Shown: positions 1-64,000 of the stretch, piece after piece | How positions within the stretch are numbered: position 1 is the stretch's first letter | Layout: every line of letters starts with the position of its first letter | From: a virus | Taxonomy: Duplodnaviria > Caudoviricetes | Length of the DNA stretch: 64,000 bases | Strand: one strand, 5' to 3' | IMG/VR virus record: IMGVR_UViG_3300033067_000207 | Span: 957-64,956 of that record | Program-made: the position numbers and the translations under genes | Notes under the pieces: model-generated | The model's input: the letters and a program-made list of their open reading frames with translations, nothing else | Databases searched by the model: none | Told to the model about the DNA's origin: nothing

Positions 1-1
1 G

Positions 2-1858
2 ATTACGCATGTTATGCGTAAGACTAAGAATGAAGTTAAGAAGCTTCAGGTAGCCGGGTTCTACGATGACTGCGATTTGCCGGACCCGACGAACACACTT
101 GACGAGATTGAGAAGAAAATTGCTGAAAGCATGGGGTTCAGGGCAGACTCCGATAACCGATACAAACTTCTTGAGATGCACGTAGACCTCGTAATAGAGG
201 ATGACCCATATGCGGATGAGGACGGCGTTGCCCTGCCATATGTGGTCACTATTGAGAAATCTTCGTCAAAAGTACTCTCAATTCGGCGAAACTGGCTGGA
301 AGATGATGAGTATAAGCAGAAACGCGAGCACTTTGTACATTATTCCTATGTCCCGGGCTTTGGGTTTTATGCTTTTGGGCTTATCCACCTTATTGGTGCT
401 TTTGCTAAGTCTGGTACTTCTATCCTTCGTCAGCTTGTCGATGCTGGCACTTTGTCTAATTTGCCGGGTGGTTTTAAGACTAAAGGGCTTCGTATCAAGG
501 GTGACTCTACGCCGATTAGCCCGGCAGAGTTCCGGGATGTAGATATTGCGTCCGGCACTCTTAAAGATAACATCATGCCGCTTCCGTACAAGGAGCCGTC
601 GCAAGTTCTTCAAGGTTTGCTGCAAACCATCGTGGATGAGGGCCGCCGTTTCGCTTCTGCTGCGGATATGAAGGTGTCCGACATGTCGGCGGAAGCGCCG
701 GTTGGTACTACTCTAGCTATCCTAGAGCGCACGCTTAAGATTATGTCCGCGATCCAAGCGCGCATTCACTACTCGATGAAGCACGAGTTTAAGCTTCTTA
801 AGAACATCATTCGGGACTACACCCCGGACGAGTACAGCTACGAGCCTGCCAGCGGGGAGCGAAAGGTTAAAGGCTCGGATTACGACCTCGTGGAAGTCAT
901 TCCGGTTTCTGACCCGAACCAAGCCACACTAGCGCAAAAAGTTGTACAATACCAAGCTGTTATTCAGCTTGCGCAGATGGCTCCGCAAATTTACGACTTG
1001 CCGTATCTTCACCGGCAAATGTTAAACGTTCTGGGTATTAAAGACGCAGAAAAGATTGTCCCGCTTGAGGACGATATGAAAGCTGTGGACCCGGTTTCTG
1101 AAAACATGGCGGCGCTCAATGGCAAGCCGCTTAAGGCGTTTATCTATCAGGATCACGCTGCGCACATCGCTGTGCATACTTCAGCAATGCAAGACCCGAA
1201 ACTTATGGCTATTATGGGTCAGAACCCACAGGCTCAAGTTATTATGGCTGCTATGATGGCACATATTAACGAGCACGTTGCGTTCCAGTACCGCAAAGAA
1301 ATCGAAGATGCCGCAGGCGTTCCGTACCCCATGCCGGATGCAGAAATGTCGCCGGATATGGAAGTCCAGATTTCCCGTCTTGCCGCCGCCGCATCGCAGA
1401 AAGTTCTGCAAGCGAACCAAGCTCAAGCTCAGCAACAACAAGCTCAGCAACAAGCTCAGGACCCGCTGTTCCAGCTCCAGCAAGCAGAATTGCAGCTTAA
1501 GGCTAAGGACACGGAAATTAAGGAACTTAAGGTTAAGATCGACGCGGCGGCTAAGGCTGACCAACACCAGATCGAGCGCGAACGGATTGCGTCTCAAGAA
1601 CGCATCGCCGGGGTTAACGCTGGCATCAAAGCCGCTTCGGATAAAGCTAAACTTTCCGCCTCGCAACAGTCAGAAGGTTTGCGTGTGGGGGTTGATATTG
1701 CTAGAAATTTAGCAGATAAGCACCACCAGAGAAATGAGGGCGACGCAAATCGCCGTCATCAGGCCGCTCAAACGGCGGTTCAATTAGCGCACCAAGCTAA
1801 GCAAAGCGAGGCTGACCGCGCCGCACAGGCCCAAAAGCCGCAACCAAAAGGTGATTAG
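2..1858 (+). CDS. Portal protein, C-terminal part (frame open from the window edge)
   Basis: The frame is open upstream of ATG 14. HFVHYSYVPGFGFYAFGLIHLIG...QLVDAGTLSNLPGGFK is typical of podovirus-like portals; Gln-rich C-terminal tail; first gene of the head module. Confidence 0.85.
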   Translation: MTHVMRKTKNEVKKLQVAGFYDDCDLPDPTNTLDEIEKKIAESMGFRADSDNRYKLLEMHVDLVIEDDPYADEDGVALPYVVTIEKSSSKVLSIRRNWLEDDEYKQKREHFVHYSYVPGFGFYAFGLIHLIGAFAKSGTSILRQLVDAGTLSNLPGGFKTKGLRIKGDSTPISPAEFRDVDIASGTLKDNIMPLPYKEPSQVLQGLLQTIVDEGRRFASAADMKVSDMSAEAPVGTTLAILERTLKIMSAIQARIHYSMKHEFKLLKNIIRDYTPDEYSYEPASGERKVKGSDYDLVEVIPVSDPNQATLAQKVVQYQAVIQLAQMAPQIYDLPYLHRQMLNVLGIKDAEKIVPLEDDMKAVDPVSENMAALNGKPLKAFIYQDHAAHIAVHTSAMQDPKLMAIMGQNPQAQVIMAAMMAHINEHVAFQYRKEIEDAAGVPYPMPDAEMSPDMEVQISRLAAAASQKVLQANQAQAQQQQAQQQAQDPLFQLQQAELQLKAKDTEIKELKVKIDAAAKADQHQIERERIASQERIAGVNAGIKAASDKAKLSASQQSEGLRVGVDIARNLADKHHQRNEGDANRRHQAAQTAVQLAHQAKQSEADRAAQAQKPQPKGD

Positions 1859-2055
1859 TGAACGAAAACGACGTGTTTATGTATCTCATTGGCAAAATCA
1901 ATGAGGACGTAGAAGCCCTTAAGAACGACGTTATTGCGGGCAGAATGGAAAATTTTGAAACCTACAAAGGGATTTGTGGGCGAGTAAACGGCCTACTACG
2001 GGCCAAAGAACATATTATTGACCTCAAAGAAAGGCTTGAGCGCGAAGATGATTAA
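1858..2055 (+). CDS. Small hypothetical protein
   Basis: 65 aa, coupled to the portal stop codon. Confidence 0.7.
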   Translation: MNENDVFMYLIGKINEDVEALKNDVIAGRMENFETYKGICGRVNGLLRAKEHIIDLKERLEREDD

Positions 2056-2551
2056 TGATGAAGTTGCCGTTGGTTCACCCACCACGGATAAGTCTGGAGC
2101 TTATGAGCTGCCAAACTTCGAGCCACTTAATATCCCCACTGTGGGCGAAACGATGGATTTAGCCACCCGAACGCTCGCCGCGCTGCCACAAGAAGCCGAA
2201 TTGACCCTAGAGGAAAAGGGTAAGCAGCTTCCAGTTCCTACCGGATACCGCATGTTGTGCATGGTTCCAAAGGTCGAAGACAAGTATGCTTCTGGCCTGA
2301 TTAAGGCTGATATTACAGTGGAGCACGAGCAAGCGCTAGCTGTTACTTTGTTTGTCGCAAAGATGGGACCTGACTGTTACAAAGACGAGAAAAAGTTCCC
2401 TACCGGTCCTTGGTGTAAGGAAGGTGACTTCGTCCTTGTGCGCCCCCATGCAGGCTCCCGCCTGAAAATCCACGGTACGGAATGGCGCATTCTTAACGAC
2501 GATTGCATTGAAGCTGTTGTTGATGATCCTCGCGGCGTGTCGAGAGCATAA
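2048..2551 (+). CDS. groES: GroES/Cpn10-like co-chaperonin
   Basis: PTGYRMLC...SGLI...VAKMGPDCY...KEGDFVLV...WRILNDDCIEAVV matches the GroES pattern. Confidence 0.85.
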   Translation: MINDEVAVGSPTTDKSGAYELPNFEPLNIPTVGETMDLATRTLAALPQEAELTLEEKGKQLPVPTGYRMLCMVPKVEDKYASGLIKADITVEHEQALAVTLFVAKMGPDCYKDEKKFPTGPWCKEGDFVLVRPHAGSRLKIHGTEWRILNDDCIEAVVDDPRGVSRA

Positions 2552-3067
2552 ATGACCAGACATAGAAACTACGAAACTAAAGAGGAGTATTTGTTGCGAT
2601 GTCGCGAATACGCTAAGCAGTATAGGCTAAGGCACCCTGAAAAAGTTAAAGAAACCAAAGCCAAGTATTACGCGTCGGAAAAAGGAAAGGCGTGTAAGAA
2701 GCGTGAAGAGATAGCGTACGTTATTTCTGGTAAGCGCGAAGCGGCGGAAAAGCGTAGGGCTAAAAGACCCCTATCACAAGCCAGAAAGGATGCTCGTAAA
2801 CGATGGAGAAATAAAAACAAACACTACTATGCGGCAGATCGCGCTCACAGGCGTATGCTGTCACGAACAACGCTCTCTGTTTTACACAAACGTGAAATAG
2901 AAGAGATATATCTGTTGTGTAGTAAGATGCCGGGGTATCAAGTAGACCACATTGTACCTGTTAAGGGGAAAAATGTTTCTGGGTTACACGTACCTTGGAA
3001 CCTACAGATTATTCTACAAACCGAAAATCGTAGTAAAAGTAATAAGGTGATTGAACATGACTATTAA
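2552..3067 (+). CDS. HNH endonuclease, free-standing
   Basis: YQVDHIVPVKGKNVSGLHVPWNLQII...ENRSKSN HNH core; basic N-terminus. Confidence 0.85.
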   Translation: MTRHRNYETKEEYLLRCREYAKQYRLRHPEKVKETKAKYYASEKGKACKKREEIAYVISGKREAAEKRRAKRPLSQARKDARKRWRNKNKHYYAADRAHRRMLSRTTLSVLHKREIEEIYLLCSKMPGYQVDHIVPVKGKNVSGLHVPWNLQIILQTENRSKSNKVIEHDY

Positions 3068-4019
3068 GTTTGTTGGGCACGAGGGCGACGACCACATCTT
3101 CGAAATGGAGGATGAAACAAAAGCCGCCCCCACAGAAGAAAAGGTTGATGTCGAGGTTGTTGATGACACACCCCCCGAAGACCAGAATCGTACCCCCATG
3201 CCGCAGCACATTGTTGATGAGCTTGAGGCCGACGACCTAGAAAAGTATGACAAGGCGGCCAAGGCTCGCTTGAAGCAGCTTAAGAAGGTTTGGCACGATA
3301 CACGCCGGGAAAAAGAGCGCGAAGCCCGTGAAAAGGCCGAAGCGGTCGCACTGACGCGCCGTCTTTTGGAAGAAAACAAGAAGCTTCGTGGTACTCTTGA
3401 AACGGGTACTAAGGAATACGTTAGCACCTATAAGGCCGCAGCGGAACTTAAACTTGAAGCTGCGCGTAAGGCGTATACCGAAGCCTATGATGCTGGCGAC
3501 GCTACAAAGGTTCTGGAAGCTCAAGAAAAGCTATCTGAAGCACAATATGAATTAAATGCAGTAAAAAATTACAAACCCCCTTTACAGGAAAGTAATGTTG
3601 GTGTAGAGGAAGAACAGACGGCCCAAAAGCCTAAAGTTCATCCTACTACTGTGGCGTGGCAAGAGCGCAATACATGGTACGGGACTGACCCAGAAATGAC
3701 CAGCACCGCGTTTGGAAGGCACCAAAAACTTCTAGCGGAAAAAGGCGAGTCTTTTGTTGGGACTGATGCGTATTGGGCCGATATCGACGCCACGATGCGC
3801 AAACGTTACTCCGATTACTTCGGAGATGAAAAACCCTCGGGTGGGGAAACCAAGCCCAAGCGAAGCGCCAAACCGGCTCCAGTTGTTGCCCCCGCGTCTC
3901 GCAGTACATCCCCCAAAAAGATCGTACTTCGTCAATCTCAGATTGACCTTGCCCGAAAGCTAGGTCTGACCCCTGAACAATACGCTAAAGAATATGCAAA
4001 AACGATGGAGACTGAATAA
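3051..4019 (+). CDS. Putative scaffolding protein
   Basis: Acidic, coiled-coil 322-aa protein upstream of the capsid genes; C-terminal LARKLGLTPEQYAKE. Confidence 0.6.
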   Translation: MNMTIKFVGHEGDDHIFEMEDETKAAPTEEKVDVEVVDDTPPEDQNRTPMPQHIVDELEADDLEKYDKAAKARLKQLKKVWHDTRREKEREAREKAEAVALTRRLLEENKKLRGTLETGTKEYVSTYKAAAELKLEAARKAYTEAYDAGDATKVLEAQEKLSEAQYELNAVKNYKPPLQESNVGVEEEQTAQKPKVHPTTVAWQERNTWYGTDPEMTSTAFGRHQKLLAEKGESFVGTDAYWADIDATMRKRYSDYFGDEKPSGGETKPKRSAKPAPVVAPASRSTSPKKIVLRQSQIDLARKLGLTPEQYAKEYAKTMETE

Positions 4020-4468
4020 TGAGCGCTGATCGCACTGAACGTGATAACGAGACCCGTGAAACCACGATGCGGGTTAAAGCTTGGAAGCAACCCGGTGAAA
4101 TGCCGGAAGTCAAAAAGCAACCGGGCTATTTCTACAAGTGGGTTCGGGTTTCTTACGGCGATAAGCCGGACACCCGTAATATGGTGTCTCACCGGACACA
4201 AGGCTTTGAAGCCGTTCGCATTGAGGAGCAAAAACACCTCATTGATCTTGTGGACTCTTCTAGCCGGTATAAAGATAACGTGGAGTACGACGGTCTCTTG
4301 CTGATGAAGCAACCCCTCGAACTTCGCAAACAACGGAACCAGTTTTACGCCAAGCAAAACGACGCGCAAATGGCCTCTGTTGATAGTAATTTTATGAAAG
4401 AGAGCGACTCCCGAATGCCGTTATTTAAAGAGTCACGGTCCAAGGTTTCGTTTGGTAAAGGCAATTAA
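4019..4468 (+). CDS. Conserved head-module hypothetical protein
   Basis: 149 aa, coupled to the scaffold gene. Confidence 0.65.
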   Translation: MSADRTERDNETRETTMRVKAWKQPGEMPEVKKQPGYFYKWVRVSYGDKPDTRNMVSHRTQGFEAVRIEEQKHLIDLVDSSSRYKDNVEYDGLLLMKQPLELRKQRNQFYAKQNDAQMASVDSNFMKESDSRMPLFKESRSKVSFGKGN

Positions 4469-4482
4469 TTTAGGAGCTAAAA

Positions 4483-5073
4483 ATGGCATACCCTTCCGTT
4501 TCAGCCCCGTATGGGCTCATCCCGATCAATCTGATCGGCGGTCAGGTTTTTGCTGGCGCTACTCGTAGCGTTCCGATTACGTCCGCTTCTGCAACCGCGA
4601 TCTACTTTGGTGACGTGGTGAAGTTGGCTTCCGGTACGCTTTCGAAGGACGTTGGTACGGACGCCGCCACTCCGGTTGGCGTTTTCCTCGGCTGCCGCTA
4701 TACCGATCCGGTCTATGGTCTGACTTTCCGTCAGTTCTACCCGGGCGCGGTTACGGCCACTGATATCACGGCGTTTGTCGCTGACGACCCGGACCAACTC
4801 TTTAAGGCGGTTATTGTGACCTCCGGTACGACTGTTGGTCAAGTGGCTCGCTCGGCGGTTGGTAAGAACGCTGTCCTCGTGCAAAACTCTGGTAACACGA
4901 TCACTGGCGACTCGGCTGTTGCATTGAGCAACACCGTAGCCACGACCTCCACTTGGCCTATCCGCATCATTGACGTGATTGCGGAGTCTTCGCCTGCGGC
5001 CTCTTCGTATTGCGAAGTTGTCGTTAAGTGGAACCAAGGTATGCATCAATACCTCAACCCGACTGGCGTTTAA
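4483..5073 (+). CDS. Putative head decoration/minor capsid protein
   Basis: RBS GGAG; small-residue, beta-rich protein directly before the major capsid gene. Confidence 0.6.
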   Translation: MAYPSVSAPYGLIPINLIGGQVFAGATRSVPITSASATAIYFGDVVKLASGTLSKDVGTDAATPVGVFLGCRYTDPVYGLTFRQFYPGAVTATDITAFVADDPDQLFKAVIVTSGTTVGQVARSAVGKNAVLVQNSGNTITGDSAVALSNTVATTSTWPIRIIDVIAESSPAASSYCEVVVKWNQGMHQYLNPTGV

Positions 5074-5089
5074 TATAGGAGCATAAACA

Positions 5090-5998
5090 ATGGCTATTTC
5101 ACGCGCACAGCTACTCAAAGAATTGCTCCCCGGCCTGAACGCTCTGTTCGGTCTGGAGTACGCCCGTTATGGCGAAGAGCATAAGGAAATTTACGATACC
5201 GAAAGCTCCGAACGTTCGTTCGAAGAAGAAACCAAACTGTCTGGTTTCTCTGCGGCTCCCGTAAAGAACGAAGGCTCCGCCATCGCGTACGACACGGCGC
5301 AAGAAGCATGGACCGCACGCTACAACCACGAAACGATTGCTATGGGCTTCGCCATTACTGAAGAAGCCGTAGAGGATAACCTGTATGACTCTTTGTCTGC
5401 TCGTTATACGAAAGCACTCGCTCGCGGTATGGCGTACACCAAGCAAGTTAAGGCCGCTGCGGTTCTTAACAACGGCTTCTCCTCGTCCTATAAGGGCGGT
5501 GATGGCCAAGCGCTGTTCTCCTCGTCTCACCCTCTGGTTGGTGGCGGCACCAACGCCAACATGCCTGCTACGGCTGTTGACCTGAACGAAACGTCGCTTG
5601 AAGCGGCTATTATTCAGATGGCGGCGTGGACGGATGAACGTGGTCTCCTGATCGCGGCGAAGCCGAAGAAGCTCATTCTTCCACCCTCGCTGATGTTTGT
5701 TGCTGAACGTCTGTTGAAGACGCCGCAGCGTGTCGGCACTGCCGATAACGACATCAACGCGATCAAGAATATGGGCGCTGTCCCCGGTGGCTATACGATT
5801 AACCACTGGCTGACGGACCCTGACGCTTGGTTCTTGACCACGGATGTTCCGAACGGTCTGAAGCACTTCATTCGTGTTCCTCTAGCAACCTCAAGCGATG
5901 GTGATTTCGATACCGGCAACATGAGGTATAAGGCACGCGAGCGCTACAGCTTTGGGTGGTCGGACCCCCTGGCCATCTGGGGCTCGCAGGGCGAGTAA
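5090..5998 (+). CDS. Major capsid protein (Mu gpT-like, HK97 fold)
   Basis: MAISRAQLLKELLPGLNALFGLEY...PKKLILPP...GDFDTGNMRYKARERYSFGWSDP; strong RBS AGGAG. Confidence 0.9.
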   Translation: MAISRAQLLKELLPGLNALFGLEYARYGEEHKEIYDTESSERSFEEETKLSGFSAAPVKNEGSAIAYDTAQEAWTARYNHETIAMGFAITEEAVEDNLYDSLSARYTKALARGMAYTKQVKAAAVLNNGFSSSYKGGDGQALFSSSHPLVGGGTNANMPATAVDLNETSLEAAIIQMAAWTDERGLLIAAKPKKLILPPSLMFVAERLLKTPQRVGTADNDINAIKNMGAVPGGYTINHWLTDPDAWFLTTDVPNGLKHFIRVPLATSSDGDFDTGNMRYKARERYSFGWSDPLAIWGSQGE

Positions 5999-6029
5999 TT
6001 AAATTAGCTGAGTAAAATCAGCGGTTTAG

Positions 6030-6070
6030 GGAAGACTTCTAGAGAAATTTAGAAGTCTTTCTTTTTTCTT
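6030..6070 (+). terminator. Rho-independent terminator after the capsid gene
   Basis: Stem AAGACTTCTA / TAGAAGTCTT followed by a T-rich run. Confidence 0.75.
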
Positions 6071-6071
6071 G

Positions 6072-6099
6072 TTGACGTTATTCATTCAATTGGTATAAC
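6072..6099 (+). promoter_or_regulatory. Sigma70-type promoter
   Basis: TTGACG-N16-TATAAC with an extended -10 TG. Confidence 0.6.
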
Positions 6100-6172
6100 T
6101 AGAAGGCCCATTTACCGGATATTCTTTTAAGTATTTATCTTGACCCTCCACAATAAAACATATACACAAAAG

Positions 6173-6219
6173 GTAGCTACTCAGACTGTTTCAGACGGCA
6201 CGGGAGACTGAGTAGTTAT
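6173..6219 (+). ncRNA. Structured RNA element, candidate Mu-gpT-DE-like motif
   Basis: 12-bp stem GTAGCTACTCAG / CTGAGTAGTTAT (two G-U pairs); three AGAC units across the element; lies downstream of a gpT-like gene. Confidence 0.5.
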
Positions 6220-6243
6220 TCCCCGTGTAGGAGTTTGATTTCA

Positions 6244-6759
6244 ATGGCTAAAACTACCTTCCAAGGACCAGTCCGTTCTTTGAACGGCTTCTTCAACACC
6301 GGCCCCGGGACTATGAAGTCCATCACTGCTAACACCACGCTTACTGTGGACGGTTACGCGGGTCGTCTGATTACCATTTCTAACGCATCTGCGGTCATTA
6401 CGCTGCCCACGATCAATGCGTCTGCGGATAGCGCCTACGCCGGTCCCGGCTCGGACCCCAACAACTCCAACAACCTCGGCGCGGTTTACCAATTCTATGT
6501 TGGTGTTAACGCTACGGCCATGTCGATCTGCACGGACGGCACGGATAAGTTTGTTGGTTCGATTACGCTCGCTAACGCGGCGTCTACGTTGGTCTTCCAG
6601 CCTGCGGCTTCCAACGACTTTATCAACATGAACGGCTCTACCAAGGGCGGTCTCATCGGTTCGGTCATCACGGTTGAAGCGATTGCGGCTAACCAATATA
6701 TGGTTCAGGGCGTGTTGATCGGCTCGGGCACTCTGGCTACTCCGTTCGCTGACTCGTAA
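6244..6759 (+). CDS. Putative virion structural protein
   Basis: Starts MAKTTFQGPVRSLNGF; RBS AGGAG; Gly/Ala/Thr-rich. Confidence 0.65.
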   Translation: MAKTTFQGPVRSLNGFFNTGPGTMKSITANTTLTVDGYAGRLITISNASAVITLPTINASADSAYAGPGSDPNNSNNLGAVYQFYVGVNATAMSICTDGTDKFVGSITLANAASTLVFQPAASNDFINMNGSTKGGLIGSVITVEAIAANQYMVQGVLIGSGTLATPFADS

Positions 6760-6769
6760 TAATATAGGG

Positions 6770-6791
6770 TTGGGGGCTTCGGTCCCCTTCT
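6770..6791 (+). terminator. Possible terminator or stabilising hairpin
   Basis: GGGGC-TTCG-GTCCC (UUCG loop) followed by a short pyrimidine tract. Confidence 0.45.
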
Positions 6792-6811
6792 CGTTCAGCT
6801 AGGAGATTAAA

Positions 6812-7285
6812 ATGAGTGCACAATTTGGTTTTGAGTCCTCGGTAACGATTACTCGCCCGGCAGACACCACAGCTTACGCAGCTAACGATGTTGTTGGCGG
6901 TGTTATCGAGTTTCCGTTTATGACGGGGCGTAACCGACCCCTGTATGTCACAGGTTCGCGGTTTTTGATTAATGACTCGTCGGTTATTTCGGGCGAGACT
7001 TCTTATAACCTGCATTTTTATAAGAACACGCCCCCTTCGGCGTACGCTGATAATGCGGCTTGGGATTTGCCTTCAGGGGACCGCAGCGTATATCTAGGTT
7101 ACATTTCGCTTGGTACGCCGGTTGATTTGGGTTCAACGTTGTACGTAGAACAAAACATTTTGAACAAGGAAATAAAAGGCGCGGGCGACACTAACTCCGT
7201 CTTTGCTTATCTCGTAACTGTTGGTGCTTATACACCTACTTCGCAACGGGTATATGTCCCCACGATTACCGGCCTGTGGGTGTAA
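6812..7285 (+). CDS. Putative structural protein
   Basis: 157 aa with RBS, within the virion module. Confidence 0.6.
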   Translation: MSAQFGFESSVTITRPADTTAYAANDVVGGVIEFPFMTGRNRPLYVTGSRFLINDSSVISGETSYNLHFYKNTPPSAYADNAAWDLPSGDRSVYLGYISLGTPVDLGSTLYVEQNILNKEIKGAGDTNSVFAYLVTVGAYTPTSQRVYVPTITGLWV

Positions 7286-7288
7286 ACC

Positions 7289-8572
7289 ATGGAAGCAGCT
7301 ATCACGACGCTGCTACTAAACGGGGTAAGCCAGAACGCTTTATTCGCGTATGGTAAGCCCTTTTTCTTGTTTGACACTACAAAAAACCAGTTTGCTAATA
7401 ACTCAGGCGTTTTTCAAAACCCAGCCAATATGCCCGGCTGGAGTTTTACACGGGCTTCGACTGGCTACGCCCAAACCCAAAGCGGCTTGCTTCTCCTCTT
7501 CGCTTCAGGCGCTCCCCGCATCACAGACAAAGGCCTGTTGATCGAAGGGGCGCGGACGAATCTCTGCTTGCAGAGCCAGACGTTTGATAATGCGAGTTGG
7601 ACGAAAAGCGGCGCCACGATATCTGCCGATGCTGCGACTGCGCCTGACGGGACGCTTACGGCGGATAAACTGGTTGAGGACACCAGCACTGGTATTCATT
7701 GCCTGATTCAAACCATCAGCAAGGCGGCGTCAGCAACTCAATATGCTTTCAGTGTTTTGGTTCAGGCAGCGGGCCGAACTGATATTCGGCTAACGCTTGA
7801 TGATGTTGGATCAAACAACGTTGGCGCGACATTTACGCTTTCCGGTTCTGGGTCCACCTCAAGCGTAAGTGCGACTGGAACGTTTACTGGCGCATCAGCG
7901 ACGATAGTTAAGATCGGAAGTTATTATCTTTGTACGCTTGTTGGAACTTCTGCGACGGAAACGACGTTGCGTCTTCAGTACCAATTGGTTTCTGGCGGGT
8001 CTGTATCTTACACGGGTGATGGTTCTAGCGGCGCATATTTCTGGGGCGCTCAACTCGAAGCCGCCGCCTTCCCCAGCTCCTACATCCCAACGACAACAGC
8101 CAGCGTTACCCGCGCCGCAGACGTAGCCAGCATCGCAGTAAGTGGTCTGGGCGCGATCTATACGATGTTTGCTGAAGTTGATTTGCCTGTGGTGGCGTCA
8201 GGCGGTCAGGCTTATCTGGGCGTGTCGGACGGAACGGGAAACAACGGGTCCGCCATCTACAACGCTGGCACAAGTCTAGTGTGCCTAAATAAAACTGGCG
8301 GCGCAAACGATGCCGTTGTTGTTCCGGCAGGATCAATCAGCGCTAATGTCGTTAGTCGTCTTGCTGGGCGGTTTGAAACCAACAACATCAACGGCAGATT
8401 TAATGGCGGTGCGCTTGGGACACTGGACACGTCGTGTACTGTTTCGGCGCGAACGCAAATTGAATTGGGTACATCACTAATAAACGCTGTGCCCGCGTTT
8501 GGCTACATCCGCCGCGCCGCCATTTGGCCCACAGCCTTTAGCGGCGCCAATCTTCAGAGAGTAACAACATAA
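7289..8572 (+). CDS. Head spike/fibre protein with carbohydrate-binding-like beta domains
   Basis: FTRAS...GLLIEGARTNL...WGAQLEAAAFPSSYIPTT...VTRAAD fibre signature. Confidence 0.65.
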   Translation: MEAAITTLLLNGVSQNALFAYGKPFFLFDTTKNQFANNSGVFQNPANMPGWSFTRASTGYAQTQSGLLLLFASGAPRITDKGLLIEGARTNLCLQSQTFDNASWTKSGATISADAATAPDGTLTADKLVEDTSTGIHCLIQTISKAASATQYAFSVLVQAAGRTDIRLTLDDVGSNNVGATFTLSGSGSTSSVSATGTFTGASATIVKIGSYYLCTLVGTSATETTLRLQYQLVSGGSVSYTGDGSSGAYFWGAQLEAAAFPSSYIPTTTASVTRAADVASIAVSGLGAIYTMFAEVDLPVVASGGQAYLGVSDGTGNNGSAIYNAGTSLVCLNKTGGANDAVVVPAGSISANVVSRLAGRFETNNINGRFNGGALGTLDTSCTVSARTQIELGTSLINAVPAFGYIRRAAIWPTAFSGANLQRVTT

Positions 8573-8847
8573 TGTGGAACCAAGCACTTATAGACGGGCC
8601 GATAACAATTTATGTGTACGGCGAACCTACTGTTGTTGACGGCGATGAAATGCGTCCCATTATAGGGACCGTGCCCGGATACCACATAAACATTGCGCCG
8701 CAGGTTTACACTGAAGAGCTTTCAGTATACGTAGTAGTCCCACAAAACCCGGTACGCACGTTCGCTGGCGCAGAAACCGTTTTCCTGAAGTTTAAGGACG
8801 AAGCTGAAGCTAAGTCCGCACTAAACGCATACTGGATAGAGGAATAG
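8572..8847 (+). CDS. Hypothetical protein, possible fibre chaperone
   Basis: 91 aa, coupled to the fibre gene. Confidence 0.55.
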   Translation: MWNQALIDGPITIYVYGEPTVVDGDEMRPIIGTVPGYHINIAPQVYTEELSVYVVVPQNPVRTFAGAETVFLKFKDEAEAKSALNAYWIEE

Positions 8848-8848
8848 A

Positions 8849-9583
8849 GTGAATAACCAGAAATCATATACTTTGGCGGGTCGGGTCCTGTTTGTGGCCC
8901 TGCCTGCCTACGACTTCAAAGTGTCTTTGAAGCTTGCTATTTCTTTGGCGCGTGTAGCGCAAGAGGCCCCAAAATACGGGGTTGACGTACAGATTGGCTC
9001 CATTTGCGGGTGCTCCGTTGTATCCCGCGCTCGGAACGCTCTTGCTAAGGACTTCTTGGACTCCAATGCTACTGACCTACTTTTTATTGACTCCGATATC
9101 AATTTTGACCCAGCAGATGTCTTTCGTCTCATGGCATGGACTGCAAACCCTAAAGCAGGCATCGTTGCAGGGGTGCCGCGTATTCGCAGCACTAAATCAG
9201 TCTATATTGCCACGTTAGACTACGAACACCGCGAAGACGGTAAAGTTTCTATTATTCAAAGCGATATGGGTCTTGTGCGCGCGCAGCGCGTGGCTACTGC
9301 CTTCATGATGGTGCGCCGCGACGTGTTTGAAACACTACAAAATAGCCACCCAGAATGGACGTATTACGACCAACGTCTGGAAAAAAACCTCACCGCATTC
9401 TTTGATTTTAAGGTTACTCCCGAAGGTTATGTTGGGGAGGACTATCTGTTCTGCGACCGCGCCCGCGAGCAAGGGTATGAGGTCTGGATTGATCCTACGA
9501 TTAAACTGGGGCACATGGGGGTACAGGAGTTTGAGGGGAGCTTCTCCGACGACGTTCTGAAGCCTATGTTTAGGAGTGAGTAG
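8849..9583 (+). CDS. GT-A fold glycosyltransferase-like protein
   Basis: SVVSRARNALAKDFL...LLFIDSDI (DxD), ATAFMMVRRDVF, GEDYLFCDRAR...WIDPTIKLGHMG. Confidence 0.8.
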   Translation: MNNQKSYTLAGRVLFVALPAYDFKVSLKLAISLARVAQEAPKYGVDVQIGSICGCSVVSRARNALAKDFLDSNATDLLFIDSDINFDPADVFRLMAWTANPKAGIVAGVPRIRSTKSVYIATLDYEHREDGKVSIIQSDMGLVRAQRVATAFMMVRRDVFETLQNSHPEWTYYDQRLEKNLTAFFDFKVTPEGYVGEDYLFCDRAREQGYEVWIDPTIKLGHMGVQEFEGSFSDDVLKPMFRSE

Positions 9584-9589
9584 CGTGTC

Positions 9590-9847
9590 ATGGAGATGGT
9601 TGTTTGGAACGCTATCCTTAGTGTACTAGGTGCAATTATGGTGATGGTCCTAAAGGCGAAGGCTGACGAAAACAAGGAACTGCGTAGGGACTTGGCCGAT
9701 GCAAAGCTTGACCTTGCGCGTAACTACGTTCCTCGCATTGAATTTAACGATGCTGTAGATAAGCTTACACGCAAAGTGGACGATGGGTTTGATAAGCTAG
9801 AGAAGAAGCTAGACCGCCTTATTGAGGGGAAACTCAATGAAAAATAA
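9590..9847 (+). CDS. Small protein with N-terminal TM helix and coiled coil
   Basis: VVWNAILSVLGAIMVMVL followed by heptad-rich sequence. Confidence 0.6.
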   Translation: MEMVVWNAILSVLGAIMVMVLKAKADENKELRRDLADAKLDLARNYVPRIEFNDAVDKLTRKVDDGFDKLEKKLDRLIEGKLNEK

Positions 9848-10061
9848 GTTTGGCTCTTGGTCTACTGGCGGTAAGTCGGCTGATGCGGGCGGTGCTCCTA
9901 TCGGGAAGGCCACACCTAAGAAGTTGAAAGCCCCGCTCAAAGGTGATATGGATATCGTATTAAAACCAACTAAGATGAAAAACAAAAATCGGGCTAACGC
10001 TAAAAAGCCCAAAGCATTTGGTGACGACGGCGTTTTTAAGCGCCTTAAGAAAGGGCTGTAA
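9837..10061 (+). CDS. Small Lys-rich hypothetical protein
   Basis: Basic ORF in a tightly packed run. Confidence 0.55.
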   Translation: MKNKFGSWSTGGKSADAGGAPIGKATPKKLKAPLKGDMDIVLKPTKMKNKNRANAKKPKAFGDDGVFKRLKKGL

Positions 10062-10062
10062 A

Positions 10063-10371
10063 ATGGCGTACAAGAAGGTAGAAGGTCGCGGCATTAAGGC
10101 CCTTGCAGGTACTTCGGACGCGGCTGCTTGGGAACGTAAAGGCAAAGCGGAAAAGCAAGCACAGGATGAATACGAGAGCGCCGTGGAAGGCAACTCTAAA
10201 ACCGGCATGGACCCGGACGCGCAAAAAGCCGCTAGCGACGCTGTTAATAAAGCAAAGAACAAAGTCGAAAAGACTTTCAACGCGCCCGCGCGTTCCTTTG
10301 CAAAAGGCGGTAAAGTTCGCGGTGTCGGGTGTGCCACTAAGGGCCACGGCAAAGCTATGAAAGGCTGCTAA
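10063..10371 (+). CDS. Small basic protein with AKGG motif
   Basis: C-terminus FAKGGKVRGVGCATKGHGK. Confidence 0.65.
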   Translation: MAYKKVEGRGIKALAGTSDAAAWERKGKAEKQAQDEYESAVEGNSKTGMDPDAQKAASDAVNKAKNKVEKTFNAPARSFAKGGKVRGVGCATKGHGKAMKGC

Positions 10372-10372
10372 T

Positions 10373-10603
10373 ATGGCTAATGAGAAAGAGCTTGAGAAAG
10401 CTGCTAAGCGCGACAAAGACAAGCCGGGTATGGGTCCAAAAGGGGCGGTTACCGGCATATCTGTGCCTCCCCCCGCGAAAAACGTTAATATTGACCCACA
10501 ATGGACTCAAGAAGCATTTAAAAAGAAGCCGGTTGTCAAGAAAGCTAAGGGTGGTATGGTGTCCCGTGGTTGGGGTAAAGCCAGAGTGCCGGGGAAAAAG
10601 TGA
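10373..10603 (+). CDS. Small basic protein with AKGG motif
   Basis: C-terminus KAKGGMVSRGWGKAR. Confidence 0.65.
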   Translation: MANEKELEKAAKRDKDKPGMGPKGAVTGISVPPPAKNVNIDPQWTQEAFKKKPVVKKAKGGMVSRGWGKARVPGKK

Positions 10604-10725
10604 TGAAAAAGAACGATATGAAACCAACTAAAATGGGTAAGAAGAAAACTATTACCCGTAAGGACGATCCGAATAAGGTTACCATGTACGCGTGTGGCGG
10701 CAAGGTTAAGAAGGGCAAGAAGTGA
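10603..10725 (+). CDS. 40-aa basic peptide (not in the ORF track)
   Basis: TGATG overlap; MKKNDMKPTKMGKKKTITRKDDPNKVTMYACGGKVKKGKK. Confidence 0.6.
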   Translation: MKKNDMKPTKMGKKKTITRKDDPNKVTMYACGGKVKKGKK

Positions 10726-10913
10726 TTAAACCGTTTATGATTATGAAGATTGAAATGAACATTGGTGGTATGAAGCCGGAAGACGCGATGGCGATGTTTA
10801 ACGGTATGGCCCCGAACGTAAATGCGGTTATGCAAGAATTGTTTAAAGATTTTTGTTCTGTGAAGGTTGAGATTAGCGCTAACCGCATAGAAACTGGACA
10901 GAAAGCAAAGTAA
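10722..10913 (+). CDS. Hypothetical protein
   Basis: 63 aa with a GTGA overlap. Confidence 0.5.
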   Translation: MIKPFMIMKIEMNIGGMKPEDAMAMFNGMAPNVNAVMQELFKDFCSVKVEISANRIETGQKAK

Positions 10914-10914
10914 G

Positions 10915-11517
10915 ATGGCGTACGGGCTGGTGTACAAGATTACCAACAGCGTTAACGGGAAATTGTACGTTGGACAAACCGTACAGAGCGTTTTGCGCCG
11001 CTGGAAATCTCATAGAAAAAACGCCAGAGACGGTAAATCTTGGCCGCTTTCCGCAGCTATACGAAAGTACGGGGCGGATAATTTTACTGTAACAACGCTG
11101 GCGCACGCGAACGATAAAGACGAACTAAACGCGCTAGAAGTAAAATATATAGCTGAATTACGGCCACACTACAACGCGTGCGCTGGTGGCGGGGGCTTAG
11201 GTCGCCCTTCTGAGGAAGTTAGGTTGAAAATGTCCGCCTCTCATAAAGTTAGGTGCGAAAAATTTGGGCCGCCCGCGACAGGAAATAAGTGGTCTGAGGA
11301 ACACAAAAAGTATTTGTCTGGTATTAATACTGGCGCGCGCAATCGTTTTTATGGTAAGAGCCACACAGACGAGACTCGCGAAAAGATGCGGCTGGCACAC
11401 GCAAACCGGCCACTTGAAACGTGTCCTAAATGTGGGAAAACTGGAATATACAGCAATATGAAGCGCTGGCATTTCGATAATTGTAGGTGGGCCAATGGCG
11501 ACGACGGACACAACTAA
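10915..11517 (+). CDS. GIY-YIG homing endonuclease with NUMOD3-like repeats
   Basis: GLVYKITNSVNGKLYVGQT...RW..H; FYGKSHTDETREKMR. Confidence 0.9.
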   Translation: MAYGLVYKITNSVNGKLYVGQTVQSVLRRWKSHRKNARDGKSWPLSAAIRKYGADNFTVTTLAHANDKDELNALEVKYIAELRPHYNACAGGGGLGRPSEEVRLKMSASHKVRCEKFGPPATGNKWSEEHKKYLSGINTGARNRFYGKSHTDETREKMRLAHANRPLETCPKCGKTGIYSNMKRWHFDNCRWANGDDGHN

Positions 11518-12205
11518 CTACAACCTTGATTTAAATGAGATAATCCAAGAAGCCTTTGATAGGTGTTCTGTGGAGGTGCGTACCGGTTACGACTTCAAGA
11601 GCGCGCGGCGCAGCCTAAACCTGCTGTTTATGGATTGGGCTTCGAAGGGTTTGAATTTGTGGACCATCAAAGAAGCCACAATCCCAATGGTGCAGGGCCA
11701 AATTGCGTACGATTTGCCTCTAGATTGCGTCGATATCTTGGACGCGGTAATTCGTACGGGCACCGGCACCACCCAATCGGACGTTAGTATTACGCGTATA
11801 GGCAACACAGACTACCTCAATTTGCCTAATAAAAACGCGCAGGGGCGTCCTATTCAATACTGGGTAAATAGAAAAACCGGAGCCACGAACAGTGTAGGTA
11901 CAGTACAGTACCCGCAAGTATACATGTACTTGGCACCAAATCAGTCTAATTACTACACGCTCGTGTTTTATTACTTGCGGCGTATGCAAGACTCTGGGTT
12001 CGGCGTTAATACGCAGGATATTCCGTTTCGCCTTATGCCCGCTCTGGTGGCGGGTTTGGCCTATTACATGGCGCTGAAAATTCCTGACGCCTATTCGCGT
12101 CTCCCCGATCTGAAAATGATCTATGATGAAGCTTGGCAGAATGCCTCTGACGAAGACCGGGAAAAAGCCACTCTAAGGCTAGTACCTCGTCAGTCGTACA
12201 TCTAG
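11495..12205 (+). CDS. Head-tail adaptor protein
   Basis: Typical ARRSLNLLFMDWASKGLNLWTI...GLAYYMALK sequence; position after the head genes. Confidence 0.65.
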   Translation: MATTDTTNYNLDLNEIIQEAFDRCSVEVRTGYDFKSARRSLNLLFMDWASKGLNLWTIKEATIPMVQGQIAYDLPLDCVDILDAVIRTGTGTTQSDVSITRIGNTDYLNLPNKNAQGRPIQYWVNRKTGATNSVGTVQYPQVYMYLAPNQSNYYTLVFYYLRRMQDSGFGVNTQDIPFRLMPALVAGLAYYMALKIPDAYSRLPDLKMIYDEAWQNASDEDREKATLRLVPRQSYI

Positions 12206-12213
12206 GAGCTTGA

Positions 12214-12657
12214 ATGTCGGGTAGTTTCGCCTCTTATAAAAATCCTATCGCAGAATGCGATCAGTGCGGTTTCCAAGTTAAGAGGAAGACGCTTAAAGCA
12301 CTGACGATTAAAGGGCGACCCACAGAGATACTAGTTTGCAAGGACTGCTGGGTGAAAGAAAACCCACAGATTTATACGGGTATGTATCCTGTGTACGACC
12401 CTCAGGCTATCCAAGACCCGCGTCCCGATACGACCTACTGGCAATCCGGCTGGACTGGCCTACAAGTAGATGTTATCAACCCTACTAACCCTAACGCAGA
12501 ACTCTCTTTCGGCTATCCCGGTGAGGGTAGCCGTGTTATACAGTGGGGATGGAACCCGGTTGGATTGAATAACCCGTTAGAACTTAGCGGGCTAGAGAAC
12601 TACCTAGAGGCGACCGGCTCCGTTGGGTCGGTTACTGTGCAGACGAACGAGGATTAA
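12214..12657 (+). CDS. Hypothetical protein with CxxC...CxxC
   Basis: CDQCG...CKDC, then DPQAIQDPRPD. Confidence 0.65.
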   Translation: MSGSFASYKNPIAECDQCGFQVKRKTLKALTIKGRPTEILVCKDCWVKENPQIYTGMYPVYDPQAIQDPRPDTTYWQSGWTGLQVDVINPTNPNAELSFGYPGEGSRVIQWGWNPVGLNNPLELSGLENYLEATGSVGSVTVQTNED

Positions 12658-12658
12658 A

Positions 12659-12820
12659 ATGAAACACGACGACAGCAAAGAAGACTACGGTTCGCCAAAG
12701 AAGGAAGCCACGCCGAACTTCGCTGGCTACCCGAATAACGTTAAGTCTACCAAGACCGCCAAGATGCGCGGTACTGGCTGCGCCACCAAGGGCACTAAAT
12801 ATTCTGGCCGGAATGTCTAA
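12659..12820 (+). CDS. Small basic protein
   Basis: Ends MRGTGCATKGTK, similar to the C-terminus of ORF 10063. Confidence 0.6.
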   Translation: MKHDDSKEDYGSPKKEATPNFAGYPNNVKSTKTAKMRGTGCATKGTKYSGRNV

Positions 12821-13482
12821 TGAATTACGCGGAACTCAAGAAAACTGTTTGTTCCTACGTCGAGAACGATTTCCCTGAAACAATCGGGACAAACTCACTC
12901 ACGTCTGACGAGCAACTCGCCGCGTTCACGCGGCAGGCAGAAGACCGCATTTACAACTCCGTGCAGTTTTTGGAGTTGCGTAAGAACGTTACTGGTAACG
13001 TAACCGCCTCTTTCCCGTACCTGTCTGTGCCGTCTGACTGGCTTGCTAATTATTCCATTGCGGTTATCGACACGGTTACGGGAGCCTACGACTACTTGAA
13101 CGTGGTGGATGTCAACTACATTCGCGCCGCGTATCCGATCCCTACGCAGACTGGTAAGCCTCAGTATTACGCCATGTTTGACGAGGACAGCTACATTCTC
13201 GGACCTACGCCTGACGCCGCGTACGAAGTTGAGCTTCATTATTTCTACTACCCTCCGTCGATTGTTGACGCTGGTACTTCGTGGATTGGCGATAACTTTG
13301 ACATGCTGCTGTTGTACGGCACGATCCTTGAAGCCTACACCCTTATGAAGGGTGAAGAAGACGTTATGAAGAACTACCAGAAGCGTTACAACGAAGCCCT
13401 TGCTATGGCTGTAAACTTGGCAAGCGGTAAGAACCGCACCGACGCGTACCGCACCCGACAATTTAATGTGGTCCCTAGATAG
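12820..13482 (+). CDS. Tail/neck connector protein (tail tubular-like)
   Basis: GKPQYYAMFD...LGPTPDAAYEVELHYFYYP...LLLYGTILEAY. Confidence 0.65.
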   Translation: MNYAELKKTVCSYVENDFPETIGTNSLTSDEQLAAFTRQAEDRIYNSVQFLELRKNVTGNVTASFPYLSVPSDWLANYSIAVIDTVTGAYDYLNVVDVNYIRAAYPIPTQTGKPQYYAMFDEDSYILGPTPDAAYEVELHYFYYPPSIVDAGTSWIGDNFDMLLLYGTILEAYTLMKGEEDVMKNYQKRYNEALAMAVNLASGKNRTDAYRTRQFNVVPR

Positions 13483-13491
13483 GAGATATGA

Positions 13492-13776
13492 GTGTTTAAG
13501 CCCCTTACCGGTGAGATTGGCAATGTTATAGTGCAGACGACTTCGAATGCGGGTGCGTCTACTGAGGCGCTAGCCGAACGGGCACTGGATAAAATCTTGT
13601 TTGTGGGTAGTCAGGCGCATCCTGTTATCCGCGAGCAGGCGGAAGTATTTAAGTCCAACATTAGGAACGTATTGCTTTACTACATAGAAGAAGCTAAACG
13701 TGCTGAACGAGTTACTATTGCCGGAAAAATTCGTAAGGCCGGTATGGAGCATTTAATTCCGGTTATAGATTCCTAG
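13492..13776 (+). CDS. Hypothetical protein
   Basis: GTG start 6 nt after AGGAG. Confidence 0.6.
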   Translation: MFKPLTGEIGNVIVQTTSNAGASTEALAERALDKILFVGSQAHPVIREQAEVFKSNIRNVLLYYIEEAKRAERVTIAGKIRKAGMEHLIPVIDS

Positions 13777-13785
13777 GAGCGTAAA

Positions 13786-14268
13786 ATGCCTATTACACAA
13801 ACCCTAACTTCCAGCTTTAAAGCCGAAGTGCTTCTCGGCGTCCATGACTTCCGACCAACCGGGCAGACTGGCGCAGATACTTTCAAGCTGGCTCTCTATA
13901 CGTCCTCCGCGACTCTGGACGCCAACACGACCGCGTATTCGGCCACTAACGAAGCGACGGGCACGAACTATACGGCTGGTGGCTCTGCGCTTACTAGCCT
14001 TGGCGTTACTACGTATTCTACATCTAGTTCCGCTGGTACTGGCGCGGTTGACTTCTCTGACTTGACGTTCGCTAACGTGACGATCACGGCTCGCGGCTGC
14101 TTAATTTACAACTCGACGCCTTCGGCGAACTCGAACGCCAACACCACGTTGACGAATGCTGCGGTGGCTTGCTTGGACTTCGGCTCTGACAAGACTTCCA
14201 CGGACGGCGATTTCACGATCATCTTCCCGGCACTGTCCAACACTACGGCGATCATTCGTATCTCGTAA
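13786..14268 (+). CDS. Tail-associated structural protein
   Basis: SFKAEVLLGVHDF...FKLALYTSSATL...ITARGCLIYN...LDFGSDKTST. Confidence 0.65.
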   Translation: MPITQTLTSSFKAEVLLGVHDFRPTGQTGADTFKLALYTSSATLDANTTAYSATNEATGTNYTAGGSALTSLGVTTYSTSSSAGTGAVDFSDLTFANVTITARGCLIYNSTPSANSNANTTLTNAAVACLDFGSDKTSTDGDFTIIFPALSNTTAIIRIS

Positions 14269-14277
14269 GGACACACA

Positions 14278-15609
14278 ATGGCGCTAGTCTTCAAAGATAG
14301 AGTGCGAGATACCTCTACCACTACTGGTACGGGCACCCTTACTTTGTCTAACGTTGCGCCTACGGGGTATCAGACGTTTGGCACCGCGATTGGTGACGCC
14401 AACCAGACCTATTACTGTATCCTGCTAGGAGCAAACTGGGAAGTCGGTGTTGGTACTTATACCTCTTCCGGTACAACTCTGTCTCGTACTACGGTCCTCG
14501 CCTCGTCCAACTCTGGCTCGCTAGTCAACTTCCCGGCTGGCTCTAAGGACGTATTCACCGTTTACCCGGCTGGCCTAGCGGCTGATACTAATAACTACAA
14601 CGCCATTATTAACGGTGATATGAATATCTGGCAGCGGGGGACGAGTTTCGCGGCGATTGCCAACGGCGCATTTTTTGCTGATCGCTGGCGTTACGTCACA
14701 AATTCCACCGCTGTTCACACGATAACTCGCGATACAGATGTTCCAACTGTTGCGCAGGCTGGTCGGCTATTCAACTACTCGACTCTGGTTGATTGCACGA
14801 CTGCTGACGGTACCGTGGGTGCGGGCGAGGTCACCTACATCGCCCAAAAAGTAGAGGGCTTTAATTGGCTTCCCCTCGCGCAGCGCGCAATCATTATCAG
14901 CTTTTGGGTTAAAGCGACGAAGACTGGCGTTTACTGCGTTTCACTTAGAAACAGCGGCGTTGACCGATCCTATGTCGGCGAATACACCGTTAACACAACA
15001 GCGACGTGGGAATTCAAGACCGTCGCAATCACTGCCAGTCCAAGTGCGGGAACGTGGAATTATACTAATGGAACGGGCGTTGATGTTGCATTCGCGCTGT
15101 TGTGCGGCTCGACGTCGCAGACCACGGCAGGCGCTTGGCAAACCGGAAACTTCATAGCAACCGCAAACCAAGTCAACGCGTGTGACTCTACCGCTAACGA
15201 CTTCAGAATTACCGGCGTCAAACTTGAACCCGGCTCTGTGGCGACAATGAGCCTGCCTCAGACGTACGATAAAGAGTTAATGTCTTGCCAGCGGTACTAC
15301 AACACGAAAACAATCGTTATGTATACCGTATTTTCATCTTACTACGGAGGCAGCAACGCCGTAGCGCCGTTTTACGACTACCCGGTACCCATGCGAACAT
15401 CGCCGTCCTTGTCTATAACTAACGCCGGGATAGAATATTACTCTTTTGCGGGAGTATGGACAGCATCAACGCTTATTAACTGGTCTACATCTGTGTTTGG
15501 TGTTCAGGTTTCGTGTGCTAGTGACGGGGACGGTAGAGGCAAGCTTGTACGTTCCGGTTCTGGCGGAGTAGACCCAAGCCCAATTTTGGTTCTTAGCGCA
15601 GAACTATAG
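14278..15609 (+). CDS. Tail fibre/receptor-binding protein, paralog 1
   Basis: ALVFKDRVRDT N-terminus; IINGDMNIWQRGT; ELMSCQRYY...PVPMRTSP...SAEL. Confidence 0.7.
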   Translation: MALVFKDRVRDTSTTTGTGTLTLSNVAPTGYQTFGTAIGDANQTYYCILLGANWEVGVGTYTSSGTTLSRTTVLASSNSGSLVNFPAGSKDVFTVYPAGLAADTNNYNAIINGDMNIWQRGTSFAAIANGAFFADRWRYVTNSTAVHTITRDTDVPTVAQAGRLFNYSTLVDCTTADGTVGAGEVTYIAQKVEGFNWLPLAQRAIIISFWVKATKTGVYCVSLRNSGVDRSYVGEYTVNTTATWEFKTVAITASPSAGTWNYTNGTGVDVAFALLCGSTSQTTAGAWQTGNFIATANQVNACDSTANDFRITGVKLEPGSVATMSLPQTYDKELMSCQRYYNTKTIVMYTVFSSYYGGSNAVAPFYDYPVPMRTSPSLSITNAGIEYYSFAGVWTASTLINWSTSVFGVQVSCASDGDGRGKLVRSGSGGVDPSPILVLSAEL

Positions 15610-15617
15610 AGGGAAAA

Positions 15618-15785
15618 ATGAAATACGTTAACGCACAACAAAACACAATCGACGCCGGGCCAGACTGGCAAGCTCTTGGTTTCCAAGGGCAATATATTCC
15701 AGTATGCCCCGGCAATTCAGACTACGATAAGATTATACGCGAGAACATTGAAGTTCTGCCTTTTGAAGAACCAGTAACGGAATAA
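15618..15785 (+). CDS. 55-aa protein, possible fibre assembly factor (not in the ORF track)
   Basis: MKYVNAQQ...IPVCPGNSDYDKII...; fills the gap between the two fibre genes; purine-rich RBS. Confidence 0.6.
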   Translation: MKYVNAQQNTIDAGPDWQALGFQGQYIPVCPGNSDYDKIIRENIEVLPFEEPVTE

Positions 15786-15789
15786 GTAA

Positions 15790-17115
15790 ATGGCGCTAGT
15801 TGTTTCAGACCGAGTAAGAGACACCTCTACCACTACTGGTACGGGCACATATACTTTGTCTGGAACGCCGCCTACTGGCTTCCAAGCGTTCTCGGCTATC
15901 GGCGACGGCAACACCACGTACTACTGCGCCACCTTTGGATCAAACTGGGAAGTCGGAGTTGGTACGTATACTACCGCTGGTACGACGCTTGCGCGCACTC
16001 TTATTATCGCGTCTTCAAACTCCAACGCTGCCGTAAACTGGGGTGCGGGTACCAAGGATATTTTCTGTACTTTCCCCGCTGGTCTGGCGGCTGATACCAA
16101 CAACACTAATTTCATTATCAACGGCGACATGATTGTATGGCAACGCGGAACCACGTTCACCGCCGCCGCTAATGGCGCGTACACCGCTGATAGGTTTGTA
16201 TATTTAAAGTCTGGGGCGATGGTGCACGATGTTTTGTTGTCAACGGACGTGCCCACGGTTGCCCAAGCGGGTAGGCTCTTTAGTTACTCCGCTCTTATAG
16301 ATTGCACCACCGCCGACGCTTCTATTGCGGCGGGGGAGTATTGCTGCTACAGACAGAACATCGAGGGGATTAACTTTGTTCCTATAGCGCAGCGCACCTT
16401 TACACTTTCTTTCTGGGTTAAAGCCACTAAGACCGGCGTTTACTGCGTAAGCTTTTCTAATTCTGGGAACGACCGCACCTACATAGCCGAGTACACAATC
16501 AACGCCACCGACACTTGGGAATTTAAAACAATTACAGTGCCCCCGAGCCCCGCCGCTGGCACTTGGAACTATACAACTGGTCTTGGGGTAACAGTAACTT
16601 TTACTCTAGCCACTGGTTCTACGTACCAAACAACGGCCAACGCTTGGCAAACTGGTATTTTTCTGGGGACTGCGAACCAAGTAAACGCGTGCGACTCTAC
16701 GTCCAACAACTTTAGAATTACGGGTGTTAAAGTAGAACCCGGCAACGTAGCTACCATGAGTTTGCCGAAGACGTTTGACGAGGAGTTGGCGGCGTGTCAG
16801 AGGTATTGTTTTGTACCAGCAAACGCTGGTAACCAAGGTATTTGCGGCGGATACAGCAACGCCACAACAAGCGCCAGAGCCGTTGTTCAATTTCCAGTGG
16901 AAATGCGTACGGCCCCTTCTCTTTCTGTTGCTACGCCGGGGCGTATATATTTTCAGAGTACGGCTAACTACACAAGTTCGGCGGTTACGGGTATTCTAAC
17001 GTCATCAAAAACCTCTTTGTTTGAGTTAACACTTTCCGGAGCCACGGCTGGACAGGGCGGCACAATATTAACCCAAACGGGCGATCCCGGCATTATATTT
17101 AGCGCAGAACTGTAA
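15790..17115 (+). CDS. Tail fibre/receptor-binding protein, paralog 2
   Basis: Collinear with 14278..15609 over about three quarters of its length; divergent C-terminal domain. Confidence 0.7.
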   Translation: MALVVSDRVRDTSTTTGTGTYTLSGTPPTGFQAFSAIGDGNTTYYCATFGSNWEVGVGTYTTAGTTLARTLIIASSNSNAAVNWGAGTKDIFCTFPAGLAADTNNTNFIINGDMIVWQRGTTFTAAANGAYTADRFVYLKSGAMVHDVLLSTDVPTVAQAGRLFSYSALIDCTTADASIAAGEYCCYRQNIEGINFVPIAQRTFTLSFWVKATKTGVYCVSFSNSGNDRTYIAEYTINATDTWEFKTITVPPSPAAGTWNYTTGLGVTVTFTLATGSTYQTTANAWQTGIFLGTANQVNACDSTSNNFRITGVKVEPGNVATMSLPKTFDEELAACQRYCFVPANAGNQGICGGYSNATTSARAVVQFPVEMRTAPSLSVATPGRIYFQSTANYTSSAVTGILTSSKTSLFELTLSGATAGQGGTILTQTGDPGIIFSAEL

Positions 17116-17172
17116 CCTTGTGGGAATACTAGGATAGTGGTAACAAGATAAAGGCTACTCAGGGAGGGCTAC

Positions 17173-18051
17173 ATGTTTGGTTTTGACGCCTTTTCTGATG
17201 CACCGTTCTCCGCCTTTCCGGCTGATGAATTTGTTTATGTTACCGGTGTTTCTGCTCAGGCCGACCTAGGCGCGATCAATTTTGCCGTTGGTCCGGTTGG
17301 GACTATTTCTGACGGCACACTATCCGATTTGTTCCCTACCGCCGCTGCGGTAGCTCTGGATGGTTTTGGTGCCACGGCGGCTCTTGGCTCTGTTACAACG
17401 CAAGCCAAAGCAAACGTTACACTTACTGGCCTGTCCGCTATCGCGGCTCTTGGTTCTGTTACAACGCAAGCCAAGGCAAACGTCACTGTTACGGGCGTGG
17501 CCGCTGCGGCGTCTTTGGGCTCCGTCTCTGTTCGCGCCAAGGCAAACGTCACTGTTACGGGCGTGGCCGCTGCGGCGTCTTTGGGCTCCGTCTCTGTTCG
17601 CGCCAAAGCAAACGTTACTGTTACTGGCCTATCCGCTATCGCGGCTCTTGGTTCTGTTACAACGCAAGCCAAAGCAAACGTTACTCTTACCGGCCTACCC
17701 GCGACCGCCAGCCTTGGTGATATTACGCTTAACACCAACAACTACATTAACGTAACTGGCTTCGGCTTGACCGCCTATCTCGGCGACGTTGAAATTGACG
17801 CCAAGGCTATTGTCTATCTTACCGGCGTGCAGGCCAACGCCTACACTAACACTGTGCTTGTCTGGGGTCAGATTCCGACGCCGCAAAACCCCGACTGGCA
17901 GCTTATTGATGAGTCTCAAACGCCGGGGTGGACCGGTATAAACACGACGCAAATTTCCGGGTGGACGGCGGTTAATACTTCTGCTACAGATAATTGGACT
18001 GCCATAAACGCGGCCCAAACCCCCGGATGGAGTGTCGTAGTAACTAAATAG
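17173..18051 (+). CDS. Virion protein with internal 22-aa repeats
   Basis: MFGFDAFSDAPFS N-terminus; repeats of LGSVxxxAKANVTxTG. Confidence 0.7.
   Translation: MFGFDAFSDAPFSAFPADEFVYVTGVSAQADLGAINFAVGPVGTISDGTLSDLFPTAAAVALDGFGATAALGSVTTQAKANVTLTGLSAIAALGSVTTQAKANVTVTGVAAAASLGSVSVRAKANVTVTGVAAAASLGSVSVRAKANVTVTGLSAIAALGSVTTQAKANVTLTGLPATASLGDITLNTNNYINVTGFGLTAYLGDVEIDAKAIVYLTGVQANAYTNTVLVWGQIPTPQNPDWQLIDESQTPGWTGINTTQISGWTAVNTSATDNWTAINAAQTPGWSVVVTK
17380..17715 (+). repeat. About five 66-bp tandem repeats (coding)
   Basis: For example GCCAAGGCAAACGTCACTGTTACGGGCG at 17470 and 17536, 66 bp apart. Confidence 0.9.
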
Positions 18052-18059
18052 GGTGATAT

Positions 18060-19223
18060 ATGGCTAGTTCGTGGTCTGACCTAAAAATTCAGCTTATGGC
18101 GTCTGGGGAAAACACGACGACTTGGGGGAACGTTACAAATCTAAACTGGACCAACGTACAGTCCATGATCTGTGGCACTGACTCCGTGACCTTCGCAAGT
18201 GCGAACGAAACGCTTACTCTAACAAATACTACCGGCCCGCAAACCGCACGGTTTGCCCGGCTTGAGCTGACTGGTACTACGGGGGGTTCCAGCCGGGACC
18301 TGATTGTCCCAACCGTCGAAAAGACTTACATTATTTATAATTCCTGCGCGGATACAGTTCGTGTAAAGACCGCTGCCGGTACCGGAGTAAATGTGCCCGC
18401 TGGTAAATCTACCAGTGTTGTCGTAGACGGCACGAACGTTGTTGCCGCAGAAGATTATTTTCCAAACGTTACGACAAACACTTTAACCGCGTCGAATGGT
18501 ACGTTTGGTACTCCTCTTGGCATTACTTCTGGCGGTACTGGTTCTAATACGGCTGCGGGCGCCCTTGCCGCGCTGTTCCCCGTTGGGGTTATCCTAGATT
18601 ACGGTGGCACTTCTGCGCCAACTGGATGGTTGCTGGCTTACGGTCAGAACGTCTCACGGTCCACGTATTCCGCGCTTTTTGCGGTGTTTGGCACTACTTA
18701 TGGGGCGGGTGATGGGTCTACTACCTTCGGATTGCCAGACTATCGCGGGCGCGTAGGCGCAGGTAAAGATGACATGGGCGGTGTTGCTGCTTCGCGTATT
18801 ACTTCGGCGGGTAGTGGAGTTGATGGAGCTACATTGGGAGCCTCTGGCGGTGCCCAATCTACTACGCTTGTTGTTAGTAATTTGCCTTCACATACCCACG
18901 CCTTGACAGATGGCGGGCACACACACACCGCAAACGCGCATAACCACGGCGTTACTGACCCAACACACTCGCATACATATTCCGCAGAAATCGTTACGGC
19001 GGGCTCTAACAACAGACAGTTAACCGCTGGCTCACCCAATTATCACGTAGACCTCAGTGGTAGTACAGACGCCGCTTCAACCGGTATTAGTATAAATAAT
19101 GCCACTGTAACCCTGCAAACAGCCGTAACTGGGATTACCTTAGCCAACACGGGTTCTGGTTCGGCCTTTGCCACACTACCACCCACCATAATTGTCAATA
19201 AGATCATCTTTGCTGGAGTATAG
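18060..19223 (+). CDS. Tail fibre protein with phage tail-collar domain
   Basis: PVGVILDYGGTSAPTGWLLAYGQNVSRSTYSALFAVFGTTYGAGDGSTTFGLPDYRGR. Confidence 0.85.
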   Translation: MASSWSDLKIQLMASGENTTTWGNVTNLNWTNVQSMICGTDSVTFASANETLTLTNTTGPQTARFARLELTGTTGGSSRDLIVPTVEKTYIIYNSCADTVRVKTAAGTGVNVPAGKSTSVVVDGTNVVAAEDYFPNVTTNTLTASNGTFGTPLGITSGGTGSNTAAGALAALFPVGVILDYGGTSAPTGWLLAYGQNVSRSTYSALFAVFGTTYGAGDGSTTFGLPDYRGRVGAGKDDMGGVAASRITSAGSGVDGATLGASGGAQSTTLVVSNLPSHTHALTDGGHTHTANAHNHGVTDPTHSHTYSAEIVTAGSNNRQLTAGSPNYHVDLSGSTDAASTGISINNATVTLQTAVTGITLANTGSGSAFATLPPTIIVNKIIFAGV

Positions 19224-19225
19224 TA

Positions 19226-19609
19226 ATGATTGGAGATTTTGTTCTGTCGGCGCGGTCGCTGAAGAACCTGATCGGCGTGCATCCTGAGTTGGTTAAGGTT
19301 GTGAAAAAAGCCTTAGAATATAGCGCAGTTGACTTTACGGTGATTGAAGGTGTCCGGACACTCGAAAGGCAGAAACAAATGGTGGCGCAAGGCAAGTCAA
19401 AAACGCTAAATTCCCGACATCTTACCGGCCACGCTGTTGATTTGGTGCCCATTGTCGGCGGCGCGGTTTTGTGGAACCAGTGTCCAGATGTAGCTAAAGC
19501 GATGAAGGAAGCCGCTAAAGAGCTTAATATCCCCGTAGAGTGGGGAGGCGACTGGAAGGGATTTTCGGACCAACCACATTTTCAATTACCTTGGAAGGAT
19601 TACCCATGA
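19226..19609 (+). CDS. Endolysin, M15-family peptidase
   Basis: LIGVHPELVKVV...EGVRTLERQ...SRHLTGHAVDL...WGGDWKGFSDQPHFQL. Confidence 0.9.
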   Translation: MIGDFVLSARSLKNLIGVHPELVKVVKKALEYSAVDFTVIEGVRTLERQKQMVAQGKSKTLNSRHLTGHAVDLVPIVGGAVLWNQCPDVAKAMKEAAKELNIPVEWGGDWKGFSDQPHFQLPWKDYP

Positions 19610-19833
19610 AGAAAATTACTATTAAACTAGTAGACGATTGGCGGGCGGCTTGGAAGTGGTTTTCTGTGCAGGCCATGGGGCTTTCTGTAGTTATGCTCGG
19701 CGCATGGGAAGTGCTGCCTAGTGATTTAAAAGCTACACTTCCAGAAGACTTGGTGCGGTTTCTGGCGATTGGGCTTTTATCTATGGGTATCGCTGGGCGT
19801 GTTGTGGATCAGAAACCGAAGGATAAGCAATGA
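19606..19833 (+). CDS. Holin
   Basis: LVDDWRAAWKWFSVQAM, two TM segments, basic C-terminus; follows the endolysin. Confidence 0.75.
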   Translation: MKKITIKLVDDWRAAWKWFSVQAMGLSVVMLGAWEVLPSDLKATLPEDLVRFLAIGLLSMGIAGRVVDQKPKDKQ

Positions 19834-20303
19834 TTATTAGAGCTGCTATAGCTTTCCTTAAAGAGTTTTGGATACCCATAGTAGTTGTCGCAATTGGCGT
19901 GCTTCTTGGTCTGCTGTATACTGCACAACTGGACGCCGCGCGTAAAGAAGGCTACAAGGAAGCAGAAGCCAAATATGAAAGGGAAATAGATAATGCAAAT
20001 AGGGAAGCGAACCGTAAAATTGCACAGGCTGATGCGTATAGAACCGCAGACCTCGAAGCGCATAAGAAGGAAGTTGCAAATCTCCGTGCTAGCGTTCGCA
20101 CTAGCCGGGTGTATATCAAAGCCACCTGTCCAACCAACGGAAGTTCAAATTCCGGCGTGGGTAATGGTCCCGAGGGAGCCGAACTTGACGGAGAGGTTGC
20201 GCAAAGACTTATTGATATCGCCAGCGACGGAGACCAAGCTATCATCCAACTCGGAGCAGCCCAAGACATCATACGAGCGTTATCCGTAGAAAGTGGCAAG
20301 TAA
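19830..20303 (+). CDS. Rz-like inner-membrane spanin
   Basis: N-terminal TM helix, coiled coil, LRASVRTSRVYIKATC. Confidence 0.8.
   Translation: MIIRAAIAFLKEFWIPIVVVAIGVLLGLLYTAQLDAARKEGYKEAEAKYEREIDNANREANRKIAQADAYRTADLEAHKKEVANLRASVRTSRVYIKATCPTNGSSNSGVGNGPEGAELDGEVAQRLIDIASDGDQAIIQLGAAQDIIRALSVESGK
20032..20289 (+). CDS. Rz1-like outer-membrane lipoprotein spanin embedded in Rz
   Basis: +1 frame inside Rz; signal peptide with lipobox LAGC; Pro-rich mature part. Confidence 0.75.
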   Translation: MRIEPQTSKRIRRKLQISVLAFALAGCISKPPVQPTEVQIPAWVMVPREPNLTERLRKDLLISPATETKLSSNSEQPKTSYERYP

Positions 20304-20806
20304 TGTACGGTCAAGTTTACCTGATTACTAATACGGTGAACGGTAAGCGCTATGTGGGGCTTACTAAGAAACCTATTGGCTATAGGTGGAGCCAACACAC
20401 ACACGATGCGCGTAAACATAAAGGAACTTCCCGCCCACTACTCAACGCAATAAACAAGTATGGCAAAGATGCATTTAGTATAGTAGCTATATATAGCGCG
20501 TTAGACGAATATGCACTTATCGAAGCGGAAAAAGTTATAATCTCTGAACTAAAACCAGAATATAACGCTACTAACGGTGGGGAAACTACTTCCGGACGCG
20601 CCAAGAAACGCACTCATAATTCTGAGGCTAGTAAGGAAAAAGTTTCTGCGGCGCTGAGAGCTTACCATGCGCGTAAAACTGAAGAAGAGCGGGACGCAGT
20701 TAGGCGTAAGATTTCGGTGTCGGTTAAAAAATATTTGTCTGACCCCGCAGTTAGAAAAAATTTGTCTGTAGCCGTGAAAGCTTATTACGCTAACAAGGGA
20801 GCCTAA
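20303..20806 (+). CDS. GIY-YIG homing endonuclease
   Basis: GQVYLITNTVNGKRYVGLT...RWSQH...KPEYN. Confidence 0.9.
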   Translation: MYGQVYLITNTVNGKRYVGLTKKPIGYRWSQHTHDARKHKGTSRPLLNAINKYGKDAFSIVAIYSALDEYALIEAEKVIISELKPEYNATNGGETTSGRAKKRTHNSEASKEKVSAALRAYHARKTEEERDAVRRKISVSVKKYLSDPAVRKNLSVAVKAYYANKGA

Positions 20807-20807
20807 T

Positions 20808-22718
20808 ATGGCTTTAGTAAAATTGCAATTTAAACCGGGGGTTGATCGTGATACGACCAACTATTCCGGGGAGGGCCAGTGGTGGGAGTGTGACAAAATA
20901 CGGTTCCGCTCAGGATACCCACAAAAACTCGGTGGTTGGGAAAAGGTATCGCCTTCGTCCATCCTCGGCGTGTGCCGCCAACTGTATAATTACGCGGTTT
21001 CTTACGGCCAACAATACGTAGCTCTTGGCACGCAAACCAAACTGTATCTGGAAGAAGCAGGATATTTTTATGATATCACGCCTATCCTAGAAACGTTTTC
21101 TTCCCCCAATACTAATAACTGCATCCAAACTACTGATACTTCAACTACGGTAAATATTAATCTTGGTGTTCCGCATAACCTTACAGACGGCCAGTATGTT
21201 ACAATTTCTGGTGTTACGGGTACGGTTGGCGGCGTGCCGGACTCTGAGATTAACGCAAACCACGTTGTCACTGTGGTTGATGCGGACACGTTCTCTATTG
21301 AGGTTACTACGGCAGCTACATCTACGGTGGCTTCTGGTGGTGGCACGGCGATTACAGTAAAGTCCGAGATTATTCCGGGCAACGCGTTAAACATCCAAGG
21401 CTACGGTTTTGGTGCGGGGGGATGGTCGCGGGATGCTTGGGGGCTAGGTGCGGCGTCCGACCCCATAAACTTGCCACAAACTGATTGGTGGTTTGATAAC
21501 CTAGATAATGATTTGTTCGCAAATATACGCGGTGGCGCGCCGTATGTGTGGGTTCGTGGTACTGATCCTGACGACGCTACTGCGCTCGCCACACGGGCCA
21601 TTTCACTTCAAGATTACGCGACTGCGGCTGGGTATTCTTCTTCCGCCGTACCGGTTAAAGTTACGCAACTACTTGTATCACAGCAAGACCAGCACTTGAT
21701 TGCCTTCGGTGCTGTGCAGTACGGCTCTACCAATCCGAACGATTTTGACCCTATGCTTATTCGGTGGGCGGACCAAGGAAACCCGGGACAGTGGACACCC
21801 GCTGTTACAAACTCGTCTGGGTTTATCCGCCTGTCTCGTGGGTCCTCCATCGTGTCCGCGCTACCGACGCGGCAAGAAATCCTCGTGTGGACTAATACTA
21901 CGTTATACGGAATGCAGTTTATTGGGACTCCGGATGACGTTTTTAGCGTGCAGCAATACGGCGCTAACATTTCTATTATGGCCCCAAGAGCGGCGGCTAA
22001 CGCCGCAGGCACTACATATTGGATGGGCGCAGACAAATTCTATGCGTATACGGGACAAGTTGAAACCCTGCCGTGTACGTTGCGCGACCATGTGTTTAGC
22101 AACTTTAACTTCAACCAAAAAGAAAGTGTTGTAGCCGCGTCTAACGAACAATGGAACGAAATCTGGTGGTTTTACCCTAGCGCTAATTCTAACTGGAACG
22201 ATAGCTATGTGGTTTACAACCACGGCGAGCAGATTTGGTATTACGGCACAATTGCTAGAAACTCGTTCCTAGACAGCCATTACAGGCAATACCCAATTGC
22301 GACGGGTACAGTCAACGAAGGAGCCACTTCGTATATGTATAACCACGAAGCTGGTATTGATGCTGACGGTTCTGCACTGGAAGCGTATATTCAATCTAAC
22401 GACTTCGATATTGGCGACGGCGACCGCTTTATGCTGACTACTAGGATTATCCCCGATATTGGCTTTGACGGTTCTACCGCTACCGACCCAGAGGCTACGT
22501 TTACCATACGCACACGATACTTTCCGGGTACTGGATATCAAGACGATCCGGACGACTCACAGAGAGTTATTGAAACTGCGGTTGATAGGTATACTGGGCA
22601 AGTCTTTGTTCGGGCGCGCGGACGGCAAGCGGCAATTAAAGTTAGTTCTGATACGCTTGGCGTTACTTGGCAGGTTGGTTCGCCGCGACTGGATTTGCGG
22701 CCTGACGGGAGGCGGTAA
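20808..22718 (+). CDS. Tail nozzle/stabilisation protein
   Basis: 636-aa beta-rich protein; MLIRWADQ, NEQWNEIWWFYPS motifs; precedes the ejection genes. Confidence 0.7.
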   Translation: MALVKLQFKPGVDRDTTNYSGEGQWWECDKIRFRSGYPQKLGGWEKVSPSSILGVCRQLYNYAVSYGQQYVALGTQTKLYLEEAGYFYDITPILETFSSPNTNNCIQTTDTSTTVNINLGVPHNLTDGQYVTISGVTGTVGGVPDSEINANHVVTVVDADTFSIEVTTAATSTVASGGGTAITVKSEIIPGNALNIQGYGFGAGGWSRDAWGLGAASDPINLPQTDWWFDNLDNDLFANIRGGAPYVWVRGTDPDDATALATRAISLQDYATAAGYSSSAVPVKVTQLLVSQQDQHLIAFGAVQYGSTNPNDFDPMLIRWADQGNPGQWTPAVTNSSGFIRLSRGSSIVSALPTRQEILVWTNTTLYGMQFIGTPDDVFSVQQYGANISIMAPRAAANAAGTTYWMGADKFYAYTGQVETLPCTLRDHVFSNFNFNQKESVVAASNEQWNEIWWFYPSANSNWNDSYVVYNHGEQIWYYGTIARNSFLDSHYRQYPIATGTVNEGATSYMYNHEAGIDADGSALEAYIQSNDFDIGDGDRFMLTTRIIPDIGFDGSTATDPEATFTIRTRYFPGTGYQDDPDDSQRVIETAVDRYTGQVFVRARGRQAAIKVSSDTLGVTWQVGSPRLDLRPDGRR

Positions 22719-22721
22719 GCT

Positions 22722-23051
22722 ATGGCCCTATCTAATTTTAGAGCTTCGCCGCTTCCGAAACCGCCAAAAGAATATAACCCAAACGTATTCCAAGAGGCGT
22801 TTCGGATTATCCAGTTATATTTTAACCAGTTAGACTCGGCTACGCCAAACTACGCCAGTACATATCTGGCGGATAAATACTACTTGGGGTCGGTTACGTC
22901 TGGGCCTTTCTGGACTTCTGGGACTGGTTCTCCGGAGACGGTTGTCACCGCTCCAGTGGGGTCTATTTATTCTCGTCTTGACGGTGGGGCTAGTACCACT
23001 TTGTATATTAAAGAGTCCGGAACCGGGAACACTGGATGGGTTGCAAAGTAA
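22722..23051 (+). CDS. Hypothetical virion protein
   Basis: SGTGSPETVVTAPVGSIYSRLDGGASTTLYIKESGTGNTGWVAK. Confidence 0.6.
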   Translation: MALSNFRASPLPKPPKEYNPNVFQEAFRIIQLYFNQLDSATPNYASTYLADKYYLGSVTSGPFWTSGTGSPETVVTAPVGSIYSRLDGGASTTLYIKESGTGNTGWVAK

Positions 23052-23542
23052 TGGCAAAAACAAAACGAGTGTGGTCAGAAGAGAAACACAAAATACGACA
23101 AGCGAAAAAGAACGCGGTTGTAAAGCAGAAACGCGCAACAGACCCAGATTTTCGTGAACGCAAACGAGAAATAGACCGTAAAAAAGCCGCTCGCGCCCGA
23201 GACAAACGCGCCAACGACCCAGAGTTCTTAGCTAAAGAGCAAGCCGCGTATTTAAGGTACTACGCCAAACACAAAGAACGCCTTAGCAAACGCCGCAAAG
23301 AACTAAAGTATGGGTTAACGCCGGAAGACTATGATGCTATGGTAGTGTCACAGAACGGTTGTTGTGCAATATGCGGTATCGGTAAAGAATATACTAGATA
23401 TGGGTTAGTCATAGACCACTGCCACACTACGGGTAAGATACGCGGACTATTGTGTGACAACTGTAACCGTGGTATAGGGTTGTTTAAAGACAATACAATA
23501 TCCTTAAAGTCCGCTATAAACTATTTGGAGCGCAACAAATGA
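23051..23542 (+). CDS. Endonuclease VII-like homing endonuclease
   Basis: YGLTPEDYDAM..SQNGCCAICG...IDHCHTTGKIRGLLCDNCNRGIG. Confidence 0.9.
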   Translation: MAKTKRVWSEEKHKIRQAKKNAVVKQKRATDPDFRERKREIDRKKAARARDKRANDPEFLAKEQAAYLRYYAKHKERLSKRRKELKYGLTPEDYDAMVVSQNGCCAICGIGKEYTRYGLVIDHCHTTGKIRGLLCDNCNRGIGLFKDNTISLKSAINYLERNK

Positions 23543-24753
23543 GTGATATTCGCGCGCAAGCCCGGGGTTTGGCGGCTCTTTCTAGGGGTCCCGACCAACA
23601 CCTCGTACACATGAGCACGAACGAGCTTAATGCCCTGCAAAATCTGGCGCAAGCCGGGGGTGGTTCGCTTACAATCAACCCCACAACTGGCCTGCCCGAA
23701 GCCGGGTTTTTGGATAATTTGCTTCCTACCATTTTGGGTGTCGGCCTTAGCTTCATTCCGGGTGTAGGCCCTCTTGCTGCCGCAGGCTTGGTTGGCGCTG
23801 GGTATGGTATCGCTGAAGGCGATCTCGGTAAGGGTCTTATGGCCGGGCTTGGCGCGTTTGGTGGCGCTAGCCTCGCTGGTTCGCTTAGTAATTTGGGCGG
23901 TAAAGCCGCCGCTGACGCCGCAGGAAATAACCTCGTCCAAGAACACGTCGCAAACACACTGGCGGGTTCTGGGGTTGGTAGCGGCGCTACAACAGGTGTA
24001 GCAAACGGGATTGCGCAGCAAGTCGCACCTAACGCTATGCACGCATCTTTGGCTAATTCTGGACTAAACGCGGCGCAACAAACAGCGGCGCAACAAATGA
24101 TTAACCAGCAAGCCGTGCACTCGCTGGGGGGTCTAACCGCCAACCAAGCCGTTGCTAACCAAGTGATCCCGAACACGCTATCTAATTTTGGTAGAGGTTT
24201 GCAGGGGCTTCCCGGCAACCTTAAGAATTTACCCGCCGCGTGGCAGGCTACTACTGGTGGCGGCCTAAAAAGTATGGCTGGTTTGGCTGGGTTGGCTGTG
24301 CCGTTCCTTAACACTGACCCCACAGAAATGAACGTGCCGAAGGAAGATACGCCTAAATATGAGGGGCCGTACATGCCCGCGCATCGTGCGTATCGCCCAA
24401 ATACTCGCGCGTTAACCCCGGAAAACTCTTCTGAATGGCAATATTTTGACGTAGTTAACCCAGTACCCAATACAGTTCCGTTTAAACAATACGCGTCCGG
24501 CGGCCAAGTTAGTGATGGGGTTAGTGATAGCGTACCGGCAAATATTGATGGTAAACAACCAGCCGCTCTTTCTCAGGGCGAATTTGTTGTGCCTGCTAGA
24601 GTAGTGGCTGAAATCGGTAATGGTTCTTCTGACGCGGGGGCGCGCAAGCTGGCTATGATGCTGTCTAAAGTCGAACAGAAAATGCGTTCGGCGCGGCGCG
24701 GGGAAGATAGCGGGGCGGATATGGCGGCGGCTCAGACTATGGGAGTGGCATGA
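23539..24753 (+). CDS. Internal virion/ejection protein
   Basis: LVHM...GGSLTINPTTGLPEA; Gly/Ala-rich hydrophobic segment; C-terminal DGVSDSVPA...LSQGEFVVPA. Confidence 0.65.
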   Translation: MSDIRAQARGLAALSRGPDQHLVHMSTNELNALQNLAQAGGGSLTINPTTGLPEAGFLDNLLPTILGVGLSFIPGVGPLAAAGLVGAGYGIAEGDLGKGLMAGLGAFGGASLAGSLSNLGGKAAADAAGNNLVQEHVANTLAGSGVGSGATTGVANGIAQQVAPNAMHASLANSGLNAAQQTAAQQMINQQAVHSLGGLTANQAVANQVIPNTLSNFGRGLQGLPGNLKNLPAAWQATTGGGLKSMAGLAGLAVPFLNTDPTEMNVPKEDTPKYEGPYMPAHRAYRPNTRALTPENSSEWQYFDVVNPVPNTVPFKQYASGGQVSDGVSDSVPANIDGKQPAALSQGEFVVPARVVAEIGNGSSDAGARKLAMMLSKVEQKMRSARRGEDSGADMAAAQTMGVA

Positions 24754-25160
24754 AAGTAACGCTAGTGCCTCGTGAATACGCGGCTAAACAAGTTCAAAGC
24801 GTCAAACACTTACTTAAGCGCGCGGCGGATGAATCAAACGGAAGATACGATACAGAAGATTTAGTAAGCGGAGTAGTTACGTTTGAGTATGAATTGTGGC
24901 TAGTGTATGATACAGAAGGGATCAAATGCATACTTCTCACCAGACCGATGCATTATCCCAAGAAGTCGTTCCTAGAAATTTCTTTCGCTGCCGGTGACGG
25001 GTATCTACAAGCGATTGAAGTTATTGTTAAAACGATGAAATCCTACGCGGCTACTATTGAGTGCGACGGGATTGAGTTTAGAGGTCGCTCTGGGTGGAGC
25101 AAAGTATTGAAGGAAGCTGGTGTTACTGTAGAAGGTATATTTGCCAGCGCAGAGGTTTAG
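24750..25160 (+). CDS. GNAT-like protein (internal virion protein A-like)
   Basis: 136 aa, LEISFAAG...IEFRGRSGWSKVL; position among the ejection genes. Confidence 0.5.
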   Translation: MKVTLVPREYAAKQVQSVKHLLKRAADESNGRYDTEDLVSGVVTFEYELWLVYDTEGIKCILLTRPMHYPKKSFLEISFAAGDGYLQAIEVIVKTMKSYAATIECDGIEFRGRSGWSKVLKEAGVTVEGIFASAEV

Positions 25161-25169
25161 GAGTTAGGC

Positions 25170-26165
25170 ATGGTTGGCGGTGGACAAAAGCAGTCTAATC
25201 AACCTCAACAGGTTAATCAGACTACGACCAATATTCCAGAATACGCGCAGCCGTATTTTACGGACATCCTTCAGCGCGCCCAAGCGGAAAGCAACCGGCC
25301 ATATCAAGCATATGACGGCCAGCGTATCGCTGGCTTTAACGCAAACCAAACCGGCGTACAGAACCAAGTCATGGGGCTGCAAGACCCGTCTCAATTTGGT
25401 CAAGCTTCTAACTTTGCCATGCAGGCGGGTGTCGGTGGCCTGCAAGACCCCAACGTTCAACAATACCACATGGCCGGTCAACCAGACTGGGACGCCACGC
25501 AACGGGACACGTACATGTCGCCGTACATGCAAGGCGTTGTGGATATTACAAAACGGGAAGCTATTACTGACGCACAGAAAGGCCAGCTTGCGGCTAACCT
25601 GAACGCGGCTAGACTCGGCTCGTACGGCGGCGCTCGTCAATTGCTGGCTACTACGGAACGCGAACGCAATTTGGGCCAGAACCTTTCGGATATCCAAACC
25701 AAAGGGTTGCAGTCCGCTTACGAGAACGCGCAGGGCCAATTCAACACCGACCGCCAGTCGCGCTTCAACGTCAACCAACAAAACTTGGCGTCCGATCTGT
25801 CTACGCAAGAACTGGGTGTCAATGCACGCCAGCAAGGCTACAACACGGCCCTGAACGCGGCGCAGTCTTTGGGGCAACTTGGACAGGCACAACAAGACGC
25901 CACACTGGCGCGTCTCCAAGCGCAGGCCAACGTGGGTCAGCAACAACAACAAATGTCGCAATCGTTGTTCGATCAAAACTACGCGGACTTCTTGCGGCAG
26001 CGTGACTATCCTATGGAACAGCTTGGTTACTTCTCCAACATGCTCCATGGTTTGCCTATTGGATTGAACTCGACTACGACGACTTACGCGCCGTCCCCTT
26101 CTACGGGCTCTCAGTTGGCGGGATTGGGCTTGGGTGCGTTGAGCCTGTACAATTTGCAGAAGTAA
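25170..26165 (+). CDS. Internal virion/ejection protein
   Basis: Gln/Ala-rich; YMSPYMQGVVD; ends GLGLGALSLY. Confidence 0.65.
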   Translation: MVGGGQKQSNQPQQVNQTTTNIPEYAQPYFTDILQRAQAESNRPYQAYDGQRIAGFNANQTGVQNQVMGLQDPSQFGQASNFAMQAGVGGLQDPNVQQYHMAGQPDWDATQRDTYMSPYMQGVVDITKREAITDAQKGQLAANLNAARLGSYGGARQLLATTERERNLGQNLSDIQTKGLQSAYENAQGQFNTDRQSRFNVNQQNLASDLSTQELGVNARQQGYNTALNAAQSLGQLGQAQQDATLARLQAQANVGQQQQQMSQSLFDQNYADFLRQRDYPMEQLGYFSNMLHGLPIGLNSTTTTYAPSPSTGSQLAGLGLGALSLYNLQK

Positions 26166-26176
26166 CGGAGCAGTAG

Positions 26177-27967
26177 ATGTATAACAAGCCAGCGCCGTTT
26201 AACATTGGCTCGCCAGAACAACTCGCGGAGTCCGTGGGCTACAGCAAGCAAGCTCTCGCTAAGATTATGCAAAACCCGAACAGCGGTGTTGACCCTACGC
26301 TGGCGGTGCTGGCTGGTATGTATGTGGACCGCATTAAGTCTGGCGGCCAGCTTACGCAGCCGCCTACGACCACTGTTAAAGATGACGTGTTGGCTGGTTT
26401 GGAACAGGCTAGCATTCCTGAAGATATGTTTAGCTCCGCGCCGGGCGAAGCCCCAACGCAAACTTATGCGGGCGGCGGTCTGGTTGCGTTTGCGGATGGT
26501 GGCGAAGTAGACGATCCTAATTGGTATGAGGCCGATGCGTACGGCGATCCTACAATGCCTATGGCTGCGCGCCGCGCAGGGTTACGTATTAAATTCCCAG
26601 ACGCCAGTGAGGCGGAAATTGATCGGTATCTAGTAAAAGCGGAAAAAGCGCGGGCTTCGCGCCAACAAGGGGGGCTTGGTAGCCTTGGCCAAAACGCGCT
26701 TAAGCTCGTCAATACCCCTAGGAAACCCGCCGTAGATATGAAATATATTACGGACCCACAAGCGGAAGCCGCCGCAAAACGCGAAGCTGCGGGGCTCGAA
26801 GAAATTACGCCGTTCCAGCGCGACATTAAAAACGCGGACGCGGCTATTCTGTCCGGCGTCGATAAAATGTTGTCTCCGGTTCAAGGGGCGTTCGGTGCCG
26901 TTGAGCGCGGCCTCGCGGGTATCCCCGACTATTTCATGTCCCCACAAGGTAAAGCAGAGCGCGCAGCAAAAGCCGCTAAGGCCGCGCAGGCAGGCATGCC
27001 GCAAGTTAACATGAACGACCTTCCGCTTCCCGGCAAACCTACTATTACGCTGGATGATCTTCCGCCTATTTCTGCTCGTGGTGGTGGCGGTGGCGGCGCT
27101 TCTGGTTCGGCGTCCTATACTCCGGGCGGAAAGCCGCTTGGTTTGAACACGGACCTCAAGAAAGAAGTCGAAGGGCTCGACAAAATCTACAACGAGATTT
27201 TCCCTGAGACGGCGGAAGAAAAGAAAAACAAGGAATACTACAGCGACGAAGCTGTAAACACGCGCGCGGGCCAACAAAAGAAACAAGATTTGTGGGAAGC
27301 CCTCTTGCATCTCGGTTTCAACGCTGCTGCGAATGACTCCCCATACTGGACGCAAGCTTGGGGTGAAGCTGGTAAGGCTATGGCTCCGCACGTCTCCGCT
27401 ATGCTTAAAGCCCGTAAGGACGAGAAAGAAGCCGTACAGAAGGCTCGCCAAGCTATGGCCCAAGCGACACGCGCTAAAAACGACGACACGTTTAAGCTGG
27501 CGTCCAAGAACGTTAGCGATGCTAGAGAACTGGAAGCTCGCGCGCGTCTGGAACAAGAGCGTATTAAAGCCTCGTTTGCGGAAACCCGCATGCGTATTGC
27601 TGCCGCTAACAAACCAAGCCGCGACGAAAAGTATGTTGATTACTTGGCTAAGCAAATGATTGCTGACGGTATGGACCCGACGCAAGCCTACGCTAAAGCG
27701 TCTCGTGAAGTTATGCGGTACACCAGCGGTATCGAGAAATACGAGCAAACCCAAACCAAGATGACTAAGGATCAAGCGACTAAGGCTTGGACCAAGGATA
27801 TCAGCTACGACCGAGAATACCGCCGCATCAAAAAGGCCGAAGGCCAAGCCGCTGCGGATGCGTATAAGGCCGGTGTTATTAACAGCTTGATGAACGGCGG
27901 TTCTGATGATATGGATACTACAGCGTCGGATGGCGCACCGAGGTTTAAATTTCTCGGCAAAGAGTAG
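26177..27967 (+). CDS. Internal virion/ejection protein
   Basis: 596-aa helical protein with YAGGGLVAFADGGEV. Confidence 0.6.
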   Translation: MYNKPAPFNIGSPEQLAESVGYSKQALAKIMQNPNSGVDPTLAVLAGMYVDRIKSGGQLTQPPTTTVKDDVLAGLEQASIPEDMFSSAPGEAPTQTYAGGGLVAFADGGEVDDPNWYEADAYGDPTMPMAARRAGLRIKFPDASEAEIDRYLVKAEKARASRQQGGLGSLGQNALKLVNTPRKPAVDMKYITDPQAEAAAKREAAGLEEITPFQRDIKNADAAILSGVDKMLSPVQGAFGAVERGLAGIPDYFMSPQGKAERAAKAAKAAQAGMPQVNMNDLPLPGKPTITLDDLPPISARGGGGGGASGSASYTPGGKPLGLNTDLKKEVEGLDKIYNEIFPETAEEKKNKEYYSDEAVNTRAGQQKKQDLWEALLHLGFNAAANDSPYWTQAWGEAGKAMAPHVSAMLKARKDEKEAVQKARQAMAQATRAKNDDTFKLASKNVSDARELEARARLEQERIKASFAETRMRIAAANKPSRDEKYVDYLAKQMIADGMDPTQAYAKASREVMRYTSGIEKYEQTQTKMTKDQATKAWTKDISYDREYRRIKKAEGQAAADAYKAGVINSLMNGGSDDMDTTASDGAPRFKFLGKE

Positions 27968-27979
27968 TAGGGATTACGC

Positions 27980-30900
27980 ATGGCTATTTACCGTGTCCAA
28001 GGGCCTGATGGAGCAATTTACCGCTTTGAGGGACCGGACGGGGCAACGCCCGAACAGGTAGAAGCCGCAGCCGCGCAACAGTTTGGCTCCTCTCAATCGC
28101 AAGAAGAACCTAAGAAAATGGCCGGGTTTGGTGGGTCCTACATGGATGCCGTTCAAACCCTTGGCCTGTCTGACGAAGCCGCCGCGTACGCCGCTGATCC
28201 TTCTGATGCTAATCGCAAAAAATTTCTAGACGCGGCCAAGTCTAAGTACGATTCTGTCGGTGGTTTTGGTAAGGGCCAAGACTGGGAATACTTCAAGGAA
28301 CTGTTAGGCGGGTCTCTCGGTCAGATGACCGCACCTCTAGCGGCTGGTGCGGTTGGTTCTTTGGCTGGCCCGATTGCTAGCGGCGCGGCGTTTGCCGGTG
28401 TGGATGCTGCACAGTACTCCATTCAGAACTTACAGCGCCAAGCGCAAGAACAACAAGCTAGTATAGATCAAGGGCGCGCGCCAGCTAAAACCGATGTGGG
28501 TAAAGCGCTTATCGCTGCTGTGCCGCAGGCTGGCCTTGACGTTGCCGAGACCGCCGTCTTTGGTGGTATCTTTAAACACTTCCCGCTTATGAAGGGCCTT
28601 ATTGGCGGCGACAAAGTTGCTACTGAGGCGCTAAAAGACGCAGTTAAAAATGGAACGCTTAAGTTTGCTGGTGGTATCGCTAAAGGCGTCGGCAAGGGCG
28701 TTGCGTTTGAAGTCCCGCAAGAAGTCGCGCAACAAGCGCTGGAGCGCTGGCAGGCGGGCTTGTCTTTGTCAGATGACGACGCCAAATCTGAATATATGCA
28801 GGCGGCGCAAGGTGCTGCTGTACTGGGTGGCCTGCTTGGTGGTGTTGAGTCGGTAGTAGAAACTGGCCCCGCCGCCGTAAAGGCCCGCCGACAAGTCAAA
28901 GAAGACGCGTCAGAATTTTCTAAGCTGGAGGAACTTGCAGATGCTAAAAGAAATGCTAAACCGGCTGTTTCGCAAGAAGCCCCCGCAATTGAACCAGAAC
29001 CCGCTGCCGCAACCGCAGCCGAACCAATCGTCGCACCTGAAGCTCCAGACCTTACGCCACAAGCAGGCAATGTTGAAGGGGCTGGTGTTGCAGGGGATAA
29101 CCTTGCAGGACGTGGAAACGGCGTTTCAGATGTTAGCGGGGACGTGGAATCCGTTGGGGGAGATGCCACCGGAAGCGCTGGAGCAATTGACCGAGGAGGA
29201 ATGGGGAACGCTGTCAGTCCTGTTGAACCGGTTAATGAAGGAGCGGGCGCAAGCTACGATCCAGTAAAGAACTTTCCTAATATACTGACGCTCAATAAGG
29301 CGGTCGAAGAAGCACCCAGTATATATCCGAAAAGCGCCATCGCTAGGAAGTTCTTTATAAACGCGGTTAAAGACGCGATAGGACAATCCAGCGGTGTGGA
29401 TGCAGCCGCGCTCAAAGGCGTGCGCAAAGATGCGTACGATGCCGGTACAAAATACGCCGCCAATACGCTAGCCGAACTCAAAAACGGTCTTGCGGAAGCT
29501 ACACCTCCCGCCGCAGAAAAGCCCGCACCTGACGCCGCGACCGAAGAGGAAGCGCGGTTGAAACGCATACAGGACGCGTACGCCGCTGCCGGTAAAGGCC
29601 AAGAATTTGATCCTAATACCTCATTGATGGATCAGATGATGCTGCCTGCTACACGCGGCGTACGCCCGGCTGAAACAAACATTGAGCCCACTAATATTAC
29701 TGAAGAAGACGTAGCTCCGGATGAGCCCTCTGGCCCTGTTCGGTATGCGGATGACTTGGTTAGTGGAGAAGAGCCAGAGGATATCTATAACGCAAAAGCT
29801 CCGCTTACCGAAAAGCGAGACACGCCGTATTTTATCCGTACCGACTATAGCGACGACGTAAAAGCCGCAATGCTACAGGCGCGCCAAGAGCGCCAGCGCG
29901 GGGACAACTTAAAAATAGAAAAGAAAATCCCCAAAGGGTTTACTCCAGAACAAGTGCAAGAGCGGCTAGAGTGGGCGGAAAAGATTAGAAATGCCGCTAA
30001 CGCAAAACTAGAAGAGCTGCGCGCCAGTGAGGCACGGCAAGAAACGCACTACGTTAGGGAAACGCCCGCGCAACTTACCGGCAGTCAAATAAACACGAAG
30101 CTGCAAATTCAAGAAGCTGCGGCGTCAGGTGCACTGTCAAAGACGGCGGCGGACAAACTAATTAAGAGGCTGTATAAAGGTGAACACCTAACTAAAGAAG
30201 ACATCGACGCGGTGCTCGCATCTTCGATGCTCAGAATAGAACGCTCGCGCTTTTTTGATGACCTTCCGCGTACACCCAAGTGGACTACGCAGGAATTGAT
30301 GAAGCATGTGCGGGACTTGAACACCGCACTGGCCTACGTAACACAAAACTGGACTAATGCGCCCGCTATCCACGTTGTTAGTGAACCGAAGCTGACTGGG
30401 CCTAAACTCACGCTGATTGAAAACGGTCGCGAACAAAATACGCGCACTGAATTGCCCGGGCCTGTATACGAGCGCATGAAAGCTGATGAGCGGCTAAATG
30501 CACCTGCTCTTACTACAGAAAACGGAACGATTTACATTATCGGGTCGAACATCCCTAAGGGCTATTCGCACATAGTAAAGCCTATAATTTTCCACGAAGC
30601 ATTCCACTCCGGTCTCGTCTCGCCAAAAACTGCGCGCAAATTTCAGATGGAAAAAGACGACCTTATGATGCGCATCTATAGCGACAACCCGAAGTATAGG
30701 GCTAAAGCGGATGCGTGGCTAAAGAAACACCCGGAAGTATATCACAGCAGCGATCTAGAAGACCTAACTCCGCACGCTGTTGCTACAGAAGAGGTGATGG
30801 CTGAAGAAGCGCGGACAGAAGCTTTCAGGAAGACACCCACGTGGCAGCGAATTAAGGACTTCATTCGCCGCTGGGCGCGCAAACTATTTCAGAAAAACCT

Positions 30901-33900
30901 CCCGTTCTCTGATAGAGACGTGGAAGCGGTTATACGCATGGCTGTCTCTAATATAGAGAGCGGCAAACCCGCTACTCGCGAGCAAAACCTACGCATACTG
31001 GATAAGGAGTCAGTATCCGTCGGGTCCGCGCGCTATGCTCCGAGCAAGCCGAAAGGCCCCAAAAAACAAACTATACAGAACCGCATTGATCGCGCGCGGA
31101 AAAAAGCCGCCGCTATGGAAGACGTGATTAGCAAGTCTAACCCCGACGAGACGTTGGACATAGCGGGTGAAATGTTGCGCACAATGCGCGGCGACACAAA
31201 AAGCCTCGATAAACTAAAAAATCTCTGGGGAGATATGTCCACAGACAGATTGCGTATGCTCCTGCCAGTTTTGACGACCGACGACGTTACGCGTATGGTG
31301 GGAGACAAGGTTAATAACATTAAACCGGTTAACAAGTCCGTGAACGCTATGGGCGCGTACCGCTTCAATTGGCGTCAGGATGCCGCCCCGCTTATGGAGG
31401 ACTGGATTAACTATTATCGTAGCAACAAAAACGGAGCGGAAGAACTAGCCGACACTATGCACCGTGCAAGAATACTGCAAGTTAACCCGAGCGCGCACAA
31501 AGACGCGGCTACTAGTATCGCAAATGACAAAGCAATCACAAAACAAAAGCAAATAGTCGCCCAAAATCAAGGCAAAACAAAAACAGAAGCCGGTAAACGC
31601 GGTGCCGCCGAGAAAGCTATAGCCGAAAGGGAAAGCGACATTAAACTAATGTACGAGTTTTGGGGAAAACTAGACCCTAAGGCCAAAGAAATTTTTGCTC
31701 GTGCACGCGATTACTATAAGAAACAGTTCGCGGAATATAAGTCATTGCTCCAAACAGAGATCAACAAAAACGCCGCTGCGGGTAGCAAAGACAACGTAAC
31801 TAAGAAGCTACAGGATATGTTTAAAGAGGCGGACGAGTTGGAAGTGTATTTCCCGCTCCGCCGCTACGGCAAATACTGGTATCAATACGGCACCGGTGAG
31901 GCCCGGGAGTTTTATATGTTTGACTCCGCACACCAGCGCAATACGGCGCTTCGGGATCGGATGGAGCACGCTAAAAAGGGCGGCGAGTCGCGCACTGCTG
32001 CGAAAATGATTGAAGACGGCGACTTGGACCTTGGTTCCTCGTCTCGTCAGGCTATGGCTAAAGAAGCGGGCACTAATAAAGTACTTCAAGACCTGTTTAA
32101 AGCCATCGACAGCGCGGGTAAACTCGATAAGGAAGAAATGAAGGAGCAGGTGTTCGCCCTGTATATGAACACGTTACCCAATAACTCTATGCGACAAAAC
32201 CTTCGGCACGCTAAGATTATTAGTGGCTTTAGCCGCGACGCGCTGCGTAACTATGTTACGTCTGTCAACACGGCGTCCAACCAGATGGCGAAACTTAAGT
32301 ATGCGTCTGATATCCGTAACGGCCTCCTAGCTGCGCGCAGCGAAATAGAAAACCACCCAGACAAAGAAAAACTGGGTACGTTCATCGAAGAAATCGGCAA
32401 GCGCGCTAACCTTGAACTTTCTCCGAACATCGCGGAAGAAGGTGAAATTGACTGGAACGGGCTCGCGGCTATGGGCAACCAAGCCGTGTTCTACTACATG
32501 CTTACGTCGCCTAAATCGGCTGTTGTGCAGATGACGCAGTTACACATTGTTGGGCTGCCGGTACTTACTGCTAAATACGGCTTCGGCAAAACTATGAAGA
32601 TGGCCGCTAAATACGGCAACCCACTGTTTTCGCTTGGTATGGTGAAAGACGGCAAGGTTGTCCCTCCGTCGATTAGTCTTTCTAAAGCCATCACAGAAGA
32701 AAAGAACTCAGCCAAAAAAGCTGCCCTTACGGAAGGCTGGGAGCACGCAAATAACCTCGACAAGTTTATGGATACGTTTGTCGCCTCGACTACTGAACGC
32801 GGAAAAATGCCTTCTGCTGCGCACGCTAGTTTAGGCCAAACCGCACTTCGGCGCGTGGCTAATTTCATGAGCGGAGCTTTCCACCACTTTGAACGCGTGT
32901 CGCGCGAAATTATGTACATGTCTGCATTTGAGCTTGAGTATGACGCGCAGATAGAAGCGGGTAAATCTCAGAAAGAAGCGACCGAAATTGCTAAGGAAGT
33001 GGGCATAGAGAAACTTGAAGAAGCGCTGTTTAATTACAGCAGCTACAATAAACCTAGGTTAGCTAAGTCCCCAATTGGTAAGTTGGGTTTCCAGTTCATG
33101 TCCTATCCGATGCAGATGACTTCGTACATTATGCGTAACGGAGCGGCGCTGTTTAGAGACTTGCCCGCTGCGGAAAAGAAAGCCGCTGCCATTAAATTGT
33201 TTGGTACTATCGGTATGACCGCCATGTATGCCGGTGTTGTGGGCCTGCCCGGGTATTCGATAATTATGGGCATCGCTGACGGGATGCGCGATTTGTTTGG
33301 TGACCCGGGGGATGACGACGAAGATAACCCTCTGGCTGCGCACAACACGGATATCTGGTTTAGGCAGTATTTTATTCCGACCTATTTTGGGGCGGGCGTT
33401 ATGGGTCGGGCGGTGACTTATGGTCCGGTGTCTGCGCTTACTGGCGGTGACGTTTCTGGGTCTACCTCTCTGGATGGTCTGTGGATTAGAAATAACGATC
33501 CCCCCGACTCCTATAAAGACGGCTTCCAGCAAATGCTGTTGGGGCTTACTGGCCCGTTTGGTTCTATGGGTTCGCAAGTCGCTGCCGGGTTTGACGACAT
33601 CAACAACGGCGACCTTACACGCGGCATGGAGAAACTTTCTCCTGCCTTCCTGCGCAACTTTATCCGTACCGGACGATACGCCACCGAAGGTGCCGTCACT
33701 AAGGGTAACCCGGGTGACATCATGAAAGAGAAAGAGTGGTTCACTACCGGCAAGTTGCTTGGGCAGTCTATGGGTTTCGCGCCTATGGAAATCGCGGATA
33801 TCCAACAGAAGACTTATGCGCTGAAGCGCGAAGCGGAAGTAATCGCCAAGAAGCAGGCTAAGATACTTGATAGGGTTAACCGGGCGTTCGCAAACGACAA

Positions 33901-34114
33901 CGATGCGGAAATTGATAGCGCCCTAGAAGCTGTGGATAAATACAACGATAAGTACGGCGAAGTCCTGCCAATTACTACAAATAGCCTGAACTCGTCTATT
34001 AAGAACCGTTTGGCGATCCAAGCTGCGTCGATCCACGGTTTGCGCGTTAATGGAAAGTTCCGGCCAGCCGCCGACGAACTACTCGGGCTGTCGCTAGGAG
34101 ATGACGAGGAATAA
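27980..34114 (+). CDS. Large ejection/polyvalent-like protein (2044 aa) with putative zincin metallopeptidase motif
   Basis: Last gene of the virion arm; HEAFH at 30593-30607 with downstream EEVMAE; hydrophobic C-terminal segments. Confidence 0.7.
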   Translation: MAIYRVQGPDGAIYRFEGPDGATPEQVEAAAAQQFGSSQSQEEPKKMAGFGGSYMDAVQTLGLSDEAAAYAADPSDANRKKFLDAAKSKYDSVGGFGKGQDWEYFKELLGGSLGQMTAPLAAGAVGSLAGPIASGAAFAGVDAAQYSIQNLQRQAQEQQASIDQGRAPAKTDVGKALIAAVPQAGLDVAETAVFGGIFKHFPLMKGLIGGDKVATEALKDAVKNGTLKFAGGIAKGVGKGVAFEVPQEVAQQALERWQAGLSLSDDDAKSEYMQAAQGAAVLGGLLGGVESVVETGPAAVKARRQVKEDASEFSKLEELADAKRNAKPAVSQEAPAIEPEPAAATAAEPIVAPEAPDLTPQAGNVEGAGVAGDNLAGRGNGVSDVSGDVESVGGDATGSAGAIDRGGMGNAVSPVEPVNEGAGASYDPVKNFPNILTLNKAVEEAPSIYPKSAIARKFFINAVKDAIGQSSGVDAAALKGVRKDAYDAGTKYAANTLAELKNGLAEATPPAAEKPAPDAATEEEARLKRIQDAYAAAGKGQEFDPNTSLMDQMMLPATRGVRPAETNIEPTNITEEDVAPDEPSGPVRYADDLVSGEEPEDIYNAKAPLTEKRDTPYFIRTDYSDDVKAAMLQARQERQRGDNLKIEKKIPKGFTPEQVQERLEWAEKIRNAANAKLEELRASEARQETHYVRETPAQLTGSQINTKLQIQEAAASGALSKTAADKLIKRLYKGEHLTKEDIDAVLASSMLRIERSRFFDDLPRTPKWTTQELMKHVRDLNTALAYVTQNWTNAPAIHVVSEPKLTGPKLTLIENGREQNTRTELPGPVYERMKADERLNAPALTTENGTIYIIGSNIPKGYSHIVKPIIFHEAFHSGLVSPKTARKFQMEKDDLMMRIYSDNPKYRAKADAWLKKHPEVYHSSDLEDLTPHAVATEEVMAEEARTEAFRKTPTWQRIKDFIRRWARKLFQKNLPFSDRDVEAVIRMAVSNIESGKPATREQNLRILDKESVSVGSARYAPSKPKGPKKQTIQNRIDRARKKAAAMEDVISKSNPDETLDIAGEMLRTMRGDTKSLDKLKNLWGDMSTDRLRMLLPVLTTDDVTRMVGDKVNNIKPVNKSVNAMGAYRFNWRQDAAPLMEDWINYYRSNKNGAEELADTMHRARILQVNPSAHKDAATSIANDKAITKQKQIVAQNQGKTKTEAGKRGAAEKAIAERESDIKLMYEFWGKLDPKAKEIFARARDYYKKQFAEYKSLLQTEINKNAAAGSKDNVTKKLQDMFKEADELEVYFPLRRYGKYWYQYGTGEAREFYMFDSAHQRNTALRDRMEHAKKGGESRTAAKMIEDGDLDLGSSSRQAMAKEAGTNKVLQDLFKAIDSAGKLDKEEMKEQVFALYMNTLPNNSMRQNLRHAKIISGFSRDALRNYVTSVNTASNQMAKLKYASDIRNGLLAARSEIENHPDKEKLGTFIEEIGKRANLELSPNIAEEGEIDWNGLAAMGNQAVFYYMLTSPKSAVVQMTQLHIVGLPVLTAKYGFGKTMKMAAKYGNPLFSLGMVKDGKVVPPSISLSKAITEEKNSAKKAALTEGWEHANNLDKFMDTFVASTTERGKMPSAAHASLGQTALRRVANFMSGAFHHFERVSREIMYMSAFELEYDAQIEAGKSQKEATEIAKEVGIEKLEEALFNYSSYNKPRLAKSPIGKLGFQFMSYPMQMTSYIMRNGAALFRDLPAAEKKAAAIKLFGTIGMTAMYAGVVGLPGYSIIMGIADGMRDLFGDPGDDDEDNPLAAHNTDIWFRQYFIPTYFGAGVMGRAVTYGPVSALTGGDVSGSTSLDGLWIRNNDPPDSYKDGFQQMLLGLTGPFGSMGSQVAAGFDDINNGDLTRGMEKLSPAFLRNFIRTGRYATEGAVTKGNPGDIMKEKEWFTTGKLLGQSMGFAPMEIADIQQKTYALKREAEVIAKKQAKILDRVNRAFANDNDAEIDSALEAVDKYNDKYGEVLPITTNSLNSSIKNRLAIQAASIHGLRVNGKFRPAADELLGLSLGDDEE

Positions 34115-34145
34115 AAAAGACCCCCTAGGCTTAGCCTAGGGGGTC
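34113..34145 (-). terminator. Terminator between the convergent arms
   Basis: Perfect 12-bp stem GACCCCCTAGGC-TTA-GCCTAGGGGGTC with a T6 tract on the - strand. Confidence 0.85.
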
Positions 34146-34198
34146 AGTGACACAGGAGGAAACGCTCGACTCCGAGGAGAGCCCGGAGGAGCAATCTT

Positions 34199-34441
34199 CT
34201 ATATATACCCGTCACACCAGACGCGCAAGCCCTTAATCCCCTCAACCGCAACAATTTTATAGATTGGCCGTATGCCACGGCGCGACATTACAGGGTCGAT
34301 CTTGCTCTTTGCCTCAAGGCAATTGCGGCACGGAATAAACACGGAAGTGCCCGGCCTGAAGTTTTCCCAATTTATAATATACTCAACGCCCTCTATATCA
34401 AGCGTCGGTATCTCCGGAGACTTGGATTTGAAGGTAGCCAT
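34199..34441 (-). CDS. Hypothetical protein
   Basis: 80 aa, overlapping the end of the primase gene. Confidence 0.6.
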   Translation of the reverse strand: MATFKSKSPEIPTLDIEGVEYIINWENFRPGTSVFIPCRNCLEAKSKIDPVMSRRGIRPIYKIVAVEGIKGLRVWCDGYI

Positions 34442-37223
34442 GGTTGGTTGTGTCCAAACAAAGAGCGTTGACGGGAGGGGAGTTAACTTCGGTGCCCTTG
34501 CTCATACGTTTAGCAGTAACACCAGTACACACCCCGGCTTTAGTGAGGTCTGCAATTAAGTCCTTATAACTAATACTGCGGTCAATACAATACCTACGGA
34601 ACGCCGAAGCCGAAATATACATCTTAAACGTGTCTGGCTCGTACCGCACCAACAATTCTCCACGAGGGGTAACAATCGGCGCGTGCGGCATTTGCGTGCG
34701 CGCATCCAGAGAGTCCTTGATAACAAGTATGTTGACGTTGTGCTTATTCAAAAACTCACCCAGTATGGATATGGGTTGCTGCTCGTTTTTATCCATGGAG
34801 TCTCTAAGCCGCAAGAAATGGTACCCTGCGCGGGCATAAATAGCGGACATATTAAAATCATGTAAACCAAGCTGTCCGGAAATCGTGCCACTATGCAAAT
34901 TACACGCCATCATACCAGTCCAAAACCGTTCGCGCGGCGTAGCCTGTAGTTCTCTATCCAGCTTTTCCTGCGCCCTGCGGAGGCCGATCACGACTTGCTC
35001 AAGATTTTTTACTAGGAAATCCATGTAGATTAGACCGGCGTGCCCGAAGTTCTCCATCAAAGTCATGTCGAAAGCCATCTTGGCTTCATACGGATCGAGC
35101 ACCGTGTTGTAGCCTACATTATACTCAAATAGCCGCATCGACTCCCCTTCCGGAAGCGACTTAATAAGCTGCAACTTGTCATAAATAGATGAGTTAGAAC
35201 TAGACAAGCCGATGGTTTGCCACGTTGAGAAGTTTTCCCGCAGTTCGTTTGTTGATGATTTCATGCGGTCTTTGCCCTTGCCCTGAGTGAGAGCATACAG
35301 CAGCTCCGAAGCGTGTTCCGGCTTCATGTTAGAAAGCTCGTCCATACAAAACGGCAAATTAGACATGATCCCTAACTTTTGGATTTTAGACACGTGAGTG
35401 TCGTTGTTCTGGGACAGCAGCTCCGTAGGGTGCCCGTACACACTCATGCAAGCACGCAGGATAGTAGTTTTGCCTGTACCAGAGCGAGGGTGCACGAGAT
35501 TAATAAGGCCGCCGTTGTGACCCAGAAAACGCAGCAGTGGCGCACCAAATGCAGTCAATGCACCAAAAGCGTGGTCTTCTAGCCCCGGTTCTTTGTATAA
35601 ATTAAATACCTCTTTCCACTTTTCCAGCGACCCCTTTCTATACATTTGGCTAGCCAGTTGCCGCGTGGTTTTGGAGGGCGTAACGAACTCTATACCTTTA
35701 GTAGAAACAAGCCGTTCACCAATCAGAAACGCGTTGTTGTCCTGCTTCCAACCAAACTGGTGGTATGAGGGGTCTGCTTTTTCTGCGAGCATTTGGGCGT
35801 TCACACTAACAATTAGATACGTAAGGATATTTTGGTACTGTTTATCGTTCGCTAAGATACCATTGAACGCAAGGGTGTGTTTTAGCGCCTGCCTGTCTAC
35901 CAGCGTAGTATTAGCAAGACTAAATTTCCTGACCCCGTCGTTTGGCGAATGGAAATATACAATTGATCCGTCGCCAATTAAAGTATCATTTGTTCGCGAG
36001 CGAACATATAAGTCAAACGGGAAAACTACTTTGGGTTCACCCTCTTCGCCCGTCTCTATGTTTAGCGCGATCCCACCTTTTTCTAGGCGCACATAACCAG
36101 CAGGTAGGGTCGGGAACGGGAAAACCTCTTCTTCCCCGTCTTCCGTTTTTACAACTACTTCTTTTTCCCCGCCGTCTTTGAAGAACTTACCCAAGCTGAT
36201 GGGGGACTTAACGTTTGCACTGATAGGGCAGTTACCGCATATACCGGGGTTGTTGCGGTCAAAAATAGCGCACGTGTGCGGCCCTTGGATATGCTCCGTT
36301 TTACGCAACGCGGCTTCAAAATTATAGCCCGGGTGTCCCTCAGAGACAGCCTTAATGGCTTCTTCTTTATCGGTGCAGAACGCCGCGATAGATAAAGCAT
36401 CAAACCACCGGGGCTCTTCGAGCGTCTCCCTATCTGCGATAATAGAAGCAATCTGCGCGCAGCCGTTGCCCGTTTGGGTTTTTTCGAGGATAGCCTTAAA
36501 GCTGAACGACACGTTCGACCTAACCATTTCTGACACAGTGCCAGCTAGGTAGGATTTGCGTTTTTCCGGGTTTGCTGCTAGAGCGCGCGAATACCCGATA
36601 GCAGAGCAAAACTCTTCTAGGTCTACCGGCTCACCGACATATGCAAGCGTAACGGGTGCTGGCTCATCGCCTTTGTAGTTGAGAGTATCTGGGATACGTA
36701 GAATGCGCGCGGTTTCAAACACTGCCCGGTCAACAATAAGCCCCCAATCAAGGCACAAGTCGCGGAAATAATGTGCAATTGGTTGCCATGCTTCCGGGGT
36801 AATGTCTTCCGTAAGCGGCCAGTATACGTGCACTCCGCGCCCGGAATTAACCAGCGTGGGGCGGGGCAGGTTGTGTTCTTTGACAAAAGACTTCAAGGCG
36901 GCGAACGCCGCAGCTTGATCTATGTAACCGTTGATCTTACCCGTTCGCGGGTGCGGCGCTGCCTTATCGGGACCGCAATCAAGGTCCAGCCAGAATGCGC
37001 GAAGCGCTTGCACATTAGATTGGAAGCGCGAGCTATCGTCTTTGTACTTAGCTACGCCGAAATAAACATCGAACTCATGCTTAAGTAGTTTCTCAGTAAG
37101 TGCATCTACCTCTTCGCGGGTCTGCACCATGTACTGTTGGACGCCGCCTTCTTTCTTTATGCCTACTACGGCGAACCAGCCGCCTTGGGGTTGTACTAGC
37201 GAAAGAAGATCAGCGCCCATCAC
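34398..37223 (-). CDS. Primase-helicase (AEP-like primase + DUF927-like helicase)
   Basis: FWLDLDCG, VNSGRGVHVYW, Cys cluster HTC...CGNC, Walker A GTGKTT, Walker B CMDEL. Confidence 0.8.
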   Translation of the reverse strand: MMGADLLSLVQPQGGWFAVVGIKKEGGVQQYMVQTREEVDALTEKLLKHEFDVYFGVAKYKDDSSRFQSNVQALRAFWLDLDCGPDKAAPHPRTGKINGYIDQAAAFAALKSFVKEHNLPRPTLVNSGRGVHVYWPLTEDITPEAWQPIAHYFRDLCLDWGLIVDRAVFETARILRIPDTLNYKGDEPAPVTLAYVGEPVDLEEFCSAIGYSRALAANPEKRKSYLAGTVSEMVRSNVSFSFKAILEKTQTGNGCAQIASIIADRETLEEPRWFDALSIAAFCTDKEEAIKAVSEGHPGYNFEAALRKTEHIQGPHTCAIFDRNNPGICGNCPISANVKSPISLGKFFKDGGEKEVVVKTEDGEEEVFPFPTLPAGYVRLEKGGIALNIETGEEGEPKVVFPFDLYVRSRTNDTLIGDGSIVYFHSPNDGVRKFSLANTTLVDRQALKHTLAFNGILANDKQYQNILTYLIVSVNAQMLAEKADPSYHQFGWKQDNNAFLIGERLVSTKGIEFVTPSKTTRQLASQMYRKGSLEKWKEVFNLYKEPGLEDHAFGALTAFGAPLLRFLGHNGGLINLVHPRSGTGKTTILRACMSVYGHPTELLSQNNDTHVSKIQKLGIMSNLPFCMDELSNMKPEHASELLYALTQGKGKDRMKSSTNELRENFSTWQTIGLSSSNSSIYDKLQLIKSLPEGESMRLFEYNVGYNTVLDPYEAKMAFDMTLMENFGHAGLIYMDFLVKNLEQVVIGLRRAQEKLDRELQATPRERFWTGMMACNLHSGTISGQLGLHDFNMSAIYARAGYHFLRLRDSMDKNEQQPISILGEFLNKHNVNILVIKDSLDARTQMPHAPIVTPRGELLVRYEPDTFKMYISASAFRRYCIDRSISYKDLIADLTKAGVCTGVTAKRMSKGTEVNSPPVNALCLDTTNHGYLQIQVSGDTDA

Positions 37224-37257
37224 ATACTCATGCTTTTTGTTTTATGCGGTCATGTAA

Positions 37258-37330
37258 TATCCCCTACTGGAGTCGAACCAGTCTACACGCGGTTTCAGTC
37301 CACGCCGCATCACCACTATGCTGAGGGGAT
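37258..37330 (-). tRNA. Atypical tRNA or tRNA-like gene, anticodon ambiguous
   Basis: Perfect 7-bp acceptor ATCCCCT/AGGGGAT, D-stem GCAT/ATGC, T-arm ACTGG-TTCGACT-CCAGT; best anticodon stem CGTGG/CCGCG with loop ACTGAAA. Confidence 0.7.
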
Positions 37331-37337
37331 AAGATAT

Positions 37338-38159
37338 TTAGTCGTCCCAATCTTCAAGGACAGACTTAACCGCTTTCTTCTCTACTGGCGGGGCTTCTTT
37401 CTTAGCCACAACCTTCTTGGGTTCTTCGGGGGCTTCCGCCTTTTCGCGCTTCTTAAACGCCTTCATAATTGTGTATTCCTTGGTTTCCTTCTTCTGGTGC
37501 GCGGCACCAACAAGGTCCCATTCCGCGTCCGTAACCGGACGGAGCGGGCTGAATACAAACTTCATCGTATCGGCGTTGTCGTCGTAAGCAATCGTCGTGA
37601 CAACCGTATCGGGCATCTCGTTATGGGCTTGAAGATACTTCACATACGCTTCAAACGGGTGCTCGTTACCCTTACCCTTGCCGAACAAAGACGCGGCAGG
37701 GATATTCATCTGGTACACTTCGCCGCTGGGGTCATTGGCGAGAAGGACAGAAATACGACGGCTATAGCGGCAAGCGCGGCGTCCGCCTTCACCGGAGCCT
37801 TCCACGTTTTGCGGGCAGTCCATGCAGGACTTACCTTGCGGATTAGCCGCACCCTCGTCGGGGAAATCACCCAAGTTAGACCAGCAATCCGGCGCTGCCG
37901 CTTCGGCCTTAGGATCGTACTTACCCGCGTAATAGGAACGAGAAACCTTAGGCAAGAAAGACAAAATGATAATGTCCAGCTTACCGCGAACCGCGTCACC
38001 GACGATTTCACCGTTGACAACCTTCTTGAAAGTGCCGTTCGTGTTAGTAGCAATGCGCCGAGACTGGAACGCGGGCTCGACCACATCGTTAAGGAAGGAC
38101 TCGCGCTTAGTGGTTGCGAGAGAAGTGTTAGGTTTGTTAAAAATAAGTTCGTTTGCCAT
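37338..38159 (-). CDS. Putative ssDNA-binding/recombination-associated protein
   Basis: Replication-module protein with Cys pairs (CMDCPQN...ACRY) and a flexible tail ending EDWDD. Confidence 0.45.
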   Translation of the reverse strand: MANELIFNKPNTSLATTKRESFLNDVVEPAFQSRRIATNTNGTFKKVVNGEIVGDAVRGKLDIIILSFLPKVSRSYYAGKYDPKAEAAAPDCWSNLGDFPDEGAANPQGKSCMDCPQNVEGSGEGGRRACRYSRRISVLLANDPSGEVYQMNIPAASLFGKGKGNEHPFEAYVKYLQAHNEMPDTVVTTIAYDDNADTMKFVFSPLRPVTDAEWDLVGAAHQKKETKEYTIMKAFKKREKAEAPEEPKKVVAKKEAPPVEKKAVKSVLEDWDD

Positions 38160-38173
38160 TTGTTTGAATAATC

Positions 38174-38581
38174 CTATTTCTTGGCCTTGCGGACAGACAC
38201 CGCGTACTTGCTATCTTTGTTTAGACCCATTGGGTACAAGTCCGGATTTTCTTCCAGAAACTCTTTCAAGTTCCCATTGCTTAGCCGCCTTTCTAGTAGG
38301 TGGAACGCGTCGTGTTCCTTTACGAAGTTATACATCGACTCCCAATCAGAGGTCCAATAGCGGGTGTTTACACGCCGTGAGATTGTGCCAGCGGGAGTGC
38401 GAATGCTGTCTGAGCCCAAAGACTGGCAGAGGTCTAACAGTTCTTTCGATACTGCGTCAACCTTGGCCTTGGCTTCGTTGATTACTTTTTCGTATTGTTC
38501 TTCGAGTTCGTTCAGTGTGTCTCTGGCTTGCAAATAAGACAAAACCAGTTGTTCTGCGTTTAATGGTTTATCCTCACTCAT
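38174..38581 (-). CDS. Conserved phage hypothetical protein
   Basis: N-terminal coiled coil, then DSIRTPAGT...DWESMYNFVKEH. Confidence 0.6.
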   Translation of the reverse strand: MSEDKPLNAEQLVLSYLQARDTLNELEEQYEKVINEAKAKVDAVSKELLDLCQSLGSDSIRTPAGTISRRVNTRYWTSDWESMYNFVKEHDAFHLLERRLSNGNLKEFLEENPDLYPMGLNKDSKYAVSVRKAKK

Positions 38582-38582
38582 A

Positions 38583-39032
38583 TTACTCTTTCCATTTTCT
38601 GTTCTGTTTAATAGCACAGACGTGTGTTAGCGATACTCCGTAATAGTCAGCTATATCTTTAAGCGTTCTAGCGTCTGCCCGAATTGCGCGTGCTTTCTCT
38701 ATTGTTAGTTTAGTCGTACGCTGATTACGCGACTGTTCGGCGCGAGTAGCCCACCTACAGTTCTCCGGGCTGTACCCCGCGTTGTTGTTTATGCGATCAA
38801 GACTAGCGCCTTTCGCAGGCTCACCCATATCCGCTAGAAAATTTTCGAACAGCCCCCAGCGGGCACATACACTTATACCCCTTCCACCATAACTAGAGTA
38901 CGCTTTGTGGTTAGGGTTATTACACCGCGCACGCATGGACCTCCACACCCGATACACAGGGGTCATAGAAGTGTTTCCCGCGTGCCCGTGTCTAATGTTG
39001 CGGGGCTTTCGCCCCACTTCCACGTCTGACAT
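38583..39032 (-). CDS. HNH-type homing endonuclease with C-terminal HTH
   Basis: WRSMRARC..P.HKAY..YGGRGISVCARW..FENFLADMGE...SLDRINNNAGYSPENCRWAT. Confidence 0.85.
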   Translation of the reverse strand: MSDVEVGRKPRNIRHGHAGNTSMTPVYRVWRSMRARCNNPNHKAYSSYGGRGISVCARWGLFENFLADMGEPAKGASLDRINNNAGYSPENCRWATRAEQSRNQRTTKLTIEKARAIRADARTLKDIADYYGVSLTHVCAIKQNRKWKE

Positions 39033-39080
39033 GATAATGATCCTGTGTTGTGGACTGACTTTTATGTATCTGTTGACGGA

Positions 39081-39314
39081 CTAACTGTCAATGCCCGGAA
39101 ACGGAACGTGTGGTGGCAAAATGTCGTGTTGCGCGTTAAAAATTTTGAAGGCGTCTAGCTCGTCTTTCGCTGTGTAGTGTGTTCTAAGTATGCTTGGATG
39201 CGGGTACTGAGCAAAGCTTACTTCGTATAGGTTATATCCATTTCTGTCATAGACAATTATACACCGCGCCCTAACAAACCTAAAGACTCTATACCCTGTT
39301 ACGTCGTAGCTCAC
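39081..39314 (-). CDS. Small DEL-motif protein
   Basis: YTAKDELDAFKIF. Confidence 0.65.
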   Translation of the reverse strand: MSYDVTGYRVFRFVRARCIIVYDRNGYNLYEVSFAQYPHPSILRTHYTAKDELDAFKIFNAQHDILPPHVPFPGIDS

Positions 39315-39481
39315 TCTGAACCCTTATATCTCGGTTTTCTACAGGCGGGGCCGTACAAAATCTCTTTGATGCTGCCCACATAGTAATTATATAGGTGCTC
39401 TGACGGGCCGCTTTCTTCCTCTTCTTTGCGTTTCGATGCGCCGCCGCGAATGACTTTACCGGTTTTAGGGTCTAGTTTCAT
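39311..39481 (-). CDS. 56-aa hypothetical protein (not in the ORF track)
   Basis: MKLDPKTGKV...; overlaps both neighbours by 4 nt. Confidence 0.5.
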   Translation of the reverse strand: MKLDPKTGKVIRGGASKRKEEEESGPSEHLYNYYVGSIKEILYGPACRKPRYKGSE

Positions 39482-41034
39482 TTTCCAAGCTCCTGCCTGT
39501 AAAGCTCCACCAGTTTGCCGTGCGTGTCAATATTGTTTTTAAGCATGTCGTAAAGCCTCCGCTCCACTTCGCTACCAACGATATGGACAATGTTCATGTT
39601 ATTTTTCTGTCCGGGCCGGTCAATTCTCGCGTTTAACTGCAAGTAGACCTCCACACTCGTGACTGGAGCGTACCATATAGTGGTGTCTGCTGCGGTCAAT
39701 GTCAAGCCGTGCGAAGCGGCGGCGGGTTGTATAATTAGTACTTTAGTGTCACCGCCATTCTGGAACCGACTAACAATATCAGTTCGTTTGTTGACGTTCA
39801 CAGCACCATTGATAATCTCGGATTTTATTCCTGCCTTGTCGAGTGCTGCCTTAAGTAAATTAATAGTATGTGTAAAAGGTACGGCGACAATAACTTTATT
39901 AGACGACTCTTCGATGGCCTCAAGCACGACGTTAAGGCGGTTACTAACGTCAAACTCTACAGTAGCTCCAGTATCCGTATAGACCGCACCCCCTGAAATC
40001 TGGAGGAGTTTGTTTAGGTTCGCAGCCGCATTCACAGAAGTAATCTGCTCGCCAGCCGCGTTGGTAATCATCTTTTGTTTCAAGTCTTTGTAGTACTTGG
40101 TCTGCATCGCCGTAAGCGGCGCTTCGCGCTCTGTATGAAGCACGGGCGGCAAATCCAAACACTGTCGCTTCTCAAACCTCACCGCAGGCTTAAGCATCTT
40201 GTGGATAATGTCGGTGGCCCCTTCGCGCGGAACCCACTTATACTGGGTGACGCGGTACATGATCTTATCCCTAAACTGCGAGAAAGACCGTGGCGAGTTC
40301 TGGGGATTAACCAGCTTAGCCAAGCCGTAGGCGTCAAGAGGGGACTGCGCTGCCGGTGTGCCGGTCAGCATCCAGAGGTAAGGGATTTTATCGGAGAGTT
40401 CCTTGAAAACTTTCCAGCGGTTAGTGCTAACTGTCTTATATGCAGTAGCTTCGTCTACAACAACCAAATCAAAGTTTCCTGCGGCTAGAGTATCCTTAAC
40501 GATTTCTACACCGTCGTAATTAATAATTACGTACTCGGAACCTTCTTCGATGATTTTCTTGCGTTGCTTGGCGTCACCATGCGCAACAGATACACTACGG
40601 TGCATAGCGAAGCGGAACAAATCTTGCTGCCATGCCGACTTCATAATGGACAACGGGCACAGCACTAGGACCCGCTTAACGAGTCCCAAATTCATAAGAT
40701 AATCAGCGGCCCAGATTACGCTCGCCGTTTTGCCCGTACCGGCTTCTGAGAAGCAGAACGCTTTCTTTCGAATAGATAAAAAACTGGAACTTTCTCTTTG
40801 GTGTTTGAAGGGGGTAAATCTTCCGGACCATTGGTAGTCTCGTAAAATTGGCGACGGCACATTTGCTTCTGGCTCCAAACTTACTAGCGCTTGTGCGTTA
40901 GCAAATGTCCACTTTACCAGAACTTCACCTTCTCCTACAAGGGCGCTAGTTTGTATCGTAGACAAAATTTTATCTGGGTCATCAGTTTTTACTAATAACC
41001 CCTTGTTTTCAATAATTTCAATAGATGTAATCAC
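39478..41034 (-). CDS. SNF2-family (SF2) helicase
   Basis: SEAGTGKT, VVVDEAT, LTGTP, QLNARIDRPGQ; probable GTG start at 41034. Confidence 0.9.
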   Translation of the reverse strand: MITSIEIIENKGLLVKTDDPDKILSTIQTSALVGEGEVLVKWTFANAQALVSLEPEANVPSPILRDYQWSGRFTPFKHQRESSSFLSIRKKAFCFSEAGTGKTASVIWAADYLMNLGLVKRVLVLCPLSIMKSAWQQDLFRFAMHRSVSVAHGDAKQRKKIIEEGSEYVIINYDGVEIVKDTLAAGNFDLVVVDEATAYKTVSTNRWKVFKELSDKIPYLWMLTGTPAAQSPLDAYGLAKLVNPQNSPRSFSQFRDKIMYRVTQYKWVPREGATDIIHKMLKPAVRFEKRQCLDLPPVLHTEREAPLTAMQTKYYKDLKQKMITNAAGEQITSVNAAANLNKLLQISGGAVYTDTGATVEFDVSNRLNVVLEAIEESSNKVIVAVPFTHTINLLKAALDKAGIKSEIINGAVNVNKRTDIVSRFQNGGDTKVLIIQPAAASHGLTLTAADTTIWYAPVTSVEVYLQLNARIDRPGQKNNMNIVHIVGSEVERRLYDMLKNNIDTHGKLVELYRQELGK

Positions 41035-41492
41035 GTTTTTACCCGCTTGAAAAACAGTGGTTTGATCGCGTCTTCGGGCGACCAGCCTAAATCTAGTCTG
41101 CGCCGTACTACCCTTAGGCTTATGTTGTGTGCGGCGGCCCACGAGGCGGTTGTGTCTGTTCGCCCATTAATCGTAAGGTAGGTAGTCGCCCGCGTGTTGT
41201 TCATTTGCTGGGCTTTACTAGCCCATCGGCAATTACTAGGCTCGTAGCCTCTACTGTTGTCTATACGGTCTAGTGAATAACCATCCGGGCAGCGTCCCAT
41301 ATCCAACAGAAAATTATCAAATTTTAACCATCTTTCACATATAGTGATACCCCTCCCGCCGTAATACGCATAATTTTCGTTGGTAGTGTTTAGACATCGC
41401 GCTTTAGCGGCTCGCCAAGAATTATATTCTCGGCTACATTTTTTACCATTTACTACACCAGCGTGACCGTGTTTTAGCGCGTTTAAGCTCAT
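41031..41492 (-). CDS. HNH-type homing endonuclease
   Basis: YYGGRGITICERW..FDNFLLDMG...SLDRIDNSRGYEPSNCRWA. Confidence 0.85.
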   Translation of the reverse strand: MSLNALKHGHAGVVNGKKCSREYNSWRAAKARCLNTTNENYAYYGGRGITICERWLKFDNFLLDMGRCPDGYSLDRIDNSRGYEPSNCRWASKAQQMNNTRATTYLTINGRTDTTASWAAAHNISLRVVRRRLDLGWSPEDAIKPLFFKRVKT

Positions 41493-41788
41493 TATTTCTT
41501 TTTCCGCTCGCGCTTGGAAGTTTCGCTCACAAGATTGTGCTTGCTGTCGCGCTTGAAACTTCTATTAGCACCCGCGTCTTGTACGAAGGTGCCTTTGTTG
41601 TTGCCCGGGGCCTTATCCAGAGCCTCACGGTGGGCTAGGTCCTTACCGTCACCCTTGGTCACCTTACCCGCACGCATGGCCTCACGGCGCGCCTTATTGC
41701 GCGCTACACGGTTCGCCACTTGCTGCGGATCAGACTCATACTGCGCGGCCCTGTCGTATTTACGGTCTTTTGGGTTTTTGTACGGCAT
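41492..41788 (-). CDS. Basic hypothetical protein, possibly degenerate HNH
   Basis: RVARNKARR...GDGKDLAH...NRSF. Confidence 0.55.
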   Translation of the reverse strand: MPYKNPKDRKYDRAAQYESDPQQVANRVARNKARREAMRAGKVTKGDGKDLAHREALDKAPGNNKGTFVQDAGANRSFKRDSKHNLVSETSKRERKKK

Positions 41789-41939
41789 CGTAATACTCCA
41801 CTAAAAACTTATATGAGCGCCGGACGTGGTCTAGCTGTTGTGCGTCTACAGAACCTTTTACGCCGCCCTTAAGATACCTAAGCCAAGCGTCAAGGAATAT
41901 ATCATCTGGTTCCGCTGGTATAGATACCTTTTTCTTCAT
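41760..41939 (-). CDS. 59-aa hypothetical protein (not in the ORF track)
   Basis: MKKKVSIPAEPDDIFLDAWLRYL...; ATGA overlap with the upstream gene. Confidence 0.45.
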   Translation of the reverse strand: MKKKVSIPAEPDDIFLDAWLRYLKGGVKGSVDAQQLDHVRRSYKFLVEYYDAVQKPKRP

Positions 41940-42139
41940 CGCCCGCCAACCCCGTGCTGCTGTAGCGCCAGAGCTATTTCACTTTGGATATAGCTTTTTA
42001 GGTAAGCACGAAAGTGTGTATCAAACTGAGAATTACACGCCCCGTTCAAAGCGGCGCAAATATTATTCATAATCAAATTGTGTACATCTTCATGCAGCTT
42101 CACCATAGCGGCGGCTGCGTCTTTTTCGTCTTCGGTCAT
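41936..42139 (-). CDS. Small protein, MTEDEKD paralog B
   Basis: First 17 aa identical to the adjacent ORF. Confidence 0.7.
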   Translation of the reverse strand: MTEDEKDAAAAMVKLHEDVHNLIMNNICAALNGACNSQFDTHFRAYLKSYIQSEIALALQQHGVGGR

Positions 42140-42408
42140 TTATATCTCCGCAAGTAATACCTATCGTTGCTTTCTTGGATTATTTTTTGCGCCGCCGACT
42201 CAACTTCATGCCGCACACACGCAACTATTTCATCTCGGATAGAGTTTATAAAACTGCGGTATATAGTATGTTGGTTTTGGTGAATAATGTGATCCATAGG
42301 CCCGTACGGGTCGGCCAAAAAATTAAACACAATATCCTTAACTAGGGCCTCAACGTTTTCATGCAGCTTCACCATAGCCGCTGCGGCGTCTTTCTCGTCT
42401 TCTGTCAT
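42136..42408 (-). CDS. Small protein, MTEDEKD paralog A
   Basis: Starts MTEDEKDAAAAMVKLHE. Confidence 0.7.
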   Translation of the reverse strand: MTEDEKDAAAAMVKLHENVEALVKDIVFNFLADPYGPMDHIIHQNQHTIYRSFINSIRDEIVACVRHEVESAAQKIIQESNDRYYLRRYK

Positions 42409-43034
42409 TGGTAACTTTTCCTTTTTCTGGGGCTGTATTTTCTTTTTCTTTCTTTTCTAGAACCATCAGTATTGAATGTTCTAGATGTACCGTTAGCCAT
42501 TGCGTACAACACAATACTACGATTGGCTTGTTGTTTGTTCTTAGGCACCCACCTGCAATTGTCTTTAAAATATCCTAAATCATTGTTTATGCGATCTATA
42601 GATCCGTTTGGCATAGGGCACTCGCCCATGTCCGCAAGGAAGGATTCGAAACTTTCTTTCCATGCCGCACAAACCGTAATTCCGCGCCCGCCGTAACGCT
42701 TGTAAGCCGGGTGTTTTTCATAGTAGCATCGCTTTTTCATGGCGATCCACACAGAAAATTCAAACGTGTTTGTCCGACCATGAGTTATATTAGCTTGCCC
42801 GCGCGTGGCGAACGCCGTACACCCGCAATCTTTTTGCGCCCCGCTAGTAAATTGCCATGCACGCATGGAGCGTGAAACACCACACGAGCAATTAACAATC
42901 CAGTATCTCGGTCGATCTAGGTCACGCGACTCAACTATCAACGAATTAAATTTTTGTCCGGTTAAATCTTTCGGTGGTCTCGGCACTATCGACTCCTTAG
43001 CCCGTTGTGTGGGCACGACAAAACCGGACACCAT
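42405..43034 (-). CDS. HNH-type homing endonuclease
   Basis: CSCG..., YGGRGITVCAAW..SFESFLADMGE...SIDRINNDLGYFKDNCRW. Confidence 0.85.
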   Translation of the reverse strand: MVSGFVVPTQRAKESIVPRPPKDLTGQKFNSLIVESRDLDRPRYWIVNCSCGVSRSMRAWQFTSGAQKDCGCTAFATRGQANITHGRTNTFEFSVWIAMKKRCYYEKHPAYKRYGGRGITVCAAWKESFESFLADMGECPMPNGSIDRINNDLGYFKDNCRWVPKNKQQANRSIVLYAMANGTSRTFNTDGSRKERKRKYSPRKRKSYQ

Positions 43035-43663
43035 TTTTTACACAGACCGCTCGGGTTCGCGTTCCAAACTCCGTTTTCCATGGCCGCCTCTAGCCGGTCT
43101 ACGTATGGGGCAAAAGCGTCTAGATAACTGTTCGTGTGTTCGCGGTAGTGTTTCTTTTTTAGGATGTCATCCGCGACTACAAACATAAGCGCGGAATTTA
43201 TGGTGTCAACCTCGGGGAAGTGAGTAAAAACCGCCGCAGCCACAGCATTTAGCTGTGCCATATCCGCGTATTTAGAACTCTTTCCCGTTTTATAGTCAAT
43301 AGACCACGCGCGACTACCATCTATAACAACTAGGTCTGCTATACCTCTATAGTAGGCGTCTTTAGCAAAAAAGTCACAGGCGGCGTAGCCAGTATCCGTC
43401 TTAGACACGCCTAGTTTAACTTCACAATGCTTAATGCCGGGTAGTTCAGAAAGAGGTTCCGCGTATTTCCTAAGATATTCATACCCAGGCGGAATATCTA
43501 CGCCATCTCGTATGTAGTCTTCTAGAGTTTTATGAATTAACTGACCGTACATAGTCGCGGTGCTGCCAGCATCGACGTAATCTTTTTTTACCTTCAAGTG
43601 GTAGTATTTTTTTGGGCATTGCTTATACAAAGAGATACTGCTGTAGGACCAAGTTACTGCCAT
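42986..43663 (-). CDS. PD-(D/E)XK (Cas4/RecB-like) exonuclease
   Basis: SYSSISLYKQCP, GIADLVVI...IDYKTGKS, terminal CKKWCP..SC. Confidence 0.85.
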   Translation of the reverse strand: MAVTWSYSSISLYKQCPKKYYHLKVKKDYVDAGSTATMYGQLIHKTLEDYIRDGVDIPPGYEYLRKYAEPLSELPGIKHCEVKLGVSKTDTGYAACDFFAKDAYYRGIADLVVIDGSRAWSIDYKTGKSSKYADMAQLNAVAAAVFTHFPEVDTINSALMFVVADDILKKKHYREHTNSYLDAFAPYVDRLEAAMENGVWNANPSGLCKKWCPVLSCPHNGLRSR

Positions 43664-43722
43664 TATATACTCCTAGATTTCTTCGCGGCGTACAGACGTT
43701 TTTTATACACTACCCCTAGCCA

Positions 43723-44052
43723 CTATCCAACTTTTTTCTCAGTACCTAACTCAGTATGTTCAAGGCAGTATGGCTTTCGTTCGCGCACAACAGGCTTAGC
43801 GCAGAACCCGAACCCCGGTTTCTTTGGGTCACCGAGCGGCCATTTACATTCGTTCTTGTCAAGGTTTTCTAGCTGCTTAATAGCATCACCTTTTTTCTGG
43901 GAACTGTCACGAGGGGGCAAGCCCATACGCCGGATTTTTGACCTTGTGGCCGTCTCAGAGAACCCAAGCTCAGCCGCAATGTCTTTAAGCGGGGTGTTCC
44001 CCGCCCACAGATTACGAAGTTTCGTTTCTTTGAATTTGTCCCACTCGCTCAT
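43723..44052 (-). CDS. gcrA: GcrA-like cell-cycle regulator homolog
   Basis: N-terminal LRNLWAGNTPLKDIAAELG.SETATRSKIRRMGL and C-terminal LENLDKNECKWPLGDP...FGFCAKPV...KPYCLEH reproduce both GcrA blocks. Confidence 0.8.
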   Translation of the reverse strand: MSEWDKFKETKLRNLWAGNTPLKDIAAELGFSETATRSKIRRMGLPPRDSSQKKGDAIKQLENLDKNECKWPLGDPKKPGFGFCAKPVVRERKPYCLEHTELGTEKKVG

Positions 44053-44617
44053 TTTGTTTCTTTCTATATTCTCTGGCGCGCTTGGCGTTATCAGCGCGGC
44101 AATCTGTGCACCGGCATTTGTGTGTGTCATACATTTGTTTTGTTCCGTGTGTGGGTTGTTTGCGTATAGACCCGGCACGTGCAGCTTTATCTGGTGACAT
44201 GCGCTCTAAACGCTTACTAAATCCGGACGGACGTAAACCAAGTTTTTTATCCCATTCCGATAAAGTCATGGTTACTCCGTTTGCGGTCACACGGCGATTA
44301 GTGCGTTTGTTGTTCTGTTGAACTTCCCAACTTACCCACCTACAATTTTTCGTCGTGTAGTTACTGTTATAGTCTACGCGATCTAGAGTGAGGCCATTTG
44401 GACACGCGCCCATACTAGCGAAAAAAGCGTCGTAGGATTTCCACTCTCGGTCGTAGGCTATGCCCCGACCGCCGTAGTTATGATATGCCGGATTTTTTGG
44501 GTTGTCGCACCTACTACGCATAGAACGCCACGCATAATAGGTGCGGGTGCCCGAAGGGTTATTCCATTTTTGCCTCTTTTTTCGCACCGCCAATGCCTTC
44601 CTCTTCCATATAGTCAA
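44012..44617 (-). CDS. HNH-type homing endonuclease
   Basis: WRSMRSRCDNP.NPAYHNYGGRGI...LTLDRVD.NSNY...NCRW. Confidence 0.85.
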   Translation of the reverse strand: MTIWKRKALAVRKKRQKWNNPSGTRTYYAWRSMRSRCDNPKNPAYHNYGGRGIAYDREWKSYDAFFASMGACPNGLTLDRVDYNSNYTTKNCRWVSWEVQQNNKRTNRRVTANGVTMTLSEWDKKLGLRPSGFSKRLERMSPDKAARAGSIRKQPTHGTKQMYDTHKCRCTDCRADNAKRAREYRKKQNERVGQIQRNETS

Positions 44618-44855
44618 CTATTAACTTAGCGTAGCCCATAATGTCAATAGCCGAATCTCTATATGTCCAATCTCCGGTCAACATTCGGCTCAGCTTGATC
44701 GCAATCGTTTCAATCGCTTCCCGGTGTACGTCAGGCAGTACAGCCCAGTTAGGCATAGTGCGAAGCAGACGCTTAATAGCTTGAGCATTAGCCGCTTGGT
44801 ATTTGAAATCCCCATACGTCTGACCGCGCTCTTCTAGAAGTTGATTAACGTCCAT
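44559..44855 (-). CDS. DUF6378-like protein
   Basis: LLEERGQTYGDF...IAIKLSRMLTGD...DSAIDIMGYA. Confidence 0.65.
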   Translation of the reverse strand: MDVNQLLEERGQTYGDFKYQAANAQAIKRLLRTMPNWAVLPDVHREAIETIAIKLSRMLTGDWTYRDSAIDIMGYAKLIVDYMEEEGIGGAKKEAKME

Positions 44856-45054
44856 TTTTACTGTCTTCCTCTTTTTGTTTTTCCAAGATATGCGCAACGG
44901 CGGCTTCCGCGATAGGAATAAAAGAAACCGAGTCATACTTACTTCTGCGGTGAATAAGCTCTTTTTTATATGCGTTAGCCATGCACACAGCCAAATCACG
45001 CAGGAACTCAGCGTACTCAATATTTGGCCTAAATTTTTCCAGAACATTACTCAT
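44845..45054 (-). CDS. Hypothetical protein
   Basis: 69 aa in the operon. Confidence 0.5.
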   Translation of the reverse strand: MSNVLEKFRPNIEYAEFLRDLAVCMANAYKKELIHRRSKYDSVSFIPIAEAAVAHILEKQKEEDSKNGR

Positions 45055-45060
45055 ACTAAT

Positions 45061-45831
45061 TTACACCAAATTCAACCCAGCTTTAACAACACTTCCCGTA
45101 AACACGTGCGTGCCGACATGCTCAAGTGGGATAAACGGGTTAGCGTAGACCTTCCCGCCCTGTTCACGCCACTTTTCACAGAAGTGATAATCCTCTGACA
45201 GATATGCCCCAGACTTGTCAATACTAAGGGAAAAATAATCATGCATAAGAGGTTCGGCGTACTCCCCCGTCTCCGGGTCTCGGTAGGTATTAACTCGGAA
45301 TGTAGGCGTGCTCGGCTGCAACTTTAAGAAGACTTCCCGCTTGATAAGCATAAAGCCGGTCCCGCCGTGCCGTACCTCGAATACGCCGCCATCATCAGTC
45401 TGTGTCTCTTGGTGGGCCGGATTAACTACAAAGACGCCAGAATATTCCGGCAGTTCTTCTTTAGTTTTCCCCTCCAACACCGCCTCGTGGATACGTTTCC
45501 AAGAGATTTCCTTCTTTGAGTAGAGGCCGCACGTAATATCTTTATCCGCCAGCATGAGTACGGGCACCGCTTCCGGTGGGAACCCAATGTCCGCGTCGAT
45601 GAACATTAAGTAATCATAACCATTCTGGATAAAGAAGTGTGCAAGCGTGTTGCGCGCTCGGGTAATAAGGCTCTCATTAGCGCGGTACGACCAGAACACA
45701 TTCACGCCCATTTGCTGTAGCTTAAGAATGGTCTGGATAACGCCATGTACATAGTTAGCTTTACAGTCGCCGTTGTACATCGGCGTAGCAATCATTACTG
45801 ACTTGCCCTTAAGGTCTTCAGGCTTCAACAT
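45061..45831 (-). CDS. GT-A fold glycosyltransferase-like protein
   Basis: IATPMY, ESLITRARN, YLMFIDADI, GTGFMLIKREVF, LSEDYHFC, LEHVG. Confidence 0.8.
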   Translation of the reverse strand: MLKPEDLKGKSVMIATPMYNGDCKANYVHGVIQTILKLQQMGVNVFWSYRANESLITRARNTLAHFFIQNGYDYLMFIDADIGFPPEAVPVLMLADKDITCGLYSKKEISWKRIHEAVLEGKTKEELPEYSGVFVVNPAHQETQTDDGGVFEVRHGGTGFMLIKREVFLKLQPSTPTFRVNTYRDPETGEYAEPLMHDYFSLSIDKSGAYLSEDYHFCEKWREQGGKVYANPFIPLEHVGTHVFTGSVVKAGLNLV

Positions 45832-45859
45832 TACTTAATCCTCAATATTTTTCCAAGTT

Positions 45860-46474
45860 TTATGTTGTTTGACGTTGTATATTTTGCTTTACTAGACCTA
45901 TCTGATACCCAATACCCATCACGTTTAGGCTTTCAGCGTATATGTTAACAAAAGCATCAACCGCAATTTTTGGGCGGTGTAATATATCTCTCGGATTACC
46001 CCAGCCACAATAATCATCACAAACCATAACGCCGCCTACACCTAAAAGTTGCCAAGCCATGCACAGATCAGTCAAAACATCCGGTGCGGTGTGCGACCCG
46101 TCAACATAGATAAAGTCAAACTTGGAGCCGCGCCGGATATGTTCGGCGAGCCAAGCAACGGACGTGCCTTTTTGTTTTGTAACATTGTTACGCCCGGCGA
46201 TATTAGTCTGTAGCACATTCATATTGGCGTCAAACGTAGCCTCAACGCCATCTACGACACCCATTTCTTTATGTTCTTCGCCGCCTTCCCACGTATCAAT
46301 GCAACAGATTTCTCCACCGTCTTGAAGTAGGTTCTCGGAAAACCACACAGTAGACCGCCCTTCGTAGGAACCAATCTCCAGTATGCGTTTCGGTTGCCCG
46401 AAGTTTGTTTTAATTTGTTCCATGAACGGGATAGCCCGGTCAAACCAGTCTTGAGTCCAAGTGTAATTACTCAT
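45860..46474 (-). CDS. Class I SAM-dependent methyltransferase (Methyltransf_24-like)
   Basis: ILEIGSYEGRS, CIDTWEG, FDFIYVDGSH, GGVMVCDDY. Confidence 0.85.
   Translation of the reverse strand: MSNYTWTQDWFDRAIPFMEQIKTNFGQPKRILEIGSYEGRSTVWFSENLLQDGGEICCIDTWEGGEEHKEMGVVDGVEATFDANMNVLQTNIAGRNNVTKQKGTSVAWLAEHIRRGSKFDFIYVDGSHTAPDVLTDLCMAWQLLGVGGVMVCDDYCGWGNPRDILHRPKIAVDAFVNIYAESLNVMGIGYQIGLVKQNIQRQTT
46179..46191. promoter_or_regulatory. Palindrome GTAACA-N-TGTTAC, copy 1 (intragenic)
   Basis: GTAACATTGTTAC. Confidence 0.6.
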
Positions 46475-46475
46475 T

Positions 46476-47006
46476 CTATTTCTTACCCTTTTTAGTGTAC
46501 CGGTTGATAAAACCTTTTATATATTCTTGAGTGAAAGAGTTACTCGGTTCGTTTGGTGATTGAAAATAATTTCGCGACCCTACGTGGTAACCATATGGTT
46601 GGTTAGCTTGTTGTGCTAGTGCTTGTTGTGCTTGTTGTGCTTGTTGTGCTTGTTGTGCTTGTTGTGCTTGTTGTGCTTGTCGTGCTTGTCGTGCTAGTGA
46701 GTGTTGTGTCAACCTCGCTTTTTTGTGTGCTTCCGCCTCCGCCTCCGCCTTTGCGCGGCGTTCTGGACCGTCAGCAAGCTCTGACATTAGTACGCCCAAG
46801 AACCGGTCTTCGTTCAGCCTTGATGCCGCGTCTTCGAAAGCTTTTTTGTCGGTAGCACTTAAGAAGTAATAAAACTGTCTCCAAGCATCACACCACCGGC
46901 CACCGTCAATGTGTAAAGCACCATCTTGCCCGCGAGCAAAAGAAAACTCGCCCGGGTGTTCCTCCATCCTATCAATAAGAAACTGCACCCCTTTATTGAT
47001 ACTCAT
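46476..47006 (-). CDS. Hypothetical protein with AQQ repeats
   Basis: ARQARQ(AQQ)5. Confidence 0.65.
   Translation of the reverse strand: MSINKGVQFLIDRMEEHPGEFSFARGQDGALHIDGGRWCDAWRQFYYFLSATDKKAFEDAASRLNEDRFLGVLMSELADGPERRAKAEAEAEAHKKARLTQHSLARQARQAQQAQQAQQAQQAQQAQQALAQQANQPYGYHVGSRNYFQSPNEPSNSFTQEYIKGFINRYTKKGKK
46609..46696 (-). repeat. 9-bp tandem repeat (GCACAACAA)n, coding
   Basis: Directly visible in the sequence. Confidence 0.9.
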
Positions 47007-47287
47007 TGTGTGGCCTCTTTATAAGTAGCCTCAAACAGCTTGTGCGAATATTTGGTCAGGCTGCCGTCTTGCTTCAGGACAACGTAGTCACTTGGGTTAA
47101 GGCGGATTGTGTTGTCGTCTTTTTTAAATTCTGCAAACAAGAAGCCGTCTGGGTTCTTCAAAAATTGCACCGTGCCGCCAGACAACCAAGGGGGAGGACT
47201 GACAAGCCACCAATGATCTTTTTCCCACTTAGCACGAAACCGCCAAGCAGACACAACCTCTTGCGTGTCCATATCTTTGAAAAACAT
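47003..47287 (-). CDS. Hypothetical protein
   Basis: Ends LNPSDYVVLKQDGSLTKYSHKLFEATY. Confidence 0.6.
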   Translation of the reverse strand: MFFKDMDTQEVVSAWRFRAKWEKDHWWLVSPPPWLSGGTVQFLKNPDGFLFAEFKKDDNTIRLNPSDYVVLKQDGSLTKYSHKLFEATYKEATQ

Positions 47288-49099
47288 TTATCCTCCGTAA
47301 GTATAACCTGTCTCGCTCTCACAGGATAGAGGCAAATCCAACCCCCACGCTGGGCGCATTTTCATGCAGGCTTCAATGTATTTTACAGCTTCTTTTTCTT
47401 CGTCTTCTTTACATAATGCCACAACAGAGTCGTGCACCGTTAACACGACCCGGTATCGCTTTGCAATCTCTAACATTTGGTCCGTCACAGCGATCCGCGC
47501 AAGGGCCTGACAAATATTTTCTGTAAGGCCACCACCCCAGATAGACTTAGGAAACGTAGTGCGCCCTTTGCGGGAGTGATACACAAACCCGTCAGAAGTC
47601 TTATGGAGGTTCGGGTACTTCAACCGCATACCGTTGGGCAGCATGATACCTTCTTCACCGATTACTTTAATAACCCCACCGGGACCAAACTCGGCATATT
47701 GACCTTTAATTATTGTTTCTAGCATACGGTCACACTGTTTCCAGAACATCGGGATTTTGTCGTAAGCTGTTCTGTAGGCGTTAATAATGCGCTGCGCTTC
47801 GTCGTCGCTCAGCACAACTTTTTCTTTCTGAACTTTCAAGTGCGCTTGTAGCTTGCGCCACCCGGTGCCGTATCCACTACCGAGTGTAACTGTTTTTGAG
47901 AGGAAGCGCCGGTCGCTGTCGATTTCTTCAACGGGAACGTTGTATATCTTAGTGCCAGTTAATTTGTAGACATCTTCCCCCCGCGCGAACGCGTCTACTA
48001 AATCTTGTTGCCCCGCTACCCACGCCAGCATACGCGCTTCAATAGACGAAGAGTCACAGTTAATAATCTTGTACCCGTTTGGTGCGCGTATAGATTTCTT
48101 CAGGTTAGACTTGCGTGGGAGGTTCTGTAGGTTGATCCCGTCTTGGGCACTATACCGCCCAGTATGTGCACCGTAATAGCGCAAGGGGACCGGCAGGGTT
48201 CCGCGCCCAGAGATACCAATAAAAGCCTCTGTGCGGGTCTCTTCCAAAGTCGATTTGTTGCCGATACGCGCCGAAACAAGCGCCTGCACCGCAGGGTTTT
48301 CGTGTTCTTTTAGCTCTAGGAACTCTTCGTCTGATTTGGCGAACGCGTAAGTTTCTTTGCCTGTGGTCTTGCTAACTTTTGTGGGGGGCTCAACGCCGTT
48401 CGCGCGTAGTAGTTCGGCAAACTTTGCGTTACTCATCAAGTCCGCGCGCTCAACAAGCGCAGACATCAACAGGTTCATTTTCTTTTCTTGAACGTCCTTC
48501 AGGTGCGTCTCAAGCAGCGGCCTATCCAACTCCAGTACCGGTTCGGAAAACATACGAATAGTAAGGTCGATGAGCTTAAGCTCAGACAGTGGGAACTCGC
48601 CCAGCATATTTTTTACTAGCTTATAAGTAAGCTCTACGTCATTGACGCAGTACTCGGCATATTTGTTTAGCTCTTGCCGGGTGAAGTCCGCGCGCCGCTT
48701 ACCTAAAGCGTTTACAACCTCGTGGCCCTTTTCTCCCAGACCGAAGAACTTGGCGAGCGACGCCAACCCAACACCCACTTCGTTCCCATACAGGGCGCGG
48801 CCCATGGATAGTGTGTCAATGATCCGCTTCGGGCGGATATCAAAATGCCAGTTGAGAATAGCCGCGTCAAATTGCGCGTTATGAAATACCGCCGCCGACT
48901 CTTCCCAAGGAAATTTACGGAGCCACGTTTTTATTTCGTCGTGTGTACCAGAGAACCATTCTGTGGGTTTATCATCTTCTTTTACCGCCCACAGAATCAC
49001 TTCGAACTCGGGAGAACGTATATATTCCTCCACGGACATTTTCGATAAATTATACTGCTTATCATAAAATGTTTCGGCGTCCGCAACAAGGGTCTTCAT
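47288..49099 (-). CDS. polA: DNA polymerase, family A, with 3'-5' exonuclease
   Basis: DAET exonuclease motif, HNAQFD, motif A DSSSIEARM, motif B RFLSKTVTLGSGYG, motif C TVHDS. Confidence 0.92.
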   Translation of the reverse strand: MKTLVADAETFYDKQYNLSKMSVEEYIRSPEFEVILWAVKEDDKPTEWFSGTHDEIKTWLRKFPWEESAAVFHNAQFDAAILNWHFDIRPKRIIDTLSMGRALYGNEVGVGLASLAKFFGLGEKGHEVVNALGKRRADFTRQELNKYAEYCVNDVELTYKLVKNMLGEFPLSELKLIDLTIRMFSEPVLELDRPLLETHLKDVQEKKMNLLMSALVERADLMSNAKFAELLRANGVEPPTKVSKTTGKETYAFAKSDEEFLELKEHENPAVQALVSARIGNKSTLEETRTEAFIGISGRGTLPVPLRYYGAHTGRYSAQDGINLQNLPRKSNLKKSIRAPNGYKIINCDSSSIEARMLAWVAGQQDLVDAFARGEDVYKLTGTKIYNVPVEEIDSDRRFLSKTVTLGSGYGTGWRKLQAHLKVQKEKVVLSDDEAQRIINAYRTAYDKIPMFWKQCDRMLETIIKGQYAEFGPGGVIKVIGEEGIMLPNGMRLKYPNLHKTSDGFVYHSRKGRTTFPKSIWGGGLTENICQALARIAVTDQMLEIAKRYRVVLTVHDSVVALCKEDEEKEAVKYIEACMKMRPAWGLDLPLSCESETGYTYGG

Positions 49100-49163
49100 T
49101 TCTTAACTCCAGCACGAAGGGGTTTTCTCCACTCGCCCCCAGAAAAAGGATAAATCTTCTAGG

Positions 49164-49451
49164 CTATTCTTTTTTGGCATCTTTGCGTATCCAGATTTTT
49201 ACCGTGTTGTCGCTCTTATCATGCCAGCGCTTTTCAAATGTTACATACGCGGCCATCTCGTCTTCAGCTTCAACATGCGTGATCGCGGCTAGGTGCGACA
49301 GGCTTGAGTTATATGGTTCTACCTTAAGAATACTTGGGGTTTTTGAACCTTCATACCAAGCCCAGTGCACAGTATAGACTGGTTTTCCCGTAACATTGTT
49401 AATAAACCCCGGTATAAGTTCATTTAACATTTGTCTCTTACTAACGGCCAT
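49164..49451 (-). CDS. Small DEL-motif protein
   Basis: VEAEDEMAAYVTF; RBS AGGAG. Confidence 0.7.
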   Translation of the reverse strand: MAVSKRQMLNELIPGFINNVTGKPVYTVHWAWYEGSKTPSILKVEPYNSSLSHLAAITHVEAEDEMAAYVTFEKRWHDKSDNTVKIWIRKDAKKE

Positions 49452-49824
49452 TATACTCCTCCGCGTATTTATCCAGTATCTCGACGGCTCGCGCCATAGC
49501 GGCCATTTCATCTTGTGCGATGATAGGCACACTAAATTCGCCGTCACTGTAAATTAAGTTAAGCGCTTCTCCCTGCTTCATGTGTACTACTTCTTTTATT
49601 TTGTACCTAAACTTCATGTCATCGAAAGCCACATAGTACACAACGCTAACCTTATATGTAGCGGGCCACTCAGGACCTTTATGGTTTTTAGCTTCCCGCT
49701 CGTATAAAGCGTTAAACATAGCATGGAGTGTGTTTTGTTTGTAGTTAGCCACGGGCTCTCCTAGAAGCATCCCATTATTTGCTACTGCATTATTAGTCAG
49801 TCGGAAAGGGCTTGGTGAACCCAT
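49441..49824 (-). CDS. Small DEL-motif protein
   Basis: IIAQDEMAAMARA; RBS GGAG. Confidence 0.7.
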   Translation of the reverse strand: MGSPSPFRLTNNAVANNGMLLGEPVANYKQNTLHAMFNALYEREAKNHKGPEWPATYKVSVVYYVAFDDMKFRYKIKEVVHMKQGEALNLIYSDGEFSVPIIAQDEMAAMARAVEILDKYAEEYNGR

Positions 49825-50038
49825 CTAAAAACTCCCTGAAGTCTTCTGTCTTTTTCTTGACTATATCCAGTGCGGTTTTATATGCATCTAACTCGTCTAT
49901 ACCACTAACAGTGATGTGATTAAACACATACTCTCCCGAGCGATATTTTTCTTTATTGTATGGCTCTACGCTCTCCACTCTATAGGAGCCGTCTAGCTCT
50001 ATAAAATATTTTACGGAATACCGCCCGGGAACTATCAT
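49793..50038 (-). CDS. Small DEL-motif protein
   Basis: VSGIDELDAYKTA; start uncertain. Confidence 0.65.
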   Translation of the reverse strand: MIVPGRYSVKYFIELDGSYRVESVEPYNKEKYRSGEYVFNHITVSGIDELDAYKTALDIVKKKTEDFREFLDGFTKPFPTD

Positions 50039-50042
50039 TGGC

Positions 50043-50510
50043 TTAGGAGATGTGGTCTTTCGCATAAGAGCTTGGAGCGTTTCCCCCCGGAGAGATTGCA
50101 TTATGAATGTTGCCGGTAGAACCTAGAGCGATCCCAGTATTAATAAATGCTCCCGCCGGTTTCAAACCTTGTTTAGCATACCTATCAAACTGCTCTCGTT
50201 CGCCGCTCAGCACGACACGACGAACAATTTCTTTCTCGACACCAGCTTCATATACTTCCATCAACCGCGCATATAAAGCGTCAACTTCTTTGTCAGTAAA
50301 CGTCGGCAGGGGGGTACCGCAGATACTAGCGTCAAGAGAGGGGTCTGTCCAGTTTGGCTGTCCGGTTTTTCTGATGGTTACTGCGTTTGCTACATCCCGC
50401 CAAGGCGACGAGTAATTGTCCCCTGCAATACCCATATAAAATTCGTCCGGGTGGCTGTGCATCCGGCCAAGCAAAATTTCTACAGCCTTACAAAAACCGT
50501 TGTCAGTCAT
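50043..50510 (-). CDS. Hypothetical protein
   Basis: 155 aa; N-terminus (LLGRMHSHPDEF) resembles ORF 46476 (LIDRMEEHPGEF). Confidence 0.6.
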   Translation of the reverse strand: MTDNGFCKAVEILLGRMHSHPDEFYMGIAGDNYSSPWRDVANAVTIRKTGQPNWTDPSLDASICGTPLPTFTDKEVDALYARLMEVYEAGVEKEIVRRVVLSGEREQFDRYAKQGLKPAGAFINTGIALGSTGNIHNAISPGGNAPSSYAKDHIS

Positions 50511-50512
50511 TT

Positions 50513-50818
50513 CTATTTGTCCTTTAAAAGTTTAATAACGCCTTCTAGGTAACCAAGGTTACCCTCGTTTATTACGACAGCTACTCCCCCCGCCGTATTA
50601 ATTTTCTCTATGTGCATCTGCTGTAGTTCGGTAGGTTTATTCTTACCGGCCTTGCACTCAATAGCAAGGAACCGACCACTCACGCAACAAATAATATCTG
50701 GCACACCCTTGACCGAATACGCGCCGCCAATAGGACTGAAGTAATATATGTCTGATCCGTGGGATTTCAAGATTTTTACAATCTTATCTTTTACCGCGCG
50801 CTCCGGGGTCTTACTCAT
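50513..50818 (-). CDS. VRR-NUC domain nuclease
   Basis: KGVPDIICC..GRFLAIECKAGKNKPTELQ...I..AGG.A.V. Confidence 0.85.
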   Translation of the reverse strand: MSKTPERAVKDKIVKILKSHGSDIYYFSPIGGAYSVKGVPDIICCVSGRFLAIECKAGKNKPTELQQMHIEKINTAGGVAVVINEGNLGYLEGVIKLLKDK

Positions 50819-50850
50819 ATCTGTTCCTCGCTCGGTCAGATTTAAAGCAC

Positions 50851-50882
50851 AAAAAAGCCCCCGTGGCAAGTACCACGAGGGC
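50851..50882 (-). terminator. Rho-independent terminator
   Basis: GCCCTCGTGG-TACTTG-CCACGGGGGC followed by T6 on the - strand. Confidence 0.8.
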
Positions 50883-50890
50883 CAAGAAGT

Positions 50891-51085
50891 TTAGTTAAGA
50901 AGGCAAGCTAGAATAAAGAACACTATCAGCACAATCAGGCAGCCCCAGAACCGCCACCGCGCAAGTTTTTCCCAATATTCGGGGTCTCTTGTTTCTGTTT
51001 TATATTCCCTCCAGCACAAGAACTGCCAAAAAGTGACCCCGAAAAACGTGTAAGCAAGAATACCGAGCAGGCTTAAACTAATCAT
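50891..51085 (-). CDS. Small membrane protein (2 TM)
   Basis: Two hydrophobic segments. Confidence 0.6.
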   Translation of the reverse strand: MISLSLLGILAYTFFGVTFWQFLCWREYKTETRDPEYWEKLARWRFWGCLIVLIVFFILACLLN

Positions 51086-51190
51086 TTCTCTTCCTCTCTT
51101 CTTATAACTAGCCTACGCTAGCCACGACAATCAGTAGTAATAGTACGCAATACATAAGCACGCCGCCTAAAATAAAGTACCCCACTCGCA

Positions 51191-51487
51191 TTATTTCTTT
51201 TCCTCTCTCCTCTTAAAAATAACCCACGCCAGCCAACCGGGAAACACAACCATACAGCCGCCTAGCAACATGTAGAACATCCAAGATGGTAGGCGGATGC
51301 CGTCCAGTTCTTTTACGTATATCCCCAGCATAAACCCGGCGAAGAACAGGGCCACCGACCAGATTTTCCACGCGCTAAGAAAGTGCCTAGCCCAAACAAG
51401 TTCGTAGTAAAAAGTTTCTGATACACAGCGAACAGTAGATAAAACATGGTCGGACGCAATATTCTCAGGCTGCTTCTTGCCAAACAT
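51191..51487 (-). CDS. Small membrane protein
   Basis: Two hydrophobic segments. Confidence 0.6.
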   Translation of the reverse strand: MFGKKQPENIASDHVLSTVRCVSETFYYELVWARHFLSAWKIWSVALFFAGFMLGIYVKELDGIRLPSWMFYMLLGGCMVVFPGWLAWVIFKRREEKK

Positions 51488-52316
51488 TGTTTTTCTCCAT
51501 AATCAGAAAGAACTCGTTGGCGGCTACCCGAATACCGACATTTGGAATAAGCACATCGGTTTCTACCAGCTTAAGCAGCCCTAGCTTTTCTGCGATAACA
51601 ACGGGCAACTCGTGCGGCTTATATGTATACAGCGGGATATCTCCCGTGCCGCCAACATAGTACATACCAGAGTACTCATACACACCGAGATAGGACGAGG
51701 CCAACCGGTTTTGCTCTTCGTAGAACACTTTATCCACAAGCTTATCTTGCAGCGTATTCACAGTTGCTTCGTCAAAACCCAGTACCCGTAAGGCTTGCAT
51801 CTGCTCTTGGCTTAGCGGTCCCTTACGTTTTATTAGCACCGCAGTTAATTCGCGTACTGTGTTTTGGTAATCCGCGCTTGTCCTATAAGCCCGCGTACTA
51901 AACTCTCGCATACCGGACGCACTAATCCTCTCAAGATGTTCCTGCGGGGTAATAGCCTTCACATATTTCTTGAACGTGTCCAAGGCTACGTTGAGCTTGC
52001 TAGACCATTTGGTAGCCCCCCGCTCAATTACTTTATAGAGTGCGTCACACGTAATGTAGATGCCGGTGTTAGAGCCGCGAGCTTTGTGCCCTACTGTAGC
52101 GATCTTATGGCCCAGCGCATATACGTGAAACTCAGATAGTGTAGTCAGAGTATAAAAGTTATCAAACGACCGTTTGAACTCCCACGACGGGTTGCGCTTC
52201 GCGGCTTCGTATAAAAAGTCAGAGAGTAAATCTGGAACTTTGGTGCCCGGATTTTTGTCCGGGCAGGTTTTATACTCCACAAAGATGTTTGGCAGCCTAT
52301 GAATAATCTTGTTCAT
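51465..52316 (-). CDS. Hypothetical protein
   Basis: 283 aa; RBS AGGA preceded by the palindrome. Confidence 0.7.
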   Translation of the reverse strand: MNKIIHRLPNIFVEYKTCPDKNPGTKVPDLLSDFLYEAAKRNPSWEFKRSFDNFYTLTTLSEFHVYALGHKIATVGHKARGSNTGIYITCDALYKVIERGATKWSSKLNVALDTFKKYVKAITPQEHLERISASGMREFSTRAYRTSADYQNTVRELTAVLIKRKGPLSQEQMQALRVLGFDEATVNTLQDKLVDKVFYEEQNRLASSYLGVYEYSGMYYVGGTGDIPLYTYKPHELPVVIAEKLGLLKLVETDVLIPNVGIRVAANEFFLIMEKNNVWQEAA

Positions 52317-52328
52317 TTTAAATCCTGT

Positions 52329-52341
52329 GTAACATTGTTAC
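52329..52341. promoter_or_regulatory. Palindrome copy 2 (intergenic, at RBS)
   Basis: GTAACATTGTTAC. Confidence 0.75.
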
Positions 52342-52343
52342 GC

Positions 52344-53195
52344 TTACCAAGAATAGGCTTTTAGGACTTCATCAATCCGCTTCTTTACATCCGCGCGGGT
52401 GTCTGCGCTCTCTCTAATCTCCACAATGTCTACACCCAACAGGGCAGACTGAAGATCACGGCGCGCTTTCTCAAGCTCCGGGTCACGCGTTACATTTAGG
52501 TGCGTAAGCATAGTGCACAAGTCCTGCGCGTTGGAAATCAAGGTCTCGTGATAACGCTTCTTCTCGTCGTCGTTGGTGTCAGTCAACTTGGCGGAAATAT
52601 TCTGGAGCACTTTGTAAAGCCTATCCCACGGCTCACGCATTGCCTCCGCCAGTCGCGCATTCTGACTAGCTTCGTACTCCTGCTTAATTTCCTCCAGCGC
52701 TTGCGCCGGAATATCCAACCTGAAATCGCCGGACTCTGGCATTGGACTAAACACCAGCTTAAAGCTAAACTTCTTCCGGACTTCTTCGGCGTCTGGATAA
52801 TCCGTCTCATCGAACAGGTCACCGAGGTTAGCCTTGGCCTTTTCTACATGCTGCGGGTACTCGTCGATGAACTTATCAACCATACCGTCAAAGGTGGCCT
52901 TACGCACATCCGCTTCCTGCTTGTAATCAAAGAACAGGGACAGCGGGATAAGACGCGAACCGCGATCAGCCCACGGCAAGGTCTTAGTATTGTGCCACAT
53001 ACGTGTAGCTGCGGCGTAATCCGCAATGTCCTTTCGCGCAGATGTGCCCGCCATAAGATGCTTGGTAACTTTAGCGGCAGACCTTACGGCAGAGTTGCTA
53101 TGTGTAATCTCTTCCGTGCGTGTCTTATCCTGTATGGCTGCGGTCCACACGCCGATGTTGAGTTCGACCAACAATGCTGAACTTGAAATGCTCAT
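52344..53195 (-). CDS. DUF3150-like conserved phage protein
   Basis: ALLVELNIGVWTA...KTLPWADRGSRL...DETDYPDAEEVRKKF...MREPWDRLY. Confidence 0.55.
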   Translation of the reverse strand: MSISSSALLVELNIGVWTAAIQDKTRTEEITHSNSAVRSAAKVTKHLMAGTSARKDIADYAAATRMWHNTKTLPWADRGSRLIPLSLFFDYKQEADVRKATFDGMVDKFIDEYPQHVEKAKANLGDLFDETDYPDAEEVRKKFSFKLVFSPMPESGDFRLDIPAQALEEIKQEYEASQNARLAEAMREPWDRLYKVLQNISAKLTDTNDDEKKRYHETLISNAQDLCTMLTHLNVTRDPELEKARRDLQSALLGVDIVEIRESADTRADVKKRIDEVLKAYSW

Positions 53196-53413
53196 TCTTG
53201 TTCTCCTGCAATTTTGTAAATCTTATAGTGCTCATCACTGAGCGGGGTTATTTCTATCGAGCTTTCCATAGGCTTAATACGTTTTAGGTATGCTCCGTTG
53301 GTATATCTTTCTGAGTACTCCTCCGTTTCTAATGCTAATGCTATAAAGGCTGGAACGCGTTCTGCGTCCATTACCAGCCTTTCACCGAACACATACACAA
53401 GCACCTTAGCCAT
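53192..53413 (-). CDS. Hypothetical protein
   Basis: 73 aa with an ATGA overlap. Confidence 0.6.
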   Translation of the reverse strand: MAKVLVYVFGERLVMDAERVPAFIALALETEEYSERYTNGAYLKRIKPMESSIEITPLSDEHYKIYKIAGEQE

Positions 53414-53555
53414 CGCTAAACAGTACCCATATCGTGATACCAGCTATGATTAGCCAGATATTAGTAGTGACAGACCCCACGAGGAGCAGGGCGACAACAA
53501 GCCACCCCACCCCTCCGAAAAGCAATGCGAGAATATACCAAATAATATATTCCAT
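53406..53555 (-). CDS. 49-aa membrane peptide (not in the ORF track)
   Basis: MEYIIWYILALLFGGVGWLVVALLLVG...; TAATG coupling. Confidence 0.55.
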   Translation of the reverse strand: MEYIIWYILALLFGGVGWLVVALLLVGSVTTNIWLIIAGITIWVLFSDG

Positions 53556-53740
53556 TATTTTTCTCTAGGCTCCAGAAAACCAAGAAGCTGGAATGTAACG
53601 CCAAAAAACACAAAGCCAAATACTGCGCCCCACTCCATAACGCTTTGCGCGTAGTTTGTGTCGAGGAGGCACAGATTAACTAGGGGCGCGACAAGCGCGC
53701 CCCCGGCCATTACATAACAAATCTTAGATACTTCGTTCAT
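53555..53740 (-). CDS. Small membrane protein
   Basis: Two hydrophobic segments. Confidence 0.55.
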   Translation of the reverse strand: MNEVSKICYVMAGGALVAPLVNLCLLDTNYAQSVMEWGAVFGFVFFGVTFQLLGFLEPREK

Positions 53741-54969
53741 TACTCAACCTCAACCTTGATCGTCTTACCGTTAGGCGACACAACGTCCGTGGTAATGCAC
53801 CACAACACAGGTGCGGGCCACTCGCTGCCCCAATCACCCACATACCCGTCCGTAAATTGCAGGATAGCTTGCGGGACAATCTTCTTCTCGTTAAGCAAAC
53901 GCATGAGACACGCGCCGTCCGTGCCGCCGCCGCCCTTAGGTTTAGTGTTGGCTACTAAGCTATCCATATCGGAAACTTCGTAGACTTCTTCAGACGCTAC
54001 AGAATGGTCCCAGTAATAGAGGCGGATGCGCTCGGGGCGAACAGCTTCACACACAGCCTTGACCTCAGATAGAAACGCATTGAGTTCCCGGTTACTGATG
54101 GAACCAGAAGTATCCACGCCAACAATAATCTCCCCTACACGCTCACCGATAAGAGTAGGCAAATAGATATCATTGCCGACGAACCTGCGGTTGACGCGAC
54201 GCCAAGAGGACGCGTCTTTAGCTGCACACGTAGTAGTTACAAACTCTCTTAGGAGTTCTTTCCAGTCATGTTTGGGCTCCAAGAGATCGCCGAGTTCCCG
54301 CGACATGCCTCCCGCGCCTGTTCCATTGAGTCGTTGGTGGGCGATCTGCCCTGTACGAAGAGCCGTGTCGATTTCACGTTCGATCTCTTTCTGTTCCGCT
54401 TCCGTGAGTTCTTGCGCGCCTTCCCAGTCATGCTCATCGAAGCCCTTAAGGTTAGAGCCAAAGCCGCCAGAAGAATTACCGTCGCCGTCACCCTTCTTCC
54501 CCTTACCGGACTGTTGCTGCATCTCTTTCTTGAGCGCATCAAACACTTGCTTGGTGTTCATACCACGATATTTCTCGTCAACCAAGCCGATCTTCTCGCC
54601 GTTAAGCGTGGGAAACTCGATGACGTGTCCTTCCGGGTCCATATCTTTGAGTTCTAAGTTAATCACAAAGTCAGCGGCGGCGTTGGTGAGCATGGGGTTT
54701 TCTTCGAACAGCCGACGCCAGATGAACAAATGCCGATAAGCCTTGTGCAAGTTCTCGTGGAGGACAACAAACGCGAGCTGTTTATCGTTTAGCTTAGCAA
54801 TGAAGTCTTCGCCGTAAAACTCGTCGCGTCCGTTGGTGGCGGCAGTGGGGATATCTTTGGAAACATATGTTTTGCCAACCATAAGGATACCAGACCACAA
54901 CGCAAACTTGGGGTTGCGCATCAGGGAAATCTTGGCGCGGGTCAAACGCTTCTCAGGAGTAATGCTCAT
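53740..54969 (-). CDS. Putative metallopeptidase + VWA-like protein (DUF2201 type)
   Basis: PTAATNG, LHENLH (HExxH), MIDAS VDTSGS, GGGGTD, FTDGY. Confidence 0.85.
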   Translation of the reverse strand: MSITPEKRLTRAKISLMRNPKFALWSGILMVGKTYVSKDIPTAATNGRDEFYGEDFIAKLNDKQLAFVVLHENLHKAYRHLFIWRRLFEENPMLTNAAADFVINLELKDMDPEGHVIEFPTLNGEKIGLVDEKYRGMNTKQVFDALKKEMQQQSGKGKKGDGDGNSSGGFGSNLKGFDEHDWEGAQELTEAEQKEIEREIDTALRTGQIAHQRLNGTGAGGMSRELGDLLEPKHDWKELLREFVTTTCAAKDASSWRRVNRRFVGNDIYLPTLIGERVGEIIVGVDTSGSISNRELNAFLSEVKAVCEAVRPERIRLYYWDHSVASEEVYEVSDMDSLVANTKPKGGGGTDGACLMRLLNEKKIVPQAILQFTDGYVGDWGSEWPAPVLWCITTDVVSPNGKTIKVEVE

Positions 54970-55385
54970 TTGCGTACCTTTCTGACTTGTTTGAACAGGG
55001 TGGAATACCCTTTGGATGTAACATTGTTACACTTAACTGTTAGGGTCTTCTGTTTGGCGTCGCGTAACTTATATAGGTCGTGCTTAAGCTTAGGTATATT
55101 CTCTTTGCCACAGTACATAATCATGGCGTTTTTAAGCGCATCTAATTCGTCGATGGCATAGAGTTGTTTATTCACAAACCCCTCTTCTGAAAACGGCTCA
55201 CATGTATTCGGGTCAATAATCCAGTATGCATACCGAACGCGCAGCGTGACTAAAAAACATTTGTTGGGGGTGGGTCTCGGGAAACGAGGTTGCGTTAATT
55301 TTATGATGCCGCCAGAAACTTCACCAACCTTAAACACTGACACGTCTGGGGGATATTCTTTTTCTAACTCCTCTAGTGTTTTCAT
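54966..55385 (-). CDS. DEL-motif protein
   Basis: LYAIDELDALKNA. Confidence 0.65.
   Translation of the reverse strand: MKTLEELEKEYPPDVSVFKVGEVSGGIIKLTQPRFPRPTPNKCFLVTLRVRYAYWIIDPNTCEPFSEEGFVNKQLYAIDELDALKNAMIMYCGKENIPKLKHDLYKLRDAKQKTLTVKCNNVTSKGYSTLFKQVRKVRK
55017..55031. promoter_or_regulatory. Palindrome copy 3 (intragenic, about 50 bp upstream of the VWA gene)
   Basis: TGTAACATTGTTACA. Confidence 0.7.
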
Positions 55386-55484
55386 TCGTGACCCCTGCTC
55401 CGACGGTAGTGTTCTTTTTTCTTTTTCTTGGCTACCTTGCGTGCGTGCATACCCTCCCTTGTGAACCTGAATACTTTGCTATGT

Positions 55485-55739
55485 CTAACGTCTGGTTGTC
55501 TTATTCGCTCGCTTTCGTTCACGGTCCTCCTCCTCCTCCTCCTCCTCGGTTATCTCTTTCAGCGCTTTGTTGTACGCCTCCATCTCATCTACGGCTTCGT
55601 AGAAGTTCTCATAATATCTGTCAGAGTCTCCAAGCCTGATGCGTACTCTGTACCAATCATGATTAACTTTGTTTGAAAAGTTAAGCCCGGGGCGAGCAAT
55701 CTTGCCCCATAGTCCTACATAGACGATCCGTCTACCCAT
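55485..55739 (-). CDS. Small DEL-motif protein with poly-Glu tract
   Basis: YEAVDEMEAYNKA...EEEEEED. Confidence 0.65.
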   Translation of the reverse strand: MGRRIVYVGLWGKIARPGLNFSNKVNHDWYRVRIRLGDSDRYYENFYEAVDEMEAYNKALKEITEEEEEEEDRERKRANKTTRR

Positions 55740-55780
55740 GTTGCCTCTGAAATAGGGGAGAGGAATTACCCTCCCCCAGT

Positions 55781-55793
55781 GTAACAGTGTTAC
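55781..55793. promoter_or_regulatory. Palindrome copy 4 (intergenic)
   Basis: GTAACAGTGTTAC. Confidence 0.75.
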
Positions 55794-55813
55794 GCTAAGT
55801 TATTGATTTTACT

Positions 55814-56887
55814 CTATAAAATATCGTGGTTACGGGCCACCCAATTCACAAAACTCTTCGAAGAAGTAGCAATGGCTTGCTTGCCAGAGTTCTTCATAAC
55901 TTGAATGCCGAACGCAGCTTGCCACTCAGGTTGCATACGCTGGATGTATTCCATGAAGGCTTCCATGTTAGTCTTCTCGATCTTAGCGATAGCGCCGTAC
56001 ACCAACACGGCGCACGCACCGGCACTCTCAGGAACCGGGGTCTTCTTAGGTTCCTTAATGATGGCTTCCCACGAAGGAAGCTGGTCTTGGTAGTCAACGA
56101 AGGCTTGCATATCCCGCGCAGCGGCTTCGCCCACAGCGCCAGACAGTGAGGCAATCAGAGTATCAGTATCAATCTTATCGCGAGCCTTAACAACGTTACT
56201 GGCGATCTCAAGAGAACGCGGAGACACGAAGGCTTGTTGTACGCGACGCGGATTGAAGTTGTACGGGTTGTTGTTGTCCTTAGCGTTCGGATCGTACTCG
56301 TCCAAACAATGCGGGAACTGCTTAACCCATGCCATGATAACAGGATCAATGTTGTTATCAACGGCCCAGTCTAACCACTCATCGGCCAGCGGCGCGCGGA
56401 TATTAAGGGTGATGATGCGGTTAAGTGTGTGCGCTTTGAGAGAGTCGCCGACACCATCCGAAGTCTTGTTGCCGGTCAAGAAGATGATTGATCCAGCCGG
56501 AATGGGCAGGTCACCGAGACGCGGGTTCTTAACTTCCAAAAGCGGGTGCAGCATGTTCTTGATTGGGTCAGCGCCCTTGGAATACTCATCGAGCATGATG
56601 ATAACTGGCTTGCCGCTATCCAGCTTGAAGCGAGAGTTAGGATAATACGAAGTAACCTTACGGGTGTGGTCAACCACAGGCATGGCGATATCGCCAAGGT
56701 CCATGTTTGGTACGTCAATGTACGCGGTTTCATATGAAGGAAACATTTCCTTAAGCGCGCCAATCAGGCTGCTCTTGCCAATGCCTGGAGATCCCCTAAG
56801 AAAGTAACGGTTCATTGGGGTAGCGGCGATGATGGCCGCAGCTTGCTTCAAGGAAACTTCTTTGCCAAACGAAAGGGCCTTAGACAT
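55814..56887 (-). CDS. MoxR/AAA_5-type ATPase
   Basis: Walker A GSPGIGKS, Walker B IMLDE, LTGN...TLNR, SPRS. Confidence 0.85.
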   Translation of the reverse strand: MSKALSFGKEVSLKQAAAIIAATPMNRYFLRGSPGIGKSSLIGALKEMFPSYETAYIDVPNMDLGDIAMPVVDHTRKVTSYYPNSRFKLDSGKPVIIMLDEYSKGADPIKNMLHPLLEVKNPRLGDLPIPAGSIIFLTGNKTSDGVGDSLKAHTLNRIITLNIRAPLADEWLDWAVDNNIDPVIMAWVKQFPHCLDEYDPNAKDNNNPYNFNPRRVQQAFVSPRSLEIASNVVKARDKIDTDTLIASLSGAVGEAAARDMQAFVDYQDQLPSWEAIIKEPKKTPVPESAGACAVLVYGAIAKIEKTNMEAFMEYIQRMQPEWQAAFGIQVMKNSGKQAIATSSKSFVNWVARNHDIL

Positions 56888-56911
56888 GTAATTTAATCCT
56901 TCTGTGTTTGC

Positions 56912-56926
56912 TGTAACATTGTTACA
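56912..56926. promoter_or_regulatory. Palindrome copy 5 (upstream of the AAA gene)
   Basis: TGTAACATTGTTACA. Confidence 0.75.
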
Positions 56927-56962
56927 CTGTTTGTAGTAATCTATGCTTTTACTAGTGGTAGG

Positions 56963-57046
56963 CTATCCGCCATCTCGTTCGCGCTTTTCTTTAGGTAGCG
57001 TTACAAACACAAACCAAAGCCAAACTAGCAGAAACAAAACGGGCAT
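56963..57046 (-). CDS. 27-aa membrane peptide (not in the ORF track)
   Basis: AGGAG RBS; MPVLFLLVWLWFVFVTLPKEKRERDGG. Confidence 0.45.
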   Translation of the reverse strand: MPVLFLLVWLWFVFVTLPKEKRERDGG

Positions 57047-57057
57047 CTAAATTCTCC

Positions 57058-57072
57058 TGTAACATTGTTACA
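57058..57072. promoter_or_regulatory. Palindrome copy 6 (abuts RBS, downstream of promoter)
   Basis: TGTAACATTGTTACA. Confidence 0.75.
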
Positions 57073-57118
57073 CTGGTTGGTCGGTGGGGTTATTTTTATG
57101 CCCCGTTCCGATTTTACT

Positions 57119-57147
57119 ACTATATACTATAGTTATCCCTAAGTCAA
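57119..57147 (-). promoter_or_regulatory. Sigma70-type promoter upstream of the AAA/VWA operon
   Basis: TTGACT-N17-TATAGT on the - strand. Confidence 0.7.
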
Positions 57148-57468
57148 GGGCTTCTGGGTAGACGGTCGAATGAGGCCCAGTATCTCTTGAGCTTCAGTAA
57201 AAGAAAGTTCCTTTTCAGAGGCGGCTGTAAAAAACTTGACCACCTTGGAAACCGCGTCCAGCTCATCTATTGCGCGCGTGCGAATTTCGCTTACCCCGTA
57301 TACCCTATCTCTGTTTTTATTCATTGCGGGTACGGAACAGAACGAACCTTCTCTATGGTAAAATTTTGCTTTAATGTAGCGTGGCCGCGAACCCCACTTA
57401 TAGTGGATAAAATAAACGTTATAGTCTGGGTCATACCAGACGCCTTTAATTTCCCATTTCATCTTCAA
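57139..57468 (-). CDS. Small DEL-motif protein
   Basis: TRAIDELDAVSKV. Confidence 0.7.
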   Translation of the reverse strand: MKMKWEIKGVWYDPDYNVYFIHYKWGSRPRYIKAKFYHREGSFCSVPAMNKNRDRVYGVSEIRTRAIDELDAVSKVVKFFTAASEKELSFTEAQEILGLIRPSTQKPLT

Positions 57469-57610
57469 GTTGCTTTCCCCTGATGATAGTTTCCTTAATC
57501 GCTTCCATGAGCGCGGTGTTGCCGGTGTAATTACCCTGCAATTTATAAATCCTTCCTTCCGCCTCCACTAAGTTCTTTACTGCTTGCCTGATCCATTCTT
57601 CTTTAGTCAC
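57446..57610 (-). CDS. 54-aa hypothetical protein (not in the ORF track)
   Basis: GTG start after GGGAG; fills the gap between neighbours. Confidence 0.45.
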   Translation of the reverse strand: MTKEEWIRQAVKNLVEAEGRIYKLQGNYTGNTALMEAIKETIIRGKQLEDEMGN

Positions 57611-57980
57611 TGTGTGCTCCCTTGTGTTTGTTAATGAAGTCCACCATGCCTTGTGCGTCGGTATCCCAGTCTAGGTTTCTGCTAACCTCTTTAAGCGCCT
57701 CCTCGTCGTTCATAATCTGCTCAAGATAATTCTCGCCGAAGGCTTTTAATTTAATATTGTATTCCTCCGGGTCTTCTTTCTCGTCTTTCCAGCCAAACTC
57801 ACTTTCAAACGCATCGCACCCAGAGCATGAACCGAACGACCCCCGCACCCAACCAGAGCGATCCGGCAGCACAACCAACGCCAACCAGTCACCTTGATAG
57901 GAACCAAACTCTTTGAATAGCAATACCTTAGCCCCCGCAGCTTCTAGGGCCTTGGCGTAATTATGCTCATATTCAATCAT
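57603..57980 (-). CDS. Hypothetical protein
   Basis: GSYQGDWLAL...GSFGSCSGCDAFE. Confidence 0.7.
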   Translation of the reverse strand: MIEYEHNYAKALEAAGAKVLLFKEFGSYQGDWLALVVLPDRSGWVRGSFGSCSGCDAFESEFGWKDEKEDPEEYNIKLKAFGENYLEQIMNDEEALKEVSRNLDWDTDAQGMVDFINKHKGAHSD

Positions 57981-58222
57981 GCGTAATAAACCTCCTTGTT
58001 TTTCCAGCTTTCTATAAACCTGCTCATAGCCTGCAATTCATCCGGGCAGTTCTTCAGGTGGTGCGAATGATAATCCCTCCCCCCATATGGTAAAACATCG
58101 TCCCTATCTTCTGGCGCTCTCCAGCCGTCTAAATAAGGATACCCAGCGACACGGTAATGGACCGCGAAACCGTCAAACCAACGCTGAAAACCTAAAATCT
58201 CTACGTTCTCAATCGGGGTCAT
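57977..58222 (-). CDS. Small DEL-motif protein
   Basis: KNCPDELQAMSRF; RBS GAGG. Confidence 0.7.
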   Translation of the reverse strand: MTPIENVEILGFQRWFDGFAVHYRVAGYPYLDGWRAPEDRDDVLPYGGRDYHSHHLKNCPDELQAMSRFIESWKNKEVYYA

Positions 58223-58488
58223 TTTTTCCTCGGATAGTTTGCTAGTAGATGTTCTATAACGAGGTGGTCTACCTCTCGGCGCGACCATTTTAAGTAGGCT
58301 TCAAGTTCGTCTTGTGCGTGTACTTTTTCTGAGTGATAGTCCGCCCCGAACTCTTTGGCATAAATGGGTTCAGGGCTATAGCCGTACGGTTCGTACCTAA
58401 AACAAACTTCGAACATCCCGGGAACAGAAGCTAGTATCCCAAGAAACTCCACTTCTTTATGGGGATCAATCGGGGTTGACAACTTCAA
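58219..58488 (-). CDS. Small DEL-motif protein
   Basis: VHAQDELEAYLKW. Confidence 0.7.
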   Translation of the reverse strand: MKLSTPIDPHKEVEFLGILASVPGMFEVCFRYEPYGYSPEPIYAKEFGADYHSEKVHAQDELEAYLKWSRREVDHLVIEHLLANYPRKK

Positions 58489-58690
58489 TCTCCATGCCTT
58501 CCATCAGCTTACGGAATTTCACCATCACGTCAAGCTCATCTTGTCCGTGCATAGGTAGGGTACGCGGCGTGTTTTCCTCAGAGAGCTTACAATGAACCAT
58601 AAACAAATGCCGAACACCTTCCATCCCTAGTTCATATAACCCATCATCCTCTATCCGTAACAATGTTACACTCAATTTTTTCTTTTTCAT
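58466..58690 (-). CDS. Small DEL-motif protein
   Basis: MHGQDELDVMVKF. Confidence 0.65.
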   Translation of the reverse strand: MKKKKLSVTLLRIEDDGLYELGMEGVRHLFMVHCKLSEENTPRTLPMHGQDELDVMVKFRKLMEGMEIEVVNPD

Positions 58691-58922
58691 TGCGCGCCAT
58701 CCTGTATGCTTCGACTTCGCACGCCGCTGTAACTTCGAACGTTTTTTCCTCTGAGAAATTTTCGTCGTCATAGGTTATTTTTATCCTAACAACATACTTG
58801 TTTGTGCGCGCACCGGTCTGAGAAAAGTATTCATTTTTCCCGAGCTGCCTTCGCCGCACACCTCCGCCTTTGTTCAGGCTTTTGAACTTGTTGTTTATGT
58901 TTAGTATCTCAACCGTAACCAT
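58644..58922 (-). CDS. Small protein, DEL-motif variant
   Basis: FEVTAACEVEAYRMA; RBS GGAGG. Confidence 0.65.
   Translation of the reverse strand: MVTVEILNINNKFKSLNKGGGVRRRQLGKNEYFSQTGARTNKYVVRIKITYDDENFSEEKTFEVTAACEVEAYRMARNEKEKIECNIVTDRG
58657..58669. promoter_or_regulatory. Palindrome copy 7 (in a gene overlap)
   Basis: GTAACAATGTTAC. Confidence 0.65.
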
Positions 58923-59241
58923 TTCTTTGCCTCCATTCTAAGTTAGTTTGTGCTTTCAGTTCTTCCCACTTTTTATCTCGTGCTACTTTTAGCGCCCACT
59001 CTCTTTCAAAGAAACTGATTACGGCAAGCTCGTCTTGTAGCAGCTCGCCTCTATAGAAGTTACTTATTTGGAATGTAGCGTATCCACTACTAAAATAATA
59101 CCCATCCGAATTTCTTACTCTGTATCCTCCGGCGTGTTTGTACAGTTTTTCAAACCAACCCACATAACCCCAGTTCACTTCTATACGCCACATATCTCCG
59201 TATACAGGAACAACACTCTTAATCACCCCAGCATTCGCCAT
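58909..59241 (-). CDS. Small DEL-motif protein
   Basis: ELLQDELAVISFF. Confidence 0.7.
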   Translation of the reverse strand: MANAGVIKSVVPVYGDMWRIEVNWGYVGWFEKLYKHAGGYRVRNSDGYYFSSGYATFQISNFYRGELLQDELAVISFFEREWALKVARDKKWEELKAQTNLEWRQRNGYG

Positions 59242-59416
59242 GTTCCCGCACCTCGTTCAAGTGGTTATAAAGTACTCGCGACAGCCGTTGTAGACGTAAG
59301 ATTTCTTCCTGCTGTTTGTCTATCAGATCGCATGCCTCCTGCATAACTTCTCGCGTGTGTTCCACTTTTTCTCGGTCTTTACCCCCATTCCACCAGTATT
59401 TAATTTTCTTCCACAT
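59219..59416 (-). CDS. Hypothetical coiled-coil protein
   Basis: 65 aa with RBS. Confidence 0.6.
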   Translation of the reverse strand: MWKKIKYWWNGGKDREKVEHTREVMQEACDLIDKQQEEILRLQRLSRVLYNHLNEVREHGECWGD

Positions 59417-59426
59417 CGTCAGTCTC

Positions 59427-59579
59427 CTATGTTTTACGGCATTTGTAGCAGGCGATAATTACTTTCCCTCTTCGTCTTACGTGCGACCCACTCGGAAGGT
59501 TTTCTCCGCAGCTACATTTACCTGAATACTTCAGTACATACGGATATGATCCAGAACCATACGCAAACAGATTACTCAT
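59427..59579 (-). CDS. Small Cys-containing (zinc-ribbon-like) protein
   Basis: KCSCG...ACYKC. Confidence 0.5.
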   Translation of the reverse strand: MSNLFAYGSGSYPYVLKYSGKCSCGENLPSGSHVRRRGKVIIACYKCRKT

Positions 59580-59868
59580 CTGCAAACTGGAAGGCCGATA
59601 ATGTTGGGTCTTCATTTAGTTTCTCCTCATAAAGTTTAAGGAACTCCATAGCTTTAATAAAAATTCCAAGTTCATCGGTTTCTGCCCTTACCACTACTGC
59701 TATATTGGTGTCGCGCAAAACACAAAAACCATCCGGGCCGAGCATGATCTGTTCCCACCTTCTAATTAAACTCCTAACCGACCCTCGATCACCTACAGCA
59801 CTACCAAGCTCCGCATAGCCCCAATTATACGCGTCTGGTGGGACTACCCGTTTAATCTTGTGCGGCAT
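59572..59868 (-). CDS. Small DEL-motif protein
   Basis: RAETDELGIFIKA. Confidence 0.7.
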   Translation of the reverse strand: MPHKIKRVVPPDAYNWGYAELGSAVGDRGSVRSLIRRWEQIMLGPDGFCVLRDTNIAVVVRAETDELGIFIKAMEFLKLYEEKLNEDPTLSAFQFADE

Positions 59869-60160
59869 TGTACGCCTCCAATAATTTTAGCGTGGGCAGC
59901 AAAGCCGATAACTCGTCCGGGTATACGGCAGCAGAAAAAGGTTTATTGACGCCGTATAGCTGAAAATATAATTTAATCTTTGCGGACAGCGGGCCTATGC
60001 GGTGAAAAAACGCAACCGGTTGGTACTCTAAAGACTGTTCGTCCAGCAGTTTTCGCAACTCGTCGCATATAATACTCGCTTCGCGCCCGGTTGTTGTTGG
60101 TTTTAGCACCGCCACGATTTGACTTCCGTCCTGTATTATACGGTCTAGTTCTAGTTTCAT
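59852..60160 (-). CDS. Small DEL-motif protein (PDEL subtype)
   Basis: AVYPDELSALLPT. Confidence 0.7.
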   Translation of the reverse strand: MKLELDRIIQDGSQIVAVLKPTTTGREASIICDELRKLLDEQSLEYQPVAFFHRIGPLSAKIKLYFQLYGVNKPFSAAVYPDELSALLPTLKLLEAYNAAQD

Positions 60161-60384
60161 AGTACATGCCCCGCATTAGCTAAGAAATCCATAACTCTTT
60201 TCATTGCGTCAAGCTCGTCAAGCGCCATAAAGTTTGGTCTAAACAGCCATGCGCCGTGCCACGTAAATATTTTTCTAAGTGCGGTGGCTTCTTCTTTGTT
60301 CTCAGCCTGTATCCAAACTGTATACCACGCCATTTTTCTATTTATGCCCGCGTGCGCCAGCCATTCAATCTTGATTATTCGCAT
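60157..60384 (-). CDS. Small DEL-motif protein
   Basis: FMALDELDAMKRV. Confidence 0.7.
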   Translation of the reverse strand: MRIIKIEWLAHAGINRKMAWYTVWIQAENKEEATALRKIFTWHGAWLFRPNFMALDELDAMKRVMDFLANAGHVL

Positions 60385-60625
60385 TCCATTCCTCAAGTAT
60401 GGGTTGCAGGTGCGCGAAAACCGAAAGCTCGTCTGGAAACTTATCTACATCAAAGTTAATTCTTTGGGTTCGAACACCGTAAGTGTCGGCGTCCGACATT
60501 CTGCATAACTGGTTCAAAGTGCTCCTGTCGCGGTCGTCATTACCAGACAACCCGGAAATATAGGCGTGGAAATCAAAGTGAAACGAATTAACACCGCGCT
60601 CAATCCGTTCTATTTCTAGTTTCAT
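60365..60625 (-). CDS. Small DEL-motif protein (PDEL subtype)
   Basis: DKFPDELSVFAHL. Confidence 0.7.
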   Translation of the reverse strand: MKLEIERIERGVNSFHFDFHAYISGLSGNDDRDRSTLNQLCRMSDADTYGVRTQRINFDVDKFPDELSVFAHLQPILEEWNANNQD

Positions 60626-61029
60626 GCGATCTTGTATCCTCTTGCGTTTAACCACCGGACAGCCTGTGCGTACGCATCTAGCTCATCAACGGCTTCTTTT
60701 ATTTCTATGTGGGGGTGCCTTAATATATTATACCCACCGCTCGTAGCTGGGTCAGCCACAACATAGAAATTCCCGGTATAAAACCCCCTCCAAGGGTTAG
60801 GAATAGAAAATATATGTAGCTTTACTTTCGCTATATACTCGTCTCTCGCGTATCCCTTTACTACCTCAATGATATGTACCTTATTTGGAAAAGTGTATTT
60901 CTTAAGTAAGTATAAAGGCCCAAGGGCATAAAGCAAAAATAATACACAGCCAAAGACAACAGAAAAACATAAAAGCGCGCCAACAGGACCAAACGCCTGT
61001 ACCACCACTTTAAAGGTTACCCATATCAT
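60622..61029 (-). CDS. DEL-motif protein with N-terminal TM segment
   Basis: Hydrophobic N-terminus; KEAVDELDAYAQA. Confidence 0.7.
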   Translation of the reverse strand: MIWVTFKVVVQAFGPVGALLCFSVVFGCVLFLLYALGPLYLLKKYTFPNKVHIIEVVKGYARDEYIAKVKLHIFSIPNPWRGFYTGNFYVVADPATSGGYNILRHPHIEIKEAVDELDAYAQAVRWLNARGYKIA

Positions 61030-61035
61030 TCTGCA

Positions 61036-61344
61036 TTACACCTTTATATCTACCAGAGTACCCAATACTTTCTGCGCTGCGTTGTACACAGTCGTGAAGG
61101 CCGCAAGCTCATCTCTGGCGCTGACCTCAAACCGCTTCCTGCGCTGGCATTTAACGATGCGAATATCTTCGTGAACTATTGCCGTCACTATCCTGTGCCG
61201 CCGATCTACCCACGCTGCTCTTTGGGCGTGGTCCGGGCAGTGCCCGTCTGGGTAGCACACCGCGTATTCGTCTTCCCACGTGATCCATACGAAATACATG
61301 GTGGCGTCGTTACGAAACCTTTGGACTCTTCTTAGACTTAACAT
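61036..61344 (-). CDS. Small DEL-motif protein
   Basis: VSARDELAAFTTV. Confidence 0.7.
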   Translation of the reverse strand: MLSLRRVQRFRNDATMYFVWITWEDEYAVCYPDGHCPDHAQRAAWVDRRHRIVTAIVHEDIRIVKCQRRKRFEVSARDELAAFTTVYNAAQKVLGTLVDIKV

Positions 61345-61627
61345 CTTTTTGTTCCTCGTAATTTTTTATGGTTTGGAGTGCGGCGGAGAAAACAGTTAGC
61401 TCATCTGGGAAAGGCTTGATGAACCTACCTATTCTCCCTAAACAAAGTCGAAACTCGTTATCGGCTGTAGGTGAAGCATCTATATAAAACTCGTAGCCTG
61501 CCGGGGTTATCATCAAATCGCGCCAGTAATATAGCTCTTTAATATCGGCGGGCATCAGCACATCAAACATAGCGTAAATTTCTTCACCGTAACCAGATAT
61601 TGGGTTTTCTTCCAGCAGGCGTAACAC
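61310..61627 (-). CDS. Small DEL-motif protein (PDEL subtype)
   Basis: KPFPDELTVFSAA. Confidence 0.7.
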   Translation of the reverse strand: MLRLLEENPISGYGEEIYAMFDVLMPADIKELYYWRDLMITPAGYEFYIDASPTADNEFRLCLGRIGRFIKPFPDELTVFSAALQTIKNYEEQKDVKSKKSPKVS

Positions 61628-61633
61628 TGTTAC
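61621..61633. promoter_or_regulatory. Palindrome copy 8 (covers a GTG start codon)
   Basis: GTAACACTGTTAC. Confidence 0.7.
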
Positions 61634-61645
61634 TCCACCTCCATT

Positions 61646-61888
61646 TTATATATCCTCCAGTATCTTCATCACGTAGGTCATTACTGCAAGCTCGTCTGCG
61701 TGGAACATAGCGAGGTGCGTATGGGATATAGAAACAAAATATGGGTCTACGTTTCTGTGTTTCTCCTGTAGTTTTTCCACGTCCTCCCACGCTAGTATCC
61801 CATCGAACCGCACCAAATACAAGTTATACCCACTAGTAGATGTCAACGTGCCGCTGGGACACGTTATTTTACGTATCTTCACCATCAC
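61646..61888 (-). CDS. Small DEL-motif protein
   Basis: MFHADELAVMTYV. Confidence 0.7.
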   Translation of the reverse strand: MMVKIRKITCPSGTLTSTSGYNLYLVRFDGILAWEDVEKLQEKHRNVDPYFVSISHTHLAMFHADELAVMTYVMKILEDI

Positions 61889-62160
61889 CGGCTCCGTAAC
61901 AGCACGCGCTCTTCGATCAGATGTTGCAGTTCGTTATAAATTTGCTCAACCAAGAGGACGCGCTTGCCCTTAAACTTATCCAGAGCTTCGGCGTATGATA
62001 GTTCCGCTTGCCTCTCATCCCTGCCGCGTGAGTATTCCACATTCTTGTACCCATCCCACACGCCCACCAGATAGACTTTATAGGTTTTCATTTCCGGCTT
62101 TTGTTTGTTCATTTGATTTCTCCTCAACGCTAGGTGTTCCATTTTTACTGTTATATCCAT
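61885..62160 (-). CDS. Hypothetical protein without the DEL motif
   Basis: ORF in the operon; true start may be internal. Confidence 0.55.
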   Translation of the reverse strand: MDITVKMEHLALRRNQMNKQKPEMKTYKVYLVGVWDGYKNVEYSRGRDERQAELSYAEALDKFKGKRVLLVEQIYNELQHLIEERVLLRSR

Positions 62161-62210
62161 GAGGCCACCTCTTGTTTATTTCATCCAGTATGGGTTGCGC
62201 CAGCACGTAT

Positions 62211-62573
62211 TCATTCTATACCTCCGTTTGGTTGCACAGGAACACTGTCGCCACAGCTAGCAGGCGCAGCAGGTATAATACCATTTGTAATTTCCTCCCA
62301 GTTACCCAGTATGCGTTGTGCTAGCACAAAGGCTGCAAGCTCGTCGGGGATAGAGTCCGCCCTGAAACAGATCATATCAGGAAACAGCAGCACGGGGAGT
62401 ATATTGTGTTTACGCACGTAGCTCTCCAGCCCTAAGAAGCTAGTAGCTTTGTTCGTTATGCTTTCTGTGAGGGCGGCGGATAAGCTAGGCTCAAGAAGCC
62501 TGCTGTCTAGTCTCACATCAATCCATTTCTCGTTAAATGGGTCGATATTCACTTTCTCTATGTTTGGTTTCAT
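62211..62573 (-). CDS. Small DEL-motif protein (PDEL subtype)
   Basis: DSIPDELAAFVLA. Confidence 0.7.
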   Translation of the reverse strand: MKPNIEKVNIDPFNEKWIDVRLDSRLLEPSLSAALTESITNKATSFLGLESYVRKHNILPVLLFPDMICFRADSIPDELAAFVLAQRILGNWEEITNGIIPAAPASCGDSVPVQPNGGIE

Positions 62574-62823
62574 CCACGTGCCTTTCTATGTATCCTATAG
62601 CTATGCTAAGCGCTTTCAGCTCGTCCACTGTTGCAATCTGGAATGTACATCTTCCGGGGCTGAAGAACTCGTCATGCGGTTTTAGTTCCCGCCAGTCTGT
62701 ATCGGCTACATTTTCTGGAAACTTCTCATAGAAGGTTCTTTCTTTTCCTTTAAGGGCGACAACTATGTTGTATACCCACCGCCCCTCATCGCCGCCGATA
62801 TTTTCTATATTAATTATCTCCAT
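62533..62823 (-). CDS. Small DEL-motif protein
   Basis: IATVDELKALSIA. Confidence 0.7.
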   Translation of the reverse strand: MEIINIENIGGDEGRWVYNIVVALKGKERTFYEKFPENVADTDWRELKPHDEFFSPGRCTFQIATVDELKALSIAIGYIERHVDETKHRESEYRPI

Positions 62824-63082
62824 AGTCTTCTTCCTCTGTGTCCAGCATCCAGAAATCATCGGACAAAACCCGAGCGGAAGAAATAAACTCCACCACCTTA
62901 CCCTTTTCTGTGAACCAGAAAGTATCCCCGAAGACTGGGGAGATAACTATGTTGTAGTATGAGTTGGTTTTATTCCGGCGTAACAGTGTTACAGCTAATT
63001 TCTTAGCTCTTGTCTCGCCTTTGATGTGGGCTTGTAAGTATTTTGTTGGGGATAGTTGGATTGAGAGTTTATAGAGTTTCAT
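62810..63082 (-). CDS. Hypothetical protein without the DEL motif
   Basis: 90 aa, overlapping its neighbours. Confidence 0.6.
   Translation of the reverse strand: MKLYKLSIQLSPTKYLQAHIKGETRAKKLAVTLLRRNKTNSYYNIVISPVFGDTFWFTEKGKVVEFISSARVLSDDFWMLDTEEEDYGDN
62980..62992. promoter_or_regulatory. Palindrome copy 9 (intragenic)
   Basis: GTAACAGTGTTAC. Confidence 0.65.
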
Positions 63083-63299
63083 TTGTTTGCTCCTGTGCCA
63101 CTATGAAAATTTTTAACGCATCCAGCTCATCTTTGGCGTTGTATATCCTTACGGCGTAGGGGCCGTATGTTGTAGAGTATCCTTTCTTTGCGATGGCGTA
63201 ACAAATTTTAGAGCTGTTTTTTATTTTCCCTCCGTCTTCGCGCCGCACACAGTATGAAATGCCGTCCCATACTACCCTAAGCGCCTCCATTTTTTGCAC
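63069..63299 (-). CDS. Small DEL-motif protein
   Basis: YNAKDELDALKIF. Confidence 0.7.
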   Translation of the reverse strand: MQKMEALRVVWDGISYCVRREDGGKIKNSSKICYAIAKKGYSTTYGPYAVRIYNAKDELDALKIFIVAQEQTNETL

Positions 63300-63594
63300 C
63301 TGATGTTATGTACTCGCATACAACCAAGGCTTTCTTAAACGCATCCAGCTCATCCTCGCCTGATACACACAGCACGGGTTCACCACATATATTGTATTCG
63401 TTTTCCGCCCCGTACGCCTCCGTGTAGTATGCGTTTGATCCGCACACACCGTCACCAAGTTTATACCACGGATAATATCCTGTAGGCACCTCTGCGGTTT
63501 TTTTCAGAAACCGCGTTTCTTTTTTTGTCGCCTTGGTGACTACAACCATAAATGACCGTCCGGCCCTGCGTGTACTAACTCTCTTTGGTAACAT
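63277..63594 (-). CDS. Small DEL-motif protein
   Basis: VSGEDELDAFKKA. Confidence 0.7.
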   Translation of the reverse strand: MLPKRVSTRRAGRSFMVVVTKATKKETRFLKKTAEVPTGYYPWYKLGDGVCGSNAYYTEAYGAENEYNICGEPVLCVSGEDELDAFKKALVVCEYITSGAKNGGA

Positions 63595-63631
63595 TTAACA
63601 TACTCTCTATTAGTGGCCTTACTTTTTAGGC

Positions 63632-63644
63632 GTAACATTGTTAC
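63632..63644. promoter_or_regulatory. Palindrome copy 10 (intergenic)
   Basis: GTAACATTGTTAC. Confidence 0.75.
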
Positions 63645-63700
63645 ACTGTTGATAAATCTTCCCTTGAACGCACCGCACCTTATTATTTGTTTTGTTTTGT

Positions 63701-63985
63701 TTATTCCGCCCTGTATTCTTTGTAGTAGGCTTTGAAGTCCTCAGTCTCCATAACTTCTATAGCTATTTTCATAGCATCCAGCTCATCCTTTGCTTCCCAC
63801 ACCTCAATAAACAGCGTGCCCTTAGGGATTTCAAATATGTTGGCATAGCCTTCGGCCCAATCTAGTTTTATACCGGGCATACGTCGTAAGCGTTTCGCCG
63901 GAGAGCTGTTGCTTATTTTGGCGTTTATAAACGCGATGTATAGGTTGTCATCGCTATAGACTCTAACCACTTTTGTTATTTGCAC
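63701..63985 (-). CDS. Small DEL-motif protein
   Basis: WEAKDELDAMKIA; RBS GGAGG. Confidence 0.7.
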   Translation of the reverse strand: MQITKVVRVYSDDNLYIAFINAKISNSSPAKRLRRMPGIKLDWAEGYANIFEIPKGTLFIEVWEAKDELDAMKIAIEVMETEDFKAYYKEYRAE

Positions 63986-64000
63986 GGCGTGCCTCCTATT

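What the first reader, a model, noticed from the sequence alone, without database searches (positions are those of the whole stretch)
39081..63985. Family of about 25 small hypervariable proteins united by a DE[LM]x[AV]-hydrophobic motif (candidate undescribed system)
Seen: 24 ORFs, most about 75-140 aa, carry DE[LM] followed by an amphipathic helix, usually in the last 15-40 residues and after a beta-strand-like segment. The motifs are AKDELDAF, AEDEMAAY, AQDEMAAM, GIDELDAY, AIDELDAL, AVDEMEAY, AIDELDAV, CPDELQAM, AQDELEAY, GQDELDVM, LQDELAVI, ETDELGIF, YPDELSAL, ALDELDAM, FPDELSVF, AVDELDAY, ARDELAAF, FPDELTVF, HADELAVM, IPDELAAF, TVDELKAL, AKDELDAL, GEDELDAF and AKDELDAM, plus the variant ACEVEAY. 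The rest of each sequence is barely alignable by eye. Nineteen lie in a nearly contiguous, translationally coupled array at 57.1-64 kb that may continue past the window. The motif is absent from the virion arm. Inferred: a constant docking element on variable recognition bodies, that is, an adaptor or effector library that binds one common partner (the phage MoxR/VWA machine, a protease or host RNA polymerase) while targeting diverse host proteins such as defence systems. An alternative is one small, fast-evolving fold that was massively duplicated.
Basis: partly seen in the sequence, partly recalled or inferred. Interest (0 to 1): 0.9.

Follow-up and report, generated by a model that had tools for sequence, protein, structure and literature searches.

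The report
Expanded small early-protein family in phage
A 65-kb uncultivated phage gives about a quarter of its genes (25 genes, 11% of its DNA) to diverged copies of one tiny, undescribed protein domain whose hallmark is a D-E-L motif. The motif looks like part of the fold rather than a bolt-on docking tag, and the function is untested.

Summary
The stricter pattern DE[LM]-x-[AVI]-hydrophobic occurs in 23 of 41 small genes of that arm, against 0.13 expected from residue shuffles.

The motif is not a tag on unrelated bodies. For about 18-20 members it is the start of the only conserved helix of a ~55-aa strand-strand-(variable insert)-strand-helix domain (AlphaFold pLDDT 90.6). Five to seven "P-DEL" or weak members share only the helix and an N-terminal strand pattern.

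The domain matches no Pfam or PHROGs family, no PDB sequence and no clear known fold. Every family-bearing contig whose context I checked belongs to one uncultivated phage group with an N4 gp24/gp25-like AAA-VWA module.

Of 114 relatives' loci, 85 carry 0 copies, 19 carry 1 and 8 carry 2. One other lineage carries 13.

Sister-phage fragments show purifying selection (dN/dS mostly 0.17-0.38) but much higher divergence than neighbouring genes, that is, mosaic turnover. The array stops at the contig end.

My best reading is a lineage-specific expansion of an accessory, probably host-directed, small-binder family. Docking to a common partner (the VWA MIDAS site) is neither supported nor excluded. 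The scan has seen comparable early paralog arrays in other phages, mostly jumbo phages.

The parts
39081..39314 (-). Family member, 77 aa, AKDELDAF. Isolated copy at the distal end of the arm.
   Evidence: External profile E 1.9e-11. Sister-phage ortholog 89.6% identical, dN/dS 0.31.
49164..49547 (-). Family member, AEDEMAAY. The likely start is 49451 (95 aa).
   Evidence: (E 3.6e-8).
49441..49824 (-). Family member, 127 aa, AQDEMAAM.
   Evidence: E 8e-5. Leave-one-out E 2.4e-6.
49793..50101 (-). Family member, 102 aa, GIDELDAY.
   Evidence: E 9.8e-13.
54966..55385 (-). Family member, 139 aa, AIDELDAL. Its stop overlaps the start of the VWA/metallopeptidase gene.
   Evidence: Ortholog 89.9% identical, dN/dS 0.22.
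55485..55739 (-). Family member, 84 aa, AVDEMEAY, just downstream of the AAA gene. It has the best score to the family profile.
   Evidence: E 2.2e-14; dN/dS 0.17.
57139..57468 (-). Family member, 109 aa, AIDELDAV. Last gene of the array.
   Evidence: Ortholog 82% identical, dN/dS 0.24.
57977..58288 (-). P-DEL-type member, CPDELQAM. The likely start is 58222 (81 aa).
   Evidence: Only the helix aligns to the core family.
58219..58488 (-). Family member, 89 aa, AQDELEAY.
   Evidence: E 2.6e-10.
58466..58771 (-). Family member, GQDELDVM. The likely start is 58690 (74 aa).
   Evidence: E 2.2e-7.
58644..58922 (-). Variant member, 92 aa, with C-E-V in place of D-E-L.
   Evidence: External profile E 1.2e-4. 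Not recovered in the leave-one-out test.
58909..59241 (-). Weak member, 110 aa, LQDELAVI.
   Evidence: Leave-one-out E 0.16 and external profile E 1.5. Membership rests on the motif alone.
59572..59868 (-). Weak member, 98 aa, ETDELGIF.
   Evidence: E 0.002; E 0.13.
59852..60160 (-). P-DEL-type weak member, 102 aa, YPDELSAL.
   Evidence: (E 0.13).
60157..60396 (-). Family member, ALDELDAM. The likely start is 60384 (75 aa). This is the protein that was modelled.
   Evidence: AlphaFold pLDDT 90.6, pTM 0.77. Strands 2-11, 19-26 and 51-54; helices 30-37 and 57-70.
60365..60655 (-). P-DEL-type member, FPDELSVF. The likely start is 60625 (86 aa).
60622..61029 (-). Family member, 135 aa, AVDELDAY, with a hydrophobic (membrane-anchor-like) N-terminal extension.
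   Evidence: E 8e-11.
61036..61344 (-). Family member, 102 aa, ARDELAAF.
61310..61627 (-). P-DEL-type member, 105 aa, FPDELTVF.
61646..61888 (-). Family member, about 79 aa, HADELAVM.
62211..62573 (-). P-DEL-type member, 120 aa, IPDELAAF.
62533..62859 (-). Family member, TVDELKAL. The likely start is 62823 (96 aa).
63069..63299 (-). Family member, AKDELDAL. The likely start is 63290 (73 aa).
   Evidence: Ortholog in L001 68% identical, dN/dS 0.29.
63277..63594 (-). Family member, 105 aa, GEDELDAF.
   Evidence: Ortholog in L001 97% identical.
63701..63985 (-). Family member, 94 aa, AKDELDAM. First gene of the arm, next to the contig end.
   Evidence: Ortholog in L001 59% identical, with the differences lying upstream of the motif helix, dN/dS 0.38. 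First AlphaFold model pLDDT 64.

Best explanation
This is a lineage-specific expansion of one small, previously undescribed protein domain.

Shown:
- The domain is about 55 aa: strand 1, Gly turn, strand 2 ([YFW]-x-V), a variable insert, strand 3, an amphipathic helix, and often a short C-terminal segment that looks strand-like.
- The A-x-D-E-L-[D/A/E]-A-[Y/F/M] motif sits at the strand-3/helix junction.
- All copies are co-oriented small genes, and 19 of them are packed at the start of the minus-strand arm.

Inferred about the motif: D is the helix N-cap, and L, A, the aromatic residue and the following A and L form the face packed on the sheet. The motif is mainly the signature of the fold.

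Inferred about function: by position these are early, dispensable accessory proteins. Each uses the same scaffold with different loops, tails and charge (-7 to +9; one copy has a hydrophobic N-terminal anchor) to bind a different host or phage target. That would serve host takeover or counter-defence. The set is reshuffled by recombination among related phages.
For: - Motif enrichment: 23 of 41 small genes against 0.13 expected, with protein-level conservation and free synonymous codons.
- Shared strand pattern plus helix across window members and relatives.
- A profile built mainly from proteins of other contigs, plus a few from this phage or its sister, recovers 21 window members at E < 0.01. 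Leave-one-out recovers 20 of 25.
- Confident model (pLDDT 90.6) with the helix starting right after the D.
- Minimal relatives of 56-60 aa consist of this domain alone.
- Copy number with the same profile: 18 hits in this genome against 0, 1, 0, 0 and 1 in five complete relatives. In 114 loci the counts are 85 with 0, 19 with 1, 8 with 2, and two loci of one phage type with 13. That lineage's AAA protein is only 58% identical to this one, no closer than the low-copy relatives at 58-68%.
- Sister-phage comparison: family genes 59-97% identical with dN/dS mostly 0.17-0.38 and dS 0.15-0.9. Most neighbours are 97-100% identical with dS mostly <= 0.05 (VWA 0.22).
- Varied pI of 4.7-9.4.
- No paralog pair shows DNA similarity beyond the motif.
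Against: - No experiment or expression data exists. Early timing is inferred only from gene order next to the divergent junction.
- The strict invariance of D and E may exceed what helix capping needs, which leaves room for a functional acidic contact.
- Five to seven members (the P-DEL type plus 58909 and 59572) align to the core family only over the 20-residue helix. Common ancestry of their bodies is not shown.
- I had no model coordinates, so I could not verify which motif side chains are buried.
Confidence: 0.6

Rival explanations
1. Common-partner docking. The exposed acidic D-E(-x-D) at the helix N-terminus is a ligand for one shared partner. The most plausible partner is the metal site (MIDAS) of the phage's HExxH/VWA protein, which works with the N4 gp24-like AAA ATPase. 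The paralogs would then be adaptors or substrates that bring different targets to that machine.
For: - D and E are invariant in alignments with 10-15% mean column identity.
- The VWA protein keeps D-x-S-G-S, T and D invariant across 24 relatives, and also H-E-x-x-H.
- Family members sit between the AAA and VWA genes in this phage (two copies, one overlapping the VWA start), in L016/L017 (one) and in L086 (two).
- All family-bearing contigs examined belong to phages with this module.
Against: - In most relatives the AAA and VWA genes are directly adjacent with no family member, and the gap holds unrelated small ORFs in others.
- Three of five complete relatives and 85 of 114 loci have the module but no detectable member.
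- Co-occurrence is trivial if the family is simply restricted to this phage group.
- The rest of the motif behaves as a buried helix face.
Confidence: 0.13
2. Oligomerisation motif. The conserved helix is a dimer interface, and the paralogs form homo- or mixed dimers, as in the dimerisation domain of the RNA polymerase alpha subunit. The array would then generate combinatorial assemblies.
For: The best structural resemblance, repeated over many entries, is to the alpha-subunit N-terminal domain. Like this family, that domain carries an insert between its strands and its final helix (from my own knowledge). Z 5.1-5.3, rmsd about 3.2 A over 65 of 75 residues.
Against: Z of about 5 is below what unrelated models typically reach in this library (tool notes). 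There is no sequence similarity. The homodimer prediction could not be run.
Confidence: 0.1
3. Chance motif or non-coding ORFs.
For: None beyond the small size of the ORFs.
Against: - The shuffle control.
- dN/dS below 1 in six of seven comparable orthologs.
- About 50 small homologous cluster representatives in other contigs.
- A confident fold.
Confidence: 0.01

Closest known systems
Lineage-specific multigene families in phage early regions
   Same: Many diverged same-strand copies of one small protein of unknown function near a genome end. Copy number differs between relatives. A host-directed role is presumed.
   Different: - The protein family differs and has no sequence relation to those arrays.
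- The genome is only 65 kb, so the family makes up about 24% of genes and 11% of the DNA.
- Six copies are scattered among replication genes rather than lying in the array.
HicB-like / UPF0150 antitoxin N-terminal domain (Pfam PF15919, PF03681)
   Same: From my own knowledge, it has a similar size and order of elements (three strands, a helix, then a strand). Its helix also begins with a capped acidic turn (G-x-T-x-E-E-A).
   Different: PF15919 finds nothing in this genome at E <= 1. No member of a 60-sequence alignment hits it. It is not among the listed structural matches. There is no toxin partner gene.
RNA polymerase alpha-subunit N-terminal (RBP11-like) dimerisation domain
   Same: Best structural superposition: Z 5.1-5.3 over 65 residues.
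   Different: The score is in the range of generic two-layer alpha/beta sandwiches. There is no sequence signal and no evidence of dimerisation.
N4 gp24/gp25-like AAA + VWA module
   Same: The neighbouring AAA gene matches a gene annotated 'N4 gp24-like protein / ATPase' at about 26% identity. Its partner carries DUF2201_N and DUF2201 (VWA-like) domains.
   Different: This is a neighbour, not the family itself. The module is conserved in relatives that lack the family.

Membership tests
Phage lineage-specific multigene family (paralog expansion) | Many genes in one genome share one homologous domain | tested here: met
   18 profile hits at E <= 0.01 in the genome. 20 of 25 members recovered by leave-one-out. 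Shared strand and helix pattern.
Phage lineage-specific multigene family (paralog expansion) | Copy number differs sharply between related genomes | tested here: met
   0, 1, 0, 0 and 1 copies in five complete relatives. Counts in 114 loci: 85 with 0, 19 with 1, 8 with 2, 2 with 13.
Phage lineage-specific multigene family (paralog expansion) | Expressed early and dispensable | not testable with these tools
   Only position next to the divergent junction supports this.
HicB-like / UPF0150 | Match to the Pfam profile | tested here: not met
   PF15919 gives no match at E <= 1 in the genome while the control genomes respond. No such hit in 60 members at E <= 10.
HicB-like / UPF0150 | Shared three-dimensional fold | tested here: inconclusive
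   Not listed among the Foldseek or VIA matches. A weak or missing match does not show that the folds differ.
GIY-YIG nuclease domain | GIY and YIG hairpin, catalytic Arg, Glu and Asn; match to the profile | tested here: not met
   It appeared only at Z 3.4-3.9 for the low-confidence first model and is absent from the lists for the good model. No Pfam hit. No conserved Arg or Asn columns.
RBP11-like (RNA polymerase alpha N-terminal domain) fold | Structural superposition clearly above background | tested here: inconclusive
   Z 5.1-5.3, rmsd about 3.2 A, 65 residues aligned. This is below the tool's stated typical best Z of 7-8 for unmatched models.
MoxR/VWA adaptor or substrate | Consistent co-occurrence with the AAA-VWA module | tested here: not met
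   The module is present without the family in 3 of 5 complete genomes and in most loci.
MoxR/VWA adaptor or substrate | Physical binding to the VWA or AAA protein | not testable with these tools

The most novel reading that the evidence does not exclude
The invariant acidic D-E at the helix tip is a ligand for the intact MIDAS site of the phage's HExxH/VWA protein. The 25 paralogs would then be a library of adaptors or decoy substrates that deliver different host proteins, for example defence proteins, to an N4 gp24/gp25-like AAA-VWA-metallopeptidase remodelling or degradation machine.
Probability: 0.1. Interest if true: 0.85.

Novelty: new member of a known kind. Interest (0 to 1): 0.45.

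Why it matters
- **Scale.** Multigene families are known from jumbo phages. Here a mid-sized (65-kb) phage spends about a quarter of its genes on one tiny domain. A second, distant lineage of the same phage group has 13 copies, which argues that amplification happened more than once or was kept by selection, and that it pays.
- **A new scaffold.** The domain is a compact, confidently foldable ~55-aa unit with no family name.
- **Possible uses.** If the copies bind different host targets, they would be a natural library of small inhibitors and a source of new counter-defence or host-takeover proteins.
- **A handle on the AAA-VWA module.** If the copies instead share one partner, they would give a way into the still unexplained AAA-VWA module of N4-like and related phages.

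Tried and rejected
- **Pfam and PHROGs.** Scans of 10 window members, 10 minimal relatives and all 60 rows of A3 gave only scattered sub-threshold hits, with none recurring beyond two rows.
- **PDB sequence search.** A profile search found only filamin Ig repeats at E about 0.1, which is a generic hairpin match.
- **Fold searches.** Foldseek against PDB and BFVD found nothing at E < 0.1 for either model.
- **ESM Atlas.** It returned only viral hypothetical clusters for one member. It holds no model for a P-DEL member.
- **Close-homolog search.** The first array protein found only itself and one 1.5-kb contig.
- **Nucleotide search.** A search of the array against GenBank phages gave no match.
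- **P-DEL subgroup.** A profile-profile comparison with the core family aligned only the 20-residue helix (probability 50%).
- **DNA-level explanation.** A repeat or recombination signal behind the motif was rejected because the codons vary.
- **Promoter and terminator scan.** The scan of the array found no more sites than shuffles give.
- **Complex prediction.** I tried the VWA protein plus member 55485-55739 plus Mg.
- **Metagenome scan with the AAA protein.** It found one near-identical contig, which starts at the AAA gene and therefore carries no array.

Full report
**Where the window lies.** The window is bases 957-64956 of a single 64,956-bp virus record rated 100% complete. Genes from about 38.5 kb to the end run on the minus strand. 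The first gene of that arm (63701-63985) starts 15 nt from the contig end, and the other end of the contig opens with plus-strand ORFs, the first large one 847 aa. The array therefore does not continue beyond the window.

**Check of the observation.**
- All 24 DE[LM] octapeptides and the C-E-V variant are present on minus-strand ORFs at the stated places.
- Anchoring on the motif gives the consensus A(-2)-x-D-E-L-[D/A/E]-A-[F/Y/M]-x-x-[A/F/V]-h-x-x-[L/W/I]-E.
- In a greedy gene set, the stricter pattern DE[LM].[AVI][FYMLIV] is in 23 of 41 small genes of the minus arm. It is in 0 of 13 large genes of that arm, 2 of 40 virion-arm genes, and 1 of 363 off-frame ORFs. Within-protein shuffles give a mean of 0.13 and a maximum of 3 in 2000 trials.
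- Codons of the motif vary synonymously (GAC/GAT 12:12; five Leu codons), so the constraint is on the protein.
- No pair of copies shares DNA similarity beyond the motif. Pairwise protein similarity is marginal (best E 4e-5).

**What the motif belongs to.**
- Aligning the shorter members with relatives shows conserved elements upstream of the motif. These are an N-terminal strand (h-x-[IV]-x-x-I), a Gly turn, a second strand ([YFW]-x-V-x-[YFW]), a variable insert, and a third strand ending in [YF]-A just before D-E-L.
- AlphaFold2 on 60157-60384 with a 60-row alignment gave pLDDT 90.6 and pTM 0.77. It has strands 2-11, 19-26 and 51-54, an inserted helix 30-37, and the conserved helix 57-70. 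D56 sits immediately before that helix.
- An earlier model of 63701-63985, built from window paralogs only, showed the same hairpin / strand / helix order at pLDDT 64.
- The spacing of the conserved hydrophobic positions (+2, +4/+5, +8/+9, +12) is that of one helix face. From this I infer that D is the N-cap and that L, A, the aromatic residue, A and L pack on the sheet. I could not inspect coordinates, so burial is inferred, not shown.
- Several members, and many copies in L086, continue after the helix with a short segment that looks strand-like.

**How solid membership is.**
- Motif-anchored profile: family genes score 19-32 bits and everything else in the window scores 2 bits or less.
- Leave-one-out: 20 of 25 are recovered at E < 0.01. 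Four are borderline (58909, 59572, 59852, 60365) and the C-E-V variant is missed.
- Profile built mainly from proteins of other contigs, plus a few from this phage or its sister: 21 window members at E < 0.01, including the C-E-V variant.
- Five "P-DEL" proteins (57977, 59852, 60365, 61310, 62211), together with 59572 and 58909, align to the core family only over the 20-residue helix (hhalign probability 50%). They share the N-terminal "MK-x-E-I-E-x-I" type start.
- I treat about 18-20 genes as secure members and 5-7 as a divergent subgroup whose common origin is likely but not shown.

**Known families.**
- No Pfam or PHROGs family matches window members, minimal relatives or the 60-row alignment.
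- There is no PDB sequence relative.
- Foldseek against PDB and BFVD gave nothing below E 0.1.
- VIA-align's best match is the RNA polymerase alpha N-terminal domain at Z 5.1-5.3, which by the tool's own notes is within background.
- The HicB-like profile I suspected from memory finds nothing in the genome.
- ESM Atlas neighbours are unnamed viral clusters.

**Distribution.**
- A profile search of 1.84 billion representatives returned 60 proteins at E < 0.001. About 50 are small proteins of 56-108 aa. The rest are long repeat proteins that match only partially.
- The sources' names for them are "hypothetical protein", apart from one odd label.
- Every family-bearing contig whose context I examined has the same architecture. 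A terminase gene and its neighbours run divergently from a small-gene array, which is followed by AAA, DUF2201/VWA, DNA polymerase, methyltransferase and PD-(D/E)XK nuclease genes.
- The AAA protein has 262 relatives in IMG/VR and 510 in metagenome contigs, at 58-69% identity. The nearest cultured phages match it at only about 26% (annotated N4 gp24-like) and the DNA polymerase at about 37%.

**Copy number.**
- With the same profile, the genome has 18 hits and five complete relatives have 0, 1, 0, 0 and 1.
- Across 114 loci of at least 8 kb around the AAA gene, 85 have none, 19 have one, 8 have two, and two loci of one phage type (L086, L087) have 13 (sequences).
- That lineage's AAA protein is only 58% identical to this one, no closer than the low-copy relatives at 58-68%. 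Either amplification happened twice, or an old expansion was lost many times.
- In this phage the 25 genes cover 7.4 kb, or 11.4% of the genome and about 24% of the roughly 105 genes.

**Evolution between sister phages.** Three short contigs from two metagenomes are 91-98% identical in DNA.

| Gene class | Protein identity | dS | dN/dS |
|---|---|---|---|
| Most neighbouring genes | 97-100% | 0-0.05 (VWA 0.22) | <= 0.08 where computable |
| Family genes | 59, 68, 83, 90, 90, 94 and 97% | 0.15-0.9 (63277-63594: 0.014) | 0.17-0.38 (63277-63594: 0.91, from very few substitutions) |

- The unrelated small gene 57446-57610 is also diverged: 83% identical, dS 0.72, dN/dS 0.18.
- The genes are therefore under purifying selection, but they are mosaic patches, best explained by allele exchange with other phages.
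- One non-family array gene (57603-57980, phrog_28969) is missing from the sister contig L082, so gene content also turns over.

**Relation to the AAA-VWA module.**
- The VWA protein has invariant H-E-x-x-H and an invariant D-x-S-G-S ... T ... D set across 24 relatives.
- Two family genes lie between the AAA and VWA genes here. One lies there in L016/L017 and two in L086.
- In most relatives the two genes abut, or the gap holds unrelated small ORFs.
- I read the gap as an insertion hot spot rather than evidence of partnership.
- An acidic-ligand/MIDAS contact remains possible.

**Verdict.**
- The best-supported reading is a lineage-specific expansion of an undescribed, phage-group-restricted small domain, in which the D-E-L motif is chiefly a fold signature.
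- The varied charge (pI 4.7-9.4), inserts, tails and one hydrophobic N-terminal extension point to diversified binding surfaces. So do the position at the head of the arm and the turnover between relatives. This is the usual profile of host-directed accessory proteins.
- The function is inferred, not shown.
- The scan has already recorded comparable early paralog arrays in other phages, mostly jumbo phages. This is a new family of a known kind, notable for its share of a mid-sized genome.

Noticed in passing
window 46179-63644: The palindrome GTAACANTGTTAC occurs 10 times exactly, plus 2 copies with one mismatch. All exact copies are in the minus-strand arm and several lie in intergenic gaps: two upstream of the AAA gene, one before 63277-63594, one before 55485-55739. 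Shuffles predict 0.12. It is a candidate operator or promoter element.
   Followed up: partly
window 38583-39032, 41031-41492, 42405-43034, 44012-44617: A second paralog family of four proteins, 36-46% identical. They share Y-G-G-R-G-I and D-R-I-x-N-x-x-G-Y-x-x-x-N-C-R-W blocks and are interspersed among replication genes. There is no Pfam hit. From memory the blocks look like those of a homing-endonuclease-type DNA-binding or nuclease protein; I did not test this.
   Followed up: partly
window 57603-57980: An acidic 125-aa array gene (phrog_28969, unknown function) is precisely absent from the sister-phage contig L082. That contig joins window 57977 to 57609.
   Followed up: partly
window 53740-54969 and 55814-56887: The DUF2201_N/DUF2201 protein has invariant H-E-x-x-H and a complete D-x-S-G-S/T/D MIDAS-type set. 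Its AAA partner matches a gene annotated 'N4 gp24-like protein / ATPase' at about 26% identity. The pair is conserved in hundreds of uncultivated relatives.
   Followed up: partly
window 43723-44178: A GcrA-family protein (Pfam PF07750, E 6e-16), which hints at an alphaproteobacterial host.
   Followed up: no
window 61885-62160: A 91-aa array gene without the D-E-L motif has a similar hairpin pattern and an A-E-L-S-Y-A-E-A-L segment. It may be a degenerate family member, but the profile E is only 0.41.
   Followed up: no
L086 7208-10736 and 13202-13736: A distant relative from another metagenome carries its own run of at least 13 family members, many ending in a short segment after the helix that looks strand-like.
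   Followed up: partly

What the first reader, a model, noticed from the sequence alone, without database searches (positions are those of the whole stretch)
46179..63644. Palindrome GTAACA-N-TGTTAC repeated ten times, only in the early arm and often at translation starts
Seen: exact copies of the 13-bp core start at 46179, 52329, 55018, 55781, 56913, 57059, 58657, 61621, 62980 and 63632, with a one-mismatch copy at 49390. I noticed none in the first 46 kb (manual scan). About 0.004 copies are expected by chance in 64 kb (12 fixed bases, uniform composition). Many copies extend to AGTGTAACA on one side. Several abut an RBS or start codon (52329, 57059, 61621) or lie within about 25-50 bp of one (55018, 56913, 63632), while others are maintained inside coding sequence. 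Inferred: operators for a dimeric regulator that coordinately shuts off the early array, or sites for a DNA-organising, injection or recombination protein. No obvious dedicated repressor lies in the window.
Basis: partly seen in the sequence, partly recalled or inferred. Interest (0 to 1): 0.8.

Follow-up and report, generated by a model that had tools for sequence, protein, structure and literature searches.

The report
Operator-like palindrome array in phage early arm
Ten exact copies of a 13-base palindrome mark the first-expressed genes of this uncultured 65-kb phage; over 70 related phages carry matching arrays, so these are most likely docking sites for a two-fold symmetric DNA-binding regulator of early genes, and that regulator is still unidentified in this phage.

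Summary
GTAACA-N-TGTTAC occurs 10 times (0.01 expected). All copies lie at 46.2-63.6 kb, in the minus-strand early/replication arm of a complete 64,956-bp virus record.

The motif is a family trait. Of 80 relatives found through the neighbouring ATPase gene, 72 carry TAACA-N(0-2)-TGTTA arrays of 5-25 copies. The outer bases differ by lineage. In six long genomes the array starts at the strand switch and fills the first 9-12 kb of the arm.

The family consensus is a symmetric 17-bp palindrome. The core never varies and shows no G-U-type variants. One copy is written into ATPase codons in 58 of 81 loci. Another sits upstream of the first sigma70-type early promoter, outside its transcript. Two near-identical phages carry different palindromes at the same positions.

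My best reading (0.5) is operator or roadblock sites of a dimeric DNA-binding protein. The closest known cases are mycobacteriophage stoperators and the Cluster O 17-bp repeats. A Cro-like HTH protein with an invariant recognition helix is the best candidate reader in relatives, but this phage lacks it. The hairpin, recombination-linker and host-factor readings remain open.

This scan has noted similar arrays in other phages before.

The parts
63632..63644 (.). Palindrome copy 1 (minus-strand reading GTAACAATGTTAC). It is intergenic, 56 nt after the stop of the first early ORF (63701-63985) and 37 nt before the ATG at 63594.
62980..62992 (.). Palindrome copy 2. It lies inside ORF 62810-63082, whose status as a gene is uncertain. 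A terminator-like hairpin (62925-62941) follows about 39 nt downstream.
61621..61633 (.). Palindrome copy 3. It starts 12 nt after the stop of ORF 61646-61888. Its central GTG (61627) is a possible start codon preceded by GGAGG.
58657..58669 (.). Palindrome copy 4. It lies in overlapping small ORFs, near the 3' end of 58644-58922.
57119..57147 (-). Near-consensus sigma70-type promoter TTGACT-N17-TATAGT, upstream of the ATPase operon.
   Evidence: sequence read; the same promoter type lies upstream of the ATPase gene in relatives
57059..57071 (.). Palindrome copy 5. It lies in the leader, 47 nt downstream of the -10 hexamer, and abuts the AGGAG site of a 27-aa mini-ORF.
56963..57046 (-). 27-aa hydrophobic/basic mini-ORF between palindrome copies 5 and 6.
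   Evidence: read
56913..56925 (.). Palindrome copy 6. It is 25 nt upstream of the ATPase ATG (56887) and 146 bp from copy 5.
55814..56887 (-). N4 gp24-like (MoxR-type) AAA ATPase. This gene was the anchor used to find relatives.
56187..56199 (.). Decayed two-mismatch remnant at ATPase codons S-N-V-V-K. At this position 58 of 81 relatives keep an exact palindrome core.
55781..55793 (.). Palindrome copy 7. It starts 20 nt after the ATPase stop and is followed at once by a GC-rich hairpin (55755-55777) and TATTT.
55018..55030 (.). Palindrome copy 8. It lies in the 3' end of ORF 54966-55385, 48 nt before the ATG of the DUF2201 metallopeptidase/VWA gene (53740-54969).
52329..52341 (.). Palindrome copy 9. 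It fills the 27-nt gap between the two 283-aa genes (52344-53195 and 51465-52316).
49390..49402 (.). One-mismatch copy (TTAACAATGTTAC on the minus strand) upstream of the PolA gene (47288-49099).
46179..46191 (.). Palindrome copy 10, the last of the array. It lies inside the methyltransferase-like ORF 45860-46474.

Best explanation
The palindromes are double-stranded DNA binding sites for a two-fold symmetric, sequence-specific protein, most likely phage-encoded. That protein acts on the part of the genome that host RNA polymerase transcribes first. Shown here: the site is a symmetric palindrome with an invariant core. It is confined to the promoter-proximal 10-18 kb of the early arm. It is kept both between and inside genes. 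It flanks the first early promoter in relatives. It changes by lineage. Inferred: once the protein is made, it occupies all copies. It then represses the early promoter, perhaps by looping between the sites at about -60 and +55, and blocks elongating polymerase at the internal copies, switching off or timing the early genes. In most relatives the best candidate reader is a roughly 80-aa Cro/XRE-type HTH protein encoded late in the same arm. In this phage no reader could be identified.
For: (1) Across 737 unique sites the conservation is symmetric out to +/-8 (A-C-C-TAACA-W-TGTTA-G-G-T). No other element lies at a fixed distance within 60 nt.
(2) Among 111 one-mismatch variants the TAAC/GTTA core never changes and there are no G-U-type changes. 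Only the outermost base (C>A 49, G>T 36, not compensated) and the innermost base vary, and they do so symmetrically.
(3) The flank positions on the two sides vary independently of each other.
(4) In at least 10 loci one copy is centred 54-73 bp (mostly about 60) upstream of an extended -10 sigma70-type promoter in front of the first early gene, outside that transcript. A second copy often lies at about +55, 112-120 bp away.
(5) At ATPase codons S-N-I-V-[RKS], 58 of 81 loci keep TCT AAC ATT GTT A(G/A)x exactly, while loci without the site use free synonymous codons.
(6) As RNA, the copies in this window are weak hairpins of -2.7 to -6.1 kcal/mol.
(7) Motif type follows clades on the ATPase tree. 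Two phages with 80-99% identical proteins carry CTAACA-N-TGTTAG and CCTGATAC-GTATCAGG respectively at the same intergenic positions.
(8) All copies lie in the first 9-12 kb of the arm in six long relatives.
(9) An HTH_3 protein is present in six long genomes that carry the C- or A-type array. Its recognition helix SRQT[VI]YNWF is almost invariant while the rest of the protein is about 50% identical. The two lineages with a variant site (A-type; 2-nt spacer) have K in place of R.
Against: No binding has been shown. Centre spacings of 0, 1 and 2 nt coexist within single genomes, which is unusual for a rigid dimer and easy for a hairpin loop. The cultured Rhizobium phage relative has arms separated by a variable centre of 5-6 nt. 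Many copies sit 10-50 nt upstream of ribosome-binding sites in transcribed leaders, which would also suit an RNA role. This phage, which has the array, lacks the HTH_3 candidate and also lacks the conserved first early gene family. The search that retrieved further HTH homologues required the recognition-helix motif, so its invariance is partly built in. The R/K link rests on two lineages.
Confidence: 0.5

Rival explanations
1. The element acts as a hairpin in the early mRNA, or in single-stranded DNA. A sequence-specific RNA-binding protein or endoribonuclease recognises it and processes, stabilises or translationally controls each early cistron.
For: All copies lie in one transcribed arm. 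Many lie 10-50 nt upstream of ribosome-binding sites, within CA-rich junction units that are conserved among sites. Loop-like centres of 0-2 nt, or 5-6 nt in the Rhizobium phage, vary within a genome. The extended consensus of relatives folds at -10.5 kcal/mol, the X-type at -6.8 and the Rhizobium type at -8.1.
Against: A conserved copy lies upstream of the first early promoter, outside its transcript. There are no G-U-type variants, and outer mismatches are not compensated. There is no strand asymmetry beyond base composition. The copies in this window are weak hairpins. Copies inside the ATPase and VWA genes would cut or block essential mRNAs. There is no Rfam match.
Confidence: 0.2
2. The palindromes are shared linker sequences. 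They promote exchange of early-gene cassettes between co-infecting relatives and are kept uniform by gene conversion, like the PeSL units of T4-type phages.
For: The small early ORFs have no homologues in 80 relatives, while the palindromes persist. Homology breakpoints are about two-fold enriched within 10-30 bp of sites. In one relative a 144-aa gene sits exactly where a sister phage has a palindrome. The whole junction unit of about 45 nt is similar among sites.
Against: The enrichment is weak and is expected for sites at gene boundaries. Copies maintained inside conserved genes, and a copy at a roughly fixed position upstream of a promoter, are not cassette boundaries. No recombinase was found. 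There is no promoter at a fixed distance, unlike PeSLs.
Confidence: 0.12
3. The sites bind a host protein, such as a repressor or a nucleoid protein, which the phage recruits or soaks up.
For: No reader was found in this phage. The two phages with the G-type motif (this one and L064) are not sister lineages. Earlier notes of this scan read similar GTTAG/CTAAC arrays in other phages as host metal-repressor sites. A plasmid MazE-like antitoxin binds TAACATTGTTA in gel shifts (PMC11826091).
Against: In 401 sampled alphaproteobacterial genomes the motif occurs in 20, against about 45 for the reversed control, so no regulon is visible. Two phages with 80-99% identical proteins use very different palindromes, which is hard to reconcile with a conserved host factor. 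The host is unknown, so this test is weak.
Confidence: 0.1
4. The palindromes are hairpin promoters for an unrecognised phage RNA polymerase, as in phage N4.
For: The 7-bp stem and 3-nt loop match the geometry described for N4 virion-polymerase promoters (from my own knowledge). The phage shares an N4 gp24-like ATPase and has a 2044-aa virion protein.
Against: No T7-like polymerase was detected, and the giant protein has no match to solved structures; both results are weak negatives. The sites are symmetric and lack orientation. At 52329 and 57059 they lie too close to the ribosome-binding site to leave a leader. There are 10-25 copies, some inside genes. Good sigma70-type promoters are present.
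Confidence: 0.04

Closest known systems
Stoperators and operators of Cluster A mycobacteriophages (L5 gp71 and relatives; PMC6550527)
   Same: There are many copies of one short site dispersed through transcribed regions. Most copies are not at promoters and some flank the early promoter. The site motif differs between related phages in step with lineage. The proposed action, blocking elongation, is the same.
   Different: Stoperators are asymmetric 13-bp sites oriented with transcription, lie on both genome arms, and belong to temperate phages with a known immunity repressor. Here the site is palindromic and confined to the early arm. No lysogeny genes were seen, and the binding protein is not identified in this phage.
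17-bp repeat of Cluster O mycobacteriophages, TGTTCGG-NNN-CCGAACA (PMC4351075)
   Same: The architecture matches the family consensus here: 7-bp inverted repeats separated by 3 bp, invariant arms, a variable A/T-rich centre, no meaningful orientation, and copies both between ORFs and inside them. Its function is unknown.
   Different: The sequence is different. More than 30 copies are spread over the whole genome rather than one arm. The phages infect Mycobacterium and are siphoviruses with prolate heads.
PeSL (promoter-early stem-loop) cassettes of T4-type phages (from my own knowledge; cited in earlier notes as PMC2839356, not read here)
   Same: A short conserved element punctuates hypervariable early ORFan genes.
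   Different: A PeSL couples an early promoter to a stem-loop at a fixed distance. Here there is no element at a fixed distance from the palindrome.
GalR operators OE and OI of the E. coli gal operon (from my own knowledge)
   Same: Two copies of a palindromic operator flank a promoter at about -60 and +55, roughly 113-120 bp apart.
   Different: In gal only two sites serve one operon. Here the same site also recurs 10-25 times along the arm.
MtvA (MazE-like antitoxin) operator TAACATTGTTA on plasmid pPAD8 (PMC11826091)
   Same: The 11-bp core sequence is identical and was shown by gel shift to bind a dimeric protein.
   Different: That is a single autoregulatory site on a Pseudomonas plasmid. 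No MazE/AbrB-type domain was found in this phage.

Membership tests
Cluster A stoperators | Many copies of one short site dispersed in transcribed regions, mostly not at promoters | tested here: met
   10 copies in this window and 5-25 per relative at about one per 0.5-1 kb. No promoter lies at a fixed distance.
Cluster A stoperators | [quoted passage not shown] | tested here: not met
   The site is a palindrome. The flanks and the centre show no strand bias beyond base composition.
Cluster A stoperators | A cognate repressor gene in the same genome | tested here: inconclusive
   An HTH_3 candidate is present in six long relatives. None was found in this phage.
Cluster A stoperators | Site motif varies with phage lineage | tested here: met
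   C, A, G, X and 2-nt-spacer types follow clades. An in-place swap is seen between L039 and L026.
Cluster O 17-bp repeats | 7-bp inverted repeats separated by 3 bp, with invariant arms and a variable centre | tested here: met
   The family consensus is ACCTAAC-AWT-GTTAGGT. In this window the conserved part is 6+1+6.
Cluster O 17-bp repeats | Copies spread over the whole genome | tested here: not met
   Copies are confined to the first 9-18 kb of the early arm.
N4-type hairpin promoters | A virion or phage RNA polymerase gene | tested here: inconclusive
   PF00940 gave no match, but the control genomes were also silent. The 2044-aa protein has no PDB sequence match.
N4-type hairpin promoters | A few oriented copies upstream of early operons, leaving a leader with a ribosome-binding site | tested here: not met
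   There are 10-25 symmetric copies, some inside genes. Sites 57059 and 52329 lie 12 nt before the ATG.
Integron attC sites | Outer boxes RYYYAAC and GTTRRRY | tested here: inconclusive
   The C-type consensus ACCTAAC...GTTAGGT fits. This window's copies (GTGTAAC) do not.
Integron attC sites | A second (L) box, extrahelical bases and a length of about 57-141 nt, plus an integrase | tested here: not met
   The element is 13-17 bp with a 0-2 nt centre. No recombinase appeared among the proteins scanned.
PeSL cassettes | An early promoter at a fixed distance from the stem-loop | tested here: not met
   There is no information content outside +/-8 in 737 aligned sites.
ParB/KorB-type site arrays | A ParB N-terminal domain protein in the genome | tested here: not met
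   PF02195 gave no match in this phage or in four complete relatives, while the controls were positive.
Intrinsic terminators | A GC-rich stem followed by a U tract | tested here: not met
   There is no T enrichment after the site. Only occasional copies are followed by T runs.

The most novel reading that the evidence does not exclude
Virulent phages of this large, mostly freshwater group carry an immunity-like switch. One small dimeric protein, Cro-like in most members, silences the whole host-transcribed early arm through 10-25 roadblock and looping sites. Its specificity exists in several discrete types that can be swapped in place across all sites. Related phages would then be sorted into groups that can or cannot shut down, or recombine with, each other during co-infection.
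Probability: 0.15. Interest if true: 0.75.

Novelty: new variant of a known kind. Interest (0 to 1): 0.55.

Why it matters
Dispersed operator-like repeats are known from a few cultured mycobacteriophages. In one of those cases (Cluster O) their function is still unknown. Here the same architecture appears in a large uncultured group: at least 262 contigs were found through the ATPase gene. Three features make it testable. One copy is held in place by codon choice inside a conserved gene. One copy sits at a roughly conserved position upstream of the first early promoter. Two nearly identical phages differ in the palindrome at the same sites. A cultured Rhizobium phage, RHph_TM3_14A, has an analogous array and could serve as a bench model. 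If the sites do switch off early genes, this would show how virulent phages that lack their own polymerase time their early genes. It would also give portable operator-regulator pairs.

Tried and rejected
1. Fixed-distance promoter or other element next to the palindrome: none within 60 nt.
2. Base-pair covariation and G-U tolerance as a test for a stem: neither was found.
3. Strand bias of the centre and flanks: none beyond base composition.
4. RHH-like 71-aa protein as reader: rejected, because its sequence is near-identical in L039 (C-type) and L029 (X-type).
5. HTH-DUF3310 protein: it is a T7 gp1.7-like nucleotide kinase and is absent from several phages that carry the motif.
6. First early gene family (about 170 aa, all helical, AlphaFold pLDDT 84): no fold or family match. 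It is absent from the X-type and motif-free clades, but also from this phage and from L062.
7. The 283-aa DUF3150-like protein: no PDB sequence or fold match.
8. A protein unusually similar between the two G-type phages: none found.
9. T7-like polymerase, MazE/AbrB and ParB domains in this phage: none found.
10. Host regulon in 401 Alphaproteobacteria: none seen.
11. Exact-motif scan of IMG/VR for more G-type phages: almost only single chance hits.
12. Rfam: no match.
13. Sequencing-run search and protein atlas: the tools did not complete.
14. Near-identical DNA in cultured phages: none.


Full report
OBSERVATION. Shuffles give 0.01 expected. Allowing mismatches adds 49390 (one mismatch), 32247 (one mismatch, inside the 2044-aa gene, probably chance) and 56187 (two mismatches). 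The window is bases 957-64956 of a 64,956-bp IMG/VR virus record that CheckV rates as complete. The whole record has the same ten copies.

Genes at 1-34 kb are on the plus strand and are structural; they include a 2044-aa virion protein. Genes at 34.4-64 kb are on the minus strand. That arm holds about 25 small ORFs, an N4 gp24-like AAA ATPase (55814-56887), a DUF2201 metallopeptidase/VWA protein, two 283-aa proteins, an Hjc-like nuclease, PolA, a helicase and a primase. The nearest cultured phages are Pseudomonas KPP25/phiR18 and Rhizobium RHph_TM3_14A, with PolA about 37% identical. All ten copies lie in the promoter-proximal 18 kb of the minus-strand arm.

CONTEXT IN THE WINDOW. The following is read on the minus strand.
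- Six copies are intergenic or at gene junctions: 63632, 61621, 57059, 56913, 55781 and 52329.
- One copy (55018) lies in the last 50 nt of an ORF.
- Three copies lie inside open frames: 62980, 58657 and 46179.
- A near-consensus promoter (TTGACT-N17-TATAGT, 57147-57119) precedes copy 57059, then a 27-aa mini-ORF, then copy 56913, then the ATPase gene.
- As RNA the ten copies would be weak hairpins of -2.7 to -6.1 kcal/mol.

THE MOTIF IS A FAMILY TRAIT. The ATPase protein retrieved 262 related IMG/VR stretches, and the best 80 were fetched with up to 10 kb of flank on each side. None of the small early ORFs of the window has a homologue in these loci. Only the ATPase, the VWA protein, the 283-aa proteins, the Hjc-like nuclease and PolA are shared. 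Even so, 72 of the 80 loci carry an over-represented palindrome of the same design.
- Most have CTAACA-N-TGTTAG, with up to 22 exact 13-mers in 12 kb.
- One clade has ATAACA-N-TGTTAT.
- Several lineages have a 2-nt centre.
- L064 has the window's own GTAACA-N-TGTTAC, with 9 copies.
- L026 and L029 have CCTGATAC-GTATCAGG.
- One clade of five loci, plus L017 and L072, has no such palindrome.

In five complete genomes every copy lies in one 9-12 kb segment. In six long genomes that segment starts exactly at the strand switch, that is, at the head of the early arm. Spacing is more even than random placement would give (mean coefficient of variation 0.57 against 0.90), with a mode of 400-600 bp. 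The cultured Rhizobium phage has an analogous array in the same arm, 16 copies of (G)TTACC-N5/6-GGTAA(C). KPP25 has none.

ANATOMY OF THE SITE. Aligning 737 unique sites gives the symmetric consensus A-C-C-TAACA-W-TGTTA-G-G-T. There is no information beyond +/-8, so there is no -35/-10 or other element at a fixed distance. Among 111 one-mismatch variants inside the arrays, the TAAC/GTTA core never changes. Only the outermost base (C>A 49 times, its mirror image G>T 36 times) and the innermost A/T vary. No variant is of the G-U type, and the outer changes are not compensated on the other arm. The next flank position on the left and right varies independently. The A-over-T preference at the centre (2:1 in intergenic sites) is weaker than the A-over-T bias of the surrounding sense strand. 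These features point to base-specific, two-fold symmetric recognition rather than to a structure that only needs to pair. On the other side, centres of 0, 1 and 2 nt coexist in single genomes (L062, L024, L049). That is easier to explain as a loop than as a rigid dimer.

SELECTION ON THE DNA ITSELF. About half of the sites lie in long open frames. At one conserved ATPase peptide, S-N-I-V-[R/K/S], 58 of 81 loci spell TCT AAC ATT GTT A(G/A)x exactly. The last residue is chosen among R (AGR), S (AGY) and K (AAG). The 23 loci without the site use free synonymous codons. The window has the decayed remnant at 56187.

A SITE OUTSIDE THE TRANSCRIPT. In front of the first early gene of relatives there is an extended -10 promoter (TTGCTT or TGGCTT, N18, TGnTATAAT). 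One palindrome is centred 54-73 bp (mostly about 60) upstream of the -10 in at least ten distinct loci. In several loci a second palindrome is centred 52-59 bp downstream (75 bp in L080), just before the ribosome-binding site. The two are 112-120 bp apart in most of these loci and 148 bp in L080. The upstream copy is not part of the early transcript. This is the strongest single argument for a DNA-level role. The layout recalls the two GalR operators that flank the gal promoters (from my own knowledge). A similar sigma70-type promoter lies 40-56 nt upstream of the palindrome that precedes the ATPase gene, in the window and in relatives. The distance from promoter to site is therefore variable.

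SWITCHING IN PLACE. L039 (C-type) and L026 (X-type) share most genes at 80-99% amino-acid identity. At three homologous junctions, upstream of the ATPase gene, upstream of the VWA gene and after the RHH-like gene, the C-type palindrome is replaced by the X-type palindrome while the flanks stay nearly identical. The ATPase-internal C-type site is erased in L026 by about eight substitutions in 15 nt. One C-type site inside the VWA gene persists. At a fourth junction L026 has a 144-aa gene where L039 has the palindrome. On the ATPase tree the variant types mostly follow clades, but the two G-type phages are not sisters and the 2-nt spacer arose several times. Homology breakpoints are only about two-fold enriched near sites.

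WHO READS IT. No T7-like polymerase, MazE/AbrB domain or ParB domain is detectable in this phage. The GcrA-like gene (43723-44178) is not shared with relatives. Several candidates were examined.
- An RHH-like 71-aa protein is excluded as the specificity determinant, because its sequence is near-identical in a C-type and an X-type phage.
- The first early gene family (about 170 aa, helical, no fold match) is present in 42 motif-bearing loci or genomes and absent from the X-type and motif-free clades. It is also absent from this phage and from L062.
- A Cro/XRE-type HTH_3 protein of about 80 aa is encoded late in the same arm in six long C- or A-type genomes. Its recognition helix SRQT[VI]YNWF is almost invariant while the rest of the protein is about 50% identical. 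The two genomes with variant sites (A-type L060/G007; 2-nt spacer L073) have SKQT. This is the best candidate in relatives, but it has three weaknesses. The wider search for homologues required that helix. The R/K link rests on two lineages. This phage has no homologue.

A host reader was tested weakly. In 401 alphaproteobacterial genomes the window's motif is no more frequent than its reversed control. The class was chosen because the phage GcrA-like protein's only relative found in the genome collection is in an alphaproteobacterial MAG. A paper shows that a MazE-like antitoxin binds TAACATTGTTA (PMC11826091). That shows a dimeric protein can read this core. It does not show that one does so here.

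VERDICT. The best-supported mechanism (about 0.5) is an array of operator or roadblock sites for a dimeric DNA-binding protein that controls the host-transcribed early arm. The closest known cases are the stoperators of Cluster A mycobacteriophages (PMC6550527), from which this differs in symmetry, distribution and lifestyle. Closest in architecture are the 17-bp 7-3-7 repeats of Cluster O mycobacteriophages, whose function is unknown (PMC4351075). A sequence-specific hairpin signal (0.2), a recombination linker (0.12), a host factor (0.1) and a hairpin promoter (0.04) are not excluded. Earlier notes of this scan describe comparable GTTAG/CTAAC arrays in other phages, with differing readings. 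I treat those notes as leads only.

Noticed in passing
window 38583-39032 (minus): A 149-aa protein with an HNH/AP2-type endonuclease motif ([23 protein letters not shown]) and a C-terminal HTH. It looks like a homing endonuclease and is not shared with relatives.
   Followed up: partly
window 43723-44178 (minus): GcrA-like protein (Pfam E 6e-16). It is absent from six related long genomes. Its only relative found in the genome collection is in an alphaproteobacterial MAG (47% identity), a weak hint at the host.
   Followed up: partly
window 63701-63985, 63277-63594, 63069-63299, 39081-39314 (minus): Small early proteins share a K/E-DELDA-[MFL]-K motif, so they form a paralogous family of small ORFs. 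None has a homologue in 80 relatives.
   Followed up: no
window 50513-50869 (minus): Conserved Hjc-like (PD-(D/E)XK) nuclease of 118 aa. A strong terminator-like hairpin (50856-50883) overlaps its longest start, so the ATG at 50818 may be the true start.
   Followed up: no
window 56963-57046 (minus): A 27-aa hydrophobic then basic mini-ORF with a strong ribosome-binding site, sitting between two palindromes in the ATPase leader.
   Followed up: no
L085 (Rhizobium phage RHph_TM3_14A, MN988472) 3536-20163: Sixteen copies of (G)TTACC-N5/6-GGTAA(C) at gene junctions of the early arm. The 3' arm often doubles as a stop codon plus a Shine-Dalgarno-like AGG/GAGG just before the next ATG. The half-site GTAAC is the same as in the window but in the opposite relative orientation.
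   Followed up: partly
L060 about 9880-9990 (upstream of its ATPase gene): At least four tandem copies of a roughly 21-bp unit (cctagttggcagcaagacgtt) replace the usual promoter-palindrome leader.
   Followed up: no
L092 8860-8900, L091 13850-13890 (minus): A G-rich tract (runs of GGGG) lies just upstream of the first palindrome at the head of the early arm in several relatives.
   Followed up: no
L026 12695-13129: A 144-aa gene, followed by a GC-rich hairpin, sits exactly where sister phage L039 has a palindrome.
   Followed up: partly
window 32247-32259: A one-mismatch copy (GTAACTATGTTAC) inside the 2044-aa virion protein gene on the other arm. It is probably chance.
   Followed up: no
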